From a virus, in IMG/VR virus record IMGVR_UViG_3300025122_000006: a DNA stretch of 64,000 bases. One strand, given 5' to 3'. A program made the position numbers and the translations under genes. Below the pieces are notes generated by a model that saw only the letters and a program-made list of their open reading frames with translations, was not told the DNA's origin and made no database searches. Shown piece by piece: positions 1 through 64,000 of the stretch (positions are counted from its first letter, which is position 1; each line of letters starts with the position of its first letter).

Positions 1-2081
1 AGCACTCCCTGACGGAGGCCCAGCTGTTCGCCAAAAAAGGTGAGCGGCTTTATATTACGAAAATAACTCCTTGCAAATTGCTCCGATAGCTGGACTGTTC
101 TTTGGCAAGGATAAAAACCATCATATGGCAATAATTTTTTGATTGCTCGGCATCTTAATGTTAAAACTTTTGAGTCTGCGAAATCATCATGATCATTTTC
201 AATAATGTCAAAATGTTTCATAAAGTCTGAATTGGAATATGTTTTGTAAAAGTTCTCGTGCGAAGATCTATTGTTGCCCTTTACCCCGCCGGTGATCTCA
301 AATAATTCTTGAGAAAAATATATAGAACCGGTATTCATAATATCTGCAACATGCTCGCTCATCCTAAACTCAGGCAAAACAGAATAGCTTTGCCCTTTCA
401 ATCTTATATTTTCTGCAAATGCAGCATATGAATCATAAAACGGCGTTTTACCAGCTTGTATGTGTGCTTCCCAAAGAGCCTCTCCCTGTCCAAAATCAGA
501 CTGGAGATATGACTTAGTTGCTGGGCCACCTGATCCTGTTTCCGGGATTTCCATACCCGAAGGATTTGAAACAGATTGTGTGTTGTGGTAAGTATGTCTA
601 AAAGCATATTGGGGCGCACAGCCGTGAGTAGAATCGGCAATGGAGATGCCATTGGCCTTAAAGGGTTCAACATGTCCTGTTGGAAACTTTTCGGAAAAAT
701 CACAGTCTTTAAAAAGAGTCGTATGTACCATTGAATATAATTGGCAATAATTATTTTGCAAAACCCCAGGTGCTTTATAATTAATCCCCCCTCGGTTCTT
801 AGTGTAGACGACTGTGTAGCCGCTGGTGGCCTCACCGGGATCCCGAGCTGACTGTCCTAAAAATGGAAATCTCCTATAATCACCAAAACCATCCTCTGGC
901 TGGAGACTCGATGCTGATCTCGCCATCCCAAAACCAAAATCATCCTGTGCTCCCTGTGCAGAACTACTAGCGGCTACCCTAGGGTTTAGGCTCCCTGTCC
1001 TGGTCAAAAAATTCTCAGATGCGTCTAGCGGCCAAGAAGACGCAACCAATCGAGCTTCGGCGCCAGCACTGGGCGTGGCACTGAATAGCCCTCCCTCTCG
1101 CATCCACCATACCGAATGTCTTCCAAAGCCATCCCCTTGTCCAAAAGAATGCCTTTGCGGGTAGCGGTCATGATCACTAAGTCTGTCCGGTCGATTAACT
1201 CTAAAGAAAGATTTGAACTCCGGCCTACTTCTTATCGCGTTTCTATACATATTTTTAGATAAAGGATAGACAGTTTCTCGGTATTTTAAAAATTCCCAAT
1301 GTGTAAATGGACTATCTGGTTCTTCTAAATTTCCATTTAAATAAAATGTTTTAATAAGATTATACTCGGAATCTTTATGATCCATAACAATATTGTGTAA
1401 AGTATTTACTTCATCATTAGCAAAAGCATTTAAATTATTCCCGAATGATGTAAGAACAGAAAATCTGTCTAGCTCTTGAGTTGAGCCTTGTTTAAAATGT
1501 CTCCCAACATTCCAAACTAAAGGATAGCTGTTTCTAACAACAGCCGGTTCTTTGAAATTATAAAGTTTAGAATATCTTTCTAAAGCCAGTTTTGTCCCGC
1601 TGCCAGAAGGGGAAACATCGATAAGTTGGCCAGGCTGCGTAACAAATGTTAAATTGCTATTTCTATTGTGAAATCGCGATACGGGATTATCTGCTGTTCT
1701 GATTTGTTTCCAAGTACAATGTCCATATGGGCCATTTCTATGAAGGTTAAGAGAAACAAGGATATCAGGGATTTCATGGGGAACGGGGATGCTCATGTCG
1801 AAGCCGAAGGGACCAACCGTCGTGGACTTGGGGAGGTGAGCCACACTAATGTTTAAATATCTCTTGATATGTCCCCCTTGCGATGGGAGTAGTCCTGACA
1901 AGCCTCCTGCGAGGTCTCCTGATGGGATCACCAGATCCTCTGGGGGGATATTTCGAGGCTGATCTTGCCCGTTCAATTGCGGGGCGAAACCAATAGTATT
2001 AATACTAGCGCTGATTGGGTCTGAAATTAATGTATTCATTCCCACAAAATCAACAAAAACACCTTTTTTAAAAGTAGCCAT
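1..2081 (-). CDS. Large putative virion structural protein, runs off the window edge (>690 aa; missed by the ORF track)
   Basis: ATG at 2081 (MATFKKGVFVDFVGMNTLISDPI...) 2 nt after the stop of 2084..7564. Manual translation shows no stop over the segments read (e.g. ...FYDSYAAFAENIRLKGQSYSVLPEFRMSEH...). Lies in the baseplate cluster. Confidence 0.8.
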   Translation of the reverse strand, partial: MATFKKGVFVDFVGMNTLISDPISASINTIGFAPQLNGQDQPRNIPPEDLVIPSGDLAGGLSGLLPSQGGHIKRYLNISVAHLPKSTTVGPFGFDMSIPVPHEIPDILVSLNLHRNGPYGHCTWKQIRTADNPVSRFHNRNSNLTFVTQPGQLIDVSPSGSGTKLALERYSKLYNFKEPAVVRNSYPLVWNVGRHFKQGSTQELDRFSVLTSFGNNLNAFANDEVNTLHNIVMDHKDSEYNLIKTFYLNGNLEEPDSPFTHWEFLKYRETVYPLSKNMYRNAIRSRPEFKSFFRVNRPDRLSDHDRYPQRHSFGQGDGFGRHSVWWMREGGLFSATPSAGAEARLVASSWPLDASENFLTRTGSLNPRVAASSSAQGAQDDFGFGMARSASSLQPEDGFGDYRRFPFLGQSARDPGEATSGYTVVYTKNRGGINYKAPGVLQNNYCQLYSMVHTTLFKDCDFSEKFPTGHVEPFKANGISIADSTHGCAPQYAFRHTYHNTQSVSNPSGMEIPETGSGGPATKSYLQSDFGQGEALWEAHIQAGKTPFYDSYAAFAENIRLKGQSYSVLPEFRMSEHVADIMNTGSIYFSQELFEITGGVKGNNRSSHENFYKTYSNSDFMKHFDIIENDHDDFADSKVLTLRCRAIKKLLPYDGFYPCQRTVQLSEQFARSYFRNIKPLTFFGEQLGLRQGV

Positions 2082-2083
2082 AA

Positions 2084-5000
2084 TTATATCCCTGTTATGT
2101 ATCCATAAATAGTTGAAGCGGCTGGAAAATTAATTGCATTAATAGAAGACGTAACTCCTGTTGCATTCGATGCCGAATGTAATAATCCATTTGGCGGTGA
2201 ATAACCAAGTAGTACTTGATCGTTTCTCCAATTTTTTTGTAAAACTGAATCGGGAACATGTGCCGGGTTCTTTGCTTGATCGTGTGGTGTTTTGCCTGTT
2301 CCGTATGAAATTGTTGCCCCAGATAAAGCTGATCTAATCCAACTATATTGAAAATCGCTTCTAGGTATCGGTGATGATATATATCCATTATCAAACCTAC
2401 TACCGGTCACCACAGCATTACCACCTGCTTTTGGGTCGTTGATCGGGTCGACGCCATATTGCATGCGCCTTGATATGTTTCTATGCTGCTTTACAAAAGA
2501 ACCAGATGTGACTGATGACGACAAAGAGTGGATTACACCATAATCCAAGTCTCTTCCAAATTTGCCCATATGAGATGCCAGGACGGATTGCAATCCCCGC
2601 TGTTTGCCCAAGTGATCCGATACTCTTATAGTTGCTCGGGTTTGATGTTCCAACGCGCCGTAATCCAGAACCTTCCCTTTAGGTTCTCCGCTACTTGACA
2701 TTCTTACAGTTAAGTTTCTAAACGGAAGAGCGTTATGAACTGAATAAGTGTGCCTCTGCACATCTAGATAACCCATTGATTGAACCTCTGGTCCTCCAGG
2801 TGCTGAAAATCGGCTACATATTTCATATGTCGATTTTGTTAAATTCGTTTTAGGAATTTCAATTACAATATCGTTTGAATATGTTGTTAGGCGCAGATTA
2901 GTGGGGCTGGCAGGGGCTCTATACCACGGGGTTTGGTATTTCAGGGATTTAACATCTGGTTGTCGGTTGTTGTTCGCAACACCAAACACATTGCCTGAAA
3001 GAAACGGTGCTTGTCCGACAAGTGTCATGTAATTTGTGGTCAGTGGCAGCGACTTTTTTATAGATGTTGGCAAATCTAAATTAGAAGCGGAAGCAATTCG
3101 ATACCATCTTCTTTGATCTCCTTTCTGAAGGGTGACAATTTCGTAGCCCTTCCTGTAATTGCCCATGATAGCCGAGCCTGAACTGTGGCGGATATTTCTT
3201 ACATTTAAAGGACGCTTTGCATATTCATCTCTAAATTTGGTTGCCCTTGCTTTATCAACATTGGGGTATATTTTACCACCATAATCCGCAGATACATATC
3301 CCATTGCTCCGTCGGCTCGATAAGGAATGGGACCTGTCCAGTTGGTAAGCTCGCCTGGGACTAAGCCCCAAGCCTCTGGCCTATTTCTGGCACTGTCAAG
3401 CTTTTGTATGCCCCCGAGAGGAGCTTTGTCGGGGTCATACTTATTTATTCCAACGTGTCTAGATTGTTGTCCTCCAACATGCGTTCTTGTGAACGGACCT
3501 TGCATTGGAATTTCGTTCGTGTGATCGGTTGTATCGGAGTGTATATTAGTTACAATTACGTGATTTTTAAAATATGTATTAATATATCGATTGTATCCTG
3601 TATTTACGGTGCCGCTGACCAAAGTCATTGGCACTATAAGATCGCCTTTTAATGCATGCTTGTAATCGTCACCAAATCGATTTCCTACTTTTGCAATAAA
3701 ATTAAGTTTTATCTTTTCATTTGGATTTTTAACATCATTGCAAATATTTGATTGTTGTATGCTGTGCCCCAGTCCTTCGCCAATAACTATAACATTTTTT
3801 GGTATTTTAAGAAAAGCGAAACTACCAGTCTCAAGAGATCCATGCGGCAATATTGCATCTTTAAAGGCCATTACGTTTTTATCACGAGCATAATTAATGC
3901 CGCCGTGTATTGACCTTCTTGGGGCGGACATTTCAAACCTGTAAGGTTTGGATAATTTTCTTATTGTATAGGTTGAGCCATAATATATAGTACTTCCGCT
4001 CACCCTCCGAAGTGAATGAGATTGAAGAGAGTGGTTGTTTTTCACAATTCTTAAAGTTTCTGCTGTATTTGTCTCACCTTTTTTTCGATCTGCTTGCCAA
4101 AGGCAATTGTGTGATGACCCGCCGCTGACAGGAGCATGACCAAATTGCCAATCATAAAGTAACTCTTGAATTCCCTTCACAGACCCTTCGGTAGAAGTCC
4201 TTCTTCCAAGGATTCCTATCTTATTGACATATTTGTTTCTTTCTAAAACATGACTCTCTACTACATTTTTAATTCCCTTAGAGAATCTCGAAGATGCTGG
4301 ATATAATTGCTCGAGCGCTATAGAAATAGAATCGTCAATCCATTTATAAAATGATGTAAATTTATCCAAATTAGGAGTATTTTCAACATCTTCAAAGAAA
4401 CGTTCCTTCAGAAAAGATAACAAACTATAATCATGATGATAACGTTGATTTGGTTGCCCTATTAGATTATTGAAATCCAAAGCAGTAGAAAACATATTTA
4501 ACATTTCATCGGAAATAACACCATGTAAACTTTTTTCAAAAGAATAGAAATTATCAGAAACATCCTCATCAACAAAGAAATTCTCACTTCTATCATCTTT
4601 TATTACAACAAGATCGGAAGAGAATAGATCATCTGGTTGCTTTTTTCTAGCTGTATATATGAAATTTTTATCTATTGAATTGGTGCTCGAAGCCCTAAAA
4701 CCTGTTGCTTTTCCTTCATTGTTTTTTAGAACTATACCATTATAAATTCCATAACTAGAAGTTATATGAGAATTGGCTGATCCTGATGACAAATCATTTA
4801 TTATTAACTCCCCAGAAGGAGTTGATCCGGTCTTGTTAAAGAATGCCCAATGTAAAGCTAATGTTTTTTGTCTAGGTATTTCTTGACCGTCATTTAAGAA
4901 AATTGTATCGCTTTCAAATGGCTCATTCGCACCAAACGTTTCTGAATCATAAGCGTGTTGGTTAATTGCTTCATTTGATAAATAACTACTCCAATAACGA

Positions 5001-7564
5001 ACGTAGCCTAATTTAATGTCTGTTTTTTGCAGTGTCGAACCAGTAAAGTTCGTTTTATGAGCGCCAGCCCAGATACGTTTTTTGTTAGTTACAAATTTGT
5101 GGTTTGTTAAGCTCCCGGTTAAAAGAAAAGAGTTTCTTATAATATTCGCTTCAGCCTCGACACCATGGAGTTCTAAGGTATATCCAGCGGCAGCAGCGCC
5201 AGACACGTGACCCGAAAACGGATAACTATCATGCTTAATTCTAAGAGCAAGATTCCATTTATTATTTTCGTACTGACTATTAAACACTGATGACGATATA
5301 AGGGTATTGCTTCCCGATATTAAAAATCTAATTTTTTGTGTTTCACCAAACTCCAGATCACGTTCTAATTTTTCTTTTACTATAAAAACACCTAAATCAT
5401 AATCAGCGTCGGTTCTCCAGCTGTCCCAAGTATAATCATCAGCAGCAGGCACAGCGGAATGATATCCCAAAACCGAAGCCGTATAATTTGTAAATTTTAT
5501 ATATCCTATTTCATTAGATCTTGCCTTGCGGGGGAGAATAATTTCACTTTCTAAAGTAAGAGAAGTATAATTTGGAGATCCCGAAATATAAGTAGCAGCG
5601 TTTATTGTACTAGAAGTTTGATAAAGGGTAGCATCAAAACTATCTTCAAAATTAAAATTTAAATAATTTCTTTCAAAAGATTTATATTCATAATTATCTC
5701 TTAAAACGTATGTAGAATCATCAGCATAAAGTTTTAATTTTACCAGTTCATTACCAATACCGAGAGATCTAAAAAAGTTTCTAAAAGCTTTTTCTGTTCC
5801 TTTGGATTTGTAAATCCCAACAAGATTATTATAAAGATTATGATAAATTATATCTCGAACTTCGGATATCTTTTTTTCATAAACTTCATTATCGTCTTTT
5901 GCTCTAAATCTCTCCGGAACAGTGGCTTCAACAAACAAGTCAGGAATCACAAAACCTTTTGAATATAATAAATTTTTTGCAAACGGTAAAGGTTTATCCG
6001 ATCCACTCACATATCTTTCATCATGCAAAGTGCTAACAGAGTTTATTTGATGCCATATTGTATCAAAATAAGAACCTATTATTTGACATAAATATTTTAA
6101 ATTCTTACCTGACTCGGTATCGGTTTCCTGCATCCAGCCTGGAAACAATCGATAAAACATAGAAGTGCTTTCCAAATCAGCCAAGCTACCACTAGTCTTA
6201 TAACGCGTTATGGATCCTGTAACATCTGGGTGTGAAGAGTACACAATCGGATCTTTAAATTCTCTAAGGGCTGCTCCCGATTCAACTATGGCAGAGCCAG
6301 TTATTCTTGATGCATCTAAGTCCGCCGTATTAGACCCGGAGTACCCAACCCAAATCCCATCAGCTATTCTTCCTGAATAATCCAGAACTTTTAAATCTAC
6401 AGAATCATCACCAGTGATTCCCTCGTTAAATTTATAATAAAATCCTAAATTTATGTTGGGATCTCTTCTATTGGTTCCACCGCCTACAGGAACGAGGCGG
6501 GTATTACTAATTTCTTTATGGGTTCTCGCAGTTTTCCAAAACCTAAATTCATCTAAAGATCCGGATAGTTTGTTATATCCCAACATATCTAGACTATGAA
6601 ATATATTTCCTGATACAGAGGTGTAAAGAGACCCAATAGCCGCATTAGACCCAGTGGTTAATCCAACTATACCAGAAATACTATTTGCTGCGCTGTCTAA
6701 TATGTGCTTTGAAACTGCTTTGACATTGTCTTTATATAAATCAATGCCAGTTCCAGCGGAGGAAGACTGTAATGTTAAAGCATAATTGTGCCATAAACCG
6801 TCGTATGCATCAGCTAATAATTGCTGGTCGTCAAAGCCATGCGAACCTGATCGTAGAGTTAAATTTAATGCATCATTCGAACTAGTTAAATACAAAGTCA
6901 TTCTGCCATAAGCACTGGATCCCGTCGCTTCGCCGTTCCAAAGATCAAAAATAACTTCTTTTTGGTGGGTTTGTGCGTTTGATGGAGATGCCTTTTTCAA
7001 CCAAAATTCAATCGTTGTGCCCTCAGATAATATCACCTCTAAAGATGAGCCACGCTTATTAGAAGGATCATAAATCATTGATTTATCAAACGTCGAATAA
7101 AGTTTTTTTCCTATCATTCCGCTTGAAGCAGTATGAGGGCCTCCAAAGATTCTAATGTACTCTTTCGTTGTTGGAAGGCTGTTCCCGCGTAAACTACTTG
7201 TTATGGCCTTGCCTTGAACTGAAAATTTAGCATACCCATTTGTTCGAGGATAAAGATTTCCTAAAACATATAAATCCAAATAAGAAGATGAATTTTCAAA
7301 CTCAATTTTTTCTGCAAGAGTCCCATCATACGGATATTCTTGATAAATTCTTTTAAATGCATTTTCATAATAAAGTTCAGCAGATCCAAATTTAGAAAAC
7401 TTTGAAGGATCTGAAAAATCAATAGCCGGAATAAATCTATCCGTTTCTTTTCTCCTAGCGTCAATGTAATCTAGTGATTCCACCAATGCAGATGCACTAT
7501 TAGGAGTTTCGGATTTCTGAAATTGTTTATTACTATAATTGCTGAATAAATCTTTTATGCTCAT
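2084..7564 (-). CDS. Baseplate wedge/tail-associated protein with LamG (ConA-like) domains and a gp7-like segment
   Basis: TIEFWLK...WHNYALT...GSLDEFRFWK..YYKFNEG is a LamG-type pattern. YKSKGTEKAFRNFFRSLG resembles the T4 gp7 / P2 gpI wedge motif. Near gp6 and gp25. Confidence 0.7.
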   Translation of the reverse strand: MSIKDLFSNYSNKQFQKSETPNSASALVESLDYIDARRKETDRFIPAIDFSDPSKFSKFGSAELYYENAFKRIYQEYPYDGTLAEKIEFENSSSYLDLYVLGNLYPRTNGYAKFSVQGKAITSSLRGNSLPTTKEYIRIFGGPHTASSGMIGKKLYSTFDKSMIYDPSNKRGSSLEVILSEGTTIEFWLKKASPSNAQTHQKEVIFDLWNGEATGSSAYGRMTLYLTSSNDALNLTLRSGSHGFDDQQLLADAYDGLWHNYALTLQSSSAGTGIDLYKDNVKAVSKHILDSAANSISGIVGLTTGSNAAIGSLYTSVSGNIFHSLDMLGYNKLSGSLDEFRFWKTARTHKEISNTRLVPVGGGTNRRDPNINLGFYYKFNEGITGDDSVDLKVLDYSGRIADGIWVGYSGSNTADLDASRITGSAIVESGAALREFKDPIVYSSHPDVTGSITRYKTSGSLADLESTSMFYRLFPGWMQETDTESGKNLKYLCQIIGSYFDTIWHQINSVSTLHDERYVSGSDKPLPFAKNLLYSKGFVIPDLFVEATVPERFRAKDDNEVYEKKISEVRDIIYHNLYNNLVGIYKSKGTEKAFRNFFRSLGIGNELVKLKLYADDSTYVLRDNYEYKSFERNYLNFNFEDSFDATLYQTSSTINAATYISGSPNYTSLTLESEIILPRKARSNEIGYIKFTNYTASVLGYHSAVPAADDYTWDSWRTDADYDLGVFIVKEKLERDLEFGETQKIRFLISGSNTLISSSVFNSQYENNKWNLALRIKHDSYPFSGHVSGAAAAGYTLELHGVEAEANIIRNSFLLTGSLTNHKFVTNKKRIWAGAHKTNFTGSTLQKTDIKLGYVRYWSSYLSNEAINQHAYDSETFGANEPFESDTIFLNDGQEIPRQKTLALHWAFFNKTGSTPSGELIINDLSSGSANSHITSSYGIYNGIVLKNNEGKATGFRASSTNSIDKNFIYTARKKQPDDLFSSDLVVIKDDRSENFFVDEDVSDNFYSFEKSLHGVISDEMLNMFSTALDFNNLIGQPNQRYHHDYSLLSFLKERFFEDVENTPNLDKFTSFYKWIDDSISIALEQLYPASSRFSKGIKNVVESHVLERNKYVNKIGILGRRTSTEGSVKGIQELLYDWQFGHAPVSGGSSHNCLWQADRKKGETNTAETLRIVKNNHSLQSHSLRRVSGSTIYYGSTYTIRKLSKPYRFEMSAPRRSIHGGINYARDKNVMAFKDAILPHGSLETGSFAFLKIPKNVIVIGEGLGHSIQQSNICNDVKNPNEKIKLNFIAKVGNRFGDDYKHALKGDLIVPMTLVSGTVNTGYNRYINTYFKNHVIVTNIHSDTTDHTNEIPMQGPFTRTHVGGQQSRHVGINKYDPDKAPLGGIQKLDSARNRPEAWGLVPGELTNWTGPIPYRADGAMGYVSADYGGKIYPNVDKARATKFRDEYAKRPLNVRNIRHSSGSAIMGNYRKGYEIVTLQKGDQRRWYRIASASNLDLPTSIKKSLPLTTNYMTLVGQAPFLSGNVFGVANNNRQPDVKSLKYQTPWYRAPASPTNLRLTTYSNDIVIEIPKTNLTKSTYEICSRFSAPGGPEVQSMGYLDVQRHTYSVHNALPFRNLTVRMSSSGEPKGKVLDYGALEHQTRATIRVSDHLGKQRGLQSVLASHMGKFGRDLDYGVIHSLSSSVTSGSFVKQHRNISRRMQYGVDPINDPKAGGNAVVTGSRFDNGYISSPIPRSDFQYSWIRSALSGATISYGTGKTPHDQAKNPAHVPDSVLQKNWRNDQVLLGYSPPNGLLHSASNATGVTSSINAINFPAASTIYGYITGI

Positions 7565-9144
7565 TCTTCACTCACTCTAAACTTAAATTTATACGGCTGT
7601 TCTATGTAACTATTAGAATCTTCATCAAAGAAAGAATAATAGATTTCGTATTGGTAACCTTCTTCAAGCATGCCAGTATCAAGTTTAAAGTAATTTCCGG
7701 AAAGATCATAAGAGAGGCCTGTATGATACAAAGAACCAGTTCCATATGCTATGACAATTTCATCATCAATCGCTCTTTTAATCTGATAAGACGAACTCTC
7801 TATAAGAAGGCTGGGAACAGAATTTCTTATCGCTACATTATAAATATTTGGTGACCAATCCTTTTCTCTAACATAAAGTCTAAGCTTTGGAGTTTCACTT
7901 TTTCTATATTGATCTCGTAAGCTTGGCATTGAAAGTGTATATTTTTGATCCTCAGTAAAATCAGACGAATCGAAAGTTTTCGGTGTGATAGAACCAGTAT
8001 GAAATTGAAGGGCTGCGGTTTTTGCTGAAGTTACCGGGCCACTTCCACTATACCAAACATCAAAAACCCTATCTAACTGTGCAGAGCCAGTAAAAGCAAC
8101 AGAGGCAGAGTATATACCAGTAGAAACATAGCCTCCAGTAACAGCATGTTGAAAGCCAGATTCGGATGCCACGCCGCCAGATATACTTAGCCTGAGAGCA
8201 TCGCCATAAGGAGCAGAGTTGTCTGACGATCCGGAAAATAAACTAACAAAAATTAAATTTTTACCAATGCTAGGAATGTTTCTCAACCTTCCCCTAACAT
8301 AATTGTAAAGATATATTGTATTCATGTTGTCTGAGGCTGGCGCGACAGAACTACTAAAATAAAAATTGCCACGGTCATCCCTTTTTGAGTCATCCCACCT
8401 TGCTTCTAAAACAGGTTTCTTAAAGAAAAATTCAGAATCTCTACCGAAAAATCTTTTGGTATAATATGAATCAGTAGAGCCAGTGGCGTTATGAATTACG
8501 CTCCCCGATTCATTATTGTCACCGGTGTCAAAAAAGCCCAAAGATGATGAAGCCTGTGCTTCATAGGAGCTGCTTAATTTGATGAGAAATCCGTAATTTG
8601 ATCTTGTACCATCAATCCACTGTTCTACAAAATCAGAAACGTTTATTGTTAAATCCTCAAAACCAGTTTCAAGTGCTTGTACAGCAGGGAGGGATGAATG
8701 AGTGTCGCCACCGACATTAGTCCAGCCCTCGGTACTAGAAGCCGAGAGCCAATTAGAGCCAATATTATTCTTGGTCAAATCTTTATAGGTCTCCATGTCT
8801 AATCCGTAACCTTCTTCCCACTCTCGAGATACAGACAACACCTCCATTTTAAAATCTCTTGGTGTTGTTCTAGAATGCGGAGCATCATACATTTTGAGAT
8901 ACCAAGTGACCGATCCTGAAGCTGCTAATTTATCAGCGTTTCTATCGGCTATTATATCATTTGTATTGAATTGAATTAAAACCCTTGATAATTCTGAGGA
9001 CGCCGAAGAGGCGCCGCCATAAATGGAAAAAACCTCTAGAATATCAGAGGCTCCCATATTTGATCCAGTGCCACGGGTTGACAAGTCTTCTTCAAAAGCA
9101 TTTGTTATAGTATTGTCTTTCGTCGCGAAATATCTTCTGATCAT
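7561..9144 (-). CDS. Virion protein with N-terminal DNRLRE/CBM96-like beta-sandwich
   Basis: KDNTI...SRVLIQF...WEEG...W...GGD...VSDFVEQW....NYGFLIK...KPVLEARWDD pattern; located in the baseplate operon. Confidence 0.55.
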   Translation of the reverse strand: MIRRYFATKDNTITNAFEEDLSTRGTGSNMGASDILEVFSIYGGASSASSELSRVLIQFNTNDIIADRNADKLAASGSVTWYLKMYDAPHSRTTPRDFKMEVLSVSREWEEGYGLDMETYKDLTKNNIGSNWLSASSTEGWTNVGGDTHSSLPAVQALETGFEDLTINVSDFVEQWIDGTRSNYGFLIKLSSSYEAQASSSLGFFDTGDNNESGSVIHNATGSTDSYYTKRFFGRDSEFFFKKPVLEARWDDSKRDDRGNFYFSSSVAPASDNMNTIYLYNYVRGRLRNIPSIGKNLIFVSLFSGSSDNSAPYGDALRLSISGGVASESGFQHAVTGGYVSTGIYSASVAFTGSAQLDRVFDVWYSGSGPVTSAKTAALQFHTGSITPKTFDSSDFTEDQKYTLSMPSLRDQYRKSETPKLRLYVREKDWSPNIYNVAIRNSVPSLLIESSSYQIKRAIDDEIVIAYGTGSLYHTGLSYDLSGNYFKLDTGMLEEGYQYEIYYSFFDEDSNSYIEQPYKFKFRVSEE

Positions 9145-10937
9145 TGAGTTGTTCCTCTTATATCAGTGTTAAAATTTAAAATCTCTAAAACAACATTCCT
9201 AGGTGTTTTCAAATATGTTCCGTTTTTTGACTTCATTTGATTAATAGAAACAGGAGCACTTGAATACTTTGTTCCTGTCATTAATTTCATTTTTACATTT
9301 TCAGTATCGACTACGCCCTCTACTTTATTTATTATATTGTAAATTTTCGTTATATAAAAAGGTTCACCAATAAATAATTTATCTGTTAATTCAGATCTAA
9401 GTTTACTGTATACAGTAGACAAAACCTCAAGTTTATCTCTTGTTGATTCAACAGTTATTTTAAAATCAAAGCCAATGTTCAATATTTTTGCATCATAAAT
9501 ATCAATCGAATCATTTATCATTTTATTCTTGTTTAACCAAATTTTTAAATTTTCTTTAACTGTTGAGTTTAAAGCTGCTAAGTTCCCAGCACTATCCTCA
9601 CCTATTACATAAAGAGATATTCTGCGGTTACTTGATGATGGATCATTTACCACATTAACTCTTTTTATGCTGCCAAATTTCGCCGGCATCATATAACAAT
9701 ACACTTCATAATCATTTTTAGTAACGCTTCGATTTTGAGCAGCGTAAACAGCGTAAGATCTATAACGAATTTCCTGGGCTGTTGGTAAAGAAGTGTTTCC
9801 CACTATTGGTTTATCATTTGCGACCTCCAATGAATTACGCACTAAATTTTGATTGACAGTTGAGGTGCTTGAAACTGCATTTACAAAATCGAAGGAAGAA
9901 ATAGATATTAAATTTATTTCGCCGGCATTTATATTAATAGAATCTGAATCATTAGAATAATATAATACAGTCAAAGTCGTATTAGATGGTACAACACCAA
10001 GAGTATTTGTATCAAGTAATTTTGTGGGGTCAAAGGCATAATCGGAAATATAAGGTCGCCCAGACATTCTTAAAGATATTTGTGAAGGGTCTGCTATATC
10101 TGTTATGTTTTTTTCTTCATCAGAACCGTATCCAAATTGTAAATAAGTGCCTGTTGAATCTTGCGCTAATACAAACCTTCTAGGGACTATCTTAGGTTTT
10201 AAAATAGAACGGACACCATCTCGTCTTGCCTTTGGGTTTGTTGTCTCAACATAAACAACATCTTGAGACAGATGATCAACTTCATAATATTCACGCCCTT
10301 CCGTATCAATCACAGATTTAATTTCTGCTATTGACCCTGGGCCAACTCTAACTTTTTGAAATCTTGTATAATCACTAACATCAACAGTGGTTCTGAATAA
10401 AACTGTTGATTTTATTTGTCCTTGAGCTCGAATAGCATATTCGGTGGGCTTTCCTGTTGTCTCTGAAAATCTAGAGGCTACTATTTCGTTCTTCTGATCA
10501 TTGAAATCCACATCTTCGGCTAAAACGAATGTTGTACCAGTTTGGGCTTTAATTTCAGTTCCCGTTTTCAAAATTGGAATATGTTCAATATCAGGACCCA
10601 GACCAGAAGAGTTCGCAGGCACCCTAACATAAAAAGAAACTATCCCAAAGGCGGCTGGTCGGCCGGCAAATTTATAGCCATATTGTTTTGCTAGTCTCCT
10701 TACATTATCATATTCTACTGCTGTTTGTAGAAAAGATTCGTTTACTTGATAATCTAAATAAAAGGATAGCATATCTCCGACATACGAAACGGCATCTAAA
10801 ACATATGATCCAAATGAATTTTCTGAAAAATCTTTATAAGTATCTGGATAATACGTTTTTGCGTGTTGTTCTAAATCCTTTTTAATTGAATTAAAATCTC
10901 TATTTGTATAATTGACTAAAATTTTTTTATCTGGCAT
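9141..10937 (-). CDS. Baseplate wedge subunit (T4 gp6-like / baseplate J family)
   Basis: NYTNRDFNSIK..YKDFSENSFG..YVGDMLSFYLD...ESFL.TA..LAKQYGYK; QFGYG; AQNRSVTKNDY. Confidence 0.9.
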   Translation of the reverse strand: MPDKKILVNYTNRDFNSIKKDLEQHAKTYYPDTYKDFSENSFGSYVLDAVSYVGDMLSFYLDYQVNESFLQTAVEYDNVRRLAKQYGYKFAGRPAAFGIVSFYVRVPANSSGLGPDIEHIPILKTGTEIKAQTGTTFVLAEDVDFNDQKNEIVASRFSETTGKPTEYAIRAQGQIKSTVLFRTTVDVSDYTRFQKVRVGPGSIAEIKSVIDTEGREYYEVDHLSQDVVYVETTNPKARRDGVRSILKPKIVPRRFVLAQDSTGTYLQFGYGSDEEKNITDIADPSQISLRMSGRPYISDYAFDPTKLLDTNTLGVVPSNTTLTVLYYSNDSDSININAGEINLISISSFDFVNAVSSTSTVNQNLVRNSLEVANDKPIVGNTSLPTAQEIRYRSYAVYAAQNRSVTKNDYEVYCYMMPAKFGSIKRVNVVNDPSSSNRRISLYVIGEDSAGNLAALNSTVKENLKIWLNKNKMINDSIDIYDAKILNIGFDFKITVESTRDKLEVLSTVYSKLRSELTDKLFIGEPFYITKIYNIINKVEGVVDTENVKMKLMTGTKYSSAPVSINQMKSKNGTYLKTPRNVVLEILNFNTDIRGTTQ

Positions 10938-10938
10938 T

Positions 10939-11340
10939 TTAATAGAATCCTATTTCTTGTGTTTGTTTTAGATTTAAATCAAATACTTGTTGTTCAAAGT
11001 TTCCTGGTATTGAATAAGTAATTCTTAATTTTAAAGTATTTTCATCTATCTCCGCAGAATCAGCTGCTACTCGTATATCTTCCACCGAAAGATATGGAAG
11101 ATATCGAGAGATTTGTCCTGAAACCCTAGATTGAATTAGGGATCTCACCGATTCAACATTTTGTTCAAAAAGAAATTGTCTTATGCCGACACCGTATCCA
11201 GGATCACTAATGTTCTCTCCGGGGTGAGTTAGCAATAAATTTTTTAAATAAAATGAAACTTGATGTTTCGCATCGTCATAAAGTTCATATGTATCTTCGT
11301 TCCCTCTTTTCAAAGGCCATCTAGGTCCGTAAAGTGGCAT
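10939..11340 (-). CDS. Baseplate wedge subunit / sheath initiator (T4 gp25-like, GPW/gp25 family)
   Basis: LKNLLLTHPGE...PGYGVGIRQFLFE...I.RYLPYL; immediately upstream of gp6. Confidence 0.9.
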   Translation of the reverse strand: MPLYGPRWPLKRGNEDTYELYDDAKHQVSFYLKNLLLTHPGENISDPGYGVGIRQFLFEQNVESVRSLIQSRVSGQISRYLPYLSVEDIRVAADSAEIDENTLKLRITYSIPGNFEQQVFDLNLKQTQEIGFY

Positions 11341-11370
11341 CTTTAAAATCCTCTTTTAAATAATTAGATC

Positions 11371-14300
11371 TTAAAACAAATCTTTCAATGGATTAGTACA
11401 TTCCTCTCCATTTGCATCATAAGGGTTTGCTATAATTCTTCTTCTTTGTAATAAAGGAATTTTTGGTATCAAATTTGCTAAAGACATTTCATCAAAAGGG
11501 TTGTCAACTTCAAGGCGACCGTCTGAATCTTCTCGATCTGGATGTAATCCATCAGAGTCATTAGATAAATAGAGGCCTGCGAATTGTCTTCTTAGCATCC
11601 TCTTAGCTCTTTTATTATAAACTCCGTCACTCTCGTCTTCAGGGTCGGCGGGGTCTATTGCGTCAATGTCTCTCTCTATGAACTCAGTAGGATCATCTGA
11701 CGTGCCGAAGCCTAAAGCAAAGGGCCAATTGTGCATGCAATAAATCGCAGCCATAGAAGAAATCATGCTTGTAGAAAAAACTTTATCAAACATCAAGGTA
11801 TAAATTGGATTAGCTTGAACCTTGCTAACCATACAAGCTAAATCATAACTTTTGAGAGGATCAAAAGTGTCTAGGTTCTGATCAATTACCAAAATTTCCT
11901 CTGAAACCAGTGGGAGTATTAAATTGCCATCGTTAAACATTAGAGCCTTAGAAGCTTTGGATTTTCTTGTTAATTCAGAAGTAGAATCAATATTATATTT
12001 GCCTTTTGGAGGGATGATACTTATTCTTATACCGTAATATACCCCGGTATCACCAACTACACCAGCAGGACTCAATTCTTCATTAACATCTAAATTCTTT
12101 TTAGATATTAAAATAGTAAAGCCAGGTGGATCTCTGCCCAATAAATATTTTTGATGAAAACCAACAATTTCTTCTTCAAGATCAGGATTCAATGTAATAA
12201 ATTCTTGCAGCATTCTATCATTAATAAAAGCTCTCTTGCTTGTTGATTTTTTTTCATAAAAACTCTTTATATTTTTCTTATAGACAAATTCTAGATCACC
12301 AAAACAATCTGATAATCTAAAATCCCCTAAGCCTTCTTGACTTAGACTTGCTTTAAATTCGTTAAATTTTTCCGGAGAAATAATCCCCCTATACTCGTCA
12401 AGCCTGTTTAAAATAAAATCCGGAACAGGCTTATAAGATCCGTCTAGCTGGATCTTACTAGGGGGACCCTCCCTTAATCTAATATATTTCTCAACTATAA
12501 ATGTGGCCTTAGAAGCATCAGGTACATCAAAAGACATATTGTTTTCCGAGACACTAGGAATATTACCAGGGTCGCCGTCATTTTCATGACTTGCTAGTCC
12601 AATTCTAGAATTTGACATAGGAAATATTTTTTCCATACCAAGTAAATATTTTTTCGCATCGGAAATTGTTGGTGCCACAGACATTTCACCTGAAAATCTA
12701 TCAGACAATATTCTTATTTCCGACTTCATCATCTCCGACAAAATCAAAATACACTCTCTTTCTACTATTCTTATGGCCAATATTTTTGTAAAAAATCTCA
12801 ATTTTTTTAATCTAAATCTTTTTTTGCGCCTAATTTTCACCTCATCCTCAGCTTTAAACATATTATCTCCATATATTCTAAAAGCGGCGGCGGCATGATA
12901 AAAATATGAAATATCTGTTATGTCATCAGGGTGCATTTCTGCTCCGGGACATCGAAAAGTGTAGTCTACGTTTAAAAATTTTCTTTTTAATTTTCTAGTT
13001 GGATATACATAGTTTTTTTGAACCTGGTATATGATATCCAACGCCGATTGAATTTCGATTGGTGGTTTCAGCCCATCAACATCTATCATCCTCTGATAGG
13101 CCTGAACAGTCTGTTCTAAAAAAGTATACCAGTAATTTGATCTTTTTATTCTTATGCGACGGCTGGATCTTGCGGATCCTAGTCCGGTCATGGTTTCTTT
13201 CATCTTATTTACCATATACGTCGTACAAGCTAAATCATAATTATTTTCAGAAAACTTGAGGTTGGTAAAAATTCCTAAGCCTAATAAAAAATATTCTGCT
13301 GCATATGTGCGTAAAGTCGTTCTAACCACGCCATCTAAAGAAGCATGCGTTTTAGAATGTAGTAAGTGGTTGAACGGCCTAATAGAAATACAATCAGGGT
13401 CTTCAGCTAATCGCGAATCTTCTTGTAATCCATTCTTTAATTTATTAACTCTTTGTCCTATATCCTTAAATGCAAGAGCACCAGGGGTCTTAGGTTCACA
13501 GCCCTCATAGCCACCAAATAAAACTTGAGAAGTATCTAGCCAGCCAGTATAAGTCAAAGGCTTGATATGTATTGGCGGTCTTCTATAAGTACCTCCGTAT
13601 ACTTCGGGATCCAGAACCACGATCCTAGAATTGTTATATACTCCTAATATTTTTTCAGCGTTTCGTAAATTATATTCAGCTTTTCCATCCGGATTATAAT
13701 AAACAAAGTCATCTTCTATTAAGCTATCGGGCTTATAACCAAATCGAAAGCCATATGGAATATCATTATCCGGATCAATAAAAACACTATCTTTTACTGA
13801 TTTAGTGAATTCTTCGATGGTAGAATCAAACAAAGATTTATAATCTTGAGAGCCAATTAAATCCGAATAATTATAATTTAAAAATTTATCAAACACATAT
13901 TGCCTCATATTATTTTCCTTGTCCACACCATAGTTGATATTGATAGCGCTTAATACACCCACTTGTTCATCAGAAAGCTCTATTGGTATAATTGAGGAAT
14001 AATCTGCTTCATATGAAGGGTCGTCTTTACTAATATTTTCGGTCACAGATGAATAATAATCGAAATAACCAGGATTAACAGAATGATAAGTAACATTTGA
14101 ATAAGATTCGTAATAAACCCTATTTCTTTTTGGCAAAATATCTTTATTATCTTTCTGATCATTGACAAATCTTAAAAATATATTATGTTCTTTGTTTCCG
14201 TCGTTCTTACTAACAGCTTCTTCAGTCAATATTTCATCTATACGAAATCCTGGGCTATATGGTTCAGACTTTATTTTTTCTGTAGAAAATCCAGCGCTAG

Positions 14301-17300
14301 ATTTGATTTCAAAATTGTCTTCCTTTGAGGCTTCATCTCTCAATTTTATACATACTGTCTCTGGAAAAATTCCTTCCGGGTCGGGTTTTCCGGTACCTTC
14401 ACTTGTAAGTTTCATCGTAGCTTGTAATATTTTCCCAGCGTCGGCATATTTTATTTCATGTTCATCTGGATGATTGGCGTAATTCGACCACAAATGAGTT
14501 CTTTTAACTCTTAAAATATGAAAAAACAAAGTCTTATCGTTCATATCTCGTAGCGCTTCGTTAAAAATCCCGCCTCGTCCTAAAAAACTTCGTTTTATAA
14601 TTCTATTGAGTGCCTCAAACTCTTCTTCTGTATCTGTCCTTTCCTGGTCTTTTTCGAATTCGGACTGTTGATTTTGTATAATATCATCACAACACTCTTC
14701 ATCATTGTCATATATATCGTCAATCCCAGCATCTTCAGCTAATTTGCCGCAATCATCATCGGCGTCGGTGTGCAGCCCGAACAGGTCAGCCACGGGCGCA
14801 GTGAACAAACCGGGGCCGTCCAAAGCAGCTTTATCATCCATAAAGTCTGCCAGAGCCTCTTCGGTCAAATCGTTTAGTCGATTGACTTGGGCAAATGCAT
14901 CTTCACGAGAAAGTCCTTTGTCTCTAAGCAATTGCTCTCTCAATTTGTTCCATTCATCTAACTGTTCATTTGTTAAACAAATAGCGCTACTAATTGGAAG
15001 ATTTGGGATGCCCTCATCAAGCATGTCCTGTATTCTTTCTTTATCTTCTGATGATAAAAAACTACCAACTGTCCAGAAAAAATAGCTAACCTTGCCTGGT
15101 GATCCGAGCAATACCTCTAATTCCGGTGCAAGTGTATTAATCGCAGTCGCTATTCTATCATTTAATTCATCGTCGGGCTCATCAGAAGTTATAGCATTTA
15201 ATAATTCATCTTGAGCAGCGAGACCAGATATTAAATTTGTGGCTTTGGCGGCATGGAGACCGAATAAAGAATCAGAAATAGCCCTGGCATTTTCATATCC
15301 AGGATCGGGTCCACAAAATGCTGCATCTAAAGCTTTATAGAAAGAATCCTCTAAATTTTTAGATCCGAGGCTCTCAGCGGCAAGACCACCGATAGTTTCT
15401 AGTGCTTTACAAAAAGCGCTCTCGAGGCTATCAAGAATTTTTTTGAACATATCTACTAAAAGTTTAGTAAATAATTCTTGTAATTTCTTTCTGACTTCGT
15501 CCCTAACTTTTTTTCTGAGCGAATATCTCCAATTAGTAGGAGGCATGACTAGTTTCGGAAAGGAAATCTGGAGAGTCGGATCACAAATATCGACTTTCAA
15601 AGAATTTAAAAATTCTGCCGGCGGTGGATAAAATAGAGGTTGGCTTGGGCATGGCTTTATTAGCGTCTCTAAAAGATTTATGACAAGATCGGGAATTGGA
15701 AACTGTTTTAGCATTTCAAATAAGTTTGTTGATGGGATAAAATCAAATAAAGATTCTATGGCTTCAACTAATACAGCACCAATCAATTTATTTACTTTTA
15801 CGCCCAAATTTGTTTCTTCATAATCTTGAACAGCCTGTTCATACTCGCTTTTGCCTAGTGCTCCTATTTTTGTATTAACCAAGTCTACACCAGCGCCCCT
15901 ACGTTGTTCCCGACCTTCAGCTCGGACTGCCCTCTTTTCTGCAGCATCTTCTTGAAGAGTTGAGCCTTCCAACAATGCTGGCTGGTTTAATAGACTAAGA
16001 AATTTTTTCCGAGCAGCCTCTAATTCTTCTTTGTCTCTATCTTTTATTGCGGAACGAATATTTCGTCTTAAAAGTCTTTCATTATGTTTTTTATCTTTAT
16101 CGTTTTCACCTTTGAAAGATTTCGCATCATAATCATAAACCTTATCAACTTCTAATTTCAATGCCCATATTCCAAAAGTTGTATCGCCGCCTTCCAAGAG
16201 ATAAGCCACTTCTTCGAGATTTTGTGGAGACAAATCATCGGCGGGGAGGACGGATTTCCTTATCACATCCATGGCTCGATCTATTTCTGCTAACATCGGG
16301 CCCGAAACTGCTCTTAAATTTGCATTTGGCTGTTGTTCTAGCAAAAATCCAAGTAATTTCGCTACACCTAAACCCTTTCCAAATTGTTTCTGGATTTGTC
16401 TATCGATCTCTCTTTTGATATTTGCCGGAAGCCCGTTAAGGAAGGCTTGAAAAACATATAGATCCATATATTCAAAGATCTTTCTTATGGCTGCATCAAG
16501 TATTTTTTCTAAAGTCAAGCCTCCAGTTAAACATTTTATAACTGTTCCGCTTAATTTTGAAACACCGCAAACACCGAAAACAGCAAGAAAATCATTTAAA
16601 CCCTCAACATCCTTAAGAGTATTAATATCTTTTTTTAATGTATCAACGATAGTAAATTCTTTCTCAAAAGTTGCCCGGAGTGCATCTTTTGTATCATGAG
16701 CCCAAGGAGAATTTGTAATTTTATCTCCAAATTTTTCTTCATTTGCAGCATATTTTTCTTCGGCTTCTTGTTTCGCAATTTCTCTCGTGCTTTCTACAGT
16801 TTCTGGGTATCTATTTTCAAAGCGTTGTCGAGTCCATGGAACATGGTCTTCATCGGCAGTTAGCTCGATATAATTGAAATTATCGACAATAATCTGTATT
16901 TCTTCGTTATAAATATCATTTGTAAATCGATCGACCATTTCTGCGCGTCGTTCTGCTGCTCTTTCGGCTTTTCTCTCTTTTCTGTTTTTCTTGTCTTTTT
17001 CCGCGGAGGCGCCATCCTCCACTGCTGCCTCTCTTTGTTTGCATGCTTCTTTTGCTCGTTCATATGCCCATATATCGGCAGCAGATAAAATGGTTTCTGT
17101 TACAGAATCTATAAGGTTTCCATCGCCGAGTGCTAATTCCTGTTCCAAAAAACAAGCAAGAGCACTTTTTTGTTCTTCTGTGGCTGCTCCACTATTTAAA
17201 CCATAATCTGCTATCATTGTTGGATAGAAATATTCCAAAGTAAATTCAAGCCAAGGTTTTGTCTCTAGTGCCGTTAAATCAATTGTAATTTCATCAAGCC

Positions 17301-18585
17301 GAGCCAAAAAAGCCAAAACAGTCGGATATTTATTAAGAACGAAGCTCCCATTCAGTCTTACATATTCTTTGCATCCAGATTTTGCGTAAACTTGATATTT
17401 GTTGTTCTTTTTTGCTATATTAAAAGGAATCTCGTCTGTAGTATCGAAAACTATTTTTATTTTTTCGGCTTCGGTTCGTATACCAAAGGTGGGAACATTA
17501 AACAGAAACAATCTTTCAAAACCATTTTGAGCTAAAACGTCATTCAAAAGAGCTTTAAATTCAGTTATCTCGCTTATAACTTGAGCGTAATTTAGCCTAT
17601 TCAAGCTAGGATCTTCTCCAACTATAGGCTGTTCTGCTCTAATTAATAAATCATCAACGCGTTGAAACGCCGAGTAATAAAAGCTGAAGGCGTTGAGAGA
17701 TACTCTTAATTTAAACAAACGATCTGATAAACTTTGTGTATCAAGAACTATTTCGTCTAAATTAAATGCAAGATCTTCAGTTATATCTGATACTCCAATC
17801 GGAGCTTCTGGGATTTTATTAAAATTTTCAGCAGGAATCGAGATTAAATATTTTTTCCCTTCATTATATCGATAATTAACATAAGTCTCTTCTATTACTG
17901 TGACCCACTCTAAAGCATAAGGGTGAACCATCGGATATAAATTTTCTATTTTTTCTAGTCGACTTGAAAGATCAGAGCCGAAGTAAGTTGTCAAATACTC
18001 TTTTAATTGACCTTGTTCATTTTCAGAAGGGAAAAGCCCGAATCTTTCAAATCTATCTTTATCTAGCAACCCCTTCGTAACAAGTCCGGTTAAGGCTAGT
18101 GCTGAGATACCTCCCGGTACTCCTGCAAAAGCGATGCCCAATAATACACCAGCTATTTTTGCTGATTTAAATTTTTCTGCTTTTGTTTTATATTCCTCTA
18201 TATCAGCGCGGAGATCTTGTATCTCTTTTTTAGTTGCAGAACAGCCGCCAAAAGAACAGACGGTTTCGTCTGCTATCAATTTATCATATTGTGATAATAA
18301 TCTTCTTATTCCTTCGCGAATAATTTCTTGCTCTAATCGATCGTCAGCCGGGAATATTATTCCACCTGGCTGTTCTCCTGATACTTCTAATTCGTTAATT
18401 ACTATTTTATATTGACAAGTGGCTTCATCTAGCCAGCCTTCTGTCATTTTAAACCATCGCTTTTCGAGCACATAGTTGGGGTTCTTTGTGCAAGTTGGAC
18501 AAATTTGTTTTTCAACAAACGATTGTCGTTCTACGATGCATTCGTCTTGTTGAAAATCAGAAAATTTTTCTTCTGCTTCAGCCAT
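11371..18585 (-). CDS. 2404-aa hypothetical protein, probably tail/baseplate-associated (helical, one hydrophobic segment)
   Basis: Intact long ORF between spike and gp25 genes; hydrophobic IAGVLLGIAFAGVPGGISALALTGLV; charged coiled-coil stretches; no recognisable catalytic motif. Confidence 0.5.
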   Translation of the reverse strand: MAEAEEKFSDFQQDECIVERQSFVEKQICPTCTKNPNYVLEKRWFKMTEGWLDEATCQYKIVINELEVSGEQPGGIIFPADDRLEQEIIREGIRRLLSQYDKLIADETVCSFGGCSATKKEIQDLRADIEEYKTKAEKFKSAKIAGVLLGIAFAGVPGGISALALTGLVTKGLLDKDRFERFGLFPSENEQGQLKEYLTTYFGSDLSSRLEKIENLYPMVHPYALEWVTVIEETYVNYRYNEGKKYLISIPAENFNKIPEAPIGVSDITEDLAFNLDEIVLDTQSLSDRLFKLRVSLNAFSFYYSAFQRVDDLLIRAEQPIVGEDPSLNRLNYAQVISEITEFKALLNDVLAQNGFERLFLFNVPTFGIRTEAEKIKIVFDTTDEIPFNIAKKNNKYQVYAKSGCKEYVRLNGSFVLNKYPTVLAFLARLDEITIDLTALETKPWLEFTLEYFYPTMIADYGLNSGAATEEQKSALACFLEQELALGDGNLIDSVTETILSAADIWAYERAKEACKQREAAVEDGASAEKDKKNRKERKAERAAERRAEMVDRFTNDIYNEEIQIIVDNFNYIELTADEDHVPWTRQRFENRYPETVESTREIAKQEAEEKYAANEEKFGDKITNSPWAHDTKDALRATFEKEFTIVDTLKKDINTLKDVEGLNDFLAVFGVCGVSKLSGTVIKCLTGGLTLEKILDAAIRKIFEYMDLYVFQAFLNGLPANIKREIDRQIQKQFGKGLGVAKLLGFLLEQQPNANLRAVSGPMLAEIDRAMDVIRKSVLPADDLSPQNLEEVAYLLEGGDTTFGIWALKLEVDKVYDYDAKSFKGENDKDKKHNERLLRRNIRSAIKDRDKEELEAARKKFLSLLNQPALLEGSTLQEDAAEKRAVRAEGREQRRGAGVDLVNTKIGALGKSEYEQAVQDYEETNLGVKVNKLIGAVLVEAIESLFDFIPSTNLFEMLKQFPIPDLVINLLETLIKPCPSQPLFYPPPAEFLNSLKVDICDPTLQISFPKLVMPPTNWRYSLRKKVRDEVRKKLQELFTKLLVDMFKKILDSLESAFCKALETIGGLAAESLGSKNLEDSFYKALDAAFCGPDPGYENARAISDSLFGLHAAKATNLISGLAAQDELLNAITSDEPDDELNDRIATAINTLAPELEVLLGSPGKVSYFFWTVGSFLSSEDKERIQDMLDEGIPNLPISSAICLTNEQLDEWNKLREQLLRDKGLSREDAFAQVNRLNDLTEEALADFMDDKAALDGPGLFTAPVADLFGLHTDADDDCGKLAEDAGIDDIYDNDEECCDDIIQNQQSEFEKDQERTDTEEEFEALNRIIKRSFLGRGGIFNEALRDMNDKTLFFHILRVKRTHLWSNYANHPDEHEIKYADAGKILQATMKLTSEGTGKPDPEGIFPETVCIKLRDEASKEDNFEIKSSAGFSTEKIKSEPYSPGFRIDEILTEEAVSKNDGNKEHNIFLRFVNDQKDNKDILPKRNRVYYESYSNVTYHSVNPGYFDYYSSVTENISKDDPSYEADYSSIIPIELSDEQVGVLSAININYGVDKENNMRQYVFDKFLNYNYSDLIGSQDYKSLFDSTIEEFTKSVKDSVFIDPDNDIPYGFRFGYKPDSLIEDDFVYYNPDGKAEYNLRNAEKILGVYNNSRIVVLDPEVYGGTYRRPPIHIKPLTYTGWLDTSQVLFGGYEGCEPKTPGALAFKDIGQRVNKLKNGLQEDSRLAEDPDCISIRPFNHLLHSKTHASLDGVVRTTLRTYAAEYFLLGLGIFTNLKFSENNYDLACTTYMVNKMKETMTGLGSARSSRRIRIKRSNYWYTFLEQTVQAYQRMIDVDGLKPPIEIQSALDIIYQVQKNYVYPTRKLKRKFLNVDYTFRCPGAEMHPDDITDISYFYHAAAAFRIYGDNMFKAEDEVKIRRKKRFRLKKLRFFTKILAIRIVERECILILSEMMKSEIRILSDRFSGEMSVAPTISDAKKYLLGMEKIFPMSNSRIGLASHENDGDPGNIPSVSENNMSFDVPDASKATFIVEKYIRLREGPPSKIQLDGSYKPVPDFILNRLDEYRGIISPEKFNEFKASLSQEGLGDFRLSDCFGDLEFVYKKNIKSFYEKKSTSKRAFINDRMLQEFITLNPDLEEEIVGFHQKYLLGRDPPGFTILISKKNLDVNEELSPAGVVGDTGVYYGIRISIIPPKGKYNIDSTSELTRKSKASKALMFNDGNLILPLVSEEILVIDQNLDTFDPLKSYDLACMVSKVQANPIYTLMFDKVFSTSMISSMAAIYCMHNWPFALGFGTSDDPTEFIERDIDAIDPADPEDESDGVYNKRAKRMLRRQFAGLYLSNDSDGLHPDREDSDGRLEVDNPFDEMSLANLIPKIPLLQRRRIIANPYDANGEECTNPLKDLF

Positions 18586-18594
18586 TTTTAGTCC

Positions 18595-19584
18595 TCAAAT
18601 TCCTTTTACATGTTTTGATAGAAAAGGGGTAGATCCCCTCGGTGTCATGAAGTTTTCTCTAATGTTATCTATCTGAGACCTCACGTTTGCTGCTTGTTGT
18701 ATAGAAATAAAATTCTGTATTTTTGTAATAGCTCCCCCGACAATTCCAATAGAACTTGGTGTTGTCGGAGCTCCAAAGCCAGGAGCAGAGTCATGGAAAT
18801 GACTACCGAAGGCTTTTGCAAGCAAGGACATATTAGTTGTATTGTCCTCAACTTTTTGTAAAATCTGTATCAACACTTCTAATAACTCATCTAACATTTG
18901 CGATAGATCCTCGCCCCTCACAACACCTTGAACTTTTTTTCTAACTGCAATAGCCTGCTTGGACACATCTAAAAGATTAAGGCATACATATTTTTCATCA
19001 TGAGAATAATTTCCGGGAATTATTTCAATAGGTTGTACGCCGTCTATATCACCAGCATTGGAATTTTTTTCATCGTGACGACCATCAAGCCTAGACTTTC
19101 CAGTTACAATCTTAAAACCTTCTCTAGCATGTAATCTGATCGTGTCCGACTTTAAACCAATCATGGATCTGGCTTTTACGTTTGAACCAGCCAAGCCCAT
19201 GTAATGATCTGGGTCTGCTTGTTGTGAAATATAAATCCTTGATGCATCAATAGTAAAATTGGGGCTTAACATTGTATTTGAACTGGGGACTCCTCCGGGA
19301 AAAGAAGACGCCAAACCAGCAATCAAATCTATTCTAGATGTCTGTGTGGCTCCTTGTCCGCCGTAACCTGAAGATGGGCCTGTCGGCTTGTCCTCGCCGA
19401 GAATTATCAATTGATTGGTGGGGCCCCTCGTAATCGTTTCATTCTGGGCTACTTCTAAAGTGGGGCAAGCCTGGTCAATTGTGGTATTTTGAATGCCCCT
19501 TCTTCTATTATTCGCACGAAGGCCTGACAGCCTACTTTGATCCCAAAAATTTCCCTGATCCTGTAGTTTCTTCTTTCTAGTCAC
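18595..19584 (-). CDS. Baseplate spike-like protein (gp5/gpV C-terminal type)
   Basis: beta-repeat-like IGLKSDTIRLHAREGFKIVTG; VVRGEDL; C-terminal H-x-H (SHFHDS) as in metal-binding spike tips; baseplate context. Confidence 0.55.
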   Translation of the reverse strand: MTRKKKLQDQGNFWDQSRLSGLRANNRRRGIQNTTIDQACPTLEVAQNETITRGPTNQLIILGEDKPTGPSSGYGGQGATQTSRIDLIAGLASSFPGGVPSSNTMLSPNFTIDASRIYISQQADPDHYMGLAGSNVKARSMIGLKSDTIRLHAREGFKIVTGKSRLDGRHDEKNSNAGDIDGVQPIEIIPGNYSHDEKYVCLNLLDVSKQAIAVRKKVQGVVRGEDLSQMLDELLEVLIQILQKVEDNTTNMSLLAKAFGSHFHDSAPGFGAPTTPSSIGIVGGAITKIQNFISIQQAANVRSQIDNIRENFMTPRGSTPFLSKHVKGI

Positions 19585-20882
19585 TTGAACCTCTCCCAGG
19601 CTGGGGCGGCGGGATCAACGCTCGATTGGGTTTGTGTGGTTGATGGAGCTCCTGTGACGAGGGCGGTATAATCGACGTTCGATTGGGCTGGTGTAGTTGG
19701 CGGAGCTACTCCGGAAGGAACAGCAGTCGGTTCTACATTTTGTGCTGTAGCGGTAGCAAGCATCTGACTCATTACTGTTTTAGAAACAACATTCCCAAAA
19801 TCAAAATGTACTGGATCGTAATTTCCACCAAAATGGCCACCCCATCGTAAATTAATTGATTCTCCGATCTCAACAATTCCAGAATCTACCCAGTCCTTTT
19901 TAGGACGAACTGATTTGATCCACTCTCCAGAACTCAAAACGGGATTAAAATCAATTGACATCCCGGCATTATGATAACTAGTTCCTCCGGCAGCTGGTTT
20001 AATTCCGGTGCTCCCGGCTGCGACCCACGCAGCAAGCAGCTCATTTGATCTTTTAGGAGATCTATATCCATCATTCATATATATCGATATCTTTTTTTCT
20101 TCATACGCTTTGTATATAAAGGCTTTAATGTAGGGCGCAAATTCTGGGTGTAAAGTAGCAATGAATCTATCGCTTCGGGCTTTATAGGGAATTGTTGTAG
20201 ATGAATCATATTTTCCAGCCCAAAAGGCGATGCTGCTGTCTGTTTCGCCGAACAGAAGAGCCTGACTCAGCGTCTGGGGCTGTCCTCCTTCAAAGAGCTT
20301 TGCTGCAGGGGTTTTGTCTGTTATTCCAAACAATTTATCAAACTCCGGTTCTCTTTCAATGTTTCCTCGAGGAAAATCAAACCTCACATTGTTAAAGCTT
20401 GTTTTATCTGTATTATTTTCAAACCGACACCAAACTTTGCATCCAAATTCCAAAGAAGATTGTACCGCGGTGTCGGTTGAAGATCTAATTCGACACAAGT
20501 GGGTACAAATGTTCATCAATTCTTTCAATTTTGTTAAACGTTTTGCCGGCGTATCTGTAGCAAAAGTTAAAATATCTGGTATCATTGAACCGAACAGAGA
20601 AGGAGTTTTCCAAGGATAAATTGTAATTTCCAAATATGTGTTATTATTGGAGTCCGTCACCCGAGTGGCATCATCAAAATCGTTTCCTGTGCCAGTATTT
20701 TGTTCTGTTCTATAGCCGGATAAAACAATGCCCCAAAAGCCGTTAGGCCTTTCACGATTCATTGCTTCATTGTTCATATTATCTGTCTTTATGGCCGACC
20801 TCCAATACCAAAGATCAATCGGATCATTGCTGTATTGATTAATCAGATACGGGTTTAACATGTTGGGTTTATACTTAGGCAT
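19581..20882 (-). CDS. Baseplate-associated peptidoglycan hydrolase with C-terminal M15 (L-Ala-D-Glu peptidase-like) domain
   Basis: DGYRS, SYHNAGMSIDF, LRWGGHF...DPVHFD match M15 Zn ligands H/D/H; N-terminal ~200 aa uncharacterised. Confidence 0.8.
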   Translation of the reverse strand: MPKYKPNMLNPYLINQYSNDPIDLWYWRSAIKTDNMNNEAMNRERPNGFWGIVLSGYRTEQNTGTGNDFDDATRVTDSNNNTYLEITIYPWKTPSLFGSMIPDILTFATDTPAKRLTKLKELMNICTHLCRIRSSTDTAVQSSLEFGCKVWCRFENNTDKTSFNNVRFDFPRGNIEREPEFDKLFGITDKTPAAKLFEGGQPQTLSQALLFGETDSSIAFWAGKYDSSTTIPYKARSDRFIATLHPEFAPYIKAFIYKAYEEKKISIYMNDGYRSPKRSNELLAAWVAAGSTGIKPAAGGTSYHNAGMSIDFNPVLSSGEWIKSVRPKKDWVDSGIVEIGESINLRWGGHFGGNYDPVHFDFGNVVSKTVMSQMLATATAQNVEPTAVPSGVAPPTTPAQSNVDYTALVTGAPSTTQTQSSVDPAAPAWERFK

Positions 20883-21166
20883 TATTTATTCTCCGATTTT
20901 TGTATTTGTTCAAAAATTTGAACAAAATCGTCCTCAGTTAATTCCTCAGATTTTTCTTGTTTTGATATTAAAGAGCATAATTTAACTAATTGTTCGTTAG
21001 ATCTTTGCAAGGTCTCAACATATTTAGCTAATGTCATGCCAATCTCTTTATGCCGAGCATCGTCAACACTGAGCCACTTAATTGCATCGTCTAGCAGTTC
21101 TCTCGTGATCTCTCTGTCTTCTGTTATATTTTTTATTGCTTGATCTATGTGTTTTCTGCTTTTCAT
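20882..21166 (-). CDS. Hypothetical helical protein (likely start MKSRKH at 21166)
   Basis: ORF track 20882..21202; the upstream extension overlaps the sigma gene. Confidence 0.6.
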   Translation of the reverse strand: MKSRKHIDQAIKNITEDREITRELLDDAIKWLSVDDARHKEIGMTLAKYVETLQRSNEQLVKLCSLISKQEKSEELTEDDFVQIFEQIQKSENK

Positions 21167-21185
21167 ATAAATAATTAGATCTGGT

Positions 21186-21896
21186 CTAGATTTTACCATC
21201 ATCCCAATCGGATTTAAACTCCTTATACCTTTTCCTCATTTTATTGAGATGAGTAACTATTTGCTTTGTGTTCATCCCGGTTAATTCCCTAAGATAAAGA
21301 TAAACCGCTTTTTTATTAAAAATTTCTATATCATCAACAGACGATAAAACAATCTTAACTGCTTCATAGACCTTTCTTTCGGCTTCTTTTTCATAATCCA
21401 CTTCCCAAGAATCAATCTCTTCCCACAAATTTTTCCAAAATTCTCTATTCACTCTTTCTTGATAATATTGATCTCCCGGATCAATAAAGCTGGATCGTAA
21501 CTCAAGTTCCGCTTCTTCATATGGAACTTCTCTCCGAAGTCTTTTGGTATTACGTTTTACTTTATGAATAAACCAGTTTTTTGTAATAACAGAAAAATAT
21601 GAAAATGCCTTCGACCCTCTATTTGGATCATACTTATCCAATATCGTAGTCAACCATACCTTACATTCCATTCGTAATTCATCAATATTTGGCAGAGAAG
21701 TAAATTTATATGAAAAAACAATTTTATCAACCAATTGATTAAATGCTGGTTGTATTAATTTTTCATATAATATTTCTTTTTCTGGATACGAAGAAGTTGT
21801 GCAGTATTTAATGATCGCTTCTTCGTGTTCCTGCGTAAAATACATCTTTTTCTTGTTCGTTTTCTTGTTCATTTTCTTGTTCATTTTCTTGTTCAA
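21186..21896 (-). CDS. Phage RNA polymerase sigma factor (T4 gp55-like late sigma)
   Basis: YFTQEHEEAI...LDKYDPNRGSKAFSYFSVITKNWFI is a sigma region-2 pattern of gp55-like factors; C-terminal HTH-like LRELTGMNTKQIV. Confidence 0.75.
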   Translation of the reverse strand: MNKKMNKKMNKKTNKKKMYFTQEHEEAIIKYCTTSSYPEKEILYEKLIQPAFNQLVDKIVFSYKFTSLPNIDELRMECKVWLTTILDKYDPNRGSKAFSYFSVITKNWFIHKVKRNTKRLRREVPYEEAELELRSSFIDPGDQYYQERVNREFWKNLWEEIDSWEVDYEKEAERKVYEAVKIVLSSVDDIEIFNKKAVYLYLRELTGMNTKQIVTHLNKMRKRYKEFKSDWDDGKI

Positions 21897-22191
21897 TTTC
21901 GAGAGGTTCTGTTAAATAAATAATTTCGCCATACTGATCTTCTAAAATTTTTAAAAGAGAGTTTGTATGTTGTAACAGAAAGTTTAAATTCTCATCTCCA
22001 TAAAATGTTTCCATAGAATAAAGATCCTTTAAGTGATTCCGATAGTTTGAAATCATTTCAAATAAATCATTAATATTTCCGGAAACGATAAATAACTTTT
22101 TAGATTGTTCTCGAATAAACCAGAAAAAAAATCCATTAATAAACAATGATATTATTAAAAAAATACTAAGCCATAATTTAATTGTCATCAA
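21808..22191 (-). CDS. Hypothetical membrane-anchored protein
   Basis: N-terminal TM (LWLSIFLIISLFINGFFFWFI); acidic EQEN-repeat tail. Confidence 0.65.
   Translation of the reverse strand: MMTIKLWLSIFLIISLFINGFFFWFIREQSKKLFIVSGNINDLFEMISNYRNHLKDLYSMETFYGDENLNFLLQHTNSLLKILEDQYGEIIYLTEPLEIEQENEQENEQENEQEKDVFYAGTRRSDH
21848..21895. repeat. Tandem repeat, 4 x 12 bp (TTTTCTTGTTCR)
   Basis: Units at 21848, 21860, 21872, 21884; encodes EQEN-type repeats in one frame and (L/M/T)NKK repeats in the overlapping sigma frame. Confidence 0.95.
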
Positions 22192-22441
22192 TATAGTACT
22201 CCTTTTTTGCCTTTTCTTTAATGTCTTTTAAAACAGTCTTATTCGCCTCTATAGCAGCTTTTACTTCATCGCCTACCTTGTTACCCCTTGAATCTTCTCG
22301 GAGCTTCAGAAAGGGCATTTGTGGAACTCTATGAGGTGATTGGGCGCAGCAGTAGATACACTCCTCTTGGGCTTCATTCATGCCGTGATACATCTCAAAA
22401 TGTGCAGTACAATAATCACATTTGTATACATATTTAGGCAT
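22178..22441 (-). CDS. FmdB-family zinc-ribbon protein
   Basis: MPKYVYKCDYC...CIYC matches MPxYxYxCxxC..CxxC. Confidence 0.8.
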   Translation of the reverse strand: MPKYVYKCDYCTAHFEMYHGMNEAQEECIYCCAQSPHRVPQMPFLKLREDSRGNKVGDEVKAAIEANKTVLKDIKEKAKKEYYIDDN

Positions 22442-22635
22442 TATTCAATTTCCACGCTCTTCTCTTCATCATCTATTTCTATCAATGGAGGGTTCATTAC
22501 GACAAGCTCATTAGAATCATCGATTTGAATTTCAAATCCCTTTAGCAGCGGCACTATATCCGATTGTTCCATTAATGATCTTTGCAAAGCCATCATGATT
22601 GCTCCGAGGGCTTGGTTTGATAATACATAATTCAT
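22441..22635 (-). CDS. Hypothetical protein (start MNYVLS at 22635)
   Basis: AGGAG RBS before ATG 22635; the longer track start overlaps the cupin gene. Confidence 0.6.
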   Translation of the reverse strand: MNYVLSNQALGAIMMALQRSLMEQSDIVPLLKGFEIQIDDSNELVVMNPPLIEIDDEEKSVEIE

Positions 22636-22636
22636 T

Positions 22637-23011
22637 TTAATCTCCTTTTTTAATTCTGTAACTGTCTGTGTCAAAATGTTGGGTTGAGAACTCAAAAAGT
22701 TCTGTATCCTCCAGTGCAATCATTTGATGGCGCAATCCACGGTAAACATGAAAATTGTCACCTGGGCCTAATATTCTTTCCTCTGCCACTAGGATGCCGT
22801 GTTCATACATCACATCTCCATCGGAATATCTAACTTTAATTTTTCCAGATTGCACATAAAAAACTTCGTCTTTTAGTTTGTGATAGTGCCACGAGCAACG
22901 TTTTCCTTTTACAAAATATAAAAGTTTCCCACAATATTCTTCGCAGTTAACAATCCACTTTTCAAATCCCCAGCCTTTAGGAACAAATTTAATTGGTAAA
23001 GAATTCGACAT
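22637..23011 (-). CDS. Cupin-domain protein (sugar isomerase-like)
   Basis: VPKGWGFEKW...YCGK...SWHYH..KDEVF...H...ELFEFST. Confidence 0.75.
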   Translation of the reverse strand: MSNSLPIKFVPKGWGFEKWIVNCEEYCGKLLYFVKGKRCSWHYHKLKDEVFYVQSGKIKVRYSDGDVMYEHGILVAEERILGPGDNFHVYRGLRHQMIALEDTELFEFSTQHFDTDSYRIKKGD

Positions 23012-23309
23012 CTTTCATTCCTTTATCGTCTACATATATATCTCCGGAGGGTTTACCAAGAAACAACTTGTGATAGTTAACCCCCCATTCTTTTAATTGA
23101 TTTTCTGTCAAATTGTAAAATAATCTATGGGCAAAGATCTGAGAGTTATCGGATCTTCCCATGCCTCTAGCGGTTAAAAAATGTATTGTATTGCCTTCTT
23201 CATATAGTCTATTAATAACTTTTATTCTATCTTTGAGCGGTTTGGCATTTTCATAATCACCACCCGTTAGGGAACATATTGTGCCATCTATATCAAAAAC
23301 ATATGTCAT
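22989..23309 (-). CDS. Minimal HAD phosphatase (capsule-biosynthesis phosphatase type)
   Basis: FDIDGT; LTARG; GKP; YVDDK (HAD motifs I-IV). Confidence 0.85.
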   Translation of the reverse strand: MTYVFDIDGTICSLTGGDYENAKPLKDRIKVINRLYEEGNTIHFLTARGMGRSDNSQIFAHRLFYNLTENQLKEWGVNYHKLFLGKPSGDIYVDDKGMKDVEFFTN

Positions 23310-23701
23310 TGTATATCTCCTAAAATTTTTGTTGTAGAATAATTCCCTATCCTATCAAAAAACGCTAATTCTCCAGCATATTGTTGACCTATAACTTTTT
23401 TTCCTTTCCAATCAGATCCAATCACCATTATATCTGGTTCAGTACTTTTAATTAAATTTGATAATTCCAAGGCGCTGCTGAACACCACTACTTTATCAAT
23501 ATAGCGTATGCTTTCTAAGGCGAATACTCTATCTTCCAAACAATTAAATGGCCGGAGGTCTCCTTTGTCTTTTTTAACTTTTTCATCAGAATCAATTCCA
23601 ACAATTAAAAAAGTACCAAGAGATTTGGCAAATTTAAATATCTCAAAGTGTCCTCTATGTAAGATGTCAAAACACCCATTTGTCCAAATAGTTTTATACA
23701 T
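23306..23701 (-). CDS. HldE/RfaE domain II-like nucleotidyltransferase (heptose-1-P adenylyltransferase type)
   Basis: TNGCFDILHRGH; GIDSD; KGDLRPFN...R; GSDW; YSTTKI. Confidence 0.85.
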   Translation of the reverse strand: MYKTIWTNGCFDILHRGHFEIFKFAKSLGTFLIVGIDSDEKVKKDKGDLRPFNCLEDRVFALESIRYIDKVVVFSSALELSNLIKSTEPDIMVIGSDWKGKKVIGQQYAGELAFFDRIGNYSTTKILGDIQ

Positions 23702-23719
23702 TTTAAAATAAACTCGTTT

Positions 23720-24187
23720 TTATTTTTTCTTGATTTCTTCTGCGGAATGTTCAAATCCCTGCTCTTTGGCATATTTTATATATTCTTCACCTTGAGGTAT
23801 TAAATTTTCATGCACGATAGGCTGGTCGCATTCGTCCCATGGTTTGGTAAGAAGAGACATACAAGTCGCGCTTGTTATCGCATGAGTCGCATGCGGCACT
23901 CCCTTTGGTGTACGAAAGCAAGTACCTTTAGAACATAACATACTAACTTCTTTCCCGGTTTCTGGGTCTTTAGTTATCATCATAATCGAACCCTCCACAA
24001 TTAAAAAATATTCAACAAATTCAGGATGATAGTGGTTCCCTCTTGACTTTCCAGGATGAAAGTGAAGCATGTTGAATTCGCGTATTGGTTCATCCAATAC
24101 CCAAGTAAAAATACCGCCACGACCATCTTTTATTGTTGATAGGTTGCAAGTACTAGATAAAATTTCCATATTTCCAAGTTTTCTCAT
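23720..24187 (-). CDS. Cupin, FdtA/WxcM-like sugar 3,4-ketoisomerase/epimerase
   Basis: DGRG...RGNHYH...E...P.GVPHA. Confidence 0.65.
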   Translation of the reverse strand: MRKLGNMEILSSTCNLSTIKDGRGGIFTWVLDEPIREFNMLHFHPGKSRGNHYHPEFVEYFLIVEGSIMMITKDPETGKEVSMLCSKGTCFRTPKGVPHATHAITSATCMSLLTKPWDECDQPIVHENLIPQGEEYIKYAKEQGFEHSAEEIKKK

Positions 24188-24190
24188 TTT

Positions 24191-25045
24191 TTATTCCCCA
24201 ATATTATTAATTTTTTTTAAACAAGTTATAATTCCCTCTCTTAAAGGAAATTTAACTTGTTTCGTGAATATTTCACTAGGTTTTAAGTTTAATTGTGTAG
24301 GCATTCTGCCGGCAATTGGCTGTGTTACCGGAATTAAAAGATCATGTGAATAACCATACGCATCACAAAACATTTTACTTAATTCATACCTGTTAACATA
24401 ATCTTCTGACGCGGCATGTATAATCCCTGTTGTTTCTTTTTCTATCACATCTAATATAAATGCGGAAAGATCACTAACATGAGTTGGGCGATTATATACA
24501 TCTGTAAAAACTTCAACTTCAGCTTGATTTTCCACACATTCATACAAAAATCTCAAAAAGTTTTTTCTTTCTGGCTTGTCATAGCCATATAACATAGAAG
24601 TCCGTAATATAGAAATTTTATTTATATTACTTTGTCTAAGTAAAAAGTCCTCTGCGTTAGACTTGCTGGTGCCGTAAGCGGTTTCAGGTTCTTTTATATC
24701 ATTAATATCCCAGCACATATTCGGGTCACTCTTGAATACACACTCCGTAGAAAGAAAAATAAAATGAACATCAAAAGGTAAATATTGGAGGAGCTTTCTA
24801 GTTGCAAGATAGTTTGTTTGAGCTAGATCTCTTTCATCGCCTTTATAAGACGCAACTAATGCCGCCATATGTATAACAACATCAACAGGACACATTGGAA
24901 TATGCTTACTAATAGACTCATAATCATTAATGTCTTCAAGCAATAAATGAACATTGTATTTTCGACTCTCAATCAAGTCTCTCGTTACAACCTGACCAAG
25001 ATATCCAGTAGCGCCCGTGATTAAAACTGTCTTTTTCATTATCAT
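24191..25045 (-). CDS. RmlD-like NDP-4-keto-sugar reductase (SDR)
   Basis: GATGYLG; STECVF; YGTSK; LRTSMLYG; PTHVSDL. Confidence 0.8.
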   Translation of the reverse strand: MIMKKTVLITGATGYLGQVVTRDLIESRKYNVHLLLEDINDYESISKHIPMCPVDVVIHMAALVASYKGDERDLAQTNYLATRKLLQYLPFDVHFIFLSTECVFKSDPNMCWDINDIKEPETAYGTSKSNAEDFLLRQSNINKISILRTSMLYGYDKPERKNFLRFLYECVENQAEVEVFTDVYNRPTHVSDLSAFILDVIEKETTGIIHAASEDYVNRYELSKMFCDAYGYSHDLLIPVTQPIAGRMPTQLNLKPSEIFTKQVKFPLREGIITCLKKINNIGE

Positions 25046-25992
25046 TCTCCAATATTATAATATTTTCTGTCATATAGGTTTAATAGTTTGTAAACTTTTA
25101 TAAGTTCTTTGACCCCATCTTCCACCGTTTTAGTGGTATCAAATCCTAATTTTTTTATTTTTTCATATGAAACCTCATAATTTCTGTGGTCTCTGTCATA
25201 ATCAAAGTTTTCATAATATACAAGACACTTAGTTTCTCTGGAAATAATTTCGCATACATCTTGTTTAGAATAACTCATTTTGTCGGAACCAATATTATAC
25301 GAATTACCAATCATTTTTTTCCATTTTTGAACACCCAGCAAAAAAGATTTTGCCATATCTTGTACGTGGATAAAAGATCTAATAAATTCGGGTTGATAAA
25401 CGACGATATACCCTTGTGTTTGTGCCAAATAGGTTAAATCGTTAACAAGTAAATCTAATCTCAATCTTGGGCTTGTACCAAAAGCAGTTGCAAAACGATA
25501 AGATATACTATTCTTACGAGACATACAAAGACCTTCTGACTCTGTCTTCGTGATACCATACAAAGAAGTTGGGTTTAAAGGGGAATCTTCATCACATTTT
25601 AAATTTTTAATTTTCCCGTAATTTGATCCTGTTGAACTATAAAACAACAATTGTTCATCTGACATCGTATCAATCAAAAGCTTGGTTCCTTCTATATTAA
25701 CTCTCCTGGCAAGGTCGGGTTTTTTATCACACAAAGGGAAGCCAACTAACGCCGCCAAATGAATTATAATATCTTTTCCTTTCACAACTTCTTTCAGATT
25801 TTTTTTGTCTAAAATATCGCCTCTGATAAAATGAAAATTTTTATTTGAAAAATGAGGAATTAATGGTTGTGGATCATAAGACACATTATCATACACTGTT
25901 ACTTCATGCCCTTCGTTTAATAACATGGGTATCAGAACAGATCCAATATATCCGGCACCGCCGGTTATTAAAATTTTATAAAACATTCTCAA
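25042..25992 (-). CDS. NAD-dependent epimerase/dehydratase (extended SDR)
   Basis: GGAGYIG; HLAALVGFPLC; YGITK; RFATAFG.SPRLRLDLLVN. Confidence 0.9.
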   Translation of the reverse strand: MRMFYKILITGGAGYIGSVLIPMLLNEGHEVTVYDNVSYDPQPLIPHFSNKNFHFIRGDILDKKNLKEVVKGKDIIIHLAALVGFPLCDKKPDLARRVNIEGTKLLIDTMSDEQLLFYSSTGSNYGKIKNLKCDEDSPLNPTSLYGITKTESEGLCMSRKNSISYRFATAFGTSPRLRLDLLVNDLTYLAQTQGYIVVYQPEFIRSFIHVQDMAKSFLLGVQKWKKMIGNSYNIGSDKMSYSKQDVCEIISRETKCLVYYENFDYDRDHRNYEVSYEKIKKLGFDTTKTVEDGVKELIKVYKLLNLYDRKYYNIGE

Positions 25993-26013
25993 CTCCGTTT
26001 TTAAATATTATAA

Positions 26014-26844
26014 TTATTCCACATCAAGTTCAGATAGAGTAGAATTTCCAAATCGCCTTTCCCAAACTTCCGATGCTTGCTGCCAATTATCGTAATCAAT
26101 TTTAATCCTATTCCGAGCGCCAGTTTCTTGAGCATAAATACTATAAAATAAAGGATAATCATTTTCATGATAAGCTTCCTCAGTTGGTGGTTTACGGTTT
26201 TTATTTTCAGGACGTTTAGCTAGAGATGGTGTTGGTATGTTAGTTTGCCTAATCACAATATCCGGTGACGGAAGAATACGGCCTCCAGCTTCCTGAACTC
26301 TAAAAGCGAGATCATTACAATTCATATTAACATGTTCGAATCTACAATCTATCCCGCCTATTTCACGATAATAATCCAAATAATACATTGCAATGTTAGC
26401 GATTCTAAAATGCTGTCTAACTCCGGGGAGCCTTAAATCTCTATGATACCAAGCCGTCCAGAGTTGTCTCTGATCCGGAATAGGCGCATTGGGATTGGCA
26501 TCTTGCTCAAAAAACCTAGAAGTCAAAGCATCGTGTCTATTATTCATACTCAATAAATCAATACAACGTGATAAAGCTAGAGGCTGAAATATACCATCTT
26601 CGCTGCCCCAGGTCATAAATTTACCCGTTGCAAATGTGGTGGCTCTTTGCAAACATCTTGAAGGGTGCCCAAAATCTTTCACATATTTAAAATTATCTTT
26701 TTCTAAAAGCTCTTGCGACGGATTATAAGGGCCGACACCAATAAACTCAAAAGAGTACTCTCCGACAGATTCGACAACACTCTCAAATATTTTTTCCCAT
26801 TTTTCTGGCTTTATCCCTGGGAGGATAACTGAAACATCATACAT
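26014..26844 (-). CDS. GT2-like glycosyltransferase (paralog family A)
   Basis: SVILPG; TWGSEDG; GGIDCRFE; DLAFR; C-terminal RIKIDYDNW...VWERRF. Confidence 0.7.
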   Translation of the reverse strand: MYDVSVILPGIKPEKWEKIFESVVESVGEYSFEFIGVGPYNPSQELLEKDNFKYVKDFGHPSRCLQRATTFATGKFMTWGSEDGIFQPLALSRCIDLLSMNNRHDALTSRFFEQDANPNAPIPDQRQLWTAWYHRDLRLPGVRQHFRIANIAMYYLDYYREIGGIDCRFEHVNMNCNDLAFRVQEAGGRILPSPDIVIRQTNIPTPSLAKRPENKNRKPPTEEAYHENDYPLFYSIYAQETGARNRIKIDYDNWQQASEVWERRFGNSTLSELDVE

Positions 26845-26866
26845 AATATAACTCCTATTAAATTTT

Positions 26867-27607
26867 TCATACTATACTAACCCCTTTCTTTTGTACTACT
26901 TTGGTCGCGCAACTATTCGCGAACCTTATTGCCTTACCAATATCAAGACTTTTTACATACTCTACTACCAAACCGGCAAGAAAAGTATCACCTGCTCCGC
27001 AAGTATCTTTTATCTCTACTTTCGGAACAGGATAATTTATTCCTCTATACTTTGCCCCTCCGGGGCCTAAAGTAATAATTAATTTTTGTCTCAAATCATC
27101 AGTTATTTTTTCCTTTGTAGATTCATATTCAAATTGATTAATTTTTATATATGCTATAAGAGACGCCCAGGGCCCTAAAATTTTTTTAGTATCGAGAAAA
27201 ACTTTATTATTTTTGGTAGAAATATAATAAATATCGTCCTTTGTAAGAAAGCCTTTATTATAATCCGAAATTATAATCGCATCATAGTTAGAATAATCGT
27301 ATTTTCTTACATCTTGTTTTTCATAATTATCATCATTTTCATCCAACCTTAAAATAACATAATTGGTTCTGGTGTCAACAAACCTTATTTTCTGAACATT
27401 AGAATAATTTTCATTTGTTACCAAAGTTGCGTCAATGTTGGAAATGGCTTTTATGTTATTATAAACATTCATAGCCATACCACCATTTTCTTTTTTAACA
27501 CCATTATTTCTAAATACTGGAACCGGTGCCTCCGGAGCCAGCCTATTGCTGTCCCCATGTTGATAGACATCTAAACAACTTTCTCCAATAATCAAGATCT
27601 TGTTCAT
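26867..27607 (-). CDS. HldE/RfaE domain I-like PfkB sugar kinase (heptose-7-P kinase type)
   Basis: RLAPEAPVPV; GGMAMNV; ISDYNKGFL; DTCGAGDTFLA. Confidence 0.85.
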   Translation of the reverse strand: MNKILIIGESCLDVYQHGDSNRLAPEAPVPVFRNNGVKKENGGMAMNVYNNIKAISNIDATLVTNENYSNVQKIRFVDTRTNYVILRLDENDDNYEKQDVRKYDYSNYDAIIISDYNKGFLTKDDIYYISTKNNKVFLDTKKILGPWASLIAYIKINQFEYESTKEKITDDLRQKLIITLGPGGAKYRGINYPVPKVEIKDTCGAGDTFLAGLVVEYVKSLDIGKAIRFANSCATKVVQKKGVSIV

Positions 27608-28770
27608 AATTCACCTCGGACAACTTTACAAATAAAGTGAACCTCTTCTTCTTCTAATTCAGGGTAATTTGGAACAAAAAATCCACAAGAATGTATTCTG
27701 TTGCTCATTTCATCTTCAAATTCACCATATCTCTTTACCCAAAATGGGTGTTTTCCTAGATTGCCGGCACTAAAAATTCTAGTTTCTATGCCATTTTCCA
27801 CTAAGCGTGTTACTATTTCTTTTCTGTGTTCTGTACTATTTGCTAATGCCCCAAACGAGATAGAAACAGGATTGTGTCCTTGCCAGTCTTGAAATTCCAC
27901 ATATCCTTCTAGTAGCTTGGCATAGAGCAAATGATTCTTGTTTCTTCCTCTGGCTACTTGATTTGCTCTTTCAATTTGACGTAGTCCTAAAAAAGCTTGA
28001 AGATCAGTTGATCTAAGATTAAAACCGGCTATGAAGAAAGTAAAAGGTTTATGAAAATCATCTACCTCGGTTTCCTCAATTAGTTTATCATAACTATCTT
28101 GTGGTAAGTCCTTGCCCCAACCATGGCTACGAAGCATCAACAGGATTTCATACAATTCCTTGTCACTGGTGTTTACCATTCCACCTTCAATAGTTGAAAG
28201 TTGATGTCCAAAGTAAAATGAAAACGATGACATATCTCCAATAGTACCTACCATTTGACCATCGCTATAAGAGGCCCCTAGAGCCGCACAGGCGTCTTCT
28301 AGAAGTGTGAAGCCATACTTACTCTTAAGAGCCAGCAAACGCTCTCTATAGTGTGGTACGCCTAGCACCTGAACGTATATGACTGCATCTGGTCTTTCTT
28401 TTTCGCATACAGCTTCCAATTGATCCAAGTCAATACCAAAGGTTTTTCGATCTGCCCCAACCATAATGGGTTCAAGCCCAAATTGAATTGCAGGCGCAAT
28501 TGTAGTCACCCAGCCGACAGAAGGTACAACAATTTTTTTATTTGGAATCCTACCCGCCATGATTGCTGCATATACCATCAATAGATTGGCTGAAGATCCG
28601 GAATTATTAAATACAGAATATTTCGTCCCAATATATTTAGCCCAGCTGTTCTCTACATCCCAAGTTAATTGTCCCTTGGTAAGACGCGGATAACCTTTCA
28701 ACCAATCACACAAGGCATTAAGGTCTTCGTTATTGATCGTCTCTTTTGCCAATGGATATTTGATTTTCAT
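27604..28770 (-). CDS. PLP-dependent DegT/DnrJ-fold enzyme, ColD-type GDP-4-keto-6-deoxymannose 3-dehydratase
   Basis: NSGSSANL; LLEDAC; SFSFYFGHQLSTIEGG has His where aminotransferases carry the Schiff-base Lys (ColD/E1 signature); LRSHGW; GFNLR. Confidence 0.75.
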   Translation of the reverse strand: MKIKYPLAKETINNEDLNALCDWLKGYPRLTKGQLTWDVENSWAKYIGTKYSVFNNSGSSANLLMVYAAIMAGRIPNKKIVVPSVGWVTTIAPAIQFGLEPIMVGADRKTFGIDLDQLEAVCEKERPDAVIYVQVLGVPHYRERLLALKSKYGFTLLEDACAALGASYSDGQMVGTIGDMSSFSFYFGHQLSTIEGGMVNTSDKELYEILLMLRSHGWGKDLPQDSYDKLIEETEVDDFHKPFTFFIAGFNLRSTDLQAFLGLRQIERANQVARGRNKNHLLYAKLLEGYVEFQDWQGHNPVSISFGALANSTEHRKEIVTRLVENGIETRIFSAGNLGKHPFWVKRYGEFEDEMSNRIHSCGFFVPNYPELEEEEVHFICKVVRGEL

Positions 28771-29552
28771 TTTTGCTTTCCTTCCTCAAATCTTCTAGTC
28801 CAAACTTCTGGTGCTCGTTTCCAATTGTCGTAATCAATTTCTATTCTATCCAAACAACCTGAGCTTCTCCAAATACTAGCATATAAAGGCTGATCGTGTT
28901 CTAGTTGCGCATAATGAATTGGGGCGTGATCGCCCGAGGGCCCAGGGAACTGTGTGCATTCAAAAATAACACCGATTAACGATGCATCTATACCGTCCAA
29001 TTGGGCTCTTGCGCCAAAATCAACAAATGCCATCGGACACGCTTCAAATCTACAGTCAAACCCACCTAAATCTTTAAAATATTGAGTAGGCAGAACAACT
29101 GAATTAAAAATCAAAAAATTGTTTGGATAAAAAGGAGATCTAACTGGTTCATGAAAATTCATAAAATACATTCCTGCTTTTGGATCCCCGAGACCATCGC
29201 TTCCCCCTTCAATATATTGCGTAACAATACACTTTTTCTCTGACGAAATTTCATCCAACTGCCTAATACACTCTGATAGTCCATATGGTAAAAACCAGCC
29301 ATCATCAGCAGTCCAAGTAAGATATCTACCAGAAGCATTTTTCATAGATAATTGCTGAGCCCTTGTCGGAGCACCGAAGTCTTGTATACAAGAAACATTC
29401 TCTAAATCTTTTAACTCATCCGGAAGTTCCGCATGAGGTCCACAGAAAATTAATTCAAAAGAATAATCACCAACAGATCCCACAATACTATTGTATAATC
29501 TTGGCCAATTATCTTTTCTTATAGCAGCTAAGCAAACCGATAAATCATACAT
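28767..29552 (-). CDS. GT2-like glycosyltransferase (paralog family A)
   Basis: TWTADDG; GGFDCRFE; DFGAR; GDHAPIH; RIEIDYDNWKRAPEVWTRRF. Confidence 0.75.
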   Translation of the reverse strand: MYDLSVCLAAIRKDNWPRLYNSIVGSVGDYSFELIFCGPHAELPDELKDLENVSCIQDFGAPTRAQQLSMKNASGRYLTWTADDGWFLPYGLSECIRQLDEISSEKKCIVTQYIEGGSDGLGDPKAGMYFMNFHEPVRSPFYPNNFLIFNSVVLPTQYFKDLGGFDCRFEACPMAFVDFGARAQLDGIDASLIGVIFECTQFPGPSGDHAPIHYAQLEHDQPLYASIWRSSGCLDRIEIDYDNWKRAPEVWTRRFEEGKQK

Positions 29553-30341
29553 TTAAAATCTCCTTTTCCAAATTGATGGAGTATCTTCCCAATTATTCAA
29601 ATCTATTTTAACCCTTTCTAAACTAGAAGAGCTATTGTAAATTTTTCTAAAAAGCGGCTCCGCGTGTTCTATATGGGCGTAATGAACGGGGCCGTGATCA
29701 CCCATCGTACCCGGCATATGATCACAAACAAAAATAGGATGTTCCATCATAAAATACTTGGCGCCGTCTCTTTGGGTTCTAACAGCAAAATCCATATGAG
29801 AAATAGTAGTTATTTCGAATATCGAATCCCAACCTCCAATTTGCTTGGCATAATCAGTCTTAAGGATGCCAACATTCAAAACCCAATAATCATTAGGTAC
29901 AAAAACAGATCGTAAGCCGTCAGCATGATTAATTTTGTAATAAAAATCTTGTAACATATCCGGGCTATAATTTGATCCCTCTGTATATTTACAAGTAACT
30001 ATATCCTTATCGCTCGTTGCATTATTCGCCCAAAACCCTAATGCTTCGTCTAGACTATTATTTAAGAACCAGCCATCATCGGCGCCCCATGTAACAAACT
30101 CGCCTTCACAATGAACAAGACCAATCTGTTGACACCTTGAAGGGCTGCCGTAATCTTTAATAATTTTTATATTATCCAATGATTTCAAATCGTCTGGTAG
30201 ATCATATGGAGATACTATGATAATTTCAAAGGAATCGGAAAAGGAATCCATAACGCTGTTATAAAATTTCCTCCAGTTTTTTGTTCTAATTCCAGGTAGA
30301 ATTATTGATAATTTACATTTCATTTTTTTTATACCACTCAA
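29553..30341 (-). CDS. GT2-like glycosyltransferase (paralog family A)
   Basis: SIILPG; TWGADDG; GGWD; DFAVR; GDHGPVH; RVKIDLNNW...IWKRRF. Confidence 0.75.
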   Translation of the reverse strand: MSGIKKMKCKLSIILPGIRTKNWRKFYNSVMDSFSDSFEIIIVSPYDLPDDLKSLDNIKIIKDYGSPSRCQQIGLVHCEGEFVTWGADDGWFLNNSLDEALGFWANNATSDKDIVTCKYTEGSNYSPDMLQDFYYKINHADGLRSVFVPNDYWVLNVGILKTDYAKQIGGWDSIFEITTISHMDFAVRTQRDGAKYFMMEHPIFVCDHMPGTMGDHGPVHYAHIEHAEPLFRKIYNSSSSLERVKIDLNNWEDTPSIWKRRF

Positions 30342-31251
30342 TTGTTTTTGTTAGCCCATCTAATAAAGATGTCCTATCGTTAATTTTGATACCATAATCG
30401 CTCATCCTAGAAGAGTTTAAAATTTTACGGTATTGTCCGTCAGGTTTATCTGTGTTCCAATACAAAGTTCCCTTAAAGTTTGTTATATCCTTTATTAATT
30501 CTGCTAATTCCTTAATACTAATATCTTCATTAAAGCCTATATTTATAGGTAAATTAATAAAATCGTATCTTTCTAATGCCTGAACAATACCTTCTGCAGC
30601 ATCGGAACAATATATTAATTCTCTTCTTGGAGAACCAGTCCCCCAACATTCCACTGCAGATAAATTGTTTTTGGCTCCATCAACAAATTTTTTAATTAAA
30701 CCTCCAACAACTTTCGTTTTGTTCACATCAAAAGAATCATGTGGGCCGTAAGCAGTGTTGAAAATTGTACAGACAGCCATAGTTCCATATTGTTTATAAA
30801 TTTGTTTAGAAAAGGCATGTATTGCTTTTTTACCTAAGCCATGCGCTTCAACACTTTCATCTGGGAGCCCGATCCAAAAATCCTCTTCTTTTAACTCGTC
30901 AGCGGTGCTTCTATATGCACAAGAGGCTAAAGTAGAAACCACCTTTTTAACACCGGATTCTGCACATGCTTTTAGAGTATTTAATCCCATCGTAACCGTA
31001 TTATAAAAAATATCTGTTGGATATTTCTTATTAAACCCAATATTTCCATTATATCCTGCTAAGTGTATACAATAATCCGGATTGTATTTATAAAAAGCAG
31101 ATATAGCTTGATTATAATCCAAAAGATCACATTCTTCATGGAGGAGAGGTGCAACAATCGCTCCCCTATTTAACAATAATTTTATTGTCGCTCTACCTAT
31201 CATTGATGAAGCGCCGGTGACAATTACTTTTTTATTGCTCAAGTTTATCAT
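30313..31251 (-). CDS. GDP-L-fucose synthase / ColC-type epimerase-reductase
   Basis: HLAGYNGNI..N..YP; LASCAY; YGPHDSF; WGTGSPRRELIY..D; KPDGQYRK. Confidence 0.8.
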   Translation of the reverse strand: MINLSNKKVIVTGASSMIGRATIKLLLNRGAIVAPLLHEECDLLDYNQAISAFYKYNPDYCIHLAGYNGNIGFNKKYPTDIFYNTVTMGLNTLKACAESGVKKVVSTLASCAYRSTADELKEEDFWIGLPDESVEAHGLGKKAIHAFSKQIYKQYGTMAVCTIFNTAYGPHDSFDVNKTKVVGGLIKKFVDGAKNNLSAVECWGTGSPRRELIYCSDAAEGIVQALERYDFINLPINIGFNEDISIKELAELIKDITNFKGTLYWNTDKPDGQYRKILNSSRMSDYGIKINDRTSLLDGLTKTIEWYKKNEM

Positions 31252-31253
31252 AA

Positions 31254-32075
31254 CTATATTTTGTACCCTTCTTGATCACACAACTCTTCATATGAATTCG
31301 GAATACCTTTAGAAAATCTTCTTTCCCAAACTTCTGGGGCTCTTTTCCAATTGTCATAATGAATTTTTATTCTTTTGGAATAATATGTAGGATTCGAATA
31401 CATTAATTGAAATATTGGAGTGTCATGAGAAACCATAGCGTGGTGTATTGGAGAATGATCCCCTTCTTCGCCCGGGTACCAGGTGGCTATACAGGTGTGT
31501 TTTGGAGGAAAGACAATTTTCCCACCGTCTTTCTGTAGGCGAAACATAAAATCATGTATAGGCTTGTCGATGTATTCATAGTTAATACAATCTAGCCCCC
31601 CAAGTTCTATAAAATAATTTTTATTCATTATACATTGATTTGCAATTTTCCAAGATTGATCAATTCCGGGTAATCTAAAATCACCATGAGTTTTAACTTC
31701 CCAGTATTTGGTTTCCATTTTGTTGCCGCCTTCGCCGTAGATCATGCATACAACATCTTTATAGCCACATTGTTCTTTGTAAGTGTCCATAGCAAGATCA
31801 ATTGAATCTTCAGCAAAGACACAATCGTCGACAGTTAAAAAGAACAAATCACTTCTGATCTCTGGCATTCCTTTTTGGGCACATCTAGTAACGGTACCAT
31901 AATCTTTTATGAACAAAACATTTTCTTTATCCCAAAGTTCTTTCGGTGGCTCAAACGGCCCAATAAAAACTATCTCCCAACTGTATCTTTTACAGGCTTG
32001 CTTGACACTTTCGTATACTTTTGGCCACAAAGGTGTACGAAACGCCGGTATAAAAATTGATAAATCGTATTTCAT
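31254..32075 (-). CDS. GT2-like glycosyltransferase (paralog family A)
   Basis: SIFIPA; LTVDDC; GGLDC; DFMFR; GDHSPIH; RIKIHYDNWKRAPEVWERRF. Confidence 0.75.
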   Translation of the reverse strand: MKYDLSIFIPAFRTPLWPKVYESVKQACKRYSWEIVFIGPFEPPKELWDKENVLFIKDYGTVTRCAQKGMPEIRSDLFFLTVDDCVFAEDSIDLAMDTYKEQCGYKDVVCMIYGEGGNKMETKYWEVKTHGDFRLPGIDQSWKIANQCIMNKNYFIELGGLDCINYEYIDKPIHDFMFRLQKDGGKIVFPPKHTCIATWYPGEEGDHSPIHHAMVSHDTPIFQLMYSNPTYYSKRIKIHYDNWKRAPEVWERRFSKGIPNSYEELCDQEGYKI

Positions 32076-32611
32076 TTAATAGCCTCCACATTTAAACTCA
32101 TTAATTTTCCGTTTTCCTTATCCATATGAGGATAGTAAGTCTGAGAATAATCGTCAACATGAAAATGCTCCGTATCTCCCCAATCGTATCTATTTATATC
32201 ACGAAACCCAACGGTTGTCAAGTCTTCTTTTAATTTTTTATAATCCCATCCGTTTTTATGATAATCATACGAGTGTTTTTGGCTTCCCCAAAAAGTTGAA
32301 TGAAGCAACCTTAAATTCTTATGATAATAGTAATGTGCAAAGTGCGCTTCCATATCTGGTACTGCCAATCTCAAAACGCCACCGGGCTTTAAAATTTTAT
32401 ACCATCTTTTTAGAGCCTTTTCAGATTCGATATAATCTGCATGTTCTAAAACATGACAAGCGTATATAAGATCTACTGATTCGTTTTCGAACTTGTTTAA
32501 TTTGAAAACATCGTCAACAATATCTGGGCTTACATCCTCCCTAATATCGATGTTTATAAATCCATATATTTTTCTATCGTAACAGCCCAAATTTAATTTT
32601 ACGCTATTCAA
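32072..32611 (-). CDS. Class I SAM-dependent methyltransferase
   Basis: KLNLGC; NIDI; SVDLIYACHVLEH; ILKPGG.LRLAVPD; SLNVEAIK. Confidence 0.85.
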   Translation of the reverse strand: MNSVKLNLGCYDRKIYGFINIDIREDVSPDIVDDVFKLNKFENESVDLIYACHVLEHADYIESEKALKRWYKILKPGGVLRLAVPDMEAHFAHYYYHKNLRLLHSTFWGSQKHSYDYHKNGWDYKKLKEDLTTVGFRDINRYDWGDTEHFHVDDYSQTYYPHMDKENGKLMSLNVEAIK

Positions 32612-33564
32612 GTTATCCTCCTGTAGTGGTCCAAAAGAAATTCAACACTTTCATCAATTGAATATTTTGGTTTCCACCCAGTTTTTTTTATAAATTTAGA
32701 TACATCTGGTATTTGCATTGTTACATCCACAGGCCTTAACAACCTCTCATCAACTTCAGATTTAATCGAAACAGAAGATTTAGATTTTAAAATATCTAAA
32801 AATTCTCCCACAGTTGTAACGGCTTCCCCACCAACATTATAAGGAACTCCATAGTCACAATGCTGACAAGCAACCCAATAAGATTCCATGGCGTCCCTAG
32901 CATCTATAAGTGTTCGAACTGAATTTAAATTACCATGGGTTAATATCCTTCTCTTGCCCTGTTCAATTTCCACTATTTTTCTTGCGAAAGCGCTTGAAAA
33001 AATATCTCCCCTCCTTGGATTTATATAAGCAAACATTCTAGTTATGACTACTTTCATCCCATAAGAATAAAAATAAGAACTGGCTATTTTTTCTTGTGTC
33101 AATTTTGAAACAGCATAAATATTAACCGGCTCTAGTGGAGCCTCTTCTGTTATAGGAGTGTTTTTAACATCTACTAAGCCATAAACTTCCGATGTCCCAC
33201 AAAACTGTATTATCGGATCGATACCCACTATCCTAATAGCCTCAAACAAATTAATTGTATTACTAATGTTGTTTTGTAAAACAGCTATCGGATTTGAAAA
33301 ACATACGTGAACATTAGCATGAGCAGCAAGATGAAAAATATAATCTGGCCGGGCGGCTTGTAGTGCCCGGATTGTTGCACTCAAGTCTGTTAGATCACAT
33401 TCATGCATTTTAATTTTATGTGAAATTCCTTTCAAATTTGAATTTGAAGTTGTACTGTGCCACCTTGAAATACCATGAACTTCTAGATCAGTATTGTTCA
33501 ACAAAAATTCTGCCAAATAACTACCACCACTACCAGCGATTCCTGTTATTAATGCTCTTTTCAT
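32608..33564 (-). CDS. gmd: GDP-mannose 4,6-dehydratase
   Basis: ALITGIAGSGGSYLAEFLL; GTSEVYG (catalytic T/E); YAVSK; GNLNSVR; LLRPVDV. An RMD-type reductase is not fully excluded. Confidence 0.7.
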   Translation of the reverse strand: MKRALITGIAGSGGSYLAEFLLNNTDLEVHGISRWHSTTSNSNLKGISHKIKMHECDLTDLSATIRALQAARPDYIFHLAAHANVHVCFSNPIAVLQNNISNTINLFEAIRIVGIDPIIQFCGTSEVYGLVDVKNTPITEEAPLEPVNIYAVSKLTQEKIASSYFYSYGMKVVITRMFAYINPRRGDIFSSAFARKIVEIEQGKRRILTHGNLNSVRTLIDARDAMESYWVACQHCDYGVPYNVGGEAVTTVGEFLDILKSKSSVSIKSEVDERLLRPVDVTMQIPDVSKFIKKTGWKPKYSIDESVEFLLDHYRRIT

Positions 33565-34557
33565 TTATTTTCCTCTAACAAATGCATGTTGGATTTTATC
33601 ATAATCAAGAATTTCTTTACTCAAAAACAAATTATTTTTAATAAACTCTTTTAATCTATCATCGATACTAAATCCATTTTCATCAAATTGATTTACATCA
33701 TGAACCAAAAACGTTTTATCATCTGGTACGTCCATTTTATGAGCAAATCTAGGAACCCACTCTTCATGACCAAAACCGCAGGCTGCAGCTTCCGGACTTT
33801 CTACTATTTCTTTAACGCTTTTACACCCGGGATATACAATATCCCAACCAGCTCCAAACACTTGAGTCTGTCCATCTAATCCTTGATGCATTCCCTTATT
33901 GGTGCCATGGTAGCACATTACGTCATTTGCTATAACAAATCTTTGTTTGACTGCCGCGGCAAGAAAAGAAAACGACGATTCAGAACAGTAGGAAACAAAA
34001 ATATCTGGTAATGGACGCCCATACTCTTTGAGTATTTTATTAGAAAAGACAGCACAATGTAAATTTGCTGTGGATCCTAACGGAACGACAAAATCTTTTT
34101 CTCTACCAAAAACATCCCAGATATTTTGGCTTTCATCAAAGTCAAACCACCAAAAATAACCGTTGTCCTTATCTATTTCGGGGGATACAATTCCGTTTTC
34201 TTCATTTAGAATTCTGTTGTTTAATTTTGCCAAAGAAGTTAAATCATCTGTAAATCTTACATCAGAGGCTACATAAACATATCCATCAAATTCCCCAAAC
34301 TCTTGAATGCCCTTGAGAACAGCGTGATTGAAAGATTGGTTAACGGCTAGCTTCTCATTCGTAAAATAGTAACTTATTCTATCCCCAAAAGCTTCATAAA
34401 CTTTTTGAAAAGTTTTTTTACTTACAAAACAACCAGAAAATATAACTCTTTTATCTTCAAAGTTCTGATCAAGAATAGAACTGATATGTTCAATATATGT
34501 GGAAGAGTTTTCTCTCCCCGAGAGGCCACAAGTATTATATACAATCATTAAGGACAT
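33565..34557 (-). CDS. Putative glycosyltransferase, divergent GT-A fold (paralog family B)
   Basis: VYNTCGLSGRE; VNQSFNHAV; YVYVASDV; NLHC.VFSN; PDIFVSYCSES; clear paralog of 34561..35505. Confidence 0.5.
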   Translation of the reverse strand: MSLMIVYNTCGLSGRENSSTYIEHISSILDQNFEDKRVIFSGCFVSKKTFQKVYEAFGDRISYYFTNEKLAVNQSFNHAVLKGIQEFGEFDGYVYVASDVRFTDDLTSLAKLNNRILNEENGIVSPEIDKDNGYFWWFDFDESQNIWDVFGREKDFVVPLGSTANLHCAVFSNKILKEYGRPLPDIFVSYCSESSFSFLAAAVKQRFVIANDVMCYHGTNKGMHQGLDGQTQVFGAGWDIVYPGCKSVKEIVESPEAAACGFGHEEWVPRFAHKMDVPDDKTFLVHDVNQFDENGFSIDDRLKEFIKNNLFLSKEILDYDKIQHAFVRGK

Positions 34558-34560
34558 CTG

Positions 34561-35505
34561 TTATCTCACAAATTTATATTTAAGTTTATCATAATCAAAA
34601 GTCTTTTTATTCAAAAACATATTGATTCTAATAAATTCTTTGAGTCTTTCCGGAACTTCCACAAAACCATCTTTATATTTTTCTCTGTCATGCGGGAAAA
34701 CTCCCTGCATCTCTTCGTATCCAAAGCCGCTGTCCCAAGCTTCTGGTTGTTTGACTATCTCTCTTATATCCAGCCCACCGAATAGATTATTTGTACTATC
34801 CCCCCTTGGGCCAATATGATGAAACCCACTAGTGGCTCCATCAACACTTTTAAGGTGTTCTAAGACCAAATCTTTCATAATAATCCATTTTTGAGAAACC
34901 CCAGCGGCTACAAACGAAAATACCGATTCTGTGCAATATGCTACAAAAATATCAGGAATTATTTTTCTATCGTAAGCTTTAAAAATTTCATTAGAAAATA
35001 ATTGTGTGTGCAAATTACATGCTCTTCCGATTGGAATTTCAAAATGCTCATCTACTATATGCCCCTTTATATTAAACCATGGTCCAAAACCCGTATCGTT
35101 ACTCGCTTGCAAAGTGACCATACCGTAGGGACCAGATTTGTACAAATCCCAAGTATCTTTTAAAGTATAGATATTGTCTCTAAAGTTTATTCCGGAATCC
35201 ACATACAAATAAGAATCAAATTCATCAAATTGGTCAACACATTTTTGCACAGTATGATTAAAAGATTGGTTTACTGTTATTCTTTCATTTGTAAAATTAA
35301 AAGATACCCTTCCTTTGAATTCTTGTACTAATCTTTTCACTACTCTTAAAGAATTGCCACAGCTTGAAATAACCACATGAAACCCATCAAATTGTTGTTT
35401 TAGGATATTATTGACACAATCAATATACCACTCAACACTTTCTCTACCAGAAAAACCGCAAGTATTATAAACAACTAAAATCTTATTTTTCATTATAAAA
35501 ATCAC
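34561..35505 (-). CDS. Putative glycosyltransferase, divergent GT-A fold (paralog family B)
   Basis: VYNTCGFSGRE; VNQSFNHTV; YLYVDSG; NLHTQLFSN; PDIFVAYCTES. Confidence 0.5.
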   Translation of the reverse strand: MIFIMKNKILVVYNTCGFSGRESVEWYIDCVNNILKQQFDGFHVVISSCGNSLRVVKRLVQEFKGRVSFNFTNERITVNQSFNHTVQKCVDQFDEFDSYLYVDSGINFRDNIYTLKDTWDLYKSGPYGMVTLQASNDTGFGPWFNIKGHIVDEHFEIPIGRACNLHTQLFSNEIFKAYDRKIIPDIFVAYCTESVFSFVAAGVSQKWIIMKDLVLEHLKSVDGATSGFHHIGPRGDSTNNLFGGLDIREIVKQPEAWDSGFGYEEMQGVFPHDREKYKDGFVEVPERLKEFIRINMFLNKKTFDYDKLKYKFVR

Positions 35506-36022
35506 CCCATTCTACCAATATAGTGCTTCTACCATCTGTCCTATTATATGCTTTATAATACGCTGGAAATATATCTTCTGGTTCGTCTAATCTAATAACT
35601 TCAATAGTACTTAACATGTGTTTAAATGCTTCAGTAAAGTCTCCGGAATGTTGAGTTTGAGGATCTAAAGGCCTAACGGATCCTATGCCCGTCCTTATAA
35701 TAACTTTTGGAGTAAATTGTCCATCCGTATAAACGGGATATTTATCCAAATGGTTTACTAATTGATTTGCCGCCAATAATAAAAAATTCCATCTAGGATA
35801 AATACTAATGGGAACTAAGCCACCAACCGCTAAACCATTTGTTATACCCATTTGCATTTCTTCATTAACCGGCATTTCAATTAATTTATCTCTAGATATT
35901 TTTCCAAGTGTGTTGGTCATCGCAGTGCCTTTATATTCAACTGCTTGACCCAAAAATACTGTATCTTCCTGTTTTCCAAGATAAGTCATCGCTTTTTCTA
36001 ATTCATTGAAATATTTTCCCAT
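35483..36022 (-). CDS. ThDP enzyme pyrimidine-binding subunit (E1-beta/transketolase PYR domain, no C-terminal domain)
   Basis: LGQAV; IEMPVNEE..MG...GLA; NQLVN; QHS.DF. Confidence 0.8.
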   Translation of the reverse strand: MGKYFNELEKAMTYLGKQEDTVFLGQAVEYKGTAMTNTLGKISRDKLIEMPVNEEMQMGITNGLAVGGLVPISIYPRWNFLLLAANQLVNHLDKYPVYTDGQFTPKVIIRTGIGSVRPLDPQTQHSGDFTEAFKHMLSTIEVIRLDEPEDIFPAYYKAYNRTDGRSTILVEWGDFYNEK

Positions 36023-36031
36023 TCTTTCCTC

Positions 36032-36652
36032 TTAAAATTGAACTCTTGTCCCCGCACCAGCGTGAGGATATTTATCTAAATTATATTTGTAATATGTAAT
36101 GTATTCATCATTAACCCCTTCGTAAGTCATCTTCTCCAGAGCCCAAGTTGCTTTCGTATCAGTGCATACAGATTTGCCATTATCTTCAATAATAAAATGA
36201 ATAGGTAGTTTATGGTTTCTAGCATATTTAATACATTCGTGTGCTGCTCCTGTCTCGGAAGTCATTTCTCCCATGAAGCAATAAACTTTATTGGTTCCGC
36301 CCGACCTTTTTATGCCGAGAGCCAAACCTACCGAAACAGATAATTGACCTGTCACGATTCCAGAACATAAAACTCGTTGTTCTTTGAAGCCTAAAGAAAT
36401 TGATCTTCCCTGCAAGATAGACTTTTTTAATTCTTCTTTCGGGACACCTTTTAATAAGCATTGATAATGACTCCTCCAAGAACACAAAACCCAATCATCT
36501 TTACTAATTTTATGTTTTTTAAAAATATCAATCATTTGCTCTTCATTGCCATGATATAAATGAACTGGTGCCTTAATTAACGCATTATTAAAGCATTCTG
36601 CTATTTCATTTTCGAATTCAATTAATTCTTCTTTAGTCATCATTTTAATCAC
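36032..36652 (-). CDS. ThDP enzyme PP-binding subunit (E1-alpha-like, short)
   Basis: PVHLYHGNE; WRSHY..L.KG; GIV; FMGEM..ETG..HE....HKLPIHFIIEDN. Confidence 0.8.
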   Translation of the reverse strand: MIKMMTKEELIEFENEIAECFNNALIKAPVHLYHGNEEQMIDIFKKHKISKDDWVLCSWRSHYQCLLKGVPKEELKKSILQGRSISLGFKEQRVLCSGIVTGQLSVSVGLALGIKRSGGTNKVYCFMGEMTSETGAAHECIKYARNHKLPIHFIIEDNGKSVCTDTKATWALEKMTYEGVNDEYITYYKYNLDKYPHAGAGTRVQF

Positions 36653-38159
36653 CTAAAATTTTTCTTTTTAATTTATGATCACACATCTTAACAATCCCAT
36701 CACGAGTTTCTTTTCCAAATTTATTTTCAATGGAATTCAAATATCTTTCGTCTTCGTGATAATTGTTAAATGCGGCATCCCTAAATTTTACCACTTCTGC
36801 CGCGGAAATATATTTGGTATCAAGTGGACGCATATTATAGGAATGCTGAGAATAGCCAACATAAGAATCTGGCAATGTTAAACTCTCTTTAAGTGCCTCT
36901 AGATACAATTTAGACCCTGGATATGCCATCGAACAATAAAAATTTGCAAATTCACAATTCAAATCTTTTGCCAAATCTAGAGTCTCTTGCATAGTTTCCA
37001 GGTTGTCTTCGGGTAAACCAAAAATATAATTACCAATTACATTTATACCAGCATCTTGAATTTGTTTTACTAAATCTTTAATGTTAACTTCGGTGAATTT
37101 TCCTTTGATAACATCTTTTCTAACGACTTTATTGCCCGACTCAATTCCCAATGCTAACCATTCAACGCCAGCTTTTTTCAAAGTTTCTAAATAAGATTCT
37201 TTTACTGTATCAATTCTTGCATATGCCCAGATATTAAAATCGTATCCTCTATCGACTATATTGTCACATAATTTCATGAAATGATTTTTGTTCAAAACGA
37301 ACATCTCATCAGCAATTTTTACATTCCTAATTCCCATTTCAGCAATCTTATCAAATTCAGTTATCATGAAATCTGGATCCCAAAATCTAAACTTATTTCT
37401 TCCATAATCCCAATTTTCAATATTATTGTTCCCAAAAGGAGCATTAATGCAACAAAAACTACATCTAAAGGGGCACCCAAGGCTCGTATACAAAGACGCA
37501 AAAGGAGCGGTATCATTATCATTAGACATTGCATGCCAGTTGGAAGTTCTATATTTTTCCATAGGAAGAAGATCCCAGGCTACACCGGGAAGTTCATGCT
37601 GTAGTTGGTCTTGTGTGATTAAAGGAGCCGGTCTTGTAAAACAAATTTTACCTTCATCCCTATACCATAGTCCTGGTACTTTTCTTAATTGTGTTGAGTC
37701 TTCTAAATCACTAATTTGCAAAAGAGCAGTGATCGTTCTAGGGCCTTCTCCTTGGCAAACAAAATCGGCTTTTTCATCTTGCATTGTTTTTCGCGAAGTC
37801 GCCGATGGATAGAGACCAGTCAACAAAACTTTTAGACTTGGGTTTATTTCTTTTAAAAATTCCATACAATCATGTACACCTTGCATATTTTGAGTTGAAG
37901 CCGATGGTTGTTGTCCATAGACCACAAACACAGTTAATTTTGGATTTAATTTATTAATCCTCATGGCACTTTCAAACGAAGAAATACCTTCCGCTTCACA
38001 ATCCAAAATTAGTGTATTATGGTATCCAGCCGATCTTAAGTGATTAGCCAGCAAACCAGCCCAAATTGGAGGCTCAATTGCAGATAAATTTTTACTTAAA
38101 TCTTGATAAACTTTTTCTGATGCGTTGGGATGCACAAATAATACATCTAATTTATTCAT
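36645..38159 (-). CDS. Cobalamin-dependent (class B) radical SAM protein
   Basis: N-terminal B12-binding-like domain; SLGCPFRCSFCC (CxxxCxxC); ADEMF; LGIESG; YIFGLP; YPGSKLY; AGGAG RBS before ATG 38159. Confidence 0.9.
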   Translation of the reverse strand: MNKLDVLFVHPNASEKVYQDLSKNLSAIEPPIWAGLLANHLRSAGYHNTLILDCEAEGISSFESAMRINKLNPKLTVFVVYGQQPSASTQNMQGVHDCMEFLKEINPSLKVLLTGLYPSATSRKTMQDEKADFVCQGEGPRTITALLQISDLEDSTQLRKVPGLWYRDEGKICFTRPAPLITQDQLQHELPGVAWDLLPMEKYRTSNWHAMSNDNDTAPFASLYTSLGCPFRCSFCCINAPFGNNNIENWDYGRNKFRFWDPDFMITEFDKIAEMGIRNVKIADEMFVLNKNHFMKLCDNIVDRGYDFNIWAYARIDTVKESYLETLKKAGVEWLALGIESGNKVVRKDVIKGKFTEVNIKDLVKQIQDAGINVIGNYIFGLPEDNLETMQETLDLAKDLNCEFANFYCSMAYPGSKLYLEALKESLTLPDSYVGYSQHSYNMRPLDTKYISAAEVVKFRDAAFNNYHEDERYLNSIENKFGKETRDGIVKMCDHKLKRKILGD

Positions 38160-38166
38160 AATTCTC

Positions 38167-39096
38167 CTAGTAATTTGCGAACCAAGGCGATTCAATAATT
38201 TCATATGCTTTCATTAATTCTTTGATACCAGTATCAAGATCATTTTCACAAGTGAAACCTTTGTCATAAATCTTTTGGCTACTAACAACATAATCTCTAG
38301 TATCAGGATCAGAATTGAATTCAGCCTTAATAACCTCCAAAGGAATGTGTCTTTGAATTGTTTTTGCAAGTTGTAATTTGTTCATGTTGATTTCATCATG
38401 GCCAACATTATAAGTTTCATTTTTGCATTGTTCCCAATTATCTAAAACAAATTTAAACGATCTACAAGCATCTTGAATATGCAAATAATTCCTCATAAAT
38501 TCACATTCATATAAAACCAAAACCCTTTCTCGCAAAGCTTTTAGGACAAAATTATTAACTAATAGGTCCGTTCTCATTCTAGAAGAGGGGCCAAAAACAG
38601 TTGCAAATCTAAATGTCACATGATTTTCCACTTCTTTGTAGGCTTTCTCTGCCTGCACTTTTGTGACTCCGTACAAGGAAATAGGATTTAATTCGGATTC
38701 TTCGGTACACACGCCATTACCGGTTCCGTATCCAGAATTTGTACAAGGATAAATAACTATTTGATCTTTCGATTTATTATCGGCAATCCACTGATTTACT
38801 TCGTAATTGATTTCTTTTGCCCCTCTTTTATCTCTATCGCATAGGGGAAAACCAACTAGTGCTGCCAATGGAATTATAATATCTGCTTTTGATACATATT
38901 TTTTTAAAAGATTAATGTTTCTAACATCTTCTTTTACAAAATTAAAATTTGAACACGTAGTATATCGCAATAAAGAAGTGCAATCATACATTAAATTATC
39001 TAAACAGGTGACTTCATAGCCATCACCTAATAAATGCGCAGTGAGTTCACTACCGATATACCCAGCTCCGCCCGTAATTAAAACTTTTTCTCTCAT
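38167..39096 (-). CDS. NAD-dependent epimerase/dehydratase (paralog of 25042..25992)
   Basis: GGAGYIG; PLAALVGFPLC; YGVTK; RFATVFG.S.RMRTDLLVN; likely start MREKVL at 39096. Confidence 0.9.
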   Translation of the reverse strand: MREKVLITGGAGYIGSELTAHLLGDGYEVTCLDNLMYDCTSLLRYTTCSNFNFVKEDVRNINLLKKYVSKADIIIPLAALVGFPLCDRDKRGAKEINYEVNQWIADNKSKDQIVIYPCTNSGYGTGNGVCTEESELNPISLYGVTKVQAEKAYKEVENHVTFRFATVFGPSSRMRTDLLVNNFVLKALRERVLVLYECEFMRNYLHIQDACRSFKFVLDNWEQCKNETYNVGHDEINMNKLQLAKTIQRHIPLEVIKAEFNSDPDTRDYVVSSQKIYDKGFTCENDLDTGIKELMKAYEIIESPWFANY

Positions 39097-39398
39097 CACC
39101 ACTCCAGTTTTCCAGTTACAATATCTTTGAGCATTATCCAATCACATGCTTTTGCCCATGCTGGTCTCGAGAAAGCAGCGGGAATGTTTTTTTCAAAAAA
39201 ATAATGCCCTGACCACGCAAAGGGATAAACAACAAAAGGCGCCAATAACAGCAAAGCCCAAATCTGTGTTAATATGGTGCCTATAATAAATATAATTGTT
39301 ACTAGTTGACCTAAAACATGTAAACGACGAGTCCATTTATTCTGATGTAATGTTAAATAGTATTCATAATATTCTTTAAATGTCAAGTTATTATTCAT
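39096..39398 (-). CDS. DUF962/Mpo1-like membrane protein
   Basis: F.EYY.YYL.LHQN..TRRLH..G; FAWSGHYFFEKN.PA.F. Confidence 0.85.
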   Translation of the reverse strand: MNNNLTFKEYYEYYLTLHQNKWTRRLHVLGQLVTIIFIIGTILTQIWALLLLAPFVVYPFAWSGHYFFEKNIPAAFSRPAWAKACDWIMLKDIVTGKLEW

Positions 39399-39798
39399 CC
39401 CAACTAATCTCCCAATCTTTAAATTCTGCCGCCAAGCAGTCTATCTTATAATCTTTGCGACCGCCAACTTTTTCTTGTATTCTATTCTTTGCTGTGTTTC
39501 TGATTCCATTTAGGCCGTGAGTTAATTCTAAGTTATTTCCATCTCTAATTCCTTTACGATAATTTGATTCATTGTGCCAAATGTGTAAATTCATTTGAGA
39601 GAGTACGACGATGGATCGAATTAATTGAGCATCGATTACTTTGCTTTCTGAGAGCAAAATATCAATGTCATGGCAAATATCCGAAATTTCTTTAGCGTAT
39701 TCTTCTTTATGATTAGGGATAAAAACCTCTTTCAACTGGACTATAGATAATCTATCTACTAGTTCGGATAATGTCGGTAAATATTTTCTTTTTTCCAT
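39391..39798 (-). CDS. Hypothetical helical protein
   Basis: TLSELVDRLSIVQLK...NLHIWH.E...N..RN..KN.I. Confidence 0.65.
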   Translation of the reverse strand: MEKRKYLPTLSELVDRLSIVQLKEVFIPNHKEEYAKEISDICHDIDILLSESKVIDAQLIRSIVVLSQMNLHIWHNESNYRKGIRDGNNLELTHGLNGIRNTAKNRIQEKVGGRKDYKIDCLAAEFKDWEISWDE

Positions 39799-39799
39799 T

Positions 39800-41428
39800 T
39801 CAGCCTCCTACAAATTGATCGAAATATGGTTTAAATAGGGAATAATTATCCCCAAAAAGATTACGATATTCATAAAAGATCCTAGCTTCTTCCCTTTTTT
39901 GTTCAAGATTATCATCAGAACTAGATCTACCCCCAGAATAATATAAGCCCACCACTTCATCAATTTTCTTGAACCTGCTTCCATTAGAAACACTTCGGAG
40001 CCACATTTCCCAATCATCTGCATAGTTGCACCTTTCAGAATCAAAAAACCCATATTTATCATGTATATTTCTTCTCCAAAGAGGCATGGGGCCTGGCAGG
40101 CATTTTATCATGTTTTCCTTTGAAAATGGAAATCTAGAGTGATCAAACAACATACTATTTGACGAATTTTCTTCAAATTTTTCATTTGCGACTTCTGTAC
40201 AATAAACATCTCCATACACTAAATCGATTGTTGTATCATCTTTCATATTATTATAAAGCACTTCCAGACAATCGTTTCTTTTTACATCATCAATAAAGGC
40301 AAAAGTTACATATTCCCCATTGGATAGCTCCAGAGCTCTGTTCAAGCAAGGTGTAATCGCTTCTTTTTCTTCCAATCTTTTATAAACTATATTATCAAAT
40401 TTTTTCAAATATTTTTTAATTAGTTCGGACTCCCCTCTGTAAGACCCAGCATCAATTATTATTAACTCACAATCATTAAAAATGGTTTGATTAGTTATGT
40501 TTTCTAAAAAATTATTTAGAAAACCTTTTCCTTCATGAAAGGTTGTGATAATTGAAACCAAAGGGTTTCTTTTTTCTTCTAAATCGCGTTTGTATAACCG
40601 CTCAATAATAGAAATAATTTCAGACCTTTTTTTATACATAAATTCAATAAGCTCTTCGCCTTTTAAGCTGAACCACTCTTCAGAGGCGGCTCCCGCTAAA
40701 TTATTTGTAATAACAGAGCACCCCATCATCCTAGCTTCAACCAATATCCTAGATAAAGTTTCTGGTGTTTTTGGTAAAAAAAGAAATTTGGAATTTGATC
40801 CAAGTTTTTCTAGAAATTTAAAATAATTGGGATCAGAAATTAATTCATATTTTAAATCTTTGGATGAGCAATAGCGTATAGCCCCTAAAGTGTTTTTGTG
40901 TTCGATATCAGATTCCATTATTGAAATTTTATCTGTTTGTTTTTGCATCTTAGATATTTCCTTCATTTTGTGCAAACTATCCTTAGACCACAAATTTCCT
41001 CCCAAATTAATTACGTTATCAAGTTTCAAGTTTTTTTCAATTATTTCTTTATGAAATTTTGATTGACAAAGCACAGCCATCGCATTTTTATAAAAATAAA
41101 AATTAATCAAATTTTTTGGAGATGCCTTAAAGTCTCTATAAGTTGCTGGGTTTCTTGATTTTAAATACTTATGATCATGCTCGTATATTAAATACCTTAA
41201 GTTCATTAACACCTGTCGACATTCATTAGAAAGATTAATATAATTAGATACAATAAAAAACGCATTTTTATTAGAATTTATTAATCTTTTTGTAACAAGA
41301 TGAGATTGTGTTTTGTCAACTTTATAACCTCCATTTCTTAATTCCAAAATTAATTCTTCATTATTTAATTCTCCACCACCAAGAATATGTTCAGTAAAAA
41401 AATCAGCTATAAAAATAATTTTTTTCAT
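39800..41428 (-). CDS. Bifunctional glycosyltransferase: N-terminal GT-B(GT4)-like + C-terminal GT2
   Basis: GGGE; ETLSRILVEARMMGC; then PLVSIITT..ELIIIDAGS..FIDD..GPMPLWR..DDWEMWLR. Confidence 0.85.
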   Translation of the reverse strand: MKKIIFIADFFTEHILGGGELNNEELILELRNGGYKVDKTQSHLVTKRLINSNKNAFFIVSNYINLSNECRQVLMNLRYLIYEHDHKYLKSRNPATYRDFKASPKNLINFYFYKNAMAVLCQSKFHKEIIEKNLKLDNVINLGGNLWSKDSLHKMKEISKMQKQTDKISIMESDIEHKNTLGAIRYCSSKDLKYELISDPNYFKFLEKLGSNSKFLFLPKTPETLSRILVEARMMGCSVITNNLAGAASEEWFSLKGEELIEFMYKKRSEIISIIERLYKRDLEEKRNPLVSIITTFHEGKGFLNNFLENITNQTIFNDCELIIIDAGSYRGESELIKKYLKKFDNIVYKRLEEKEAITPCLNRALELSNGEYVTFAFIDDVKRNDCLEVLYNNMKDDTTIDLVYGDVYCTEVANEKFEENSSNSMLFDHSRFPFSKENMIKCLPGPMPLWRRNIHDKYGFFDSERCNYADDWEMWLRSVSNGSRFKKIDEVVGLYYSGGRSSSDDNLEQKREEARIFYEYRNLFGDNYSLFKPYFDQFVGG

Positions 41429-42660
41429 TCATACTCCTTAATAATATCCTCTATTTCACCCAGCCAATTATCATCATTCTCATATACGCAATTAACAAAA
41501 TTTTCAAATAATTTTTCATCACTAAAATTTTCATTAATTATTTTTTTTAATTCTAATGCTGTCTTTTTTGCTTTATCGTAGTTTTTCCAAGTCTTTCTTA
41601 ACATCATCTTATACGATCCCTGGTCTGCATGTGCCCACATTGAATCTTGTTGGATTACTCCCTCCCATATTGCTTCTGGTTGTACCGGGGCTAAAGAATA
41701 TTTTACTTTTTGAAAATAATCCTTCTTATTATGTCTCAGAAAATCTAGCTGCCCAGACCAAGATATTGTAATAACGGGCAATCCTTCTCTGGCAGCTTCG
41801 TACAAAGGTAATCCGAAACCTTCTCCATGTGCTATATTAATTATTGATTTAATTTTTTCATGATTATATAACCAAGTCATTTGACCACTAGAAAGATCAC
41901 CGTGAAGAAGATAAACTTTGCATTTTCTATCTGGATATTGTTTCATAAACATTGATAATGAACCTTCTACCTGTTGTTTGTCCATAATAGAATTGCTTTT
42001 AATATTTGTTTTAACTACAAGCCCAACTTCTTGATCTATAAACTCTTCAACCCACCATTTAATAGAATTTGTAAAGTTCTTTCTAGGTCCCATTTGTGAT
42101 ACAATTAAAAAATTAAAATCATAAACTAACTGAAACTCATTAATCTCTTCTGGGCTTGTTCTAGGTGTGTTTTCCCAAACAACTTCAACGGGTTTTTCAA
42201 GCTTATAAGGAAACTGTTCTCCTGTATTGTTGTTTACAGCCGTAACCATGGTCTTTTTATAAGTATTTTTTGCATGATTGGAAACGACAAGAATCTTATC
42301 CATATCATTTCCTTTTTGAAGCCAAATAGGTGCCACTTTATTAGTTTCAATACCCGCCGTATAACCAATGTTAACAGGACAAATTTTTTCAAATTCATTA
42401 GGGATTGTAATTTGTAAACTAATATCTGGTGTTAATTTTTTTTCCTGAACTAGTATCTGAGTCTGTATAATTTTATCATCCACCCATCGACGAAACTCAT
42501 CATCCTCCCAAACCCAACCAGTTTCTCCCCAAGGGATGGGTTGGATATAAATATCAAATAAATCTTCTCTTGATCTTAAAGCTCGTAATGCAAACCTAGC
42601 TTGCTCCCCATAGCCAGATTGGGAAAGAATCGGACCTCTTACAAATATTTTTTTTATCAC
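41425..42660 (-). CDS. GT4-family glycosyltransferase
   Basis: SGYG; PRKN; GEGFGLPLYEAA..GLPVI. Confidence 0.9.
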   Translation of the reverse strand: MIKKIFVRGPILSQSGYGEQARFALRALRSREDLFDIYIQPIPWGETGWVWEDDEFRRWVDDKIIQTQILVQEKKLTPDISLQITIPNEFEKICPVNIGYTAGIETNKVAPIWLQKGNDMDKILVVSNHAKNTYKKTMVTAVNNNTGEQFPYKLEKPVEVVWENTPRTSPEEINEFQLVYDFNFLIVSQMGPRKNFTNSIKWWVEEFIDQEVGLVVKTNIKSNSIMDKQQVEGSLSMFMKQYPDRKCKVYLLHGDLSSGQMTWLYNHEKIKSIINIAHGEGFGLPLYEAAREGLPVITISWSGQLDFLRHNKKDYFQKVKYSLAPVQPEAIWEGVIQQDSMWAHADQGSYKMMLRKTWKNYDKAKKTALELKKIINENFSDEKLFENFVNCVYENDDNWLGEIEDIIKEYE

Positions 42661-43922
42661 GCTATCTCCTTAAATGTAATACTATTATATCCTTTTCTTG
42701 TGGACCAAGAACCTTGTTCTTCATGCAAATCTAACATTAACTTCACCCATTTACTTTTAAATTCTGTAAAATTATAATTCTCCAAAACATGCTGCCTACC
42801 TTCTTTTCCCATTTGTAAACGAGCATCCTCACCCATATCATATAAATTATTTAAGGCAGATAAGAAATGTTCCTTACTAACTCTATCTTCATAAATATAT
42901 GGAACTTCTTGAGAGCCTATAATAACTTTGGATACAGGAAATAAGGGAACACCAAACTGTTTTCCTGGAGCGATTACTTGTTCCTGTAAGCCGCCGGTAA
43001 CCGTCGCTATAATTGGAGTCCCGCAAGAAAGAGATTCTAGAGTAGATAACCCAAAACCTTCTGCGTCTGATATATTGACGGTAACATCAACTAAATTATA
43101 AAATTGGGGCATTTTCTCTAATGGAACCTTTGTTGTAGAAAATAAAACCTGTCCGGCATCTAAACCCAATTCCTCAACAATATGAATTAAATCCTGCCCG
43201 TGGGAATCCTTGGGATCGGTATGCATTATTAATTGAGCTTTGTCGTGCAAATCTCTCTTATCTAGCCATTCTTTAAACCACCATATTAATGTACCAGATT
43301 GTTTTCTACGAGCATTTCTGTTGTTCCAAAAAATTATAAATTTATCAACGTCTTTATCAGAAATGCTCGATTGACGAAAAGCTTTTCTTTGCTCTTTACC
43401 TATGCGTGTAAACAAACTACTGTCAACTGCATGAGGTAAATAAGTACATTTTACTTCAGGAGCCACGTTTCTTACAACATCTTCAGTTAATTTAGATATA
43501 GCCACAACAAGATCGTTCGATAAATAAAATTGACGATTAAAATTTGGATATGGATAGTTATCCCAAACATGATAATAAACAATTGGACAAAGAGGCCTGA
43601 TTTCATTCTCAATCATCCATAACCATCCGTAAAATCTTGGATCAGTCATAATCCATAGTATATCTGGCTTTTCGTTTCTCAACAAAGACCTTATCATATC
43701 TTGAGTACCATAGCCGTCAACGGGAAAAATTCTCCATTCTTCCGCCCAAGGCTCTACTGACATTGGCTCATAATTATTGTGTTTAATAGCTCCTCCTAAT
43801 GAAATAACCTCAAATTTACCAGATTCTAGAAGAGCCTCACAAACATAACGAGTTTGAGTGCCGACACCAGATGGACTTAATGGGTGATCACCTATAGTTA
43901 AAACTTTGATTTTTTTAGACAT
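42657..43922 (-). CDS. GT4-family glycosyltransferase
   Basis: SGVG; PHAVD; RNARRK; EGFGLSTLESLSCGTPII...GG. Confidence 0.9.
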   Translation of the reverse strand: MSKKIKVLTIGDHPLSPSGVGTQTRYVCEALLESGKFEVISLGGAIKHNNYEPMSVEPWAEEWRIFPVDGYGTQDMIRSLLRNEKPDILWIMTDPRFYGWLWMIENEIRPLCPIVYYHVWDNYPYPNFNRQFYLSNDLVVAISKLTEDVVRNVAPEVKCTYLPHAVDSSLFTRIGKEQRKAFRQSSISDKDVDKFIIFWNNRNARRKQSGTLIWWFKEWLDKRDLHDKAQLIMHTDPKDSHGQDLIHIVEELGLDAGQVLFSTTKVPLEKMPQFYNLVDVTVNISDAEGFGLSTLESLSCGTPIIATVTGGLQEQVIAPGKQFGVPLFPVSKVIIGSQEVPYIYEDRVSKEHFLSALNNLYDMGEDARLQMGKEGRQHVLENYNFTEFKSKWVKLMLDLHEEQGSWSTRKGYNSITFKEIA

Positions 43923-43950
43923 ACGTCTCCTTAATGTTTGTTTTGGTTAT

Positions 43951-43979
43951 AATATAACACATGAAAAATGTATTGTCAA
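43951..43979 (-). promoter_or_regulatory. Sigma70-type promoter heading the glycosylation locus
   Basis: TTGACA-17-TATATT with TGTG before -10, A/T-tract UP element upstream, AAGGAG RBS downstream. Confidence 0.8.
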
Positions 43980-44005
43980 GAAAAAAGTTGAATTTTTTTT
44001 TATTT

Positions 44006-44959
44006 TTATATGGAGTCGAAATAAATAACCCCACTTACAACAGCTACCGACAAAGCAAGCCCGAGCATTATCTTTAAAAAATCTGCCACCAGCATTGGAA
44101 AGATCACGCTTATTTCTTTACCTTGATTAAATGTGCGATAAACGGCCAATTCGCGCCCTGCAAGCAATCCTACAAAGACCCAAGTGGTAGACATAGGGAT
44201 CGCACTGTGGATCTTAAAATACCACAATACCAGCGCATAGAATAGATCTATCAAACAGGCCGATCTAATGAAACGAGTTCCGCTTTTGGATAGGACAATT
44301 TCTTGGATCTTTCCTCCGCGATTGTAAAAGAGGCTGCCAAGGCCTATTACAAGCACTCCAATCACGCCAAGCATCATGGACAAGGGGACATCGTTGCGAG
44401 GCAAATAAACGAACACGTTGGCGATGTCATGAGACAACCACATATGCCACAGGAATCCTGTTGAGAGCCATTGAGCTATCATCCAAAATTTCTTGTTCTC
44501 TTCTCGGACTTTTTCTTTTTCGTTGAAAAATTGATGAAGGAGCATCCAGATAGCATAGGCAGATAAGGCAGCAACTCCATAACCCAATGCTGATTTCATA
44601 ATTATCTTTTCTAACACCAGGCTGCTTGAAAATGCGCTAAGAGTTAGAAGCGTTGTTGACACCGGAATACCAAAACGAGTAAGCCCCAACAAAAGTGCCG
44701 GGGCTAAAGCATGATACCAATGGAAAGTTTCCGGAAGAGGGATCCTATCCAATCTTCCGAAAGCAATATCCCCGGCAAACCAGCCAGACAAAAGAGTCGC
44801 GGTTAGAATGATAGAAGCAAAAGCCCACATCCAATACCACTTTACTTTTTTGTTATTGGAGCTTATGAATGTTCCAAGAGTTTGAGCGCTGTCGTTTCCA
44901 ATAACCGACAGGGCAGCTAGAAGAAAACCCAGAACACCAAACACCGCAGATAAAGACAT
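44006..44959 (-). CDS. PiT/PHO4-like inorganic anion (phosphate) transporter
   Basis: About 9-10 TM segments; GNDSAQTLG and HDIAN resemble the PiT GANDVAN repeats; PVSTT and PMSTT motifs. Confidence 0.65.
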   Translation of the reverse strand: MSLSAVFGVLGFLLAALSVIGNDSAQTLGTFISSNNKKVKWYWMWAFASIILTATLLSGWFAGDIAFGRLDRIPLPETFHWYHALAPALLLGLTRFGIPVSTTLLTLSAFSSSLVLEKIIMKSALGYGVAALSAYAIWMLLHQFFNEKEKVREENKKFWMIAQWLSTGFLWHMWLSHDIANVFVYLPRNDVPLSMMLGVIGVLVIGLGSLFYNRGGKIQEIVLSKSGTRFIRSACLIDLFYALVLWYFKIHSAIPMSTTWVFVGLLAGRELAVYRTFNQGKEISVIFPMLVADFLKIMLGLALSVAVVSGVIYFDSI

Positions 44960-44971
44960 TTTTACCTTCCT

Positions 44972-45271
44972 TTAAAAATTCACATCAATTCTTAGAGTTG
45001 GGCCATACTCTAGTTTCCAATTATTTTTTCTTTGGTGCTGGAGAAATATGTGAGGATCCAATTTGATATAATCATTTGCTTGATGTCTTATCCCAAATCT
45101 CAATTTATTTTTATTTAAAATATTTCCAGAATCATGTGAATTCAAAGCCACCTCGTTAGACACATAAGGCTTAATTGGTGCTCCCACATCAAACTCAAAT
45201 CGAGTATTATTTACTATTGTCACCGAACCCTCGGCGTAGCATAAGCTCATTAAAAAAACTACTAAAAACAT
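44972..45271 (-). CDS. Small secreted beta-strand protein (outer-membrane barrel fragment-like)
   Basis: Signal peptide; alternating beta pattern; terminal Phe (RIDVNF). Confidence 0.45.
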   Translation of the reverse strand: MFLVVFLMSLCYAEGSVTIVNNTRFEFDVGAPIKPYVSNEVALNSHDSGNILNKNKLRFGIRHQANDYIKLDPHIFLQHQRKNNWKLEYGPTLRIDVNF

Positions 45272-45320
45272 CGCATTTCTCCTCTGTTCCTAGTAGTTAG
45301 TTTTCATTTATTTGTTTCTT

Positions 45321-46094
45321 TTAGGGGCAATGTTTTGTCTTGTGAAAGTCACAATTAGAACAAGACTTTCTAATCTTGACAAAGTTTTTAGCCTTGATAG
45401 TTCTACACCCGTCTGTAAGTAATTTTGTAGCGTTTGTTGTCTTTCGCTTACCAGATGTTACACGAAAAATTTCAACTTTATTTTCCTTAGCTGTTCTCTT
45501 GAGGAGACCGAAATGAGTCTCAACTAAATCCGGATCGATATCATGCTTCTTGCAGAAAAATTTCTTATATAAAGTCAGCTGATAAGTCACCAGCTTTTCC
45601 GATCTCTTCTCTGCTTTCCAGCCCCAACTGCAAGATTTCCAATCAAGAATATGATATTTCCCGTCCTCTGTCTTGATGACAAGATCCATGAAACCTTTGA
45701 GGTGCCACTTGTAAGCAAGTTCATCGATCTCTTCGTAAAGCCTCTCTTCCGTTGAGAATACTTCGTATTCTCCAAAGTGTTCTTTCAACTGTGGGAAGAC
45801 AGAAGGGGAAATCTCTTTGCCCTGCTGCCGCATTTGCGTGATCATTTTGTTGTCTGGTTTGTCATCCAGTTTCTTTAGTTCACACAAAAATGCTAAATCA
45901 AAATGTTCGTCATAATCTATAGGCTCTAATTCGCCTTTTGCTATATGTTCACAAACACTATGTATTGCCGTTCCAAATGCTGTAAAGACATTTCCAGTAA
46001 AACCTTTAATCTTATCGATGTATTGTAGTTTGTGCTTAAAAGGGCACTCTGCCCAAGTTCTCAATTCTGAGAATGAAATGTGTTGCTTTGTCAT
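45321..46094 (-). CDS. PD-(D/E)XK exonuclease, Cas4/AddB-like
   Basis: SFSEL...CP; GTAIH; EE; LKGFMD; ILDWKS; QLTLY; C-terminal CSNC...C. Confidence 0.9.
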   Translation of the reverse strand: MTKQHISFSELRTWAECPFKHKLQYIDKIKGFTGNVFTAFGTAIHSVCEHIAKGELEPIDYDEHFDLAFLCELKKLDDKPDNKMITQMRQQGKEISPSVFPQLKEHFGEYEVFSTEERLYEEIDELAYKWHLKGFMDLVIKTEDGKYHILDWKSCSWGWKAEKRSEKLVTYQLTLYKKFFCKKHDIDPDLVETHFGLLKRTAKENKVEIFRVTSGKRKTTNATKLLTDGCRTIKAKNFVKIRKSCSNCDFHKTKHCP

Positions 46095-46759
46095 TAGTCC
46101 TCCAAATGAACAAGTTTATCTATTTTTGTGTATAGCACGGGGCTAATTTTTTGTAGGCTCGTTTTATCTCCGATAAAATATTCCTCGAATCCTCTAGCAA
46201 AATATTCACTAACTGATGTTGCTGCGTAACCAGAAACAAATATATTAACTGCTACTTGATTTAAAATATCATATCCAACTGTTTTGAAAAGAAAATTATC
46301 GATATCTTTATCATATTCAATATTAATTGAAAAGTCTTTTGGTAAATCAAACATATCTCCCAAAACAGTTGCTAAATTTTTTCTTTTTGCTATAAATTCT
46401 CTTTGCACAGTACCGGATCCATAAATCAATTCATCATTATTTCTTTCCACAGCATGCGCAAGTTCATGTATAATATCATCAATCATATCCATTTCATCTT
46501 CTTGTTGATTAGTTACATAAATTGCGCCATCTTCATAAAAAGCATTTATTTGTCGCTTTTTCATCTCAGGAAATTGTCCGATATAAATTATATCAACACC
46601 ACTTGTTAAACGAAACGGGACTCTAGCATTTATATAATTAAAAACAAAATTAGGATCAATGGAATCTGGCAATTTGTCTTTAATGTAGACATCTATCCCG
46701 CTTACTCTATACATATCTTTCAATTTCTTTCCTTTCTTGGCCGATTCTGTTATCCACAT
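46094..46759 (-). CDS. Putative zinc metallopeptidase (gluzincin-like)
   Basis: IIHELAHAV and downstream YAATSVSEYFA. Confidence 0.6.
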   Translation of the reverse strand: MWITESAKKGKKLKDMYRVSGIDVYIKDKLPDSIDPNFVFNYINARVPFRLTSGVDIIYIGQFPEMKKRQINAFYEDGAIYVTNQQEDEMDMIDDIIHELAHAVERNNDELIYGSGTVQREFIAKRKNLATVLGDMFDLPKDFSINIEYDKDIDNFLFKTVGYDILNQVAVNIFVSGYAATSVSEYFARGFEEYFIGDKTSLQKISPVLYTKIDKLVHLED

Positions 46760-46783
46760 AATTATTCACCATTAATTATTTAT

Positions 46784-46812
46784 AATATAACACAAAAGGA
46801 GAGATTTGTCAA
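46784..46812 (-). promoter_or_regulatory. Sigma70-type promoter
   Basis: TTGACA-17-TATATT with TGTG; intergenic, upstream of ATG 46759. Confidence 0.8.
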
Positions 46813-46813
46813 A

Positions 46814-47233
46814 TTATTTATTTGTTCTCATAATCCAATCAGCAATCGGCAAAACGACATTCCAGTTTGAATTTGGGTTTTCCATATGATGTCTCCAATG
46901 CCAAGGCTGCCACATTCTAGCCCAGTGTGGATTCTGATGTCCGTAATTATGTAAAACTAAAAAGGCTATAGCGTAACAAATTGTAGCGCAAAAAAAGAAA
47001 GGGCTAATGTAATAAAAAGGTAAATGGATAAGGCCAAGTAAACATAAACCATGTGACTCCCTAGAAGAAATTCTAGAGTCGACAAAATTATTTTTTTTAG
47101 ATACTGCATGATGTCCCCTCAAATGAAAGGAAAAAATACTATCCTTTTTCCTTCCGTATTCATGAAATAGTTTCTTATGTACCCACCATTCCAAAAAACT
47201 AGCATAAATAAATCCTAAAATAAAGGCTATCAT
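46814..47233 (-). CDS. Fatty-acid hydroxylase / sterol desaturase superfamily membrane protein
   Basis: His boxes EWWVHKKLFH, HLRGHH, LHNYGH, HWRHH; NWNV...D...T. Confidence 0.8.
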   Translation of the reverse strand: MIAFILGFIYASFLEWWVHKKLFHEYGRKKDSIFSFHLRGHHAVSKKNNFVDSRISSRESHGLCLLGLIHLPFYYISPFFFCATICYAIAFLVLHNYGHQNPHWARMWQPWHWRHHMENPNSNWNVVLPIADWIMRTNK

Positions 47234-48573
47234 AATAACTTAGCTGCAGCAGTTGCTAATTTGGATCGCTCTCCTTTCCTAAATGTAATGTGTCCAGCAA
47301 GCTCACTTTCCTTGAATTTCTCGACAGCATATGTTAAACCGTTATTAGTTTCATTTGTGTAAACATTGTCTATTTGTTCAATATCTCCAGTTAAAACAAT
47401 TTTTGTATTCTCACCAACACGAGTAATGATAGTTTTAACTTCATGCGCGGTAAGATTTTGTGCTTCATCAATAATAACAAAAGAATTAGAAATTGATCTA
47501 CCTCTTATGTAAGTAAGCGCTTCGATCTCTATTTGGCCTCTTTCAACATAACTTTCCAGCATTGTTCTGTCATTTCCCATAATAAATTGAATATTATCTT
47601 GAATTGGCTTTAACCAAGGAAGCATTTTATTTTCTAATGTTCCTGGTAAAAAACCGATATCTTTCCCAACTGGCTGGACGGGTCTGGAAATCACAATTCT
47701 ACGGTATTTTGCGTCTTTTTTACCTAAAGTTTGTTCAAGACCAGCCGCAATAGCCATCAAGGTTTTCCCCGAGCCTGCCTTGCCAATGAGAGAAATAAGC
47801 GGAACTGTGTCATCAAATAAGAGATCATATGCGAAAGATTGCTCTTTGTTCCTAGGGAAAACACCCCAAAGAAGCTCACTATTTAAATCTATCAAGTGTT
47901 TAATTGGCTCTTTATGATCCTTAAATCTAGCCAAAGCTGTCTTTTTTTCGTTACTAGATGATACAAGCATGATAAATTGATGAGGGTGCAATTTTATTTT
48001 TTGTTCATCGCATATATCTTTATCGATATTTACTTCTTCTCCGAGATAAAATTGGTTGATTAATTCTTCATCAACAAGTAGTTTTGCAAAACCATCATAA
48101 ATTTTATTTCGATCTTCGACGACTCGAGTTGTAACATAGTCTTCCGAGATTAATCCTACAGCATCAGCAATAACTCGCATATTAATATCACGAGATACCA
48201 CAATCGTTTTTCTTCTAGAATATTGTTTTTTAATGGTTAATGCTGTTGCCAAGATAAGATGATCAGGTAGTTTATGAGACAAGTCTCTAGGAAGTTCGTT
48301 AAAGGCTATTTCTGACGCTTTGACCACCCGGATCAGCCCTAACCCTTTGGCAAGACGAACGCCCTTTAAAAGTGATCCTTGGGCTCTTAAAGCGTCCAAG
48401 TTTCTAATCGTCTGCCTTGCATTGTGTCCTACTGAGTCCTGGCGTTTTTTGTGCTTATCAATTTCTTCAAGAACTTTTAGAGGCAAAAATATATCATTAT
48501 TTTGAAATTTAAACAAACAATTTGCATCCGAAAGAAATACGCTTGTGTCAAGAATTAAATTTTTTTTAGCCAT
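47230..48573 (-). CDS. phoH: PIN-domain PhoH family ATPase (PhoH2/YlaK type)
   Basis: ILDTSVFLSD..VLEEID (PIN); GKAGSGKT; IGFLPG; YIRGRS; IIDEAQN; TRVGE..K.VLTGD..QID. Confidence 0.95.
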   Translation of the reverse strand: MAKKNLILDTSVFLSDANCLFKFQNNDIFLPLKVLEEIDKHKKRQDSVGHNARQTIRNLDALRAQGSLLKGVRLAKGLGLIRVVKASEIAFNELPRDLSHKLPDHLILATALTIKKQYSRRKTIVVSRDINMRVIADAVGLISEDYVTTRVVEDRNKIYDGFAKLLVDEELINQFYLGEEVNIDKDICDEQKIKLHPHQFIMLVSSSNEKKTALARFKDHKEPIKHLIDLNSELLWGVFPRNKEQSFAYDLLFDDTVPLISLIGKAGSGKTLMAIAAGLEQTLGKKDAKYRRIVISRPVQPVGKDIGFLPGTLENKMLPWLKPIQDNIQFIMGNDRTMLESYVERGQIEIEALTYIRGRSISNSFVIIDEAQNLTAHEVKTIITRVGENTKIVLTGDIEQIDNVYTNETNNGLTYAVEKFKESELAGHITFRKGERSKLATAAAKLL

Positions 48574-48627
48574 ATTTTTCCTGTTTTTAATTATGCACAA
48601 GAACTACTTCTAGTTAGTTTTACTAAA

Positions 48628-48870
48628 TTAACGTTCAGGGCCGATGCCCATTTCATTCATCTTGATGATATACTCTAAAAGTTCTTGAAGTTTTGGATCC
48701 TTTGCAATTTGCCACCCAACGGTTCCGACTGCCGCTACTTCTTCTAAAGAAATATCGGCCGCGGAAGCAGTTTGGCACCAATAAATAATTGCTTTCATTA
48801 TTTCCATAATTTGTGGATCTGCCTCTGCTTTTGCAAGAAAAGATTCCAAGTGTTTATCATTTAATTTCAT
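48628..48870 (-). CDS. Hypothetical protein (start MKLNDK at 48870)
   Basis: ORF track; the upstream extension overlaps the next gene. Confidence 0.55.
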   Translation of the reverse strand: MKLNDKHLESFLAKAEADPQIMEIMKAIIYWCQTASAADISLEEVAAVGTVGWQIAKDPKLQELLEYIIKMNEMGIGPER

Positions 48871-49300
48871 TTTGTTTTTCCTTTGCGGCACCAACGAGCC
48901 ACGATGATGATTGAACTTTTCCTCCCCCGATACCCCAAAGCATCTGAACATCAAGAAATTCACATAATTCAATTTCAGGAGTATTATTTTCTTTTCTATC
49001 CCCACCATTTGCAAACGCGGTCGGCTGTAGTCTTCTTATAGCTTCGCAGACTGTATCGTCACGATCGTCTACGCTACTGACCATGTTTACTCCTATAATA
49101 TTACTCAGAATATAAGCGCGTTCATCATAAGGCATAAACACATAACCTTTTTTTCTTCGAAGCCAATCGTCCGAATTTACAACTACAATAACATCACCCA
49201 GCTGGGCGGCTTCCTGTATCATTTGAATATGACCCACGTGGACAGGATCAAACCCTCCACTTACCATAACTTTCCTTCTCTTTGCAGCTTCGTATGACAT
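48857..49300 (-). CDS. Cytidylyltransferase-like (TagD/RibL family) nucleotidyltransferase
   Basis: SGGFDPVHVGH; VNSD.WL.RKKG; FANGGDR; K.QSSS. Confidence 0.85.
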   Translation of the reverse strand: MSYEAAKRRKVMVSGGFDPVHVGHIQMIQEAAQLGDVIVVVNSDDWLRRKKGYVFMPYDERAYILSNIIGVNMVSSVDDRDDTVCEAIRRLQPTAFANGGDRKENNTPEIELCEFLDVQMLWGIGGGKVQSSSWLVGAAKEKQNEIK

Positions 49301-49624
49301 TTAAACCTTTGCCATTAGTTTCGAAGCAGGAGAATCTGGTGTTAGTTTTGACAAAACAGTTTCTTGTAAATTAAAATTATCAATGAACGATTTAAGTTCC
49401 CCAAATGCTTTCTTAAAATCAGGCTCCATCAACACTTCGGTCTTGCCTCCGTGTCCATGAATGGCACGAACCTCTCCAATGCTATCATATACCGTTACAC
49501 TCGGATGTTCACTCAACCAAGTAACAGCAACTTTACCATTATCAAAGACAAATCCTTGTGCGACCCTTCCTGTTCCAGAAATTCCACTTTCATCTTCGCT
49601 TCTTTTTAAATAAAATATTTTCAT
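49301..49624 (-). CDS. Hypothetical phage protein
   Basis: FYLKRSEDESGISGTG.VAQG..F..G..A..W...IHGHGG; start MKIFYL at 49624. Confidence 0.65.
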   Translation of the reverse strand: MKIFYLKRSEDESGISGTGRVAQGFVFDNGKVAVTWLSEHPSVTVYDSIGEVRAIHGHGGKTEVLMEPDFKKAFGELKSFIDNFNLQETVLSKLTPDSPASKLMAKV

Positions 49625-49634
49625 ATCAAAATTC

Positions 49635-50045
49635 TTAAATCCATTCAAAATCGTCGTCACTATCATTTTCTTCATCGGGTTTATTAACAGCCTTAAGGGG
49701 TTCTATTTTATGGATATCAGATCTCCTAAAGTCTTTTATTATTTTTTCGTGATTTTTGGCAATAAAACCCAATGTCATCGTAAATACTTCAAAAAAATCC
49801 TCTACATATGGCAATATTGTCAAAATCGAATCTCTAATTGAAATTTTCACTATTGGAGAGGATCTATCAATTTCCACTTCAAAATTCCTATCTCCACTTA
49901 AATAGGCTTTAAAATCCGATTTTTCATTGAAATATTCGCACATTCGAATAATATAATAATTTTCTTCTCCATAAGATTCTAATTTTAGATCTATACCGTA
50001 TTCTAGAACATCTTTTATGCCTGATGAAGTAAAATCGCCGCTCAT
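49635..50045 (-). CDS. Hypothetical protein
   Basis: ORF track; packed operon, acidic tail. Confidence 0.6.
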   Translation of the reverse strand: MSGDFTSSGIKDVLEYGIDLKLESYGEENYYIIRMCEYFNEKSDFKAYLSGDRNFEVEIDRSSPIVKISIRDSILTILPYVEDFFEVFTMTLGFIAKNHEKIIKDFRRSDIHKIEPLKAVNKPDEENDSDDDFEWI

Positions 50046-50839
50046 GGTTTATCCCTCAATTTCATTACAATATTATCGATAATTTCTTTTGTATGTTCGG
50101 GGCCTGCTGTGATATAACCTTTATCATCGCAAGCCTCAAAAATTTCATAATCATTACCCCCCACATCGCATCGATCACCTACAAACCACACATCCCAGTT
50201 ACGGAAATGACGTAATCCATAAGTTTTATCCCACCCTTTAGGATAAATGTCAAAAGAAGTATCACCTCCAAATTTAATTGTCAATTTCCTTAACAATCCT
50301 TTTTGTTCTAACATTGCTTTAAGCTCATCTATCACTTTTTCTCTAATACCTTCGGTTTTATCTAAAGTTTTAAATATTGCTCTCTCTTCATCATCAGCAT
50401 TGCGTCCGATAGGACACCAATTAATTAAAGATCCTCTGCAATTAATAAAATGTCCAGTGAGAGGAATTCCGTAGGTTGACATATGAACTTGAGATAAAAT
50501 TAATTCATCAATCAATTTACGATAATTATCAGCGCCGAGAGCTTTTTTCATAGAAACATATGTATTGAGTCTGAAATCTTCATTCGCAAATTTCGGAGGT
50601 CTAAAATATTTTGTTCCATTGCAAGGCATTAAGTGGGTCTTATAACGAGCAGACGATTTTAACAAAAATTCTCCCATTTGTTCCCTCAAATAATCCTCAT
50701 CCGAACCGGTTATTATTCCAATATGAACACCGCAATTAACAAGTTGGTATAAAGAGTCACCCAAGAGAGCATAATCAAAAGATTGCCTAGGTTCCGTTAG
50801 TGTACCATCCATATCAAACATTACAATTGTTTTATTCAT
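50042..50839 (-). CDS. HAD-IIB phosphomannomutase, eukaryotic PMM/Sec53 type
   Basis: FDMDGTLT.PR; ITGSD; FI..R...IN.CPIGRNA; GGDTSFDIYPKGWDKTY.L; F.GD....GGNDYEI. Confidence 0.9.
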   Translation of the reverse strand: MNKTIVMFDMDGTLTEPRQSFDYALLGDSLYQLVNCGVHIGIITGSDEDYLREQMGEFLLKSSARYKTHLMPCNGTKYFRPPKFANEDFRLNTYVSMKKALGADNYRKLIDELILSQVHMSTYGIPLTGHFINCRGSLINWCPIGRNADDEERAIFKTLDKTEGIREKVIDELKAMLEQKGLLRKLTIKFGGDTSFDIYPKGWDKTYGLRHFRNWDVWFVGDRCDVGGNDYEIFEACDDKGYITAGPEHTKEIIDNIVMKLRDKP

Positions 50840-51053
50840 TAGAAGACCCCTTTATAAGAGTCCCAACTTTAACTACAAACTTGTTTTTATTACGACCGCA
50901 TCTTCTAACTTTGGTCAATCCATCGAGTCTTGTTCTATGTTCATCCGCCTGCTCAAATGTATCGTAATACGCTAAATTTTTCCATCTTACTTTTTGAGGA
51001 TTAGGTGATTTTTTCTCCGTAATCATTGTGTTTCCACTCATACGCTCTCCCAT
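50832..51053 (-). CDS. Small basic hypothetical protein
   Basis: ORF track; directly downstream of the promoter at 51083-51111. Confidence 0.55.
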   Translation of the reverse strand: MGERMSGNTMITEKKSPNPQKVRWKNLAYYDTFEQADEHRTRLDGLTKVRRCGRNKNKFVVKVGTLIKGSSNE

Positions 51054-51082
51054 AAAAATTTAAATTGTTTGTTTGTATATAC

Positions 51083-51111
51083 ATTATAACCTGGACAGTG
51101 TTATTTGTCAA
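51083..51111 (-). promoter_or_regulatory. Perfect-consensus sigma70 promoter
   Basis: TTGACA-17-TATAAT. Confidence 0.85.
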
Positions 51112-51271
51112 CTCTTTTTTCTACAATTTTTTTAACTTTTTTCATAATCTCGAGCGCTTCGTAAATATCTTTTTGAAACGGCTCAGCGGTAGATAAATAT
51201 GCCACTCTTCTTATCTCGCGTTCAACCTTGTCGATAGCCAAATAAATTTTTACATCAAGATCATTGCTCAT
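51101..51271 (-). CDS. 56-aa hypothetical protein (below ORF-track cutoff)
   Basis: Manual translation MSNDLDVKIYLAIDKVEREIRR...KIVEKRVDK*; fills the gap and overlaps the end of the 51261..51488 gene. Confidence 0.6.
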   Translation of the reverse strand: MSNDLDVKIYLAIDKVEREIRRVAYLSTAEPFQKDIYEALEIMKKVKKIVEKRVDK

Positions 51272-51488
51272 CTATTTTCTCCAAATAAATTTCGGGTATT
51301 ATTTCTTTTTTACCATTTGACCACTGGACAGTTACATTTCCTCGATCTCTTCCATCATAGGAGAAATAAATTCCTGGTTCAACCGAAATAATAATTCCAA
51401 TACATCCCATATTTAATGCATTCTTAATGTGGGCAGAAATCACCGCAACTCCAGCACTTCTTTGTTTGACTAAATCACCCACTTCCAT
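51261..51488 (-). CDS. Small KOW/SH3-like protein
   Basis: MEVGDLVK...GIII...V.V.W. Confidence 0.55.
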   Translation of the reverse strand: MEVGDLVKQRSAGVAVISAHIKNALNMGCIGIIISVEPGIYFSYDGRDRGNVTVQWSNGKKEIIPEIYLEKIDEQ

Positions 51489-51678
51489 TACTAATTAACT
51501 CCAATTCATTTTCATGATAACGCCAGCCTACATTATCGATATATACATAATAATGTTTTTCTGAAAAATCATATCCAGTTGCAATCATTTCTACAATTAT
51601 TCCAATCTTACCATCACCAGGCCTCATATGAAATGGCTTATCGTTTGATATTATTCTTACTAAATCACCTATTTTCAT
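51475..51678 (-). CDS. Small KOW/SH3-like protein
   Basis: MKIGDLVR...GIIV...Y.V....ELELI. Confidence 0.55.
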   Translation of the reverse strand: MKIGDLVRIISNDKPFHMRPGDGKIGIIVEMIATGYDFSEKHYYVYIDNVGWRYHENELELISNGSG

Positions 51679-51705
51679 TATAACATATATCTTTTTTCAT
51701 GTCAA
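51677..51705 (-). promoter_or_regulatory. Perfect-consensus sigma70 promoter
   Basis: TTGACA-17-TATAAT with TG extension; the -10 overlaps the ATG at 51678. Confidence 0.75.
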
Positions 51706-51752
51706 TTTTTTTTCTTATATATTCTTTTTTATACATGTAATATTATTCTTTA

Positions 51753-52079
51753 TTAAAATAACTTCTCAGTGTTATACTTTTTCAATATATCTCCAAATTT
51801 ATTAATAGGTATACCTAAAAATTTAGCCATGTCTCTTTTAGATTGACAAGCAGACATGGCATATCTTAATAGCGCATCCCTGGTGATATTGGGAAAAGCA
51901 CTCCAAAGAGGAAAATTATAAAGCTTATTGTTTATAGTTTGAATGGACAATTCCAACTTTAAAGCCATTACTTCTTCCAGAGATAAACAAGATAAAATGT
52001 TCATGAAATTTTCATTTATTCGTTTTTCTTTTTTCATAACGCTGATAAATGAATAGTTATTTTGTTTTTTACTTGACAT
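51753..52079 (-). CDS. Fis-like HTH protein
   Basis: C-terminal ALLRYAMSACQSKRDMAKFLGIPINKFGDILKKY resembles the Fis/NtrC HTH_8. Confidence 0.55.
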   Translation of the reverse strand: MSSKKQNNYSFISVMKKEKRINENFMNILSCLSLEEVMALKLELSIQTINNKLYNFPLWSAFPNITRDALLRYAMSACQSKRDMAKFLGIPINKFGDILKKYNTEKLF

Positions 52080-52101
52080 TGGAATTTTAATATGTTATAT
52101 T
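52073..52101 (+). promoter_or_regulatory. Plus-strand (antisense) sigma70-type promoter with a 16-bp palindrome at the -10
   Basis: TTGACA(52073)-17-TATATT with TG; palindrome TTATATTATAATATAA at 52095-52110. Confidence 0.55.
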
Positions 52102-52122
52102 ATAATATAAAAGTTTGTTTGT

Positions 52123-52869
52123 TTAAGTTTGCATAGAATCATATTGTTGGGTTGTTGGCTCGTCGACTTCTTTTTGAATCTCTTGTTCAAATTTATCGAA
52201 ATAGAGTTTCATATTGGTTATCAAATAATCAACAAAGATCTTTTTATCTTCAACATTAGCTAACATATCATACGCGTCCAAAATGTATTGGGAGACTTTT
52301 TTAAATGTAGTAAAAGCCATGTTTCTACCAGTTTCATCTAATCCTTCCAGGCCATTTCCGAATTCTTCGACTTCTGCTGGTTGGTCGTCATCTTCAACAG
52401 GAATTTTTTTATCTTCAATATCAACGTCAATCTCTTGGAGTTGTATATCCAATTCTTCAAGTTTCCTTTCACCTCCGAATTCGGGCGGCGGCTCTGACAT
52501 TAGAGCAGTATCACCTTGTAAATATGCGTCATTCACTAGTGAAGGAGCCAGTGCGCCCTTGACAGCTGATATCATATGGGCACGGAAAGAATCTCTTTGG
52601 TTTTTATTGGTAGTCATGCGCTTATAATCAGTACGAAGCGTTGTAATCATCTTTTTGAGCACATCTTCGAGGATATTAATGCCCGTTGAACGATGTGGGT
52701 GCATATCTGAAATATCACCTTCTTTTAAAATAGAACGAATCACTTTTCGAAGACGAAGCTCTTCTTTAATGATATGTTTTTCTTTATCCTTTTGTTCTTT
52801 AAGGACTTTTCCAATTTTCATTCGGACATATTCACGAATTAGCTTTTCTTCTTTATTCATTTTAGCCAC
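52123..52869 (-). CDS. Hypothetical acidic protein, possible head-internal protein
   Basis: Repeated LIREYVR..I.KVLKE and LRKVIRSILKE leader-like motifs. Confidence 0.55.
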   Translation of the reverse strand: MAKMNKEEKLIREYVRMKIGKVLKEQKDKEKHIIKEELRLRKVIRSILKEGDISDMHPHRSTGINILEDVLKKMITTLRTDYKRMTTNKNQRDSFRAHMISAVKGALAPSLVNDAYLQGDTALMSEPPPEFGGERKLEELDIQLQEIDVDIEDKKIPVEDDDQPAEVEEFGNGLEGLDETGRNMAFTTFKKVSQYILDAYDMLANVEDKKIFVDYLITNMKLYFDKFEQEIQKEVDEPTTQQYDSMQT

Positions 52870-53770
52870 CCTTTAATTTTTCCATAATTTTTTTATTCTT
52901 TTCAAGAACTTTACGAACAGTTTCCATCAAATCGGCTGAAATTCGAACTTTGTTTTCTTTTTTAACAGAATTGTCTGTTTTTTCGATATCTTCAGATACA
53001 TCTTTCGTGGATTCTTCTTCTAGTTCTTCTTCTTCAACAATTTTTTTCTTTTTATCATGATCTTTTTTATCATCTCTTTTATGTTTATGTTCTTCTTGGA
53101 CATCAATATCAAGATTTTCAACGGCAATATTTTCTACAATAACTTCATTAAATTCAACAGTATAGTGGGAAATGTCTCCATTTTCTTTTAAAGTATGTTT
53201 AATAGGATGACCCTTTTGCCCAGATTTTTTATGTGTCACTTCTAGAGCGCACATATGAGTAATTTCTTTTTCTTCCTTAAGTATTCCAAACCTCTTAAAC
53301 AAAAGTTTATTTAACTCATTGTTCTTCCATTCTTTTAGCGACATTTCTTTTTTCTCCTCGATTTTTTTCATATCTTCATATTCACGCAGTATTTTGTTGC
53401 CTTCTAGCATTGCTTCGTTTTCTAGCTTTTGTAGTCCTTTGTTCTTTAAATAGTATCCTTCCCCATGATATCCCCCAACATCTAATCTGCCTTCTAAATT
53501 CTGTTGATGATGAATCAATTCATGTGCAATTGAGCGTAACATATCTTTTGGGTGTCTGCCATCGCTGTAAATGTGGATTTGAAGACTGCTGGGGTCATAA
53601 TAAGCTGTTTTACCAAGTATATCAGGTTGATTACTAGGGTCTGAGTCAAAAACCATTGTAGGTGGCCTATTGAAGCCTATTTTTTGATCAAAATAATCAT
53701 ACATTCCTTGGACATGGGGCTCAAGTTCACCTAAATCAATGTTCGCTGGGTTCTTTATGGCACAAGGCAT
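52862..53770 (-). CDS. Zincin-domain multidomain protein
   Basis: GRHPKDMLRSIAHELIHHQQ...ENEA; followed by E/K-rich modules. Confidence 0.65.
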   Translation of the reverse strand: MPCAIKNPANIDLGELEPHVQGMYDYFDQKIGFNRPPTMVFDSDPSNQPDILGKTAYYDPSSLQIHIYSDGRHPKDMLRSIAHELIHHQQNLEGRLDVGGYHGEGYYLKNKGLQKLENEAMLEGNKILREYEDMKKIEEKKEMSLKEWKNNELNKLLFKRFGILKEEKEITHMCALEVTHKKSGQKGHPIKHTLKENGDISHYTVEFNEVIVENIAVENLDIDVQEEHKHKRDDKKDHDKKKKIVEEEELEEESTKDVSEDIEKTDNSVKKENKVRISADLMETVRKVLEKNKKIMEKLKGG

Positions 53771-53777
53771 GCTTTAA

Positions 53778-54080
53778 TTAGTCCTCTAAATCCAATTTTT
53801 TTACTAAAATAAGGCTTATTTTGATGGGTTTTGACTCTCCAAAGGGCAATATTTCGGCTATTTTAATGATTCTGCGATCCGATATACCATCTGAAATGCC
53901 TAATAACACCCCATATTTATGGATTCTGTCCACACTTTCTGGTTTTAGGTCCCATGCTTGGTATCTAACGATCTCTCCAACCTCATATTTATCTACCTGT
54001 GAGTCACCAAAGGCGTTATTTTTGAGTTTTTGGAGCAGTTTTTTACTCAATTTGAGGATTATCTCCCGAATTTTGTCCAT
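53778..54080 (-). CDS. Hypothetical protein (KOW-like YEVGEIVR)
   Basis: ORF track. Confidence 0.5.
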   Translation of the reverse strand: MDKIREIILKLSKKLLQKLKNNAFGDSQVDKYEVGEIVRYQAWDLKPESVDRIHKYGVLLGISDGISDRRIIKIAEILPFGESKPIKISLILVKKLDLED

Positions 54081-54375
54081 AATAGATGAATTCTACGCAA
54101 TTTCCATAAGGATCCATCAAATAACACCCTGTTGTGCCGTCTCGATGCTGAATAATCTCGCCATTTTCGGGAAAATCGTCGATTTTTTCCACTAAAACAG
54201 CGATATGGTTGTGTTTATAGCACTTTTCATCAACAATTGCGATAATTGTGTTGTCTAACTGTAATCTTTTGTAAAAATTGGTCTCAAAAACCACTTTAGA
54301 CCCCAATTTATCGCAATACCATTCGCTAGCAGTGTGTATATCGGGTACTTTGATGGCAATATGGTCAATTTTCAT
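54043..54375 (-). CDS. VOC/glyoxalase family protein
   Basis: IDHIAI.V.D...A..WY...LG; HIA; Y..DPYGN.VE. Confidence 0.85.
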   Translation of the reverse strand: MKIDHIAIKVPDIHTASEWYCDKLGSKVVFETNFYKRLQLDNTIIAIVDEKCYKHNHIAVLVEKIDDFPENGEIIQHRDGTTGCYLMDPYGNCVEFIYYGQNSGDNPQIE

Positions 54376-54800
54376 CGTTTCCTAGCTAATTTTAACATTT
54401 CTTGCTCGTTAATTTCGATAGGAAGCTCTTCAGCAGCTTGCATTCCCATCCCAAATGCTTCTTCACCACTCATATCGCCCAAATCTGCCGGTTCTTGCCC
54501 CATTTCAGGCTCAATTTGGTCATATGCACCCTCTTCCATGCCATATTCGACGTAATGTTTAACAGTTTTAAGGTAATCTGCTGCTTTTGTGAGCTTTGCT
54601 TGCACCCAAGACTCCAATTGCGTGGTATCTGTTAACATTTCGGACAATTCACGGGCATATTTTTCCATATCGTACAGTTGTCGCCTCGCAAATCCGCCTT
54701 CTGTGTCAATATGGTCTAGTCCGCTCTCAGTTGAAGGCTCTGCTACCATAGCACACTCCTCTTGAACGATTTCTAGAAGTCTTTTTTTACTAATTTCCAT
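54372..54800 (-). CDS. T4-like-phage protein, probably head-associated
   Basis: EGGFARRQL...YA.EL...LESWVQAKLTKAADYL..V.HY; N-terminal MEISKKRLLEIVQEE leader. Confidence 0.6.
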   Translation of the reverse strand: MEISKKRLLEIVQEECAMVAEPSTESGLDHIDTEGGFARRQLYDMEKYARELSEMLTDTTQLESWVQAKLTKAADYLKTVKHYVEYGMEEGAYDQIEPEMGQEPADLGDMSGEEAFGMGMQAAEELPIEINEQEMLKLARKR

Positions 54801-54803
54801 ATT

Positions 54804-54944
54804 TTAATCCTTTATAAACGCAATATAAAATAATAACAAGACCATCATGAAAGCCTCAGAGGTCAAACATACACCTAATAATGTAATTAGAAATAAAATT
54901 GTTAATTTTGCAATATTAAAAATTTTTTCTTCTTGTGTGTGCAT
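54804..54944 (-). CDS. 46-aa membrane protein (below ORF-track cutoff)
   Basis: Manual translation MHTQEEKIFNIAKLTILFLITLLGVCLTSEAFMMVLLLFYIAFIKD*; TAATG overlap with the upstream stop. Confidence 0.55.
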   Translation of the reverse strand: MHTQEEKIFNIAKLTILFLITLLGVCLTSEAFMMVLLLFYIAFIKD

Positions 54945-55312
54945 TAATTATAGCCCAAATACTCTAAATCCTTTTTATATACACTTAAGATGCATCCCAC
55001 TAGCCAATTGTGATGAGTATATATAAAACATTTTTCTTCATTGTTTTTATCTTTCCATGGTAAAAGATAAAATTCACTATTTCTATTTACTCTTACAAAT
55101 TTTTTGTCATTCATAGAATAATAATATCCTTGGCCTTCTCCTTTTAATTTCACTGGATCTAACGCAGTACCATCTGAATCTTTTAAAAAAGTAGATAATT
55201 TCAGCGCTAATTTAACGGGATTTCGGTACAAGTAACGCATAAGCTTCTTTTTATCTTTAATCCCGCTATTTTCTGCCAACATTGCTTCCTCCATCACCGT
55301 AGCCACCGCCAT
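54944..55312 (-). CDS. Hypothetical protein
   Basis: ORF track. Confidence 0.55.
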   Translation of the reverse strand: MAVATVMEEAMLAENSGIKDKKKLMRYLYRNPVKLALKLSTFLKDSDGTALDPVKLKGEGQGYYYSMNDKKFVRVNRNSEFYLLPWKDKNNEEKCFIYTHHNWLVGCILSVYKKDLEYLGYN

Positions 55313-56462
55313 ATTCCCAACTAGAAACGTTCCAATGGTATTTATCTGAGCCTTTTTTCTTAGATTTTTTTCTTTTTTTGCGCTTTTTCTTTTCGTCGAG
55401 ATTGGAAACGATAGAAATTTTTATTTTTTTCTTTTTTGCATTATTTTCTTCTAAACCACCAAAACCAGCAGGAGCAGACTTGGATCTTTTGAAGTCTTTA
55501 AGCCTTTTTAGGCCTTTTGCTCCTGTTGACTTAGCTCCTCCGAGACCAATGAGTCTTCTTTTCTTTGTAGCATGTTTCATCGAATATGGATGTGCTCTCT
55601 CAAAAATTAAATTTTCTTGCATAAATAAATTTACAATATTTTTAAGATTTTCTGTCGCATTATTAGAAATTGACCTTTGAACTTCTTCAAGGTCACCACA
55701 AAAATATTCAGCAAGTTCCCATTGTAATTGGACGATACCATCCAATTCATCCGAAGAATATGGTATTTGTCCTACAAAATAATGTACTATAATCTTTTTT
55801 CTCTTCCAAGTAGTCTCTACTGTAGACAAATATTGGATTTTTTTAATTTTCAAAGACATTTCTTCTAAAACTTCTCGATAAAAAGTATAATTTGCCTCTT
55901 CGCCTTCCAATAAATGACCCCCGGGAGCATCCCATTCATGAGAATCAGACCGCTGAACAATAATAATCTTATTGTCGTTAGTCAAAACTAGCCCTTTTGC
56001 AACTTCATCAATATCTTTTAGTAAATCGTCTGGATTTTTCACAACAATATCGGATGGATGTAACTTACTATAGGCTTTAATTGCTTCTCTTTCTTCAGGG
56101 TCGTCATCATAATGTAAAGAAGAGCCCAGTTCATAGAGTCTTTGAGCTTTTTTCTCTCCATTTGTGTAAAAAATTCCGTCTACTTCAATTTTAAATTTAT
56201 CCAACATAGATTGAATAGAGCTTTCTGGTACTTCTAAGTGATTACTTCGGGAGGATACAACTAAGACAGTAGCCCCAGATTGTTTAAATTTTTTAATTCT
56301 AGCTATAATTTGTGGGTTTATACCCCCGTATTGATAAATTGTCTCTTCGCCATCATTGGATTCTTCATAGGACTTGACAATTGTGTTGTCAAAATCAAAA
56401 GTAACAACTTTTCCATTTTTATTTTCATTTAGTTTTTTCATTTTATCAAATAGTTCTTTCAT
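55266..56462 (-). CDS. HAD phosphatase-NUDIX hydrolase fusion with basic tail
   Basis: FDFDNT, VSSR, HYDDD (HAD); WDAPGGHLLEGE.....YREVLEEMSL (Nudix box). Confidence 0.8.
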   Translation of the reverse strand: MKELFDKMKKLNENKNGKVVTFDFDNTIVKSYEESNDGEETIYQYGGINPQIIARIKKFKQSGATVLVVSSRSNHLEVPESSIQSMLDKFKIEVDGIFYTNGEKKAQRLYELGSSLHYDDDPEEREAIKAYSKLHPSDIVVKNPDDLLKDIDEVAKGLVLTNDNKIIIVQRSDSHEWDAPGGHLLEGEEANYTFYREVLEEMSLKIKKIQYLSTVETTWKRKKIIVHYFVGQIPYSSDELDGIVQLQWELAEYFCGDLEEVQRSISNNATENLKNIVNLFMQENLIFERAHPYSMKHATKKRRLIGLGGAKSTGAKGLKRLKDFKRSKSAPAGFGGLEENNAKKKKIKISIVSNLDEKKKRKKRKKSKKKGSDKYHWNVSSWEYGGGYGDGGSNVGRK

Positions 56463-56480
56463 TTTCCGTTCTCTTAATAT

Positions 56481-56509
56481 ATTATAACACGTTTTGTCGG
56501 CTTTGTCAA
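56481..56509 (-). promoter_or_regulatory. Perfect-consensus sigma70 promoter
   Basis: TTGACA-17-TATAAT with TGTG; upstream of ATG 56462. Confidence 0.85.
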
Positions 56510-56510
56510 G

Positions 56511-57536
56511 CTATTCCTCGGGCAAATCATACAAAGCGGGATCTAAATCTTTGGTCAATTTATAAAATTCAGCCTGTTGAGATACATTTTTTCCTCTGGC
56601 TCTTGGGTTATTTTTGTTAGGATCGCTCACATAAAGATGAATGTGCGCATATGCCAAATCTTTAGTGGGTTTAGATAACATAGCCATCCTGCCGGCGTAT
56701 TGTTGAGCAGAGGACATGGGATTGTATGCAATCCAAAATAAAAATTCATTAATTAAGAATTGATAATATTTTCTTATTGCTTCTTCTTCGCCATTTTCTA
56801 TTCTTTCATAAAGGTTCCGATCGTATCCAAACTTTTTACTCATAACCTCTAATCTGTTTTTTGCACTATTGTCTAGCATAATAGCAGCTTCTAATTTTTC
56901 AAATCCAATATTTTTTTCTACATCGTTTAAAACATCAAACACTCTAGATGCGTTTCTAGGACTGTCAGCAAAATCGATTAACTTCCATGCTGTACTTTGG
57001 CCGGCATAACCATCTCCACCGCCCCCCTTCGGTGGTTCTGTGCCATCACCGCCCGAGGCGACCTTTAAATCCTCCAAATCAATATCGGATAAAGGGTAAG
57101 TCTCTTCTTCAGTTTCTCTCATTACATTTCGAAGACCCTGGTGTTTAGATCTTTCAGCGTGACCGGTGTACTCTTTTTCGGCAGAAACAATACTAATTCT
57201 CACTCCGCCTGTTTGTGTTGAGGTGGAAAACATTTCTTTTAATCTTGAACGTTCTTTTTCTCTTTCATTATCTTTAAGAAGTTCATCCCTATTTCCGAAA
57301 GGGGTTCCTCGACCAGCACCGCTAACATCACCAGCGGCCATCGAAGATATTTCTTCTAATTGTTCTTCGTTGGTAGCATGTTTTGCTTTCCGCGCTGTAT
57401 CGCAATCATCATAACAAGATGTTTGCTTTTTTGTTGAAGGGTCTAAGACGGCACAATTACCTTTTTCATTTTTGGATTTTTTCTCGCAAGGCCGCTTAAC
57501 ATAAATTTCTTTTAAAATTTTAATTTTCATAATCAT
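56511..57536 (-). CDS. Hypothetical protein, possible head-internal protein
   Basis: Segments punctuated by ILKE / QLEE / RLKE / VMRE; Gly-rich linker. Confidence 0.55.
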   Translation of the reverse strand: MIMKIKILKEIYVKRPCEKKSKNEKGNCAVLDPSTKKQTSCYDDCDTARKAKHATNEEQLEEISSMAAGDVSGAGRGTPFGNRDELLKDNEREKERSRLKEMFSTSTQTGGVRISIVSAEKEYTGHAERSKHQGLRNVMRETEEETYPLSDIDLEDLKVASGGDGTEPPKGGGGDGYAGQSTAWKLIDFADSPRNASRVFDVLNDVEKNIGFEKLEAAIMLDNSAKNRLEVMSKKFGYDRNLYERIENGEEEAIRKYYQFLINEFLFWIAYNPMSSAQQYAGRMAMLSKPTKDLAYAHIHLYVSDPNKNNPRARGKNVSQQAEFYKLTKDLDPALYDLPEE

Positions 57537-57570
57537 TTACCTCACAACAATAAATAGTTCAGGCTTCATG

Positions 57571-58086
57571 TTAATCTGGAATCCAAAATTTTTCTCCCCC
57601 TAATTCATGAATTGGATGCATCATGTGCCCTGGTACTTCAACATGGGACATCCCCAAAGCATGACCTATTTCATGTTCTAACAGTCTAGGCATATGTTTG
57701 TTTCGATTAGGAAGAAGAATGGAGGCCGATAACATTTTATCTTTAAGAGTGAATCGAGCAGTAGTTGCATAAAATTCCTTTCCAATTTCCCCGTTGCTTC
57801 TAATAAAAATAATTCCCTCAACAAATGTTCCTTGACTACAAATTTTATTGTCATTATCATAATGATAATGAGAAATTTTAAAATCTCGAATTCCCCACCA
57901 TTCGATGGCTTGGTTTACCCTAAAGGGAGTCAGTTCACTATCGGGACACACCACGACGATAGGTTCATCCTCCCATAGAGCCACAATAAATCGGCTTTCT
58001 TGCCACGCAATTCTAAAAGAAAACCCTAAAACAAAACCAAACAGTCCAGAGAGAATAACTGCTAAAACTTGCTTTAACATCCCCAA
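57571..58086 (-). CDS. Matrixin (M10-like metzincin) metalloprotease, membrane-anchored/secreted
   Basis: HEIGHALGMSH (HExxHxxGxxH) plus Met-turn HMMHP; N-terminal hydrophobic segment. Confidence 0.85.
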   Translation of the reverse strand: MGMLKQVLAVILSGLFGFVLGFSFRIAWQESRFIVALWEDEPIVVVCPDSELTPFRVNQAIEWWGIRDFKISHYHYDNDNKICSQGTFVEGIIFIRSNGEIGKEFYATTARFTLKDKMLSASILLPNRNKHMPRLLEHEIGHALGMSHVEVPGHMMHPIHELGGEKFWIPD

Positions 58087-59657
58087 ATACCATACTCGAT
58101 GGTAATGGTTTGGTTGGGTTCTGGAATTGAATCATCGGCAAAAATAACCGCATTGGTTATGGGATCATATTCCCACCCCGTCGCTGCTTGGCCATTTACA
58201 GAAACAGTGATAGATTCCTCAATAGGATCTGGTTCATCTAAAGTAAAAGTGCGCCGTGTGCTTACCGTGTCGGCCAAATCTTGCATTTGACTGCCCCAAT
58301 CGGTTGCACAGATAGAATACCATTCACCATTGTAGCGCTGGGTCATATCATAATAGCCAGACCCAAAACCCACGCTTCTTTGATAAAAACCATTATTATA
58401 TATACATCCACTAGGGTGATCACCAATAACACCAAAATGTCTCATCCTATCAATATCAGGCTTTAAAGTATCAAAGAAGCTAGTATATGATGTCCAAGTC
58501 CCAAGACTAAAATCGGGCTCATCAGAAACATAAATAACAACTAATGTTGCATCGTTTCTCCAGAAGGAAGTCCCGGGAGCAGCACCTGTGTCGTAGTCGG
58601 TATTCATTAAGGCTCTATGCGCCATTTCAATACCTTTTTCATAAGCAGAACCTCCAACACTAATCTGAGAAATGATTCCCTGAGCCCAGTCAACCGGGGA
58701 ACCAAAATTGCCATCAATCCAACAAACCGCACCAGAGCATTGAAGGTACCCTCTGTCAGTTGTAATAAATCCCAAATGAAAATCCGCTCCGGTTCCAAGA
58801 AACACATTCATAAAACTAATCATTTGAGAAGCCAGTTCTTGCTGGAAGATAGACATAGACCCAGAATTGTCTATCACAAAAATTATATCTAAGATGGGAA
58901 TTTCTTCCTGCACATGGGTTTGAATAACCCACTGTTCGAAGACTCCTTCTCCAAATTGAATAACTTCAACCTCGGGGGTTTTTGGATCATTTCCTGTTAC
59001 CGTAATCGCACTGTCATCAAGTCCGATGTCACCAGGGATGTAGGAGACAAGAAAATCAACCTCTTGATTTGGCTCTAACGCCCAGGGAGGTGCCGGCATA
59101 CTTCCAAATTCCATAAGAATGTCCACAGGTTGAGTTACCATTTGAATTACGTTATCAACAGTCAGAGGCAAATTGCCATCATTTCTAATTGTGATTCGCT
59201 CTTCATTGTCACATCCCATTGAAATCGTCCCATAATCGAATTCTGAGGGACTTACAGTCATCACGGGGGCATCACCCCTGCCGAGGATTAAGACTTCAAT
59301 CACAGGGGTCTCATCGTCGTTAGAAACGACATTTATTAGACCACCATTACCCTCGTATGTTTCAGGCTCATAATAGACATCAATCTGAATTCCTTCTCCA
59401 GATTGAAGTTCCCAATCTTCAGTAGCATCATGATCAATGGAAAATCTATCGGTACCCGCAATAAGTAAAAGGGGATCAAGCAATAAAACTTCATCCCCCG
59501 CATTTACAATCGTAAGTTGTTCAACTCCCGTCTCATATCCCGAGGTTATGTGACCAAAATCAATTATTTCTGGCAAAACAACGATTTCGGGCTGTGTATT
59601 AACGACTTTGGTTAAGGTTATGTCGCTGCAACCTAATAATACTCCTAATAAAAACAT
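58074..59657 (-). CDS. Lipoprotein with two Ig-like (choice-of-anchor D/ASH) domains and a vWA domain
   Basis: Lipobox VLLGC; two DFG/DYG...I.N.G...L repeats; DIIFVIDNSGSM (MIDAS); YVSDEPD. Confidence 0.8.
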   Translation of the reverse strand: MFLLGVLLGCSDITLTKVVNTQPEIVVLPEIIDFGHITSGYETGVEQLTIVNAGDEVLLLDPLLLIAGTDRFSIDHDATEDWELQSGEGIQIDVYYEPETYEGNGGLINVVSNDDETPVIEVLILGRGDAPVMTVSPSEFDYGTISMGCDNEERITIRNDGNLPLTVDNVIQMVTQPVDILMEFGSMPAPPWALEPNQEVDFLVSYIPGDIGLDDSAITVTGNDPKTPEVEVIQFGEGVFEQWVIQTHVQEEIPILDIIFVIDNSGSMSIFQQELASQMISFMNVFLGTGADFHLGFITTDRGYLQCSGAVCWIDGNFGSPVDWAQGIISQISVGGSAYEKGIEMAHRALMNTDYDTGAAPGTSFWRNDATLVVIYVSDEPDFSLGTWTSYTSFFDTLKPDIDRMRHFGVIGDHPSGCIYNNGFYQRSVGFGSGYYDMTQRYNGEWYSICATDWGSQMQDLADTVSTRRTFTLDEPDPIEESITVSVNGQAATGWEYDPITNAVIFADDSIPEPNQTITIEYGIWGC

Positions 59658-59708
59658 TCATAATCCCCCCACATAAGTAACTAGGGGGTTATCGACGGAT
59701 TTGGAATT

Positions 59709-60806
59709 TTAGGAGAAGGAATTTTTTAATAAATTGATGACAACTTGCTCAACAGCATCTCCTTTATATTCTCCTTTTCCTCGCTTTCCTCCATGGAAAA
59801 GATCGATTTGGTCAGGGAATACTCCCTTCGACCAATCAACAAACCCGAATACCATCTGCGGCCAAACATCGAGCTTCCGTTCTCCTTTGATTGACTGTAC
59901 CTGCCCGAAGTACCAGGCTGGTAAGAGGGTTCTTTTGTCACTCCATTCTAAATACATTTGATGTTGTGTGTCGATGATGTTATCAAAAGCTTCCTGAGAT
60001 CCATCAAAGTTCTCAATTAGATCATAAATTGGCTTCAATTTCTTTTGCCAATTCGTGTAGGTTTCTTTGTAAACTGATTCTCGATCCGCCTTCTCGTACT
60101 GCTGAGAGGTCACCTGCTCTGCCACCAGCTCATTATCGATTTCCACAGTCCGATTGAGGGACCACTTCATGATGCGTTTGGCCATCACTTTGGCTTTTTC
60201 CACTTCTTCCGGAAACAGCATCTCGGCAAAATCAAGCCCTTGAAGAGCACGATCTTCGTCTTCATGGTTTAGAAGATCTCCCACCTTTCTTCTCTGGGCA
60301 TCATCCGACTCCTCGGAATCCCCCGTATCTTCGAGGGTTTCGCGAAACAGATTTTTTAATATTTCTTTAAGATCTTTTCTTTTCGGGGGTGGTGTAAAAA
60401 GAACAAAACCCGTGGTGGCAATCTGAGTAAAGCCCTTGCCGCCTCCGATGTCCCGTTTGGTCCATGATGACTCAATCCATCCTGGCATTGACTGAAGAAA
60501 AGCATGAAATTTCCTGCCCTCCTCGACCGAAGGCATCCTAACAAGAACCTGTGTTCCACCTGCTCGAACCGAGGTTACTTTGTACACCTCGTCGGCATCG
60601 GCAAAGAGTTCCAAAGACGCCCCCAAATCCATCGCCAGTCGAATTAAATCCACAGCCTGCTCGCGTTCCAGTTTCATCGCTTGATTAAAGAGATCAACGA
60701 TGTTTTCGTATCCTTCGGCTTCGGTATTATAAATAGAATCTACACTCTCAGCCTCATCTATTTCTTCGAGGATAAGTTTATTTAAGATTTGTTTAGTTAG
60801 TTTCAT
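59709..60806 (-). CDS. Acidic modular hypothetical protein (tandem array member)
   Basis: Leader MKLTKQILNKLILEEIDE; internal LKEILKNLFRETLE; DLLNHEDEDRALQGLDF module. Confidence 0.65.
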   Translation of the reverse strand: MKLTKQILNKLILEEIDEAESVDSIYNTEAEGYENIVDLFNQAMKLEREQAVDLIRLAMDLGASLELFADADEVYKVTSVRAGGTQVLVRMPSVEEGRKFHAFLQSMPGWIESSWTKRDIGGGKGFTQIATTGFVLFTPPPKRKDLKEILKNLFRETLEDTGDSEESDDAQRRKVGDLLNHEDEDRALQGLDFAEMLFPEEVEKAKVMAKRIMKWSLNRTVEIDNELVAEQVTSQQYEKADRESVYKETYTNWQKKLKPIYDLIENFDGSQEAFDNIIDTQHQMYLEWSDKRTLLPAWYFGQVQSIKGERKLDVWPQMVFGFVDWSKGVFPDQIDLFHGGKRGKGEYKGDAVEQVVINLLKNSFS

Positions 60807-61710
60807 TTAACACCACCTCAATTCCGGGTAAATATTTCTTGGCTTCTTCAATTGCTTCTGCCACGGTGGAGAATTGTTTCTTTTCTTTTGATTCATTAGA
60901 AACTTGACTTCTTGTCTTATTGTAAAAAGTGTATGCCCACTCAATTGGATCACCCTCGGCATATATGTCTATCGTCACACCTTTCATTTCATTGGGCGGC
61001 TTACCCGGGGTGTATCCCCTGTGAATCACCTGATCAGTTAATCGAAAACTAACATCATCCCACCCCTGTTCTAAGGAGAATTCATCATGCCAAATGACAT
61101 AGTGAGCCCCCAAAGTGCGGGTTGATAATTTCTGTCTAGCGAGCCCCGGCTGCCGGCGATTTTGCAGCCAATTTGGATGCGGTACTTCTTTTTCCCACTC
61201 AACCGTAAATCTATACTTCGTCTGGTGTATCTCAGCACCCGAAGGGATTTTTACCCCAATCGCATTGACCATTAAGTCCATTGTTTTAAGAATTTTTATG
61301 GCTTTCTCATTTCCAATAATTATGGACTTGTCTTTTGTTTGATAGGCTAATCCAACTTTTTGAAGTCTTTCTTTAATTTCCATTTCTGGCAGTCGTGGGC
61401 CGTTGGGAATAAGAATAGCCATCTCCCCAATCTCTCCAATCTCTTCGGAAAGTTTAAAATCGCCAAAATCATAGTCTTCAATTTCAAATGTGTCATCTAC
61501 GTGAAAAGCAGCAGGATCCTCTATGAACCCGTGTTCATCGGGCTCTCCGGGAGGTGGTAATTCTTCGGGATACATTAAATCCCCAAAGAGACCTTCGAGA
61601 GCATACAAAAGCATACCTTCATGACTAAGAAGTTCCTTTGCGGTATCAAATTCATCTTGCGAGAGAACTTCGAGGATAAGATTGTTAAGAATTTTTAAGG
61701 TTAAATTCAT
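60793..61710 (-). CDS. Acidic modular hypothetical protein (tandem array member)
   Basis: Leader MNLTLKILNNLILEVLSQDE. Confidence 0.65.
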   Translation of the reverse strand: MNLTLKILNNLILEVLSQDEFDTAKELLSHEGMLLYALEGLFGDLMYPEELPPPGEPDEHGFIEDPAAFHVDDTFEIEDYDFGDFKLSEEIGEIGEMAILIPNGPRLPEMEIKERLQKVGLAYQTKDKSIIIGNEKAIKILKTMDLMVNAIGVKIPSGAEIHQTKYRFTVEWEKEVPHPNWLQNRRQPGLARQKLSTRTLGAHYVIWHDEFSLEQGWDDVSFRLTDQVIHRGYTPGKPPNEMKGVTIDIYAEGDPIEWAYTFYNKTRSQVSNESKEKKQFSTVAEAIEEAKKYLPGIEVVLNETN

Positions 61711-62536
61711 TTAGATCCACTCCTGTAAGCTCTAAAATCTTGGCTTTCATTTCATCAATGGTAAATAGAAATTCATATTCCCCGCTATCATTTGTCACTG
61801 TTTGATCAGTCATAAGGCCTTCTCCCTCGATTTCAGTTTGTTTGACAATCTTGCACATTCTCCAGCCCACCGAGGTGATAAGATAGCCGGTGACATCAGC
61901 ATCTCCCAGCAGAATTTCTTGGCGAACCGAATGCCCACTGAAGACCTGTTCCCATGTTATTTTCTTCCCCGGGTGGCTTAGGGGAATTCCCACACTGATG
62001 TGTCCTGTGCTCCCGACTAGTAATGGGGTCTCTATAGGTGGAGTATTTCCTAGTTTGGTTTGGCATGAGTAACGAAAATCCCCTAATTCCTGTCCCATGA
62101 ATCCAGCATAAATAGCATCGGCCAGCTTATCCCAACCCAGATCATCTCTAGTAAACAGTTGATCAAGAGTTGAATAAATTTTCTTTAAATCACCGCCCTT
62201 CACCATGACAGTCTCCACGTAGCGACCTTGAGGATCCGCACCCAGACCCTCAAATGAAACAACTTCAGCGTCCATACCATCAAGAATCAATTCCACTGCA
62301 GCGTCCATGCGGTCGAGATTAAATAGCTCGTTTGCCACCAGTTCTTTTAATGTTTCGAATTGTTTCGGTTCTAGGTCATCTTCTGACATTAGCAAGATCT
62401 CTCCAGCTTGGATTACAAAAGAGGCATCGTCATTGAAAGCTAGTTGAACCCAAGTTTCCCCCATTTTTTGAAGCATTTCGTCCCGGGTCATTTCGGCAAG
62501 AATAAGTTCTTTAAGCATTTCCTCAGTTAATCGCAT
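61685..62536 (-). CDS. Acidic modular hypothetical protein (tandem array member)
   Basis: Leader MRLTEEMLKELILAEM; C-terminal TIDEMKAKILELTGVDLN. Confidence 0.65.
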   Translation of the reverse strand: MRLTEEMLKELILAEMTRDEMLQKMGETWVQLAFNDDASFVIQAGEILLMSEDDLEPKQFETLKELVANELFNLDRMDAAVELILDGMDAEVVSFEGLGADPQGRYVETVMVKGGDLKKIYSTLDQLFTRDDLGWDKLADAIYAGFMGQELGDFRYSCQTKLGNTPPIETPLLVGSTGHISVGIPLSHPGKKITWEQVFSGHSVRQEILLGDADVTGYLITSVGWRMCKIVKQTEIEGEGLMTDQTVTNDSGEYEFLFTIDEMKAKILELTGVDLNEFNLKNS

Positions 62537-64000
62537 TTAAGTCAATCCCCGTAAGTTCTTTTATTTTCTCTTTCATTTCATCGATGCTATAATTAACATC
62601 TTCGCCGTCACCAAACGTATGGGAAATAACTCCACTGGTCGCCCGATCCCGTATTTGCAACTTGCCGGTGTATAGACTTTGAATGTTGTAAGCCCACCAT
62701 GCTGCTTCCGGGTTTCGCCCGGACATAGCGTCGGGGTTCACTATTTCGATGCGAGGTCGATAATTTCCCCCCGCAATAAATCTTACCACATTGTTGTTGG
62801 TTGAGTCATTTTGCACGGGAACCTCGAGGTTATCGCCCCATGTGACCCTTGGTAACTGCCCCGCCGGCGGCGTGGCGCCAAAATTTTTCTCCATTAAATG
62901 ATTAAAAGAGCGATAAGTTGTTGCTAATTCGCCCACAATCAGTCTTTTGTTCTCTTTATCATCGATCGCATTATCCCATTGCCAGAACACATCCATGTCA
63001 TTTCGCAGAGCTTTCAGGTTCTCGGGATTCTCGGGGGTAACAGCAAACAACTCTTCTTTATAGTCGGGTCCGGAAATGTCTTCAATGGATACATTATAAT
63101 TACGACTTAACCACTCTATGGCTTTCAGGTTCTTATTACCGTATACATAATGATCAGCAATAGCGGAGACATACTTTTCAAACTTTTCATCAGGAATTAT
63201 CCCCTCAAGAGTGTCCACCAAATCAGCAGCTTGGTCAATGAATTCTTCATCATCCGATTTCAGGAGGTCATCGATCATGCTTGTATCAAATTCTTCTTCC
63301 TCGTCATCTTCTTTTATAGATCCCCAAAACTTCTTTCTCGCCGGTGGTTCATTGCACGGAGGCATATCCAACAATATCTCCACAACATAATTGCCTTCTT
63401 CGAGATTCATTTCCAGTCCCATAGCCTCGGCCTGTCGAAGGGTATAAACATAGATTTTTGCACCACGCTTATCTTGAGCGGGTCTTGTGCAAGATTCGGT
63501 TCGCATGCGATGCAAAAAATCCTTGAGACTCCATGCCTCTTCTTCATTTTCTACGCCCATATAAATATAATCGTAGTGACCGCCTTCTCGAACATAACTA
63601 TCAACGACATAAGGGACAGAAAGATGGCCTAAATTTCCCATAGAATGAAGTTCTAACCCTTGAAGAAAGACCGTGGGTTCATTAGAGCGAATCATTTCCT
63701 CCACTCGTTTCGCTTCTTCGGCCGAAAAGCTTTCATCTTCCTCTTCTTGAAGGACTTCGTTGATCACCTCGAATAGATAGTTTTTGTTTAACTTCCTCTT
63801 TCCTTCATAGGGCGGATCGACGGGTGGTTCAATGTCACTTCCTTCAGCCGGCGGCTGGCCCTTCGGTAATTCGGGCCATCCAGAGATGTCGGCATCCCAA
63901 GGCAATCCCATGGCACTCCGAACCGCACTCGGGAGTTGTTCTTTGGATATTTCCTCAGAATATTCTTCATCTTCATCGATGCGGATTACTCCCTTTTCGA
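62523..64000 (-). CDS. Acidic modular hypothetical protein, 5' end beyond the window
   Basis: Frame of 62523..63911 stays open to base 64000 (EKGVIRIDEDEEYSEE...SAM); internal KLNKNYLFEVINEVLQE; C-terminal SIDEMKEKIKELTGIDLN. Confidence 0.65.
   Translation of the reverse strand, partial: EKGVIRIDEDEEYSEEISKEQLPSAVRSAMGLPWDADISGWPELPKGQPPAEGSDIEPPVDPPYEGKRKLNKNYLFEVINEVLQEEEDESFSAEEAKRVEEMIRSNEPTVFLQGLELHSMGNLGHLSVPYVVDSYVREGGHYDYIYMGVENEEEAWSLKDFLHRMRTESCTRPAQDKRGAKIYVYTLRQAEAMGLEMNLEEGNYVVEILLDMPPCNEPPARKKFWGSIKEDDEEEEFDTSMIDDLLKSDDEEFIDQAADLVDTLEGIIPDEKFEKYVSAIADHYVYGNKNLKAIEWLSRNYNVSIEDISGPDYKEELFAVTPENPENLKALRNDMDVFWQWDNAIDDKENKRLIVGELATTYRSFNHLMEKNFGATPPAGQLPRVTWGDNLEVPVQNDSTNNNVVRFIAGGNYRPRIEIVNPDAMSGRNPEAAWWAYNIQSLYTGKLQIRDRATSGVISHTFGDGEDVNYSIDEMKEKIKELTGIDLNAIN

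What the first reader, a model, noticed from the sequence alone, without database searches (positions are those of the whole stretch)
1..43979. Candidate phage virion glycosylation system: [S/T]-G-S sequon-rich baseplate proteins next to a 21-kb glycan locus
Seen: the tripeptide [S/T]-G-S occurs about 20 times in the 1826-aa protein and 9 times in the 527-aa protein (hand counts; roughly 3 and 1 expected from composition), plus many SAS/TSS/SSS variants, and at least 4 times in the 1..2081 ORF. I found none in the neighbouring gp6 (598 aa) or the 2404-aa protein. The motifs are dispersed, not tandem, and often follow a hydrophobic residue (ISGS, FTGS, VTGS). The same genome segment carries about nine GT-like genes and nucleotide-sugar pathways. 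Known: virion glycosylation by virus-encoded GTs exists in some mycobacteriophages and giant viruses. Inference: the motif is an O-glycosylation sequon on exposed virion proteins, written by this locus (shielding, receptor mimicry or stability). Alternatives: host-surface conversion or DNA modification.
Basis: partly seen in the sequence, partly recalled or inferred. Interest (0 to 1): 0.85.

Follow-up and report, generated by a model that had tools for sequence, protein, structure and literature searches.

The report
Sugar-tag motif on phage virion proteins
An abundant uncultured marine T4-like phage carries the tripeptide Ser/Thr-Gly-Ser four to seven times too often on its outward-facing particle proteins, and among 11 phage genomes this excess occurs only where one phage glycosyltransferase gene is present, so the motif is probably a sugar-attachment tag, though no chemistry has been done.

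Summary

- **Where the excess sits.** In a complete relative (G002) and about 90 clade contigs it is confined to outer virion proteins: sheath outer domains, variable half of the capsid protein, a neck-like protein, the LamG baseplate giant and the 527-aa family (3-7x). Tube, hub, protease, terminase, gp6 and gp25 are depleted (0.26x).
- **Motif specificity.** [ST]-[GA]-S is enriched. Permuted words are not, and [DN]GS and AGS are depleted.
- **Link to one gene.** Of 11 phage genomes, the four with the second GT4 gene (window 41425-42660) show the excess and seven without it do not. One of the seven is nested among the four on the capsid tree. In a screen of 185 ORFs only this gene matches the pattern.
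- **The locus.** It is soluble, is headed by an early-type sigma-70 promoter, and its sugar genes differ between relatives.

No glycan has been shown, only three transferases are verified, and the sample is small. The scan flagged the same motif elsewhere (e1-5644671), with one contrary case (e1-5913433).

The parts
3..2081 (-). 693-aa ORF running off the window. It is the orthologue of residues ~1920-2480 of the 3233-aa baseplate giant of relative G002, so it is the downstream piece of a protein that is one ORF there. It has 4 [ST]GS sites.
2084..7564 (-). 1826-aa baseplate-distal giant with a Laminin_G_3 (ConA-like) domain at residues 180-353. It has 20 dispersed [ST]GS sites. Orthologous sites in G002 keep the pattern with S/T and G/A swaps.
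7561..9144 (-). 527-aa all-beta protein (a CBM-like domain plus Ig-like domains) with 9 sites. Its family has >4800 metagenomic members. The best 120 have a mean of 7.3 sites against 1.1 expected. Sites 26, 76 and 469 are kept in 87-95% of them.
9141..10937 (-). gp6-like baseplate wedge protein with no motif. It serves as an internal negative control: 2 observed against 5.0 expected over 12 orthologues.
10939..11340 (-). gp25-like baseplate wedge protein, no motif
11371..18585 (-). 2404-aa protein between the hub/peptidase genes and gp25. It has no motif (0 against 0.9). Its G002 counterpart at the same place (3170 aa) has 0 against 1.6.
22637..39798 (-). Variable sugar-nucleotide and tailoring part of the locus. 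It holds heptose-type activation genes (kinase 26867-27607, nucleotidyltransferase 23306-23701, HAD phosphatase 22989-23309), a DegT aminotransferase, SDR enzymes, cupins, a methyltransferase, a split transketolase/E1 pair, a B12 radical-SAM enzyme, four paralogous ~260-276-aa ORFs and two ~320-aa ORFs that are GT2-like by features only, and an Mpo1-like protein. Most of these genes have no counterpart in relative G002.
39800..41428 (-). 542-aa protein with a GT2 (GT-A) domain at residues 293-458. It has no BLAST counterpart in the other genomes compared. In some clade members a GT2 domain is fused to the second GT4.
41425..42660 (-). Second GT4 ('GT4b', 411 aa), the candidate writer of the motif. 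It has a GT-B fold (AF2 pLDDT 90) and keeps the EX7E and R-K-N motifs. It is 66-73% identical across the best 120 of >7500 metagenomic homologues. It is the only ORF whose presence matches the motif excess.
42657..43922 (-). First GT4 ('GT4a', 421 aa). It keeps EX7E. Its closest solved relative is chlorovirus NY-2A B736L. It is also present in phages without the motif excess (LR756508, S-CBS4, TJE1).
43951..43979 (-). Near-consensus sigma-70 promoter (TTGACA, 17 nt, TATATT with TG) directly upstream of GT4a. It is the only strong one heading the 21-kb locus, which implies host-RNA-polymerase (early-type) transcription.

Best explanation
[ST]-[GA]-S is an acceptor tag for O-glycosylation of the outer surface of the virion. 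The proposed sequence of events is as follows. The locus is transcribed early from a host-type promoter, so soluble enzymes and activated sugars build up in the cytoplasm. When late virion proteins fold, the second GT4 (41425-42660) puts a first sugar on a Ser/Thr of exposed tags. These tags typically sit at the end of a beta-strand, with both hydroxyls on the solvent side and a small Gly/Ala between them. The first GT4 and the variable GT-A-type enzymes then extend the glycan with lineage-specific sugars. The result would be a variable sugar coat on capsid, sheath, neck and baseplate periphery. What is shown: the motif statistics, where the motif sits, its restriction to one phage clade, and its link to one gene. 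What is inferred: that a sugar is attached at all, which enzyme acts first, which residue is the acceptor, and what the coat does.
For: (1) The excess is real and protein-specific. In complete relative G002, 7 proteins hold 50 sites against 9.4 expected, while the rest of the proteome has 26 against 24.8.
(2) The enriched proteins are not homologous to each other. They are the sheath, major capsid protein, a neck-adaptor-like protein, the LamG giant, the 527-aa family and small unknowns. Over ~90 clade contigs the exterior set has 671 sites against 157 expected (4.3x). Tube, hub, protease, terminase, gp6, gp25 and their neighbours have 12 against 46 (0.26x).
(3) Within proteins the sites avoid the conserved cores. 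In the capsid protein 217 of 232 fall in the N-terminal 55%. In the sheath every site present in at least 10% of orthologues lies at residues 144-634, outside the conserved C-terminal core. Most sheath sites are present in only 10-37% of orthologues, which means repeated gain and loss.
(4) Specificity (exterior set): [ST]GS 4.3x, [ST]AS 2.0x, permuted words 1.0-1.7x, [DN]GS 0.53x, AGS 0.74x. A plain Asx/ST-turn would accept Asp or Asn in the first place.
(5) Eleven-genome census with low-complexity masking: 1.84-2.54x with 4-7 enriched proteins in G002, Flavobacterium phage immuto, Microcystis phage Mel-JY01 and Rhodothermus phage RM378. The other seven (T4, HTVC008M, S-SSM7, S-CBS4, TJE1, LR756511, LR756508) show 0.56-1.33x with 0-1 enriched proteins. 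GT4b homologues occur in exactly the first four.
(6) A screen of all 185 G002 ORFs finds GT4b as the only one with homologues in the enriched genomes and in none of five non-enriched T4-like genomes.
(7) On the capsid tree LR756508 is nested among the enriched phages (supports 97/96 and 81/88). It lacks GT4b and lacks the excess, including in its two sheath copies (0 against 0.58 and 0 against 0.38).
(8) Both GT4s keep their catalytic motifs. No locus ORF matched a flippase, polymerase, ligase or initiating-transferase model; all but the small Mpo1-like protein and a 317-aa ORF outside the operon lack TM-like segments above routine SDR/Rossmann hydrophobic stretches.
(9) The closest solved structure of both GT4s is B736L, a putative glycosyltransferase of chlorovirus NY-2A whose acceptor is unknown (PMC9614988).
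(10) No thymidylate-synthase/dCMP-hydroxymethylase family gene occurs in G001, G002, Mel-JY01 or RM378.
Against: There is no chemical evidence of any glycan. The census covers 11 genomes and amounts to about two concordant evolutionary changes, so the association could be coincidental. The RM378 GT4b assignment rests on a weak profile match (E 5e-10). Exposure of the sites is inferred from secondary structure and domain position only, because no solvent accessibility could be computed. Some large proteins of G002 that may be exposed have no sites (1297 aa and 972 aa). The GT4 folds are closest to enzymes with unknown or small-molecule acceptors, and nothing marks them as protein transferases. 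The promoter is early-type, and in Mel-JY01 and RM378 the module sits among replication genes, as DNA-modifying transferases would. Cyanophage S-SSM7 carries closely related heptose genes without any motif excess, so the sugar genes need not serve the motif.
Confidence: 0.5

Rival explanations
1. The motif is structural. It would be a favoured strand-end or turn in the beta-sandwich decoration domains of this phage clade, inherited with those domains and unrelated to any enzyme. The match with GT4b would be a coincidence of shared ancestry.
For: Sites sit at strand ends and in loops of an all-beta protein. Several sites are conserved in 87-95% of the 527-aa family. One site coincides with the conserved Gly of the LamG C-terminal strand, LSGSLDEFRFW (the role of that Gly is from my own knowledge of LamG domains). 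The census has few independent contrasts.
Against: The excess crosses unrelated folds and proteins with no detectable paralogy. It is missing from orthologous sheath and capsid proteins outside the GT4b-bearing phages, including nested LR756508. Asp or Asn is disfavoured in the first position. Many sheath sites are lineage-specific gains in variable regions. Sporadic sites in the 527-aa family are about 1.7x more frequent than for permuted words.
Confidence: 0.2
2. The GT4 pair and sugar locus act on something other than virion proteins: phage DNA (base glycosylation) or host envelope glycans (surface conversion, superinfection exclusion). The motif excess would then have a separate, unknown cause.
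For: The locus has an early-type sigma-70 promoter. It lies next to a PD-(D/E)XK nuclease here and in immuto and Mel-JY01, and next to replication genes in Mel-JY01 and RM378. T4 DNA glucosyltransferases are early genes (established knowledge). Related heptose genes occur in cyanophage S-SSM7, which has no motif excess.
Against: No hydroxymethyl-pyrimidine synthase family gene occurs in two complete clade genomes, Mel-JY01 or RM378. No locus ORF matches a flippase, polymerase, ligase or lipid-carrier transferase model. This reading leaves unexplained why GT4b alone follows the motif excess.
Confidence: 0.2
3. The motif is a tag for a different modification or interaction, for example phosphorylation, cross-linking, or binding of host polysaccharide or metal. 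GT4b would be a passenger.
For: Nothing in the sequence identifies the chemistry. Ser/Thr hydroxyls accept many modifications.
Against: The screen of 185 ORFs found no kinase or other candidate enzyme with the same phyletic pattern. The only match is a glycosyltransferase.
Confidence: 0.07

Closest known systems
Virion glycosylation of mycobacteriophages (Che8 type; Freeman et al. 2023, known here only through citing papers such as PMC12619734)
   Same: Phage-encoded soluble glycosyltransferases would glycosylate structural proteins in the cytoplasm and give a sugar-coated particle.
   Different: There the glycans sit at the C-termini of the capsid and tail-tube subunits (PMC12619734). Here the candidate sites are short dispersed tags on capsid, sheath, neck and baseplate proteins, and the tail tube has none (0 against 4.8 over 29 orthologues). 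The hosts are Gram-negative-type marine bacteria, the phages are T4-like myoviruses, and a large variable sugar pathway is attached.
Chlorovirus capsid glycosylation by virus-encoded cytoplasmic glycosyltransferases; B736L of NY-2A (PDB 3OY2)
   Same: It is the closest solved relative of both GT4s by sequence and fold. It belongs to a virus that makes its own capsid glycans independently of host machinery.
   Different: Chlorovirus glycans are N-linked to atypical sites, and the acceptor of B736L is unknown (PMC9614988). Sequence identity is only about 13%.
Bacterial autotransporter heptosyltransferases TibC and Aah acting on TibA and AIDA-I
   Same: They carry out cytoplasmic O-glycosylation of many serines on a beta-rich exported protein with a nucleotide-activated heptose. 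The mapped TibA sites are Ser followed by a small residue (NSGG, TSAA; PMC4358343), which resembles [ST]-[GA]-S. The window encodes heptose-type activation genes.
   Different: That enzyme family is different; no locus protein matches a heptosyltransferase (GT9-type) Pfam model. The candidates here are GT4 enzymes.
GtfA/GtfB O-GlcNAc transferase pair of serine-rich-repeat adhesins (from my own knowledge, not checked in a paper here)
   Same: It is an adjacent pair of GT-B proteins acting on Ser in S-x-S-type sequence in the cytoplasm before export.
   Different: Here both members keep catalytic EX7E motifs, the PDB searches did not retrieve GtfA/B, and the acceptors are dispersed tags rather than long repeats.
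LPS-type sugar gene clusters of T4-like cyanophages (S-SSM7)
   Same: The heptose-type genes are 38-65% identical to those of the window.
   Different: S-SSM7 has no PF00534 (GT4-type) match and no motif excess.

Membership tests
GT4-type retaining GT-B glycosyltransferases (Pfam Glycos_transf_1 clan) | Match to a GT-B/GT4 family model | tested here: met
   GT4a scores 45 bits on PF00534 (cut-off 26.4). GT4b scores 26.5 bits on PF20706 (cut-off 26) and 23.9 bits on PF00534, just below its cut-off.
GT4-type retaining GT-B glycosyltransferases (Pfam Glycos_transf_1 clan) | Two-Rossmann-domain GT-B fold | tested here: met
   The AF2 model of GT4b has pLDDT 90.3. At least 500 PDB matches have E below 0.001, and all those listed are GT-B enzymes.
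GT4-type retaining GT-B glycosyltransferases (Pfam Glycos_transf_1 clan) | Conserved E-x7-E motif and basic phosphate-binding residues in the C-terminal domain | tested here: met
   EGFGLSTLE in GT4a and EGFGLPLYE in GT4b, with the two Glu and the flanking Gly invariant; R-N-x-x-R-K in GT4a and R-K-N in GT4b are invariant across homologues.
Mycobacteriophage-type virion glycosylation | Glycans on C-terminal regions of the capsid and tail-tube subunits | tested here: not met
   Candidate sites are dispersed and N-terminal in the capsid protein, and absent from the tube. The feature is as described in PMC12619734.
Mycobacteriophage-type virion glycosylation | Sugar demonstrated on virion proteins | not testable with these tools
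   This needs glycan staining or mass spectrometry of virions.
Bacterial autotransporter heptosyltransferase (BAHT) systems | A TibC/Aah-family heptosyltransferase | tested here: not met
   No heptosyltransferase-family Pfam match in any locus ORF.
En bloc O-oligosaccharyltransferase (PglL-type) general O-glycosylation | A membrane oligosaccharyltransferase, a lipid-carrier initiating transferase and a flippase | tested here: not met
   Locus ORFs are soluble by hydropathy and none matches such families. The only multi-TM ORF nearby (44006-44959) lies upstream of the promoter and has no family match.
T-even-type DNA glycosylation | A phage enzyme making hydroxymethyl-pyrimidine nucleotides (thymidylate-synthase family) | tested here: not met
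   No PF00303 match in complete genomes G001 and G002, nor in Mel-JY01 or RM378. Immuto has a ThyA-like gene. Other base modifications were not excluded.

The most novel reading that the evidence does not exclude
A widespread clade of T4-like phages, very abundant in the ocean and with cultured members on Flavobacterium, Microcystis and Rhodothermus, coats the whole outside of its virion (head, sheath, neck, baseplate) with O-glycans. These would be attached at a simple three-residue sequon by a dedicated GT4 enzyme. The glycan would be diversified between close relatives by swapping sugar-pathway cassettes, like a viral equivalent of O-antigen variation. Internal virion proteins would avoid the sequon.
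Probability: 0.4. Interest if true: 0.88.

Novelty: new variant of a known kind. Interest (0 to 1): 0.72.

Why it matters
Glycosylated phage particles are so far documented in a few actinobacteriophages. If this is confirmed, three things would follow.

- **A readable sequon.** A defined sequon written by a named enzyme in an abundant marine phage clade would let glycosylated virions be predicted from sequence.
- **A role for the sugar gene islands.** It would give a function to the large, hypervariable, export-less sugar gene islands that many marine phages carry. Those islands are usually read as host LPS-modifying 'auxiliary metabolic genes'.
- **New questions about phage surfaces.** It would bear on particle stickiness, grazing and decay in seawater, recognition by host defences, and cryo-EM interpretation.

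It also gives a small, soluble enzyme-plus-tag pair that can be tested directly, because three cultured relatives exist.

Tried and rejected
- **Near-identical DNA in cultured phages.** None was found for 1-20000, and only a 144-bp patch for the locus.
- **tblastn of the 1826-aa and 527-aa proteins against cultured phages.** No match.
- **Relatives of the hub-peptidase protein in IMG/VR.** The scan found nothing.
- **A capsid-profile scan meant to reach intermediate relatives.** It returned only the same marine clade, so it served for clade statistics and not for new contrasts.
- **Shuffled common domain as the cause.** Rejected, because there is no paralogy among the enriched proteins.
- **Collagen-like or low-complexity repeats as the cause.** They inflate the counts in immuto and Mel-JY01 (periodic Gly), but the excess survives strict masking.
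- **GT4a as the writer.** This is less likely than GT4b. GT4a is present in LR756508, S-CBS4 and TJE1, which have no excess, and is split by a frameshift in the Mel-JY01 record.
- **T4-type late promoter TATAAATA.** It is not enriched in the window.
- **Fold search of the 527-aa protein.** It gave only generic CBM and Ig-like matches.
- **Fold search of GT4b.** It cannot tell a protein acceptor from a small-molecule acceptor.
- **Literature.** Searches found no paper on glycosylated sheath or capsid in these phages, and none on Mel-JY01. Freeman et al. 2023 is not held.
- **Window's own genome.** No whole genome is held for the window, so genome-wide statements rest on relatives.

Full report
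**What is in the window.** All genes lie on the minus strand. Read in the direction of transcription, the order is as follows.

- Early-type genes: a PhoH-PIN fusion, a PD-(D/E)XK nuclease and others.
- A near-consensus sigma-70 promoter at 43979-43951.
- Two GT4 glycosyltransferases (42657-43922 and 41425-42660) and a GT2-domain protein (39800-41428).
- About 17 kb of nucleotide-sugar and tailoring genes, down to 22637.
- The baseplate module: an M15-peptidase protein, a 2404-aa protein, gp25 and gp6.
- The three proteins of the finding.

The phage has no close cultured relative. Its gp6 and capsid proteins are closest to Flavobacterium phage immuto, Microcystis phage Mel-JY01, two uncultured huge phages and Rhodothermus phage RM378. 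Related marine contigs are very numerous. They include two complete ~186-kb genomes, G001 and G002.

**The observation.** The hand counts are exact. [ST]GS occurs 20, 9 and 4 times against 2.7, 1.2 and 0.8 expected. It occurs 0 times in gp6 and the 2404-aa protein, and at most once in any other ORF of the window. The sites are dispersed.

**What kind of proteins carry it.** I fetched G002 whole and counted the motif in every ORF. Seven proteins hold 50 sites against 9.4 expected. The other ~178 ORFs hold 26 against 24.8. The seven are:

- the tail sheath;
- the gp23-type capsid protein;
- the orthologues of the window's 527-aa and 1826-aa (plus 693-aa) proteins;
- three unknown proteins.

They share no detectable similarity with one another.

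Over about 90 contigs of the marine clade the picture is sharply bimodal.

| Protein group | Observed / expected ratio |
|---|---|
| Sheath | 4.3x |
| Capsid protein | 3.9x |
| Neck-adaptor-like 421-aa protein | 4.3x |
| 163-aa protein | 3.0x |
| 131-aa protein | 7.2x |
| 527-aa family | 6.2x |
| Tail tube, baseplate hub, prohead protease, terminase, gp6, gp25 and their neighbours, pooled | 12 observed / 46 expected (0.26x) |

Inside the capsid protein, 217 of 232 sites lie in the N-terminal 55%. In the sheath, every recurrent site lies at residues 144-634, outside the conserved C-terminal core. Most sheath sites are present in only 10-37% of orthologues, so sites are gained and lost often. 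In the AF2 model of the 527-aa protein (pLDDT 80; all-beta, a CBM-like domain plus Ig-like domains), most of the nine sites are in loops or at strand ends, two overlap short strand or bridge residues, and one lies within a strand. I could not compute solvent accessibility.

**How specific the word is.** In the exterior set:

- [ST]GS is 4.3x and [ST]AS is 2.0x;
- the permuted words [ST]SG, G[ST]S, S[ST]G and GS[ST] are 1.0-1.7x;
- [DN]GS is 0.53x and AGS is 0.74x.

Orthologous sites in the window and G002 swap S for T and G for A while keeping the pattern. One example is LSGSLDEF against LSASIDEF. A simple Asx/ST-turn would accept Asp or Asn in the first position, so this specificity looks more like recognition than folding. 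Hydrophobic residues are favoured at -1 and +3. On a strand this would put both hydroxyls on the opposite, presumably solvent, face. That last step is inference.

**Does the excess follow the glycosyltransferases?** I ran the census on 11 genomes with my own ORF caller, with and without masking of S/T/G-rich low-complexity stretches.

| Genome | Masked [ST]GS ratio | Enriched proteins | GT4a | GT4b |
|---|---|---|---|---|
| G002 | 1.84 | 4 | yes | yes |
| immuto | 1.99 | 6 | yes | yes |
| Mel-JY01 | 2.42 | 7 | yes (split) | yes |
| RM378 | 2.54 | 4 | yes | yes (divergent) |
| T4 | 0.56 | 0 | no | no |
| S-SSM7 | 1.12 | 1 | no | no |
| S-CBS4 | 1.13 | 0 | yes | no |
| LR756511 | 1.23 | 1* | no | no |
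| TJE1 | 1.25 | 0 | yes | no |
| LR756508 | 1.29 | 1* | yes | no |
| HTVC008M | 1.33 | 0 | no | no |

*For LR756511 and LR756508 the enriched-protein count used the unmasked test; for the other genomes it used the masked test.

The first GT4 has homologues in seven of the 11 genomes, the second only in the four enriched ones. The RM378 copy of GT4b is divergent and sits next to its GT4a (profile E 5e-10).

A blind screen of all 185 G002 ORFs asked for homologues in immuto and Mel-JY01 and for none in the five non-enriched T4-like genomes. It returned exactly one ORF, GT4b.

The capsid tree is (LR756511,(G002,(RM378,(LR756508,(Mel-JY01,immuto))))). The two nodes that nest LR756508 have supports of 97/96 and 81/88. 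LR756508 has no GT4b and no excess, and its two sheath copies have 0 sites. The sheath tree is unresolved.

This makes 4 of 4 against 0 of 7 genomes, but only about two concordant evolutionary changes. I treat it as suggestive, not as proof.

**The enzymes and the locus.**

- Both GT4s keep the E-x7-E and basic motifs.
- GT4b folds as a confident GT-B.
- The best solved relative of both GT4s, by sequence and by fold, is chlorovirus NY-2A B736L. It is a virus-encoded transferase whose acceptor is unknown (PMC9614988).
- GT4b is 66-73% identical among its best 120 of more than 7500 metagenomic homologues, and is sometimes fused to a GT2 domain.
- The gene order PD-(D/E)XK nuclease, GT4, GT4, GT-A, methyltransferase is shared with immuto and Mel-JY01.
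- Most sugar genes of the window have no counterpart in G002. Its heptose-type genes are closest to those of cyanophage S-SSM7.

So the transferase pair is conserved and the donor pathways are swapped. The locus proteins are soluble, and none matches a flippase, polymerase, ligase or initiating transferase. Two complete clade genomes, Mel-JY01 and RM378 have no thymidylate-synthase/dCMP-hydroxymethylase family gene, which weakens a T-even-type DNA glycosylation reading.

Of the 'about nine GT-like genes', three are verified. Six are two paralogous families that look GT2-like by language-model features only.

**Weighing.** The best reading, at about 0.5, is that [ST]-[GA]-S is an O-glycosylation tag on the outside of the virion. 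GT4b would write it, and the other transferases would extend it with lineage-specific sugars. Four things count against it:

- there is no chemistry;
- independent contrasts are few;
- the early-type promoter and the DNA-metabolism neighbours would suit DNA- or host-directed roles;
- nothing in the GT4 folds indicates a protein acceptor.

The rivals are a purely structural motif (0.2), a locus that acts on DNA or the host envelope with the motif unrelated (0.2), and another modification or interaction (0.07).

**Relation to earlier notes of this scan (unchecked AI notes).** The same motif was flagged in an overlapping window of this genome (e1-5791030). On another genome a follow-up also tied it to a pair of transferases (e1-5644671). 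One follow-up on a freshwater phage found Ser-Gly-Ser in relatives that lack the candidate enzymes (e1-5913433). Several notes describe the same arrangement in related genomes: a sigma-70 promoter, two GT4 genes and a variable sugar island without export genes (for example e1-5858162). I did not test those genomes.

Noticed in passing
window 43951-43979, 46784-46812, 51083-51111, 51677-51705, 56481-56509 (minus strand): There are five near-consensus sigma-70 promoters (TTGACA, 17 nt, TATAAT or TATATT, four of them with an extended -10 TG) in front of early-type genes. One heads the whole 21-kb sugar locus. No comparable site lies inside 20000-39999.
   Followed up: partly
window 26014-26844, 28767-29552, 29553-30341, 31254-32075; and 33565-34557, 34561-35505: Two families of tandem paralogues (four members at 31-40% identity and two at 38%) have no Pfam, NCBIfam or PHROG match. 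They are GT2-like only by ESM-Atlas features. They may be a set of diversified GT-A transferases.
   Followed up: partly
window 22637-23701 and 26867-27607: The cupin, HAD phosphatase, nucleotidyltransferase and PfkB kinase genes are 38-65% identical to a gene block of cyanophage S-SSM7 (108994-111768). This suggests exchange of a heptose-type activation cassette between unrelated marine phages.
   Followed up: partly
window 35483-38204: A split transketolase/E1-like pair and a B12-binding radical-SAM enzyme lie inside the sugar locus. They point to a C-branched or C-methylated sugar. The product was not worked out.
   Followed up: no
window 3-7564 versus G002 44096-53797 (L025): The baseplate giant is one 3233-aa ORF in relative G002. 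In the window it is at least two ORFs (1826 aa plus the 693-aa open-ended ORF), so it is either split or fused between close relatives.
   Followed up: partly
window 44006-44959: A 317-aa ORF with four TM-like segments and no family match sits just upstream of the locus promoter. It has terminator-like hairpins inside its coding region (44682-44705, 44771-44788). It is not conserved at this place in immuto or Mel-JY01.
   Followed up: no
Mel-JY01 record PP395634.1 83441-84932 (L104): The GT4a homologue is annotated as two CDSs in different frames. This is either a frameshift or a sequencing error, while GT4b next to it is intact.
   Followed up: no
LR756508.1 202463-208426: This 484-kb uncultured phage has two tandem tail-sheath paralogues of 824 aa each, and neither has any [ST]GS site.
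   Followed up: no
window 47230-48600 and 46094-46759: There is a PhoH protein fused to an N-terminal PIN domain. Next to it is a 221-aa protein with weak matches to metallopeptidase families (ATLF and M90, both below cut-off).
   Followed up: no
S-CBS4 NC_016766.1 9916-12282 (L074): A GT4a homologue, a galactosyltransferase and a methyltransferase sit between the portal and head-protease genes of this cyanosiphovirus. This is a possible separate virion-glycosylation module, without [ST]GS excess.
   Followed up: partly

Follow-up and report, generated by a model that had tools for sequence, protein, structure and literature searches.

In Campylobacter jejuni, the dehydrogenase Cj1427 acts with a PLP/glutamate C3-dehydratase to give GDP-D-glycero-3-deoxy-4-keto-heptose in vitro (PMC10680097). 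For yersiniose and erwiniose, it is established that a ThDP-dependent carboligation onto a 3,6-dideoxy-4-keto sugar is followed by a reduction (PMC9306805), and pairs of E1-like proteins fill such a C2-branching role in avilamycin and paulomycin (PMC4425429).

The DNA analysed here, a stretch of 64,000 nucleotides called the window in what follows, comes from an uncultured marine phage and contains an island of sugar-building genes with relatives of all these enzymes. The island is about 21 kb long, from about 22.6 to 43.9 kb, and the region studied is its centre; its genes are all on the minus strand and close-packed, frequently with 4-base overlaps. A preliminary description had proposed interval 27604-38159, which is too narrow. 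The gene types that it named were each found in place, so its observation is confirmed, and its interpretation is only partly supported.

The core enzymes

The tight cassette consists of a Cj1427-like C4-dehydrogenase, a B12 radical SAM enzyme, a truncated ThDP pair and a ColD-like 3-dehydratase:

38167..39096, minus strand, Cj1427-like NAD-dependent sugar C4-dehydrogenase SDR324 (312 bits, E 2.9e-92, to PDB 6VO6/6VO8)
36645..38204, minus strand, cobalamin-type (class B) radical SAM enzyme (B12-binding 47.7 bits, Radical_SAM 63.5 bits)
36032..36652, minus strand, mini E1-alpha, ThDP diphosphate-binding subunit, 206 aa (E1_dh 49 bits)
35483..36022, minus strand, mini E1-beta, ThDP pyrimidine-binding subunit, 179 aa (Transket_pyr 34.9 bits)
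27604..28770, minus strand, ColD-like PMP/PLP sugar 3-dehydratase of the DegT family, with the Schiff-base Lys changed to His (PF01041 213 bits)

Every match of the cassette falls below the curated NCBIfam cutoffs; the ThDP pair, the radical SAM enzyme and the 3-dehydratase have kept their catalytic residues. The first gene of the list lies just beyond the interval first proposed and was missing from the earlier grouping; it is the invariant partner of the ColD-like, ThDP and radical SAM genes. Its open reading frame runs to 39141, with a probable start at the Met at 39096, and its product conserves TNSGYG and YxxxK. We take 6VO6 to be Cj1427, in keeping with the molecule name given by the depositor.

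The DegT enzyme does carry a His in place of the catalytic Lys: this residue, in FYFGHQLSTIEGG, falls opposite His188 of ColD in the alignment, the position mutated in PDB entries 3B8X and 2R0T (H188N, H188K). The closest solved relative is ColD itself (2GMS, E 3.6e-51), with 177.7 bits against 135 for E1 (3BCX) and at most 100 for aminotransferases, which supports a 3-dehydratase of the His type. All viral copies examined are of this type (57/57 copies in the 50-locus set described below).

The match of the mini E1-alpha covers positions 7-182 of the 300-position E1_dh profile, and the ThDP/Mg motif G-[DE]-x...[ED]-N is conserved; the mini E1-beta has the Transket_pyr domain only, lacks a Transketolase_C domain, and keeps the ThDP-activating Glu (PVxE) in all relatives. 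The earlier view that this pair is not a pyruvate dehydrogenase is upheld.

In the radical SAM enzyme, both the B12-binding and the Radical_SAM domains score above cutoff, and the CxxxCxxC motif (C244, C248, C251) is invariant among relatives. Since these relatives mostly align from about residue 16, a start at 38159, where the preliminary description ended its interval, is plausible. The closest solved relative is AprD4, and the best families are BchE (143 bits) and HpnJ (131 bits), all below cutoffs. Methylation, the role proposed earlier, is still an option but not the sole one, the two best families being ring-forming: the radical SAM step may be either a methylation or a ring closure.

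Recurrence of the cassette in viruses and bacteria

The preliminary description did not recognise such a combination from phages; it is not rare there, relatives of the mini E1-alpha being encoded in 427 IMG/VR stretches. Two sets of loci of at least 15 kb were assembled, one of 50 viral loci with the mini E1-alpha as seed and one of 97 unique bacterial loci with the radical SAM enzyme as seed; they were cut at 10 kb on each side, and families were counted with our own ORF calling and phmmer best-hit assignment. The radical SAM enzyme, the E1-beta and a Cj1427-like SDR are each present in 50/50 viral loci, and the DegT gene in 42. Among the 97 bacterial loci, the His-type DegT is found in 82, the ThDP Pyr subunit in 83, the PP subunit in 78, a GHMP kinase in 82, a Cj1427-like SDR in 77 and an NTP_transferase in 73, followed by Fcl-like (49/97) and SIS (23/97) genes. 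The cassette can form a compact operon, as in Bdellovibrio locus L059 (radical SAM, DegT(His), TK_N, TK_Pyr/C, SDR) or in locus L067 (SDR, GHMP, GMD, PP, PYR, DegT, radical SAM). The grouping of these genes is not due to chance, since the cassette is found again, with its synteny, at many loci of viruses and bacteria; this core is common to hundreds of bacterial species and phage contigs. The co-occurrence supports the earlier proposal of a functional link, within a sugar pathway, between the 3-dehydratase, the ThDP pair and the radical SAM enzyme.

Our reading, to which we give a probability of about 0.6, is that the core forms a single pathway in which an NDP-heptose would be oxidised at C4, deoxygenated at C3, branched at C4 with a C2 unit, and handed on to the radical SAM enzyme for a further modification. 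Instead of branching the NDP-4-keto sugar, the ThDP pair could also act earlier, as a transketolase-like enzyme or decarboxylase working on a sugar phosphate or keto acid, giving an unusual precursor ahead of nucleotide activation; this small molecule would be the substrate of the radical SAM enzyme. In cyanophages S-SM2 and P-TIM68, a fused ThDP gene does adjoin a kinase and a nucleotidyltransferase, and the stretches displayed carry no annotation of a radical SAM or DegT gene; some bacterial cassettes have Transketolase_N and Pyr/C subunits. However, by their scores the subunits of the phage belong to the E1 (2-oxo acid) type, and the ThDP pair is almost invariably found with the His-type 3-dehydratase and the C4-dehydrogenase, makers of a reactive 4-ketone, a co-occurrence that carboligation at C4 requires and precursor making does not; we consider this alternative quite unlikely.

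It is far less probable that the ThDP pair and the radical SAM enzyme have no part in glycan synthesis and are bystanders in a hypervariable island, serving for instance the chemistry of phosphonates, lipids or cofactors. HpnJ and PhpK-type P-methyltransferases are weak matches of the radical SAM enzyme, and Mpo1-like and fatty-acid-hydroxylase-like genes are nearby, but neither PEP mutase nor lipid pathway genes were found, and the synteny with sugar enzymes across many bacterial phyla and phages disfavours such roles.

Accessory genes and the nature of the sugar

Around the core of the single-pathway reading lie genes for further sugar modification and for activation:

32608..33564, minus strand, GMD/RMD-family SDR, probably an NDP-heptose (or NDP-mannose) 4,6-dehydratase, accessory (PF16363 227 bits)
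30313..31251, minus strand, Fcl-like SDR, C4 reductase, possibly also epimerase, accessory (NF047922 184 bits, cutoff 500)
32072..32611, minus strand, small class I SAM methyltransferase, accessory (Methyltransf_11 36.8 bits)
25042..25992, minus strand, second Cj1427-like C4-dehydrogenase paralog, SDR316 (279 bits to 6VO6)
24191..25045, minus strand, RmlD-like 4-ketoreductase (RmlD_sub_bind 126 bits)
23720..24187, minus strand, cupin, candidate sugar epimerase/isomerase, RmlC/FdtA-like (Cupin_2, FdtA and Polysacc_synt_C matches)
22637..23011, minus strand, cupin, 124 aa (Cupin_2 37 bits)
26867..27607, minus strand, pfkB sugar kinase, HldE domain I-like (rfaE_dom_I 98 bits, below cutoff)
23306..23701, minus strand, cytidylyltransferase-fold sugar-1-phosphate nucleotidyltransferase, HldE domain II-like (PF01467 63.9 bits; rfaE_dom_II 113.6 bits, below cutoff)
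22989..23309, minus strand, small capsule-type (EcbF/BcbF-like) phosphatase (TIGR01689 37 bits, below cutoff)
48857..49300, minus strand, second cytidylyltransferase-fold nucleotidyltransferase, outside the island (PF01467 48.5 bits)
50042..50839, minus strand, eukaryotic-type phosphomannomutase (PF03332 138.9 bits)

The preliminary description had GDP-mannose converted to GDP-L-colitose by GMD, ColD and an Fcl/ColC-like reductase, with the ThDP and radical SAM enzymes on a side branch that starts from the same hexose intermediate and leads to a methylated GDP analogue of yersiniose. Several observations agree with it: the DegT enzyme has E. coli ColD as its closest solved relative, genes of the GMD and Fcl families are present, the closest solved relatives of the Fcl-like SDR being GDP-L-fucose synthases (150 bits), and a comparable series, two SDRs and then a His-type DegT, occurs in cyanophage ACG-2014f. 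The phosphomannomutase within the window argues that mannose nucleotides are also made, but no mannose-1-phosphate guanylyltransferase was found among the ORFs scanned. The GMD-like SDR has both GTSEVYG and YxxxK, but its 158 bits to TIGR01472 miss the equivalog cutoff of 415, and it is closer to RMD and to the GDP-heptose 4,6-dehydratase 7US5 (181 bits) than to GMDs (135 bits). Nor is this scheme the conserved logic: GMD-type genes are present in only 19/50 viral and 11/97 bacterial cassettes, the related phage loci L006 and L024 alone have close orthologs of the GMD-like gene (80-84% identity), and L024 alone has one of the Fcl-like gene (68%), while the ColD-like gene stays together with the ThDP and radical SAM genes of the core. 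Both the GMD-like and the Fcl-like gene are accessory to the cassette, and the colitose route is unlikely. What stands of the yersiniose-like idea is the 3-deoxy-4-keto sugar with a ThDP-borne branch, which fits the linkage of the three core activities; its hexose, or mannose, basis is less likely.

The Cj1427-like enzyme, the heptose-type kinases and the heptose-dehydratase-like "GMD" point to heptose rather than mannose as the substrate, and the product is probably an undescribed branched deoxy sugar derived from heptose rather than colitose from mannose. The neighbours of the bacterial cassettes include heptose-type kinase and nucleotidyltransferase genes, and the GHMP kinases best match HddA (139 and 124 bits). 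The pfkB kinase is 45-49% identical to a "carbohydrate kinase" beside the fused ThDP gene of S-SM2 and P-TIM68; in P-TIM68, the small phosphatase has a 55% identical counterpart annotated "phosphoheptose isomerase", and the 124-aa cupin a 61% identical one annotated "cysteine dioxygenase". Relatives of the nucleotidyltransferase at 48857-49300 (about 50% identity) lie inside compact cassettes of the distant viral loci L021 and L026. One point against this reading concerns the nucleotide and the anomer: relatives of Cj1427, ColD, GMD and Fcl use GDP-alpha sugars as substrates, and the activation genes of the phage resemble the HldE-like, ADP-beta-heptose route.

Judging from gene families, the GMD-like, Fcl-like and methyltransferase genes would rather likely form an accessory branch towards a 6-deoxy or 3,6-dideoxy, possibly methylated, heptose. 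The methyltransferase has a slightly degenerate motif I, LNLGCY, and orthologs with 50-80% identity in related loci. SDR316, which is 41% identical to SDR324, the cupin and the RmlD-like reductase would, with similar likelihood, make up another branch; the match pattern of the cupin at 23720-24187 resembles that of the dTDP_sugar_isom protein of locus L110. Together, the two branches parallel the capsular heptose pathways of C. jejuni, and we lean towards seeing the glycan island as a combinatorial toolbox for heptose modification.

The proposed pathway and the transfer of its product

The core pathway would start with the HldE-like kinase, the small phosphatase and a cytidylyltransferase-fold nucleotidyltransferase, yielding a heptose in nucleotide-activated form, with D-glycero-D-manno-heptose as the likeliest sugar. 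The similarity of SDR324 to the solved enzyme suggests that it then oxidises C4, and the family of the His-type enzyme suggests that it strips the C3 hydroxyl, leaving a 3-deoxy-4-keto sugar. Like YerE in yersiniose synthesis, the mini ThDP enzyme would put a pyruvate-derived two-carbon acyl unit on the C4 ketone; the ThDP partner is transketolase-like in some bacterial cassettes, so that the C2 unit may come from a donor other than pyruvate. Next, the radical SAM enzyme would carry out a carbon-centred step, by default the methylation of an unactivated carbon, alternatively a radical ring closure or rearrangement, and an SDR would reduce the remaining ketone. Nine or so glycosyltransferases would then attach the product to an acceptor, either virion proteins or a host envelope glycan. 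The glycosyltransferases described here, and the remaining genes, are:

42657..43922, minus strand, GT-B (GT4) glycosyltransferase, conserved head of the island (Glycos_transf_1 45 bits, phrog_2170)
41425..42660, minus strand, GT4-like glycosyltransferase (GT4-conflict and Glycos_transf_1, weak matches)
39800..41428, minus strand, GT2 glycosyltransferase, extended at the N terminus by about 280 aa (PF00535 57.5 bits, residues 293-458)
31254..32075, minus strand, GT-A glycosyltransferase paralog U273 (30-40% identical to three other paralogs)
29553..30341, minus strand, GT-A glycosyltransferase paralog U262 (paralog comparison, family model)
28767..29552, minus strand, GT-A glycosyltransferase paralog U261, the modelled member (AF2 pLDDT 90.9)
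26014..26844, minus strand, GT-A glycosyltransferase paralog U276 (paralog comparison, family model)
39391..39798, minus strand, p135, conserved 135-aa helical protein (70-88% identical in the phage lineage)
39096..39398, minus strand, Mpo1-like small protein (PF06127 101 bits), conserved in close phage relatives only
34561..35505, minus strand, 314-aa protein, paralog of the next
33565..34557, minus strand, 330-aa protein, 38% identical to the preceding one

Orthologs in related phage loci are 54-57% identical for the GT-B enzyme, and identities are 43-49% in related loci for the GT4-like one. A Foldseek search with the AF2 model of U261 retrieved the WrtF fucosyltransferase (E 8e-11), RmlT and TarS, and by this model the family of four paralogs has the GT-A fold.

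Searches with the two 38%-identical paralogs gave no Pfam or NCBIfam match; the 314-aa protein was found only in L006, L024 and L051. In Atlas, protein p135 matched only viral hypotheticals, and a fold search with its AF2 model, predicted as a helix bundle (pLDDT 85), gave no convincing match; the protein is present in 31/50 viral loci.

A conserved cassette within a phage sugar island

The window is part of an uncultured T4-like myovirus, and all its genes lie on the minus strand. Besides an endolysin, a PhoH-like protein and two giant proteins, it encodes a gp6-type baseplate wedge protein (9141-10937) whose closest matches, at about 30% identity, are in Flavobacterium phage immuto, an uncultured 484-kb phage and Microcystis phage Mel-JY01; an identification as a pelagimyophage is, with such matches, unsupported. 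A near-identity DNA search with a 10.6-kb region against 50,697 phage records gave no match.

The sugar genes occupy an island of about 22.6-43.9 kb. It is wider than the interval 27604-38159, to which a preliminary description had assigned a pathway for GDP-colitose and/or a yersiniose-like branched sugar, further methylated. The gene types listed in that description are all found in the window. The genes that matter most for what follows are:

23720-24187, minus strand: cupin
24191-25045, minus strand: RmlD-like reductase
25042-25992, minus strand: second Cj1427-like dehydrogenase
27604-28770, minus strand: ColD-like enzyme of the DegT family
30313-31251, minus strand: Fcl-like SDR
32072-32611, minus strand: small methyltransferase
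32608-33564, minus strand: GMD-like SDR
35483-36022, minus strand: mini E1-beta
36032-36652, minus strand: mini E1-alpha
36645-38204, minus strand: B12 radical SAM enzyme
38167-39096, minus strand: Cj1427-like SDR
39391-39798, minus strand: p135

The run p135, SDR, radical SAM, E1-alpha, E1-beta is common to 34 IMG/VR loci with the radical SAM enzyme. Next comes a block of variable content, with GT-A, GMD-like, Fcl-like and methyltransferase genes, and after it the ColD-like gene, which stands with a group of kinase, nucleotidyltransferase, phosphatase and cupin genes where the fetched locus extends far enough (comparison locus L002). Mini E1-alpha has relatives in 427 IMG/VR stretches; in the set of 50 such loci measuring 15 kb or more, none lacks the radical SAM enzyme, E1-beta or the Cj1427-like SDR. 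DegT is present in 42 of these 50 loci, all 57 copies being of the His type, and GMD-type and Fcl-type genes in 19 and 18.

Bacteria have the radical SAM family too: a single Burkholderiaceae query yields 529 confirmed relatives, from many phyla, in a one-genome-per-species collection. In 97 unique bacterial loci of at least 15 kb we count His-type DegT (82), ThDP Pyr (83) and PP (78) subunits, GHMP kinase (82), Cj1427-like SDR (77), NTP_transferase (73), Fcl-like (49), SIS (23) and GMD-like (11) genes. The ThDP subunits are here full-length E1 or split-transketolase forms, and HddA is the best NCBIfam match of both GHMP kinases checked (n = 2). Herbaspirillum lusitanum RL21-008-BIB-A, Bdellovibrio sp. 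HCB288 and Marinomonas ostreistagni are among the carriers, all three harmless and open to cultivation. Family counts come from our own ORF caller with assignment by phmmer best hit, in loci cut at 10 kb on each side. The cassette is most probably a single conserved pathway.

Near relatives of mini E1-alpha, 203-206 amino acids long, number in the thousands; the 120 best matches listed show 75-99% identity, many of them from metagenomes, Tara included. For this reason the phage lineage appears to be abundant in marine samples.

A probable route from C4 oxidation to a two-carbon branch

The SDR directly upstream of the radical SAM gene matches PDB entries 6VO6 and 6VO8 from end to end (312 bits, E 2.9e-92) and keeps the motifs TNSGYG and YG[VI]xK. 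We take 6VO6 to be Cj1427. A genome scan seeded with the phage SDR returned no Campylobacter locus. Cj1427 oxidises GDP-heptose at C4 with a tightly bound NADH that is recycled by alpha-ketoglutarate; together with the PLP/glutamate C3-dehydratase of C. jejuni, it yields GDP-D-glycero-3-deoxy-4-keto-heptose in vitro (PMC10680097).

The enzyme at 27604-28770 has the DegT/DnrJ/EryC1 fold (PF01041, 213 bits, residues 13-384). It had been described as having His for the catalytic Lys, and the alignment bears this out: the His falls on His188 of ColD, where aminotransferases have Lys and which is the position altered in the H188N and H188K structure entries. Among solved relatives, dehydratases score above aminotransferases, with 177.7 bits for ColD (2GMS), 135 for E1 and 100 for perosamine synthase, and the length of 388 amino acids is close to that of ColD (390), unlike that of E1 (437). 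In C3 deoxygenation, the ColD type uses PLP and glutamate, the E1 type an Fe-S cluster and an E3 reductase; the ORFs scanned in the window include no gene for an E3-like reductase.

In the GDP-L-colitose pathway GMD, ColD and ColC act together, and the island has features in common with it: no solved structure is closer to the DegT enzyme than ColD, the catalytic His is common to both, and GMD- and Fcl-family genes are present. However, the ColD-like gene travels with the ThDP, radical SAM and C4-dehydrogenase genes, the conserved supplier of the 4-ketone in the cassette is a C4-dehydrogenase and not a 4,6-dehydratase, and the GMD-like and Fcl-like genes are accessory and below their equivalog cutoffs. 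On these grounds we consider the colitose scheme improbable; the ColD-like enzyme most probably belongs to the single conserved pathway of the cassette.

The GMD-like SDR has the catalytic motifs of the GMD family, GTSEVYG and then YAVSK, which hold the Thr-x-Glu and YxxxK dehydratase residues, but it scores 158.5 bits with TIGR01472 against a cutoff of 415, and GMDs (at most 135 bits) are not its closest solved relatives: both the GDP-heptose 4,6-dehydratase 7US5 (181 bits) and the RMD 2PK3 (175 bits) exceed them. For the Fcl-like SDR, called an Fcl/ColC-type reductase in the preliminary description, the best solved relatives are indeed GDP-fucose synthases (150 bits), but NF047922 gives 184 bits against a cutoff of 500.

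The split E1-alpha/E1-beta pair is real and its ThDP motifs are conserved, but both subunits are truncated: mini E1-alpha, with 206 amino acids, covers positions 7-182 of the 300 of the E1_dh profile, and mini E1-beta, with 179, is a bare Transket_pyr without the Transketolase_C domain. In all relatives, alpha keeps the ThDP/Mg motif and beta the Glu that activates the cofactor. The equivalog cutoffs for the E1 of pyruvate or 2-oxo acid dehydrogenases are missed by both (80 bits against 394 for alpha, 45 against 321 for beta). The E1 regions that are missing serve E2 binding and lipoyl transfer in 2-oxo acid dehydrogenases, and neither E2 nor E3 turns up in the ORFs scanned in the window; for these two reasons we regard the pair as very probably a stand-alone ThDP enzyme. 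By analogy it may work like YerE, though it is not a member of that family, whose single chain has TPP_enzyme_N, M and C domains: the pair's match to TPP_enzyme_C is weak (18 bits, below cutoff), and the domains present are E1_dh and Transket_pyr.

In L052, a locus of a Pelagibacteraceae single-cell assembly, the radical SAM gene precedes two adjacent ThDP pairs (11529-13261 and 13263-14405). One is longer, with 279 + 305 amino acids; the other is mini, with 200 + 178 amino acids and 61-67% identity to the pair of the phage. Next come genes for a GHMP kinase, a His-type DegT, RmlC and the Cj1427-like SDR.

Precedents for a two-carbon branch are of two kinds. In avilamycin and paulomycin synthesis, such branches are made by the E1-like pairs AviB1/AviB2 and Pau11/Pau12, which probably act after glycosyl transfer (PMC4425429). 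Like the phage pair, they are ThDP enzymes of the E1-alpha/E1-beta type, built from two subunits and encoded in a deoxysugar cluster that has neither E2 nor E3; going by their descriptions, the difference is that Pau11 (325 amino acids) and Pau12 (345) are full-length proteins of actinomycete secondary metabolism, whereas the phage subunits (206 and 179) consist of the PP and Pyr domains only. In the yersiniose/erwiniose pathway, 3-deoxygenation by E1/E3 gives a 3-deoxy-4-keto nucleotide sugar, which is the acceptor for carboligation by the ThDP enzymes YerE/ErwE, and the reductases YerF/ErwF act last (PMC9306805). The chemistry predicted for the phage is alike: a 3-deoxy-4-keto nucleotide sugar, a ThDP acyl branch at C4 and reduction of the branch by an SDR. 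It differs in that YerE is described as a ThDP-dependent flavoprotein (PMC4425429), while the phage enzyme is of a two-subunit truncated E1 type, with acetolactate-synthase-type Pfam domains below cutoff; in that the substrate, a CDP-hexose there, is probably an NDP-heptose in the phage; and in that yersiniose synthesis has no radical SAM step. A route to erwiniose through a C7-methylated 3,6-dideoxy-heptose with a C2 branch was rejected, as erwiniose is made by a YerE-type enzyme with 4-hydroxy-2-oxopentanoate on a CDP-hexose, without a radical SAM enzyme (PMC9306805).

The radical SAM enzyme

Both domains of this enzyme score above cutoff (PF02310, 47.7 bits; PF04055, 63.5 bits), and C244, C248 and C251 of its CxxxCxxC motif are invariant. 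It shares the N-terminal B12-binding domain, the radical SAM core and this motif with class B radical SAM enzymes such as BchE, HpnJ, the GenK/Fom3-type methylases and AprD4, but it is the equivalog of no curated family. The best family matches are BchE (143 bits, cutoff 481) and HpnJ (131 bits), all far below cutoffs; scores equally far below place it outside the characterised methyltransferase subfamilies (PhpK, GenK/KedN5, TsrM, HpnR and others). BchE and HpnJ are not known to be methylases, and BchE forms a five-membered carbocycle. Among class B enzymes, GenK, AprD4 and, putatively, HpnJ have sugar substrates; we know of none that acts on the nucleotide sugar of a cell-surface glycan. A phosphonate pathway, prompted by a PhpK-like match, was rejected: no PEP mutase turned up, and the genes in synteny are sugar genes.

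The enzyme could conceivably be a radical cyclase. The ThDP pair would place an acetyl at C4 of the 3-deoxy-4-keto-heptose, and a radical formed by hydrogen abstraction at C7 would add to the carbonyl of that acetyl and close a cyclopentane ring, giving a 4,8-cyclo-3,9-dideoxy-nonose, the skeleton of caryose. The count of carbons is right (7 + 2 = 9), as are the deoxy positions C3 and C9; the 6-OH would be retained, because the cassette has a C4-dehydrogenase instead of a 4,6-dehydratase; and the two best family matches are an enzyme that forms a five-membered carbocycle and one implicated in cyclitol formation, HpnJ (PMC9092360). The biosynthesis of caryose itself is stated to be unknown (PMC9092360), and if the enzyme were such a cyclase, the long-sought biosynthesis of carbocyclic higher sugars would lie in this cassette, and such sugars would occur widely among bacteria and on or near marine phages. 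However, two scans with betaproteobacterial and Burkholderiaceae radical SAM queries have no caryose producer (Burkholderia/Trinickia caryophylli) among their best 80 genomes, and about half of the bacterial cassettes carry an Fcl-like reductase that is superfluous to the scheme: we consider a cyclase quite improbable.

The proposed pathway and its surroundings

Returning to the cassette as a single pathway for a branched deoxy sugar, we propose that an NDP-heptose would be oxidised at C4, deoxygenated at C3, given a two-carbon branch at C4, modified by the radical SAM enzyme, reduced and finally transferred to its acceptor. This order is modelled on the precedents of Cj1427 and its C3-dehydratase, of YerE/ErwE, and of avilamycin and paulomycin. 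The GMD-like, Fcl-like and methyltransferase genes would form an accessory branch of a heptose toolbox in the style of C. jejuni, and the second dehydrogenase, the cupin and the RmlD-like reductase another one.

The capsular GDP-heptose pathways of C. jejuni comprise the C4-dehydrogenase Cj1427, a GDP-heptose 4,6-dehydratase, a PLP/glutamate C3-dehydratase, C3/C5 epimerases and C4 reductases (PMC10680097). Homologs in the phage are two copies of the C4-dehydrogenase (312 and 279 bits to 6VO6), the 4,6-dehydratase (7US5 best), the ColD-like C3-dehydratase, cupin epimerases and Fcl-/RmlD-type reductases, with the same mix-and-match logic, and bacterial cassettes add HddA-like kinase, NTP_transferase and SIS genes. 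On the other hand, the toolbox as listed in PMC10680097 includes neither a ThDP enzyme nor a radical SAM enzyme, the phage homologs have moderate identities and fall short of the curated cutoffs, and the activation genes of the island, an HldE-domain-I-like kinase, a small capsule-type phosphatase and an HldE-domain-II-like nucleotidyltransferase, are of the ADP-beta type while the modifying enzymes come from GDP-alpha-type families. The second Cj1427-like dehydrogenase adjoins the RmlD-like reductase and the cupin, a trio that resembles the Cj1427/Cj1430/Cj1428 route of C. jejuni to an epimeric 6-hydroxy-heptose.

A eukaryotic-type phosphomannomutase (50042-50839; PF03332, 139 bits) and a second nucleotidyltransferase of the cytidylyltransferase fold (48857-49300) are about 0.7 kb apart; relatives of the latter sit within compact cassettes of distant viral loci. 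The two could form a separate module for sugar-1-phosphate activation, and the presence of the phosphomannomutase in the window leads us to keep a hexose route open.

Among cultured phages, in the cyanomyoviruses S-SM2 and P-TIM68 the mini ThDP enzyme is a fusion of alpha and beta (33-39% identity), encoded beside the same kinase and nucleotidyltransferase, and ACG-2014f has an SDR-SDR-His-DegT run. The sugar islands of these cyanomyoviruses and the hypervariable LPS/radical SAM region of pelagimyophages (PMC7029224) are also alike in their position near tail-fibre genes. They differ in the radical SAM enzyme, whose matches in the phage collection are weak (23-25% identity, three records); the hypervariable region of pelagimyophages is described only as having "LPS genes" and "radical SAM cassettes" (PMC7029224). 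Our literature search found no paper describing the cassette. Pathways for deoxy and branched nucleotide sugars are already known; what would be new here is the substrate class, the minimal ThDP enzyme and the added radical SAM step.

If our reading holds, this is a widespread and uncharacterised nucleotide-sugar cassette, with relatives of the radical SAM enzyme in 529 places of the one-genome-per-species collection and of the ThDP subunit in 427 of IMG/VR, and a new combination of C4-dehydrogenase, PMP 3-dehydratase, ThDP carboligase and cobalamin radical SAM enzyme. The E1 pair of 206 + 179 amino acids would be a minimal ThDP carboligase, of interest for biocatalysis; a concrete chemical meaning would be given to the "LPS and radical SAM genes" that abundant marine myoviruses have in their hypervariable regions; and the product would serve virion decoration or host-surface remodelling. 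The public labels "aminotransferase", "pyruvate dehydrogenase" and "phosphoheptose isomerase" that these genes bear in phage and metagenome records appear to be misleading. In P-TIM68 (comparison locus L036), "phosphoheptose isomerase" (12399-12737) and "cysteine dioxygenase" (11968-12399) have as homologs in the window a TIGR01689 small capsule-type phosphatase (22989-23309) and a plain cupin (22637-23011), and both labels look wrong on that comparison.

Four unannotated genes among the sugar enzymes (261-276 amino acids) are paralogs of one another. The GT-A fold, modelled on the member at 28767-29552 (AF2 pLDDT 90.9), matches WrtF, RmlT, TarS and GalNAc-T2 with a Foldseek probability of 1.0, and of their acidic DxD-like pair, D83 is nearly invariant and D84 invariant. 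Three further glycosyltransferases lie in the upstream part of the island. No flippase, polymerase or initiating transferase is seen in the island, which suggests that the glycan acceptor is cytoplasmic, for example virion proteins or a host precursor.

Several neighbouring genes are worth recording. The helical bundle p135 (135 amino acids) stands beside the cassette in this phage lineage at 70-88% identity, and at 78% in L051, a locus of a Prochlorococcus single-cell assembly; searches with Pfam, the ESM atlas, Foldseek and VIA-align yielded neither a function nor a family or fold match for it. Its invariant polar residues, E77, H94, N97, R100, N101, K104, D116, K118 and D120, may mark an active site or a binding site. 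The tandem genes 33565-34557 and 34561-35505, immediately downstream of the ThDP pair, encode proteins 38% identical to each other and without family match, with relatives only in the closest phage relatives (loci L006 and L024) and in L051. Two lipid-type oxygenase-like genes occur in this one phage: an Mpo1-like protein (PF06127) at 39096-39398, within the island, and a fatty-acid-hydroxylase-family protein (PF04116) at 46814-47233, beside PhoH. The product of 46094-46759 is a small metallopeptidase-like protein, with weak matches to Peptidase_M90 and ATLF, below cutoff; in related phages, counterparts of 35-44% identity stand next to a PD-(D/E)XK nuclease where the island has its head. Finally, the 398-amino-acid protein of 55266-56462 fuses a HAD/PNK3P-type phosphatase domain to a NUDIX hydrolase domain, and could trim sugar phosphates or nucleotide sugars.
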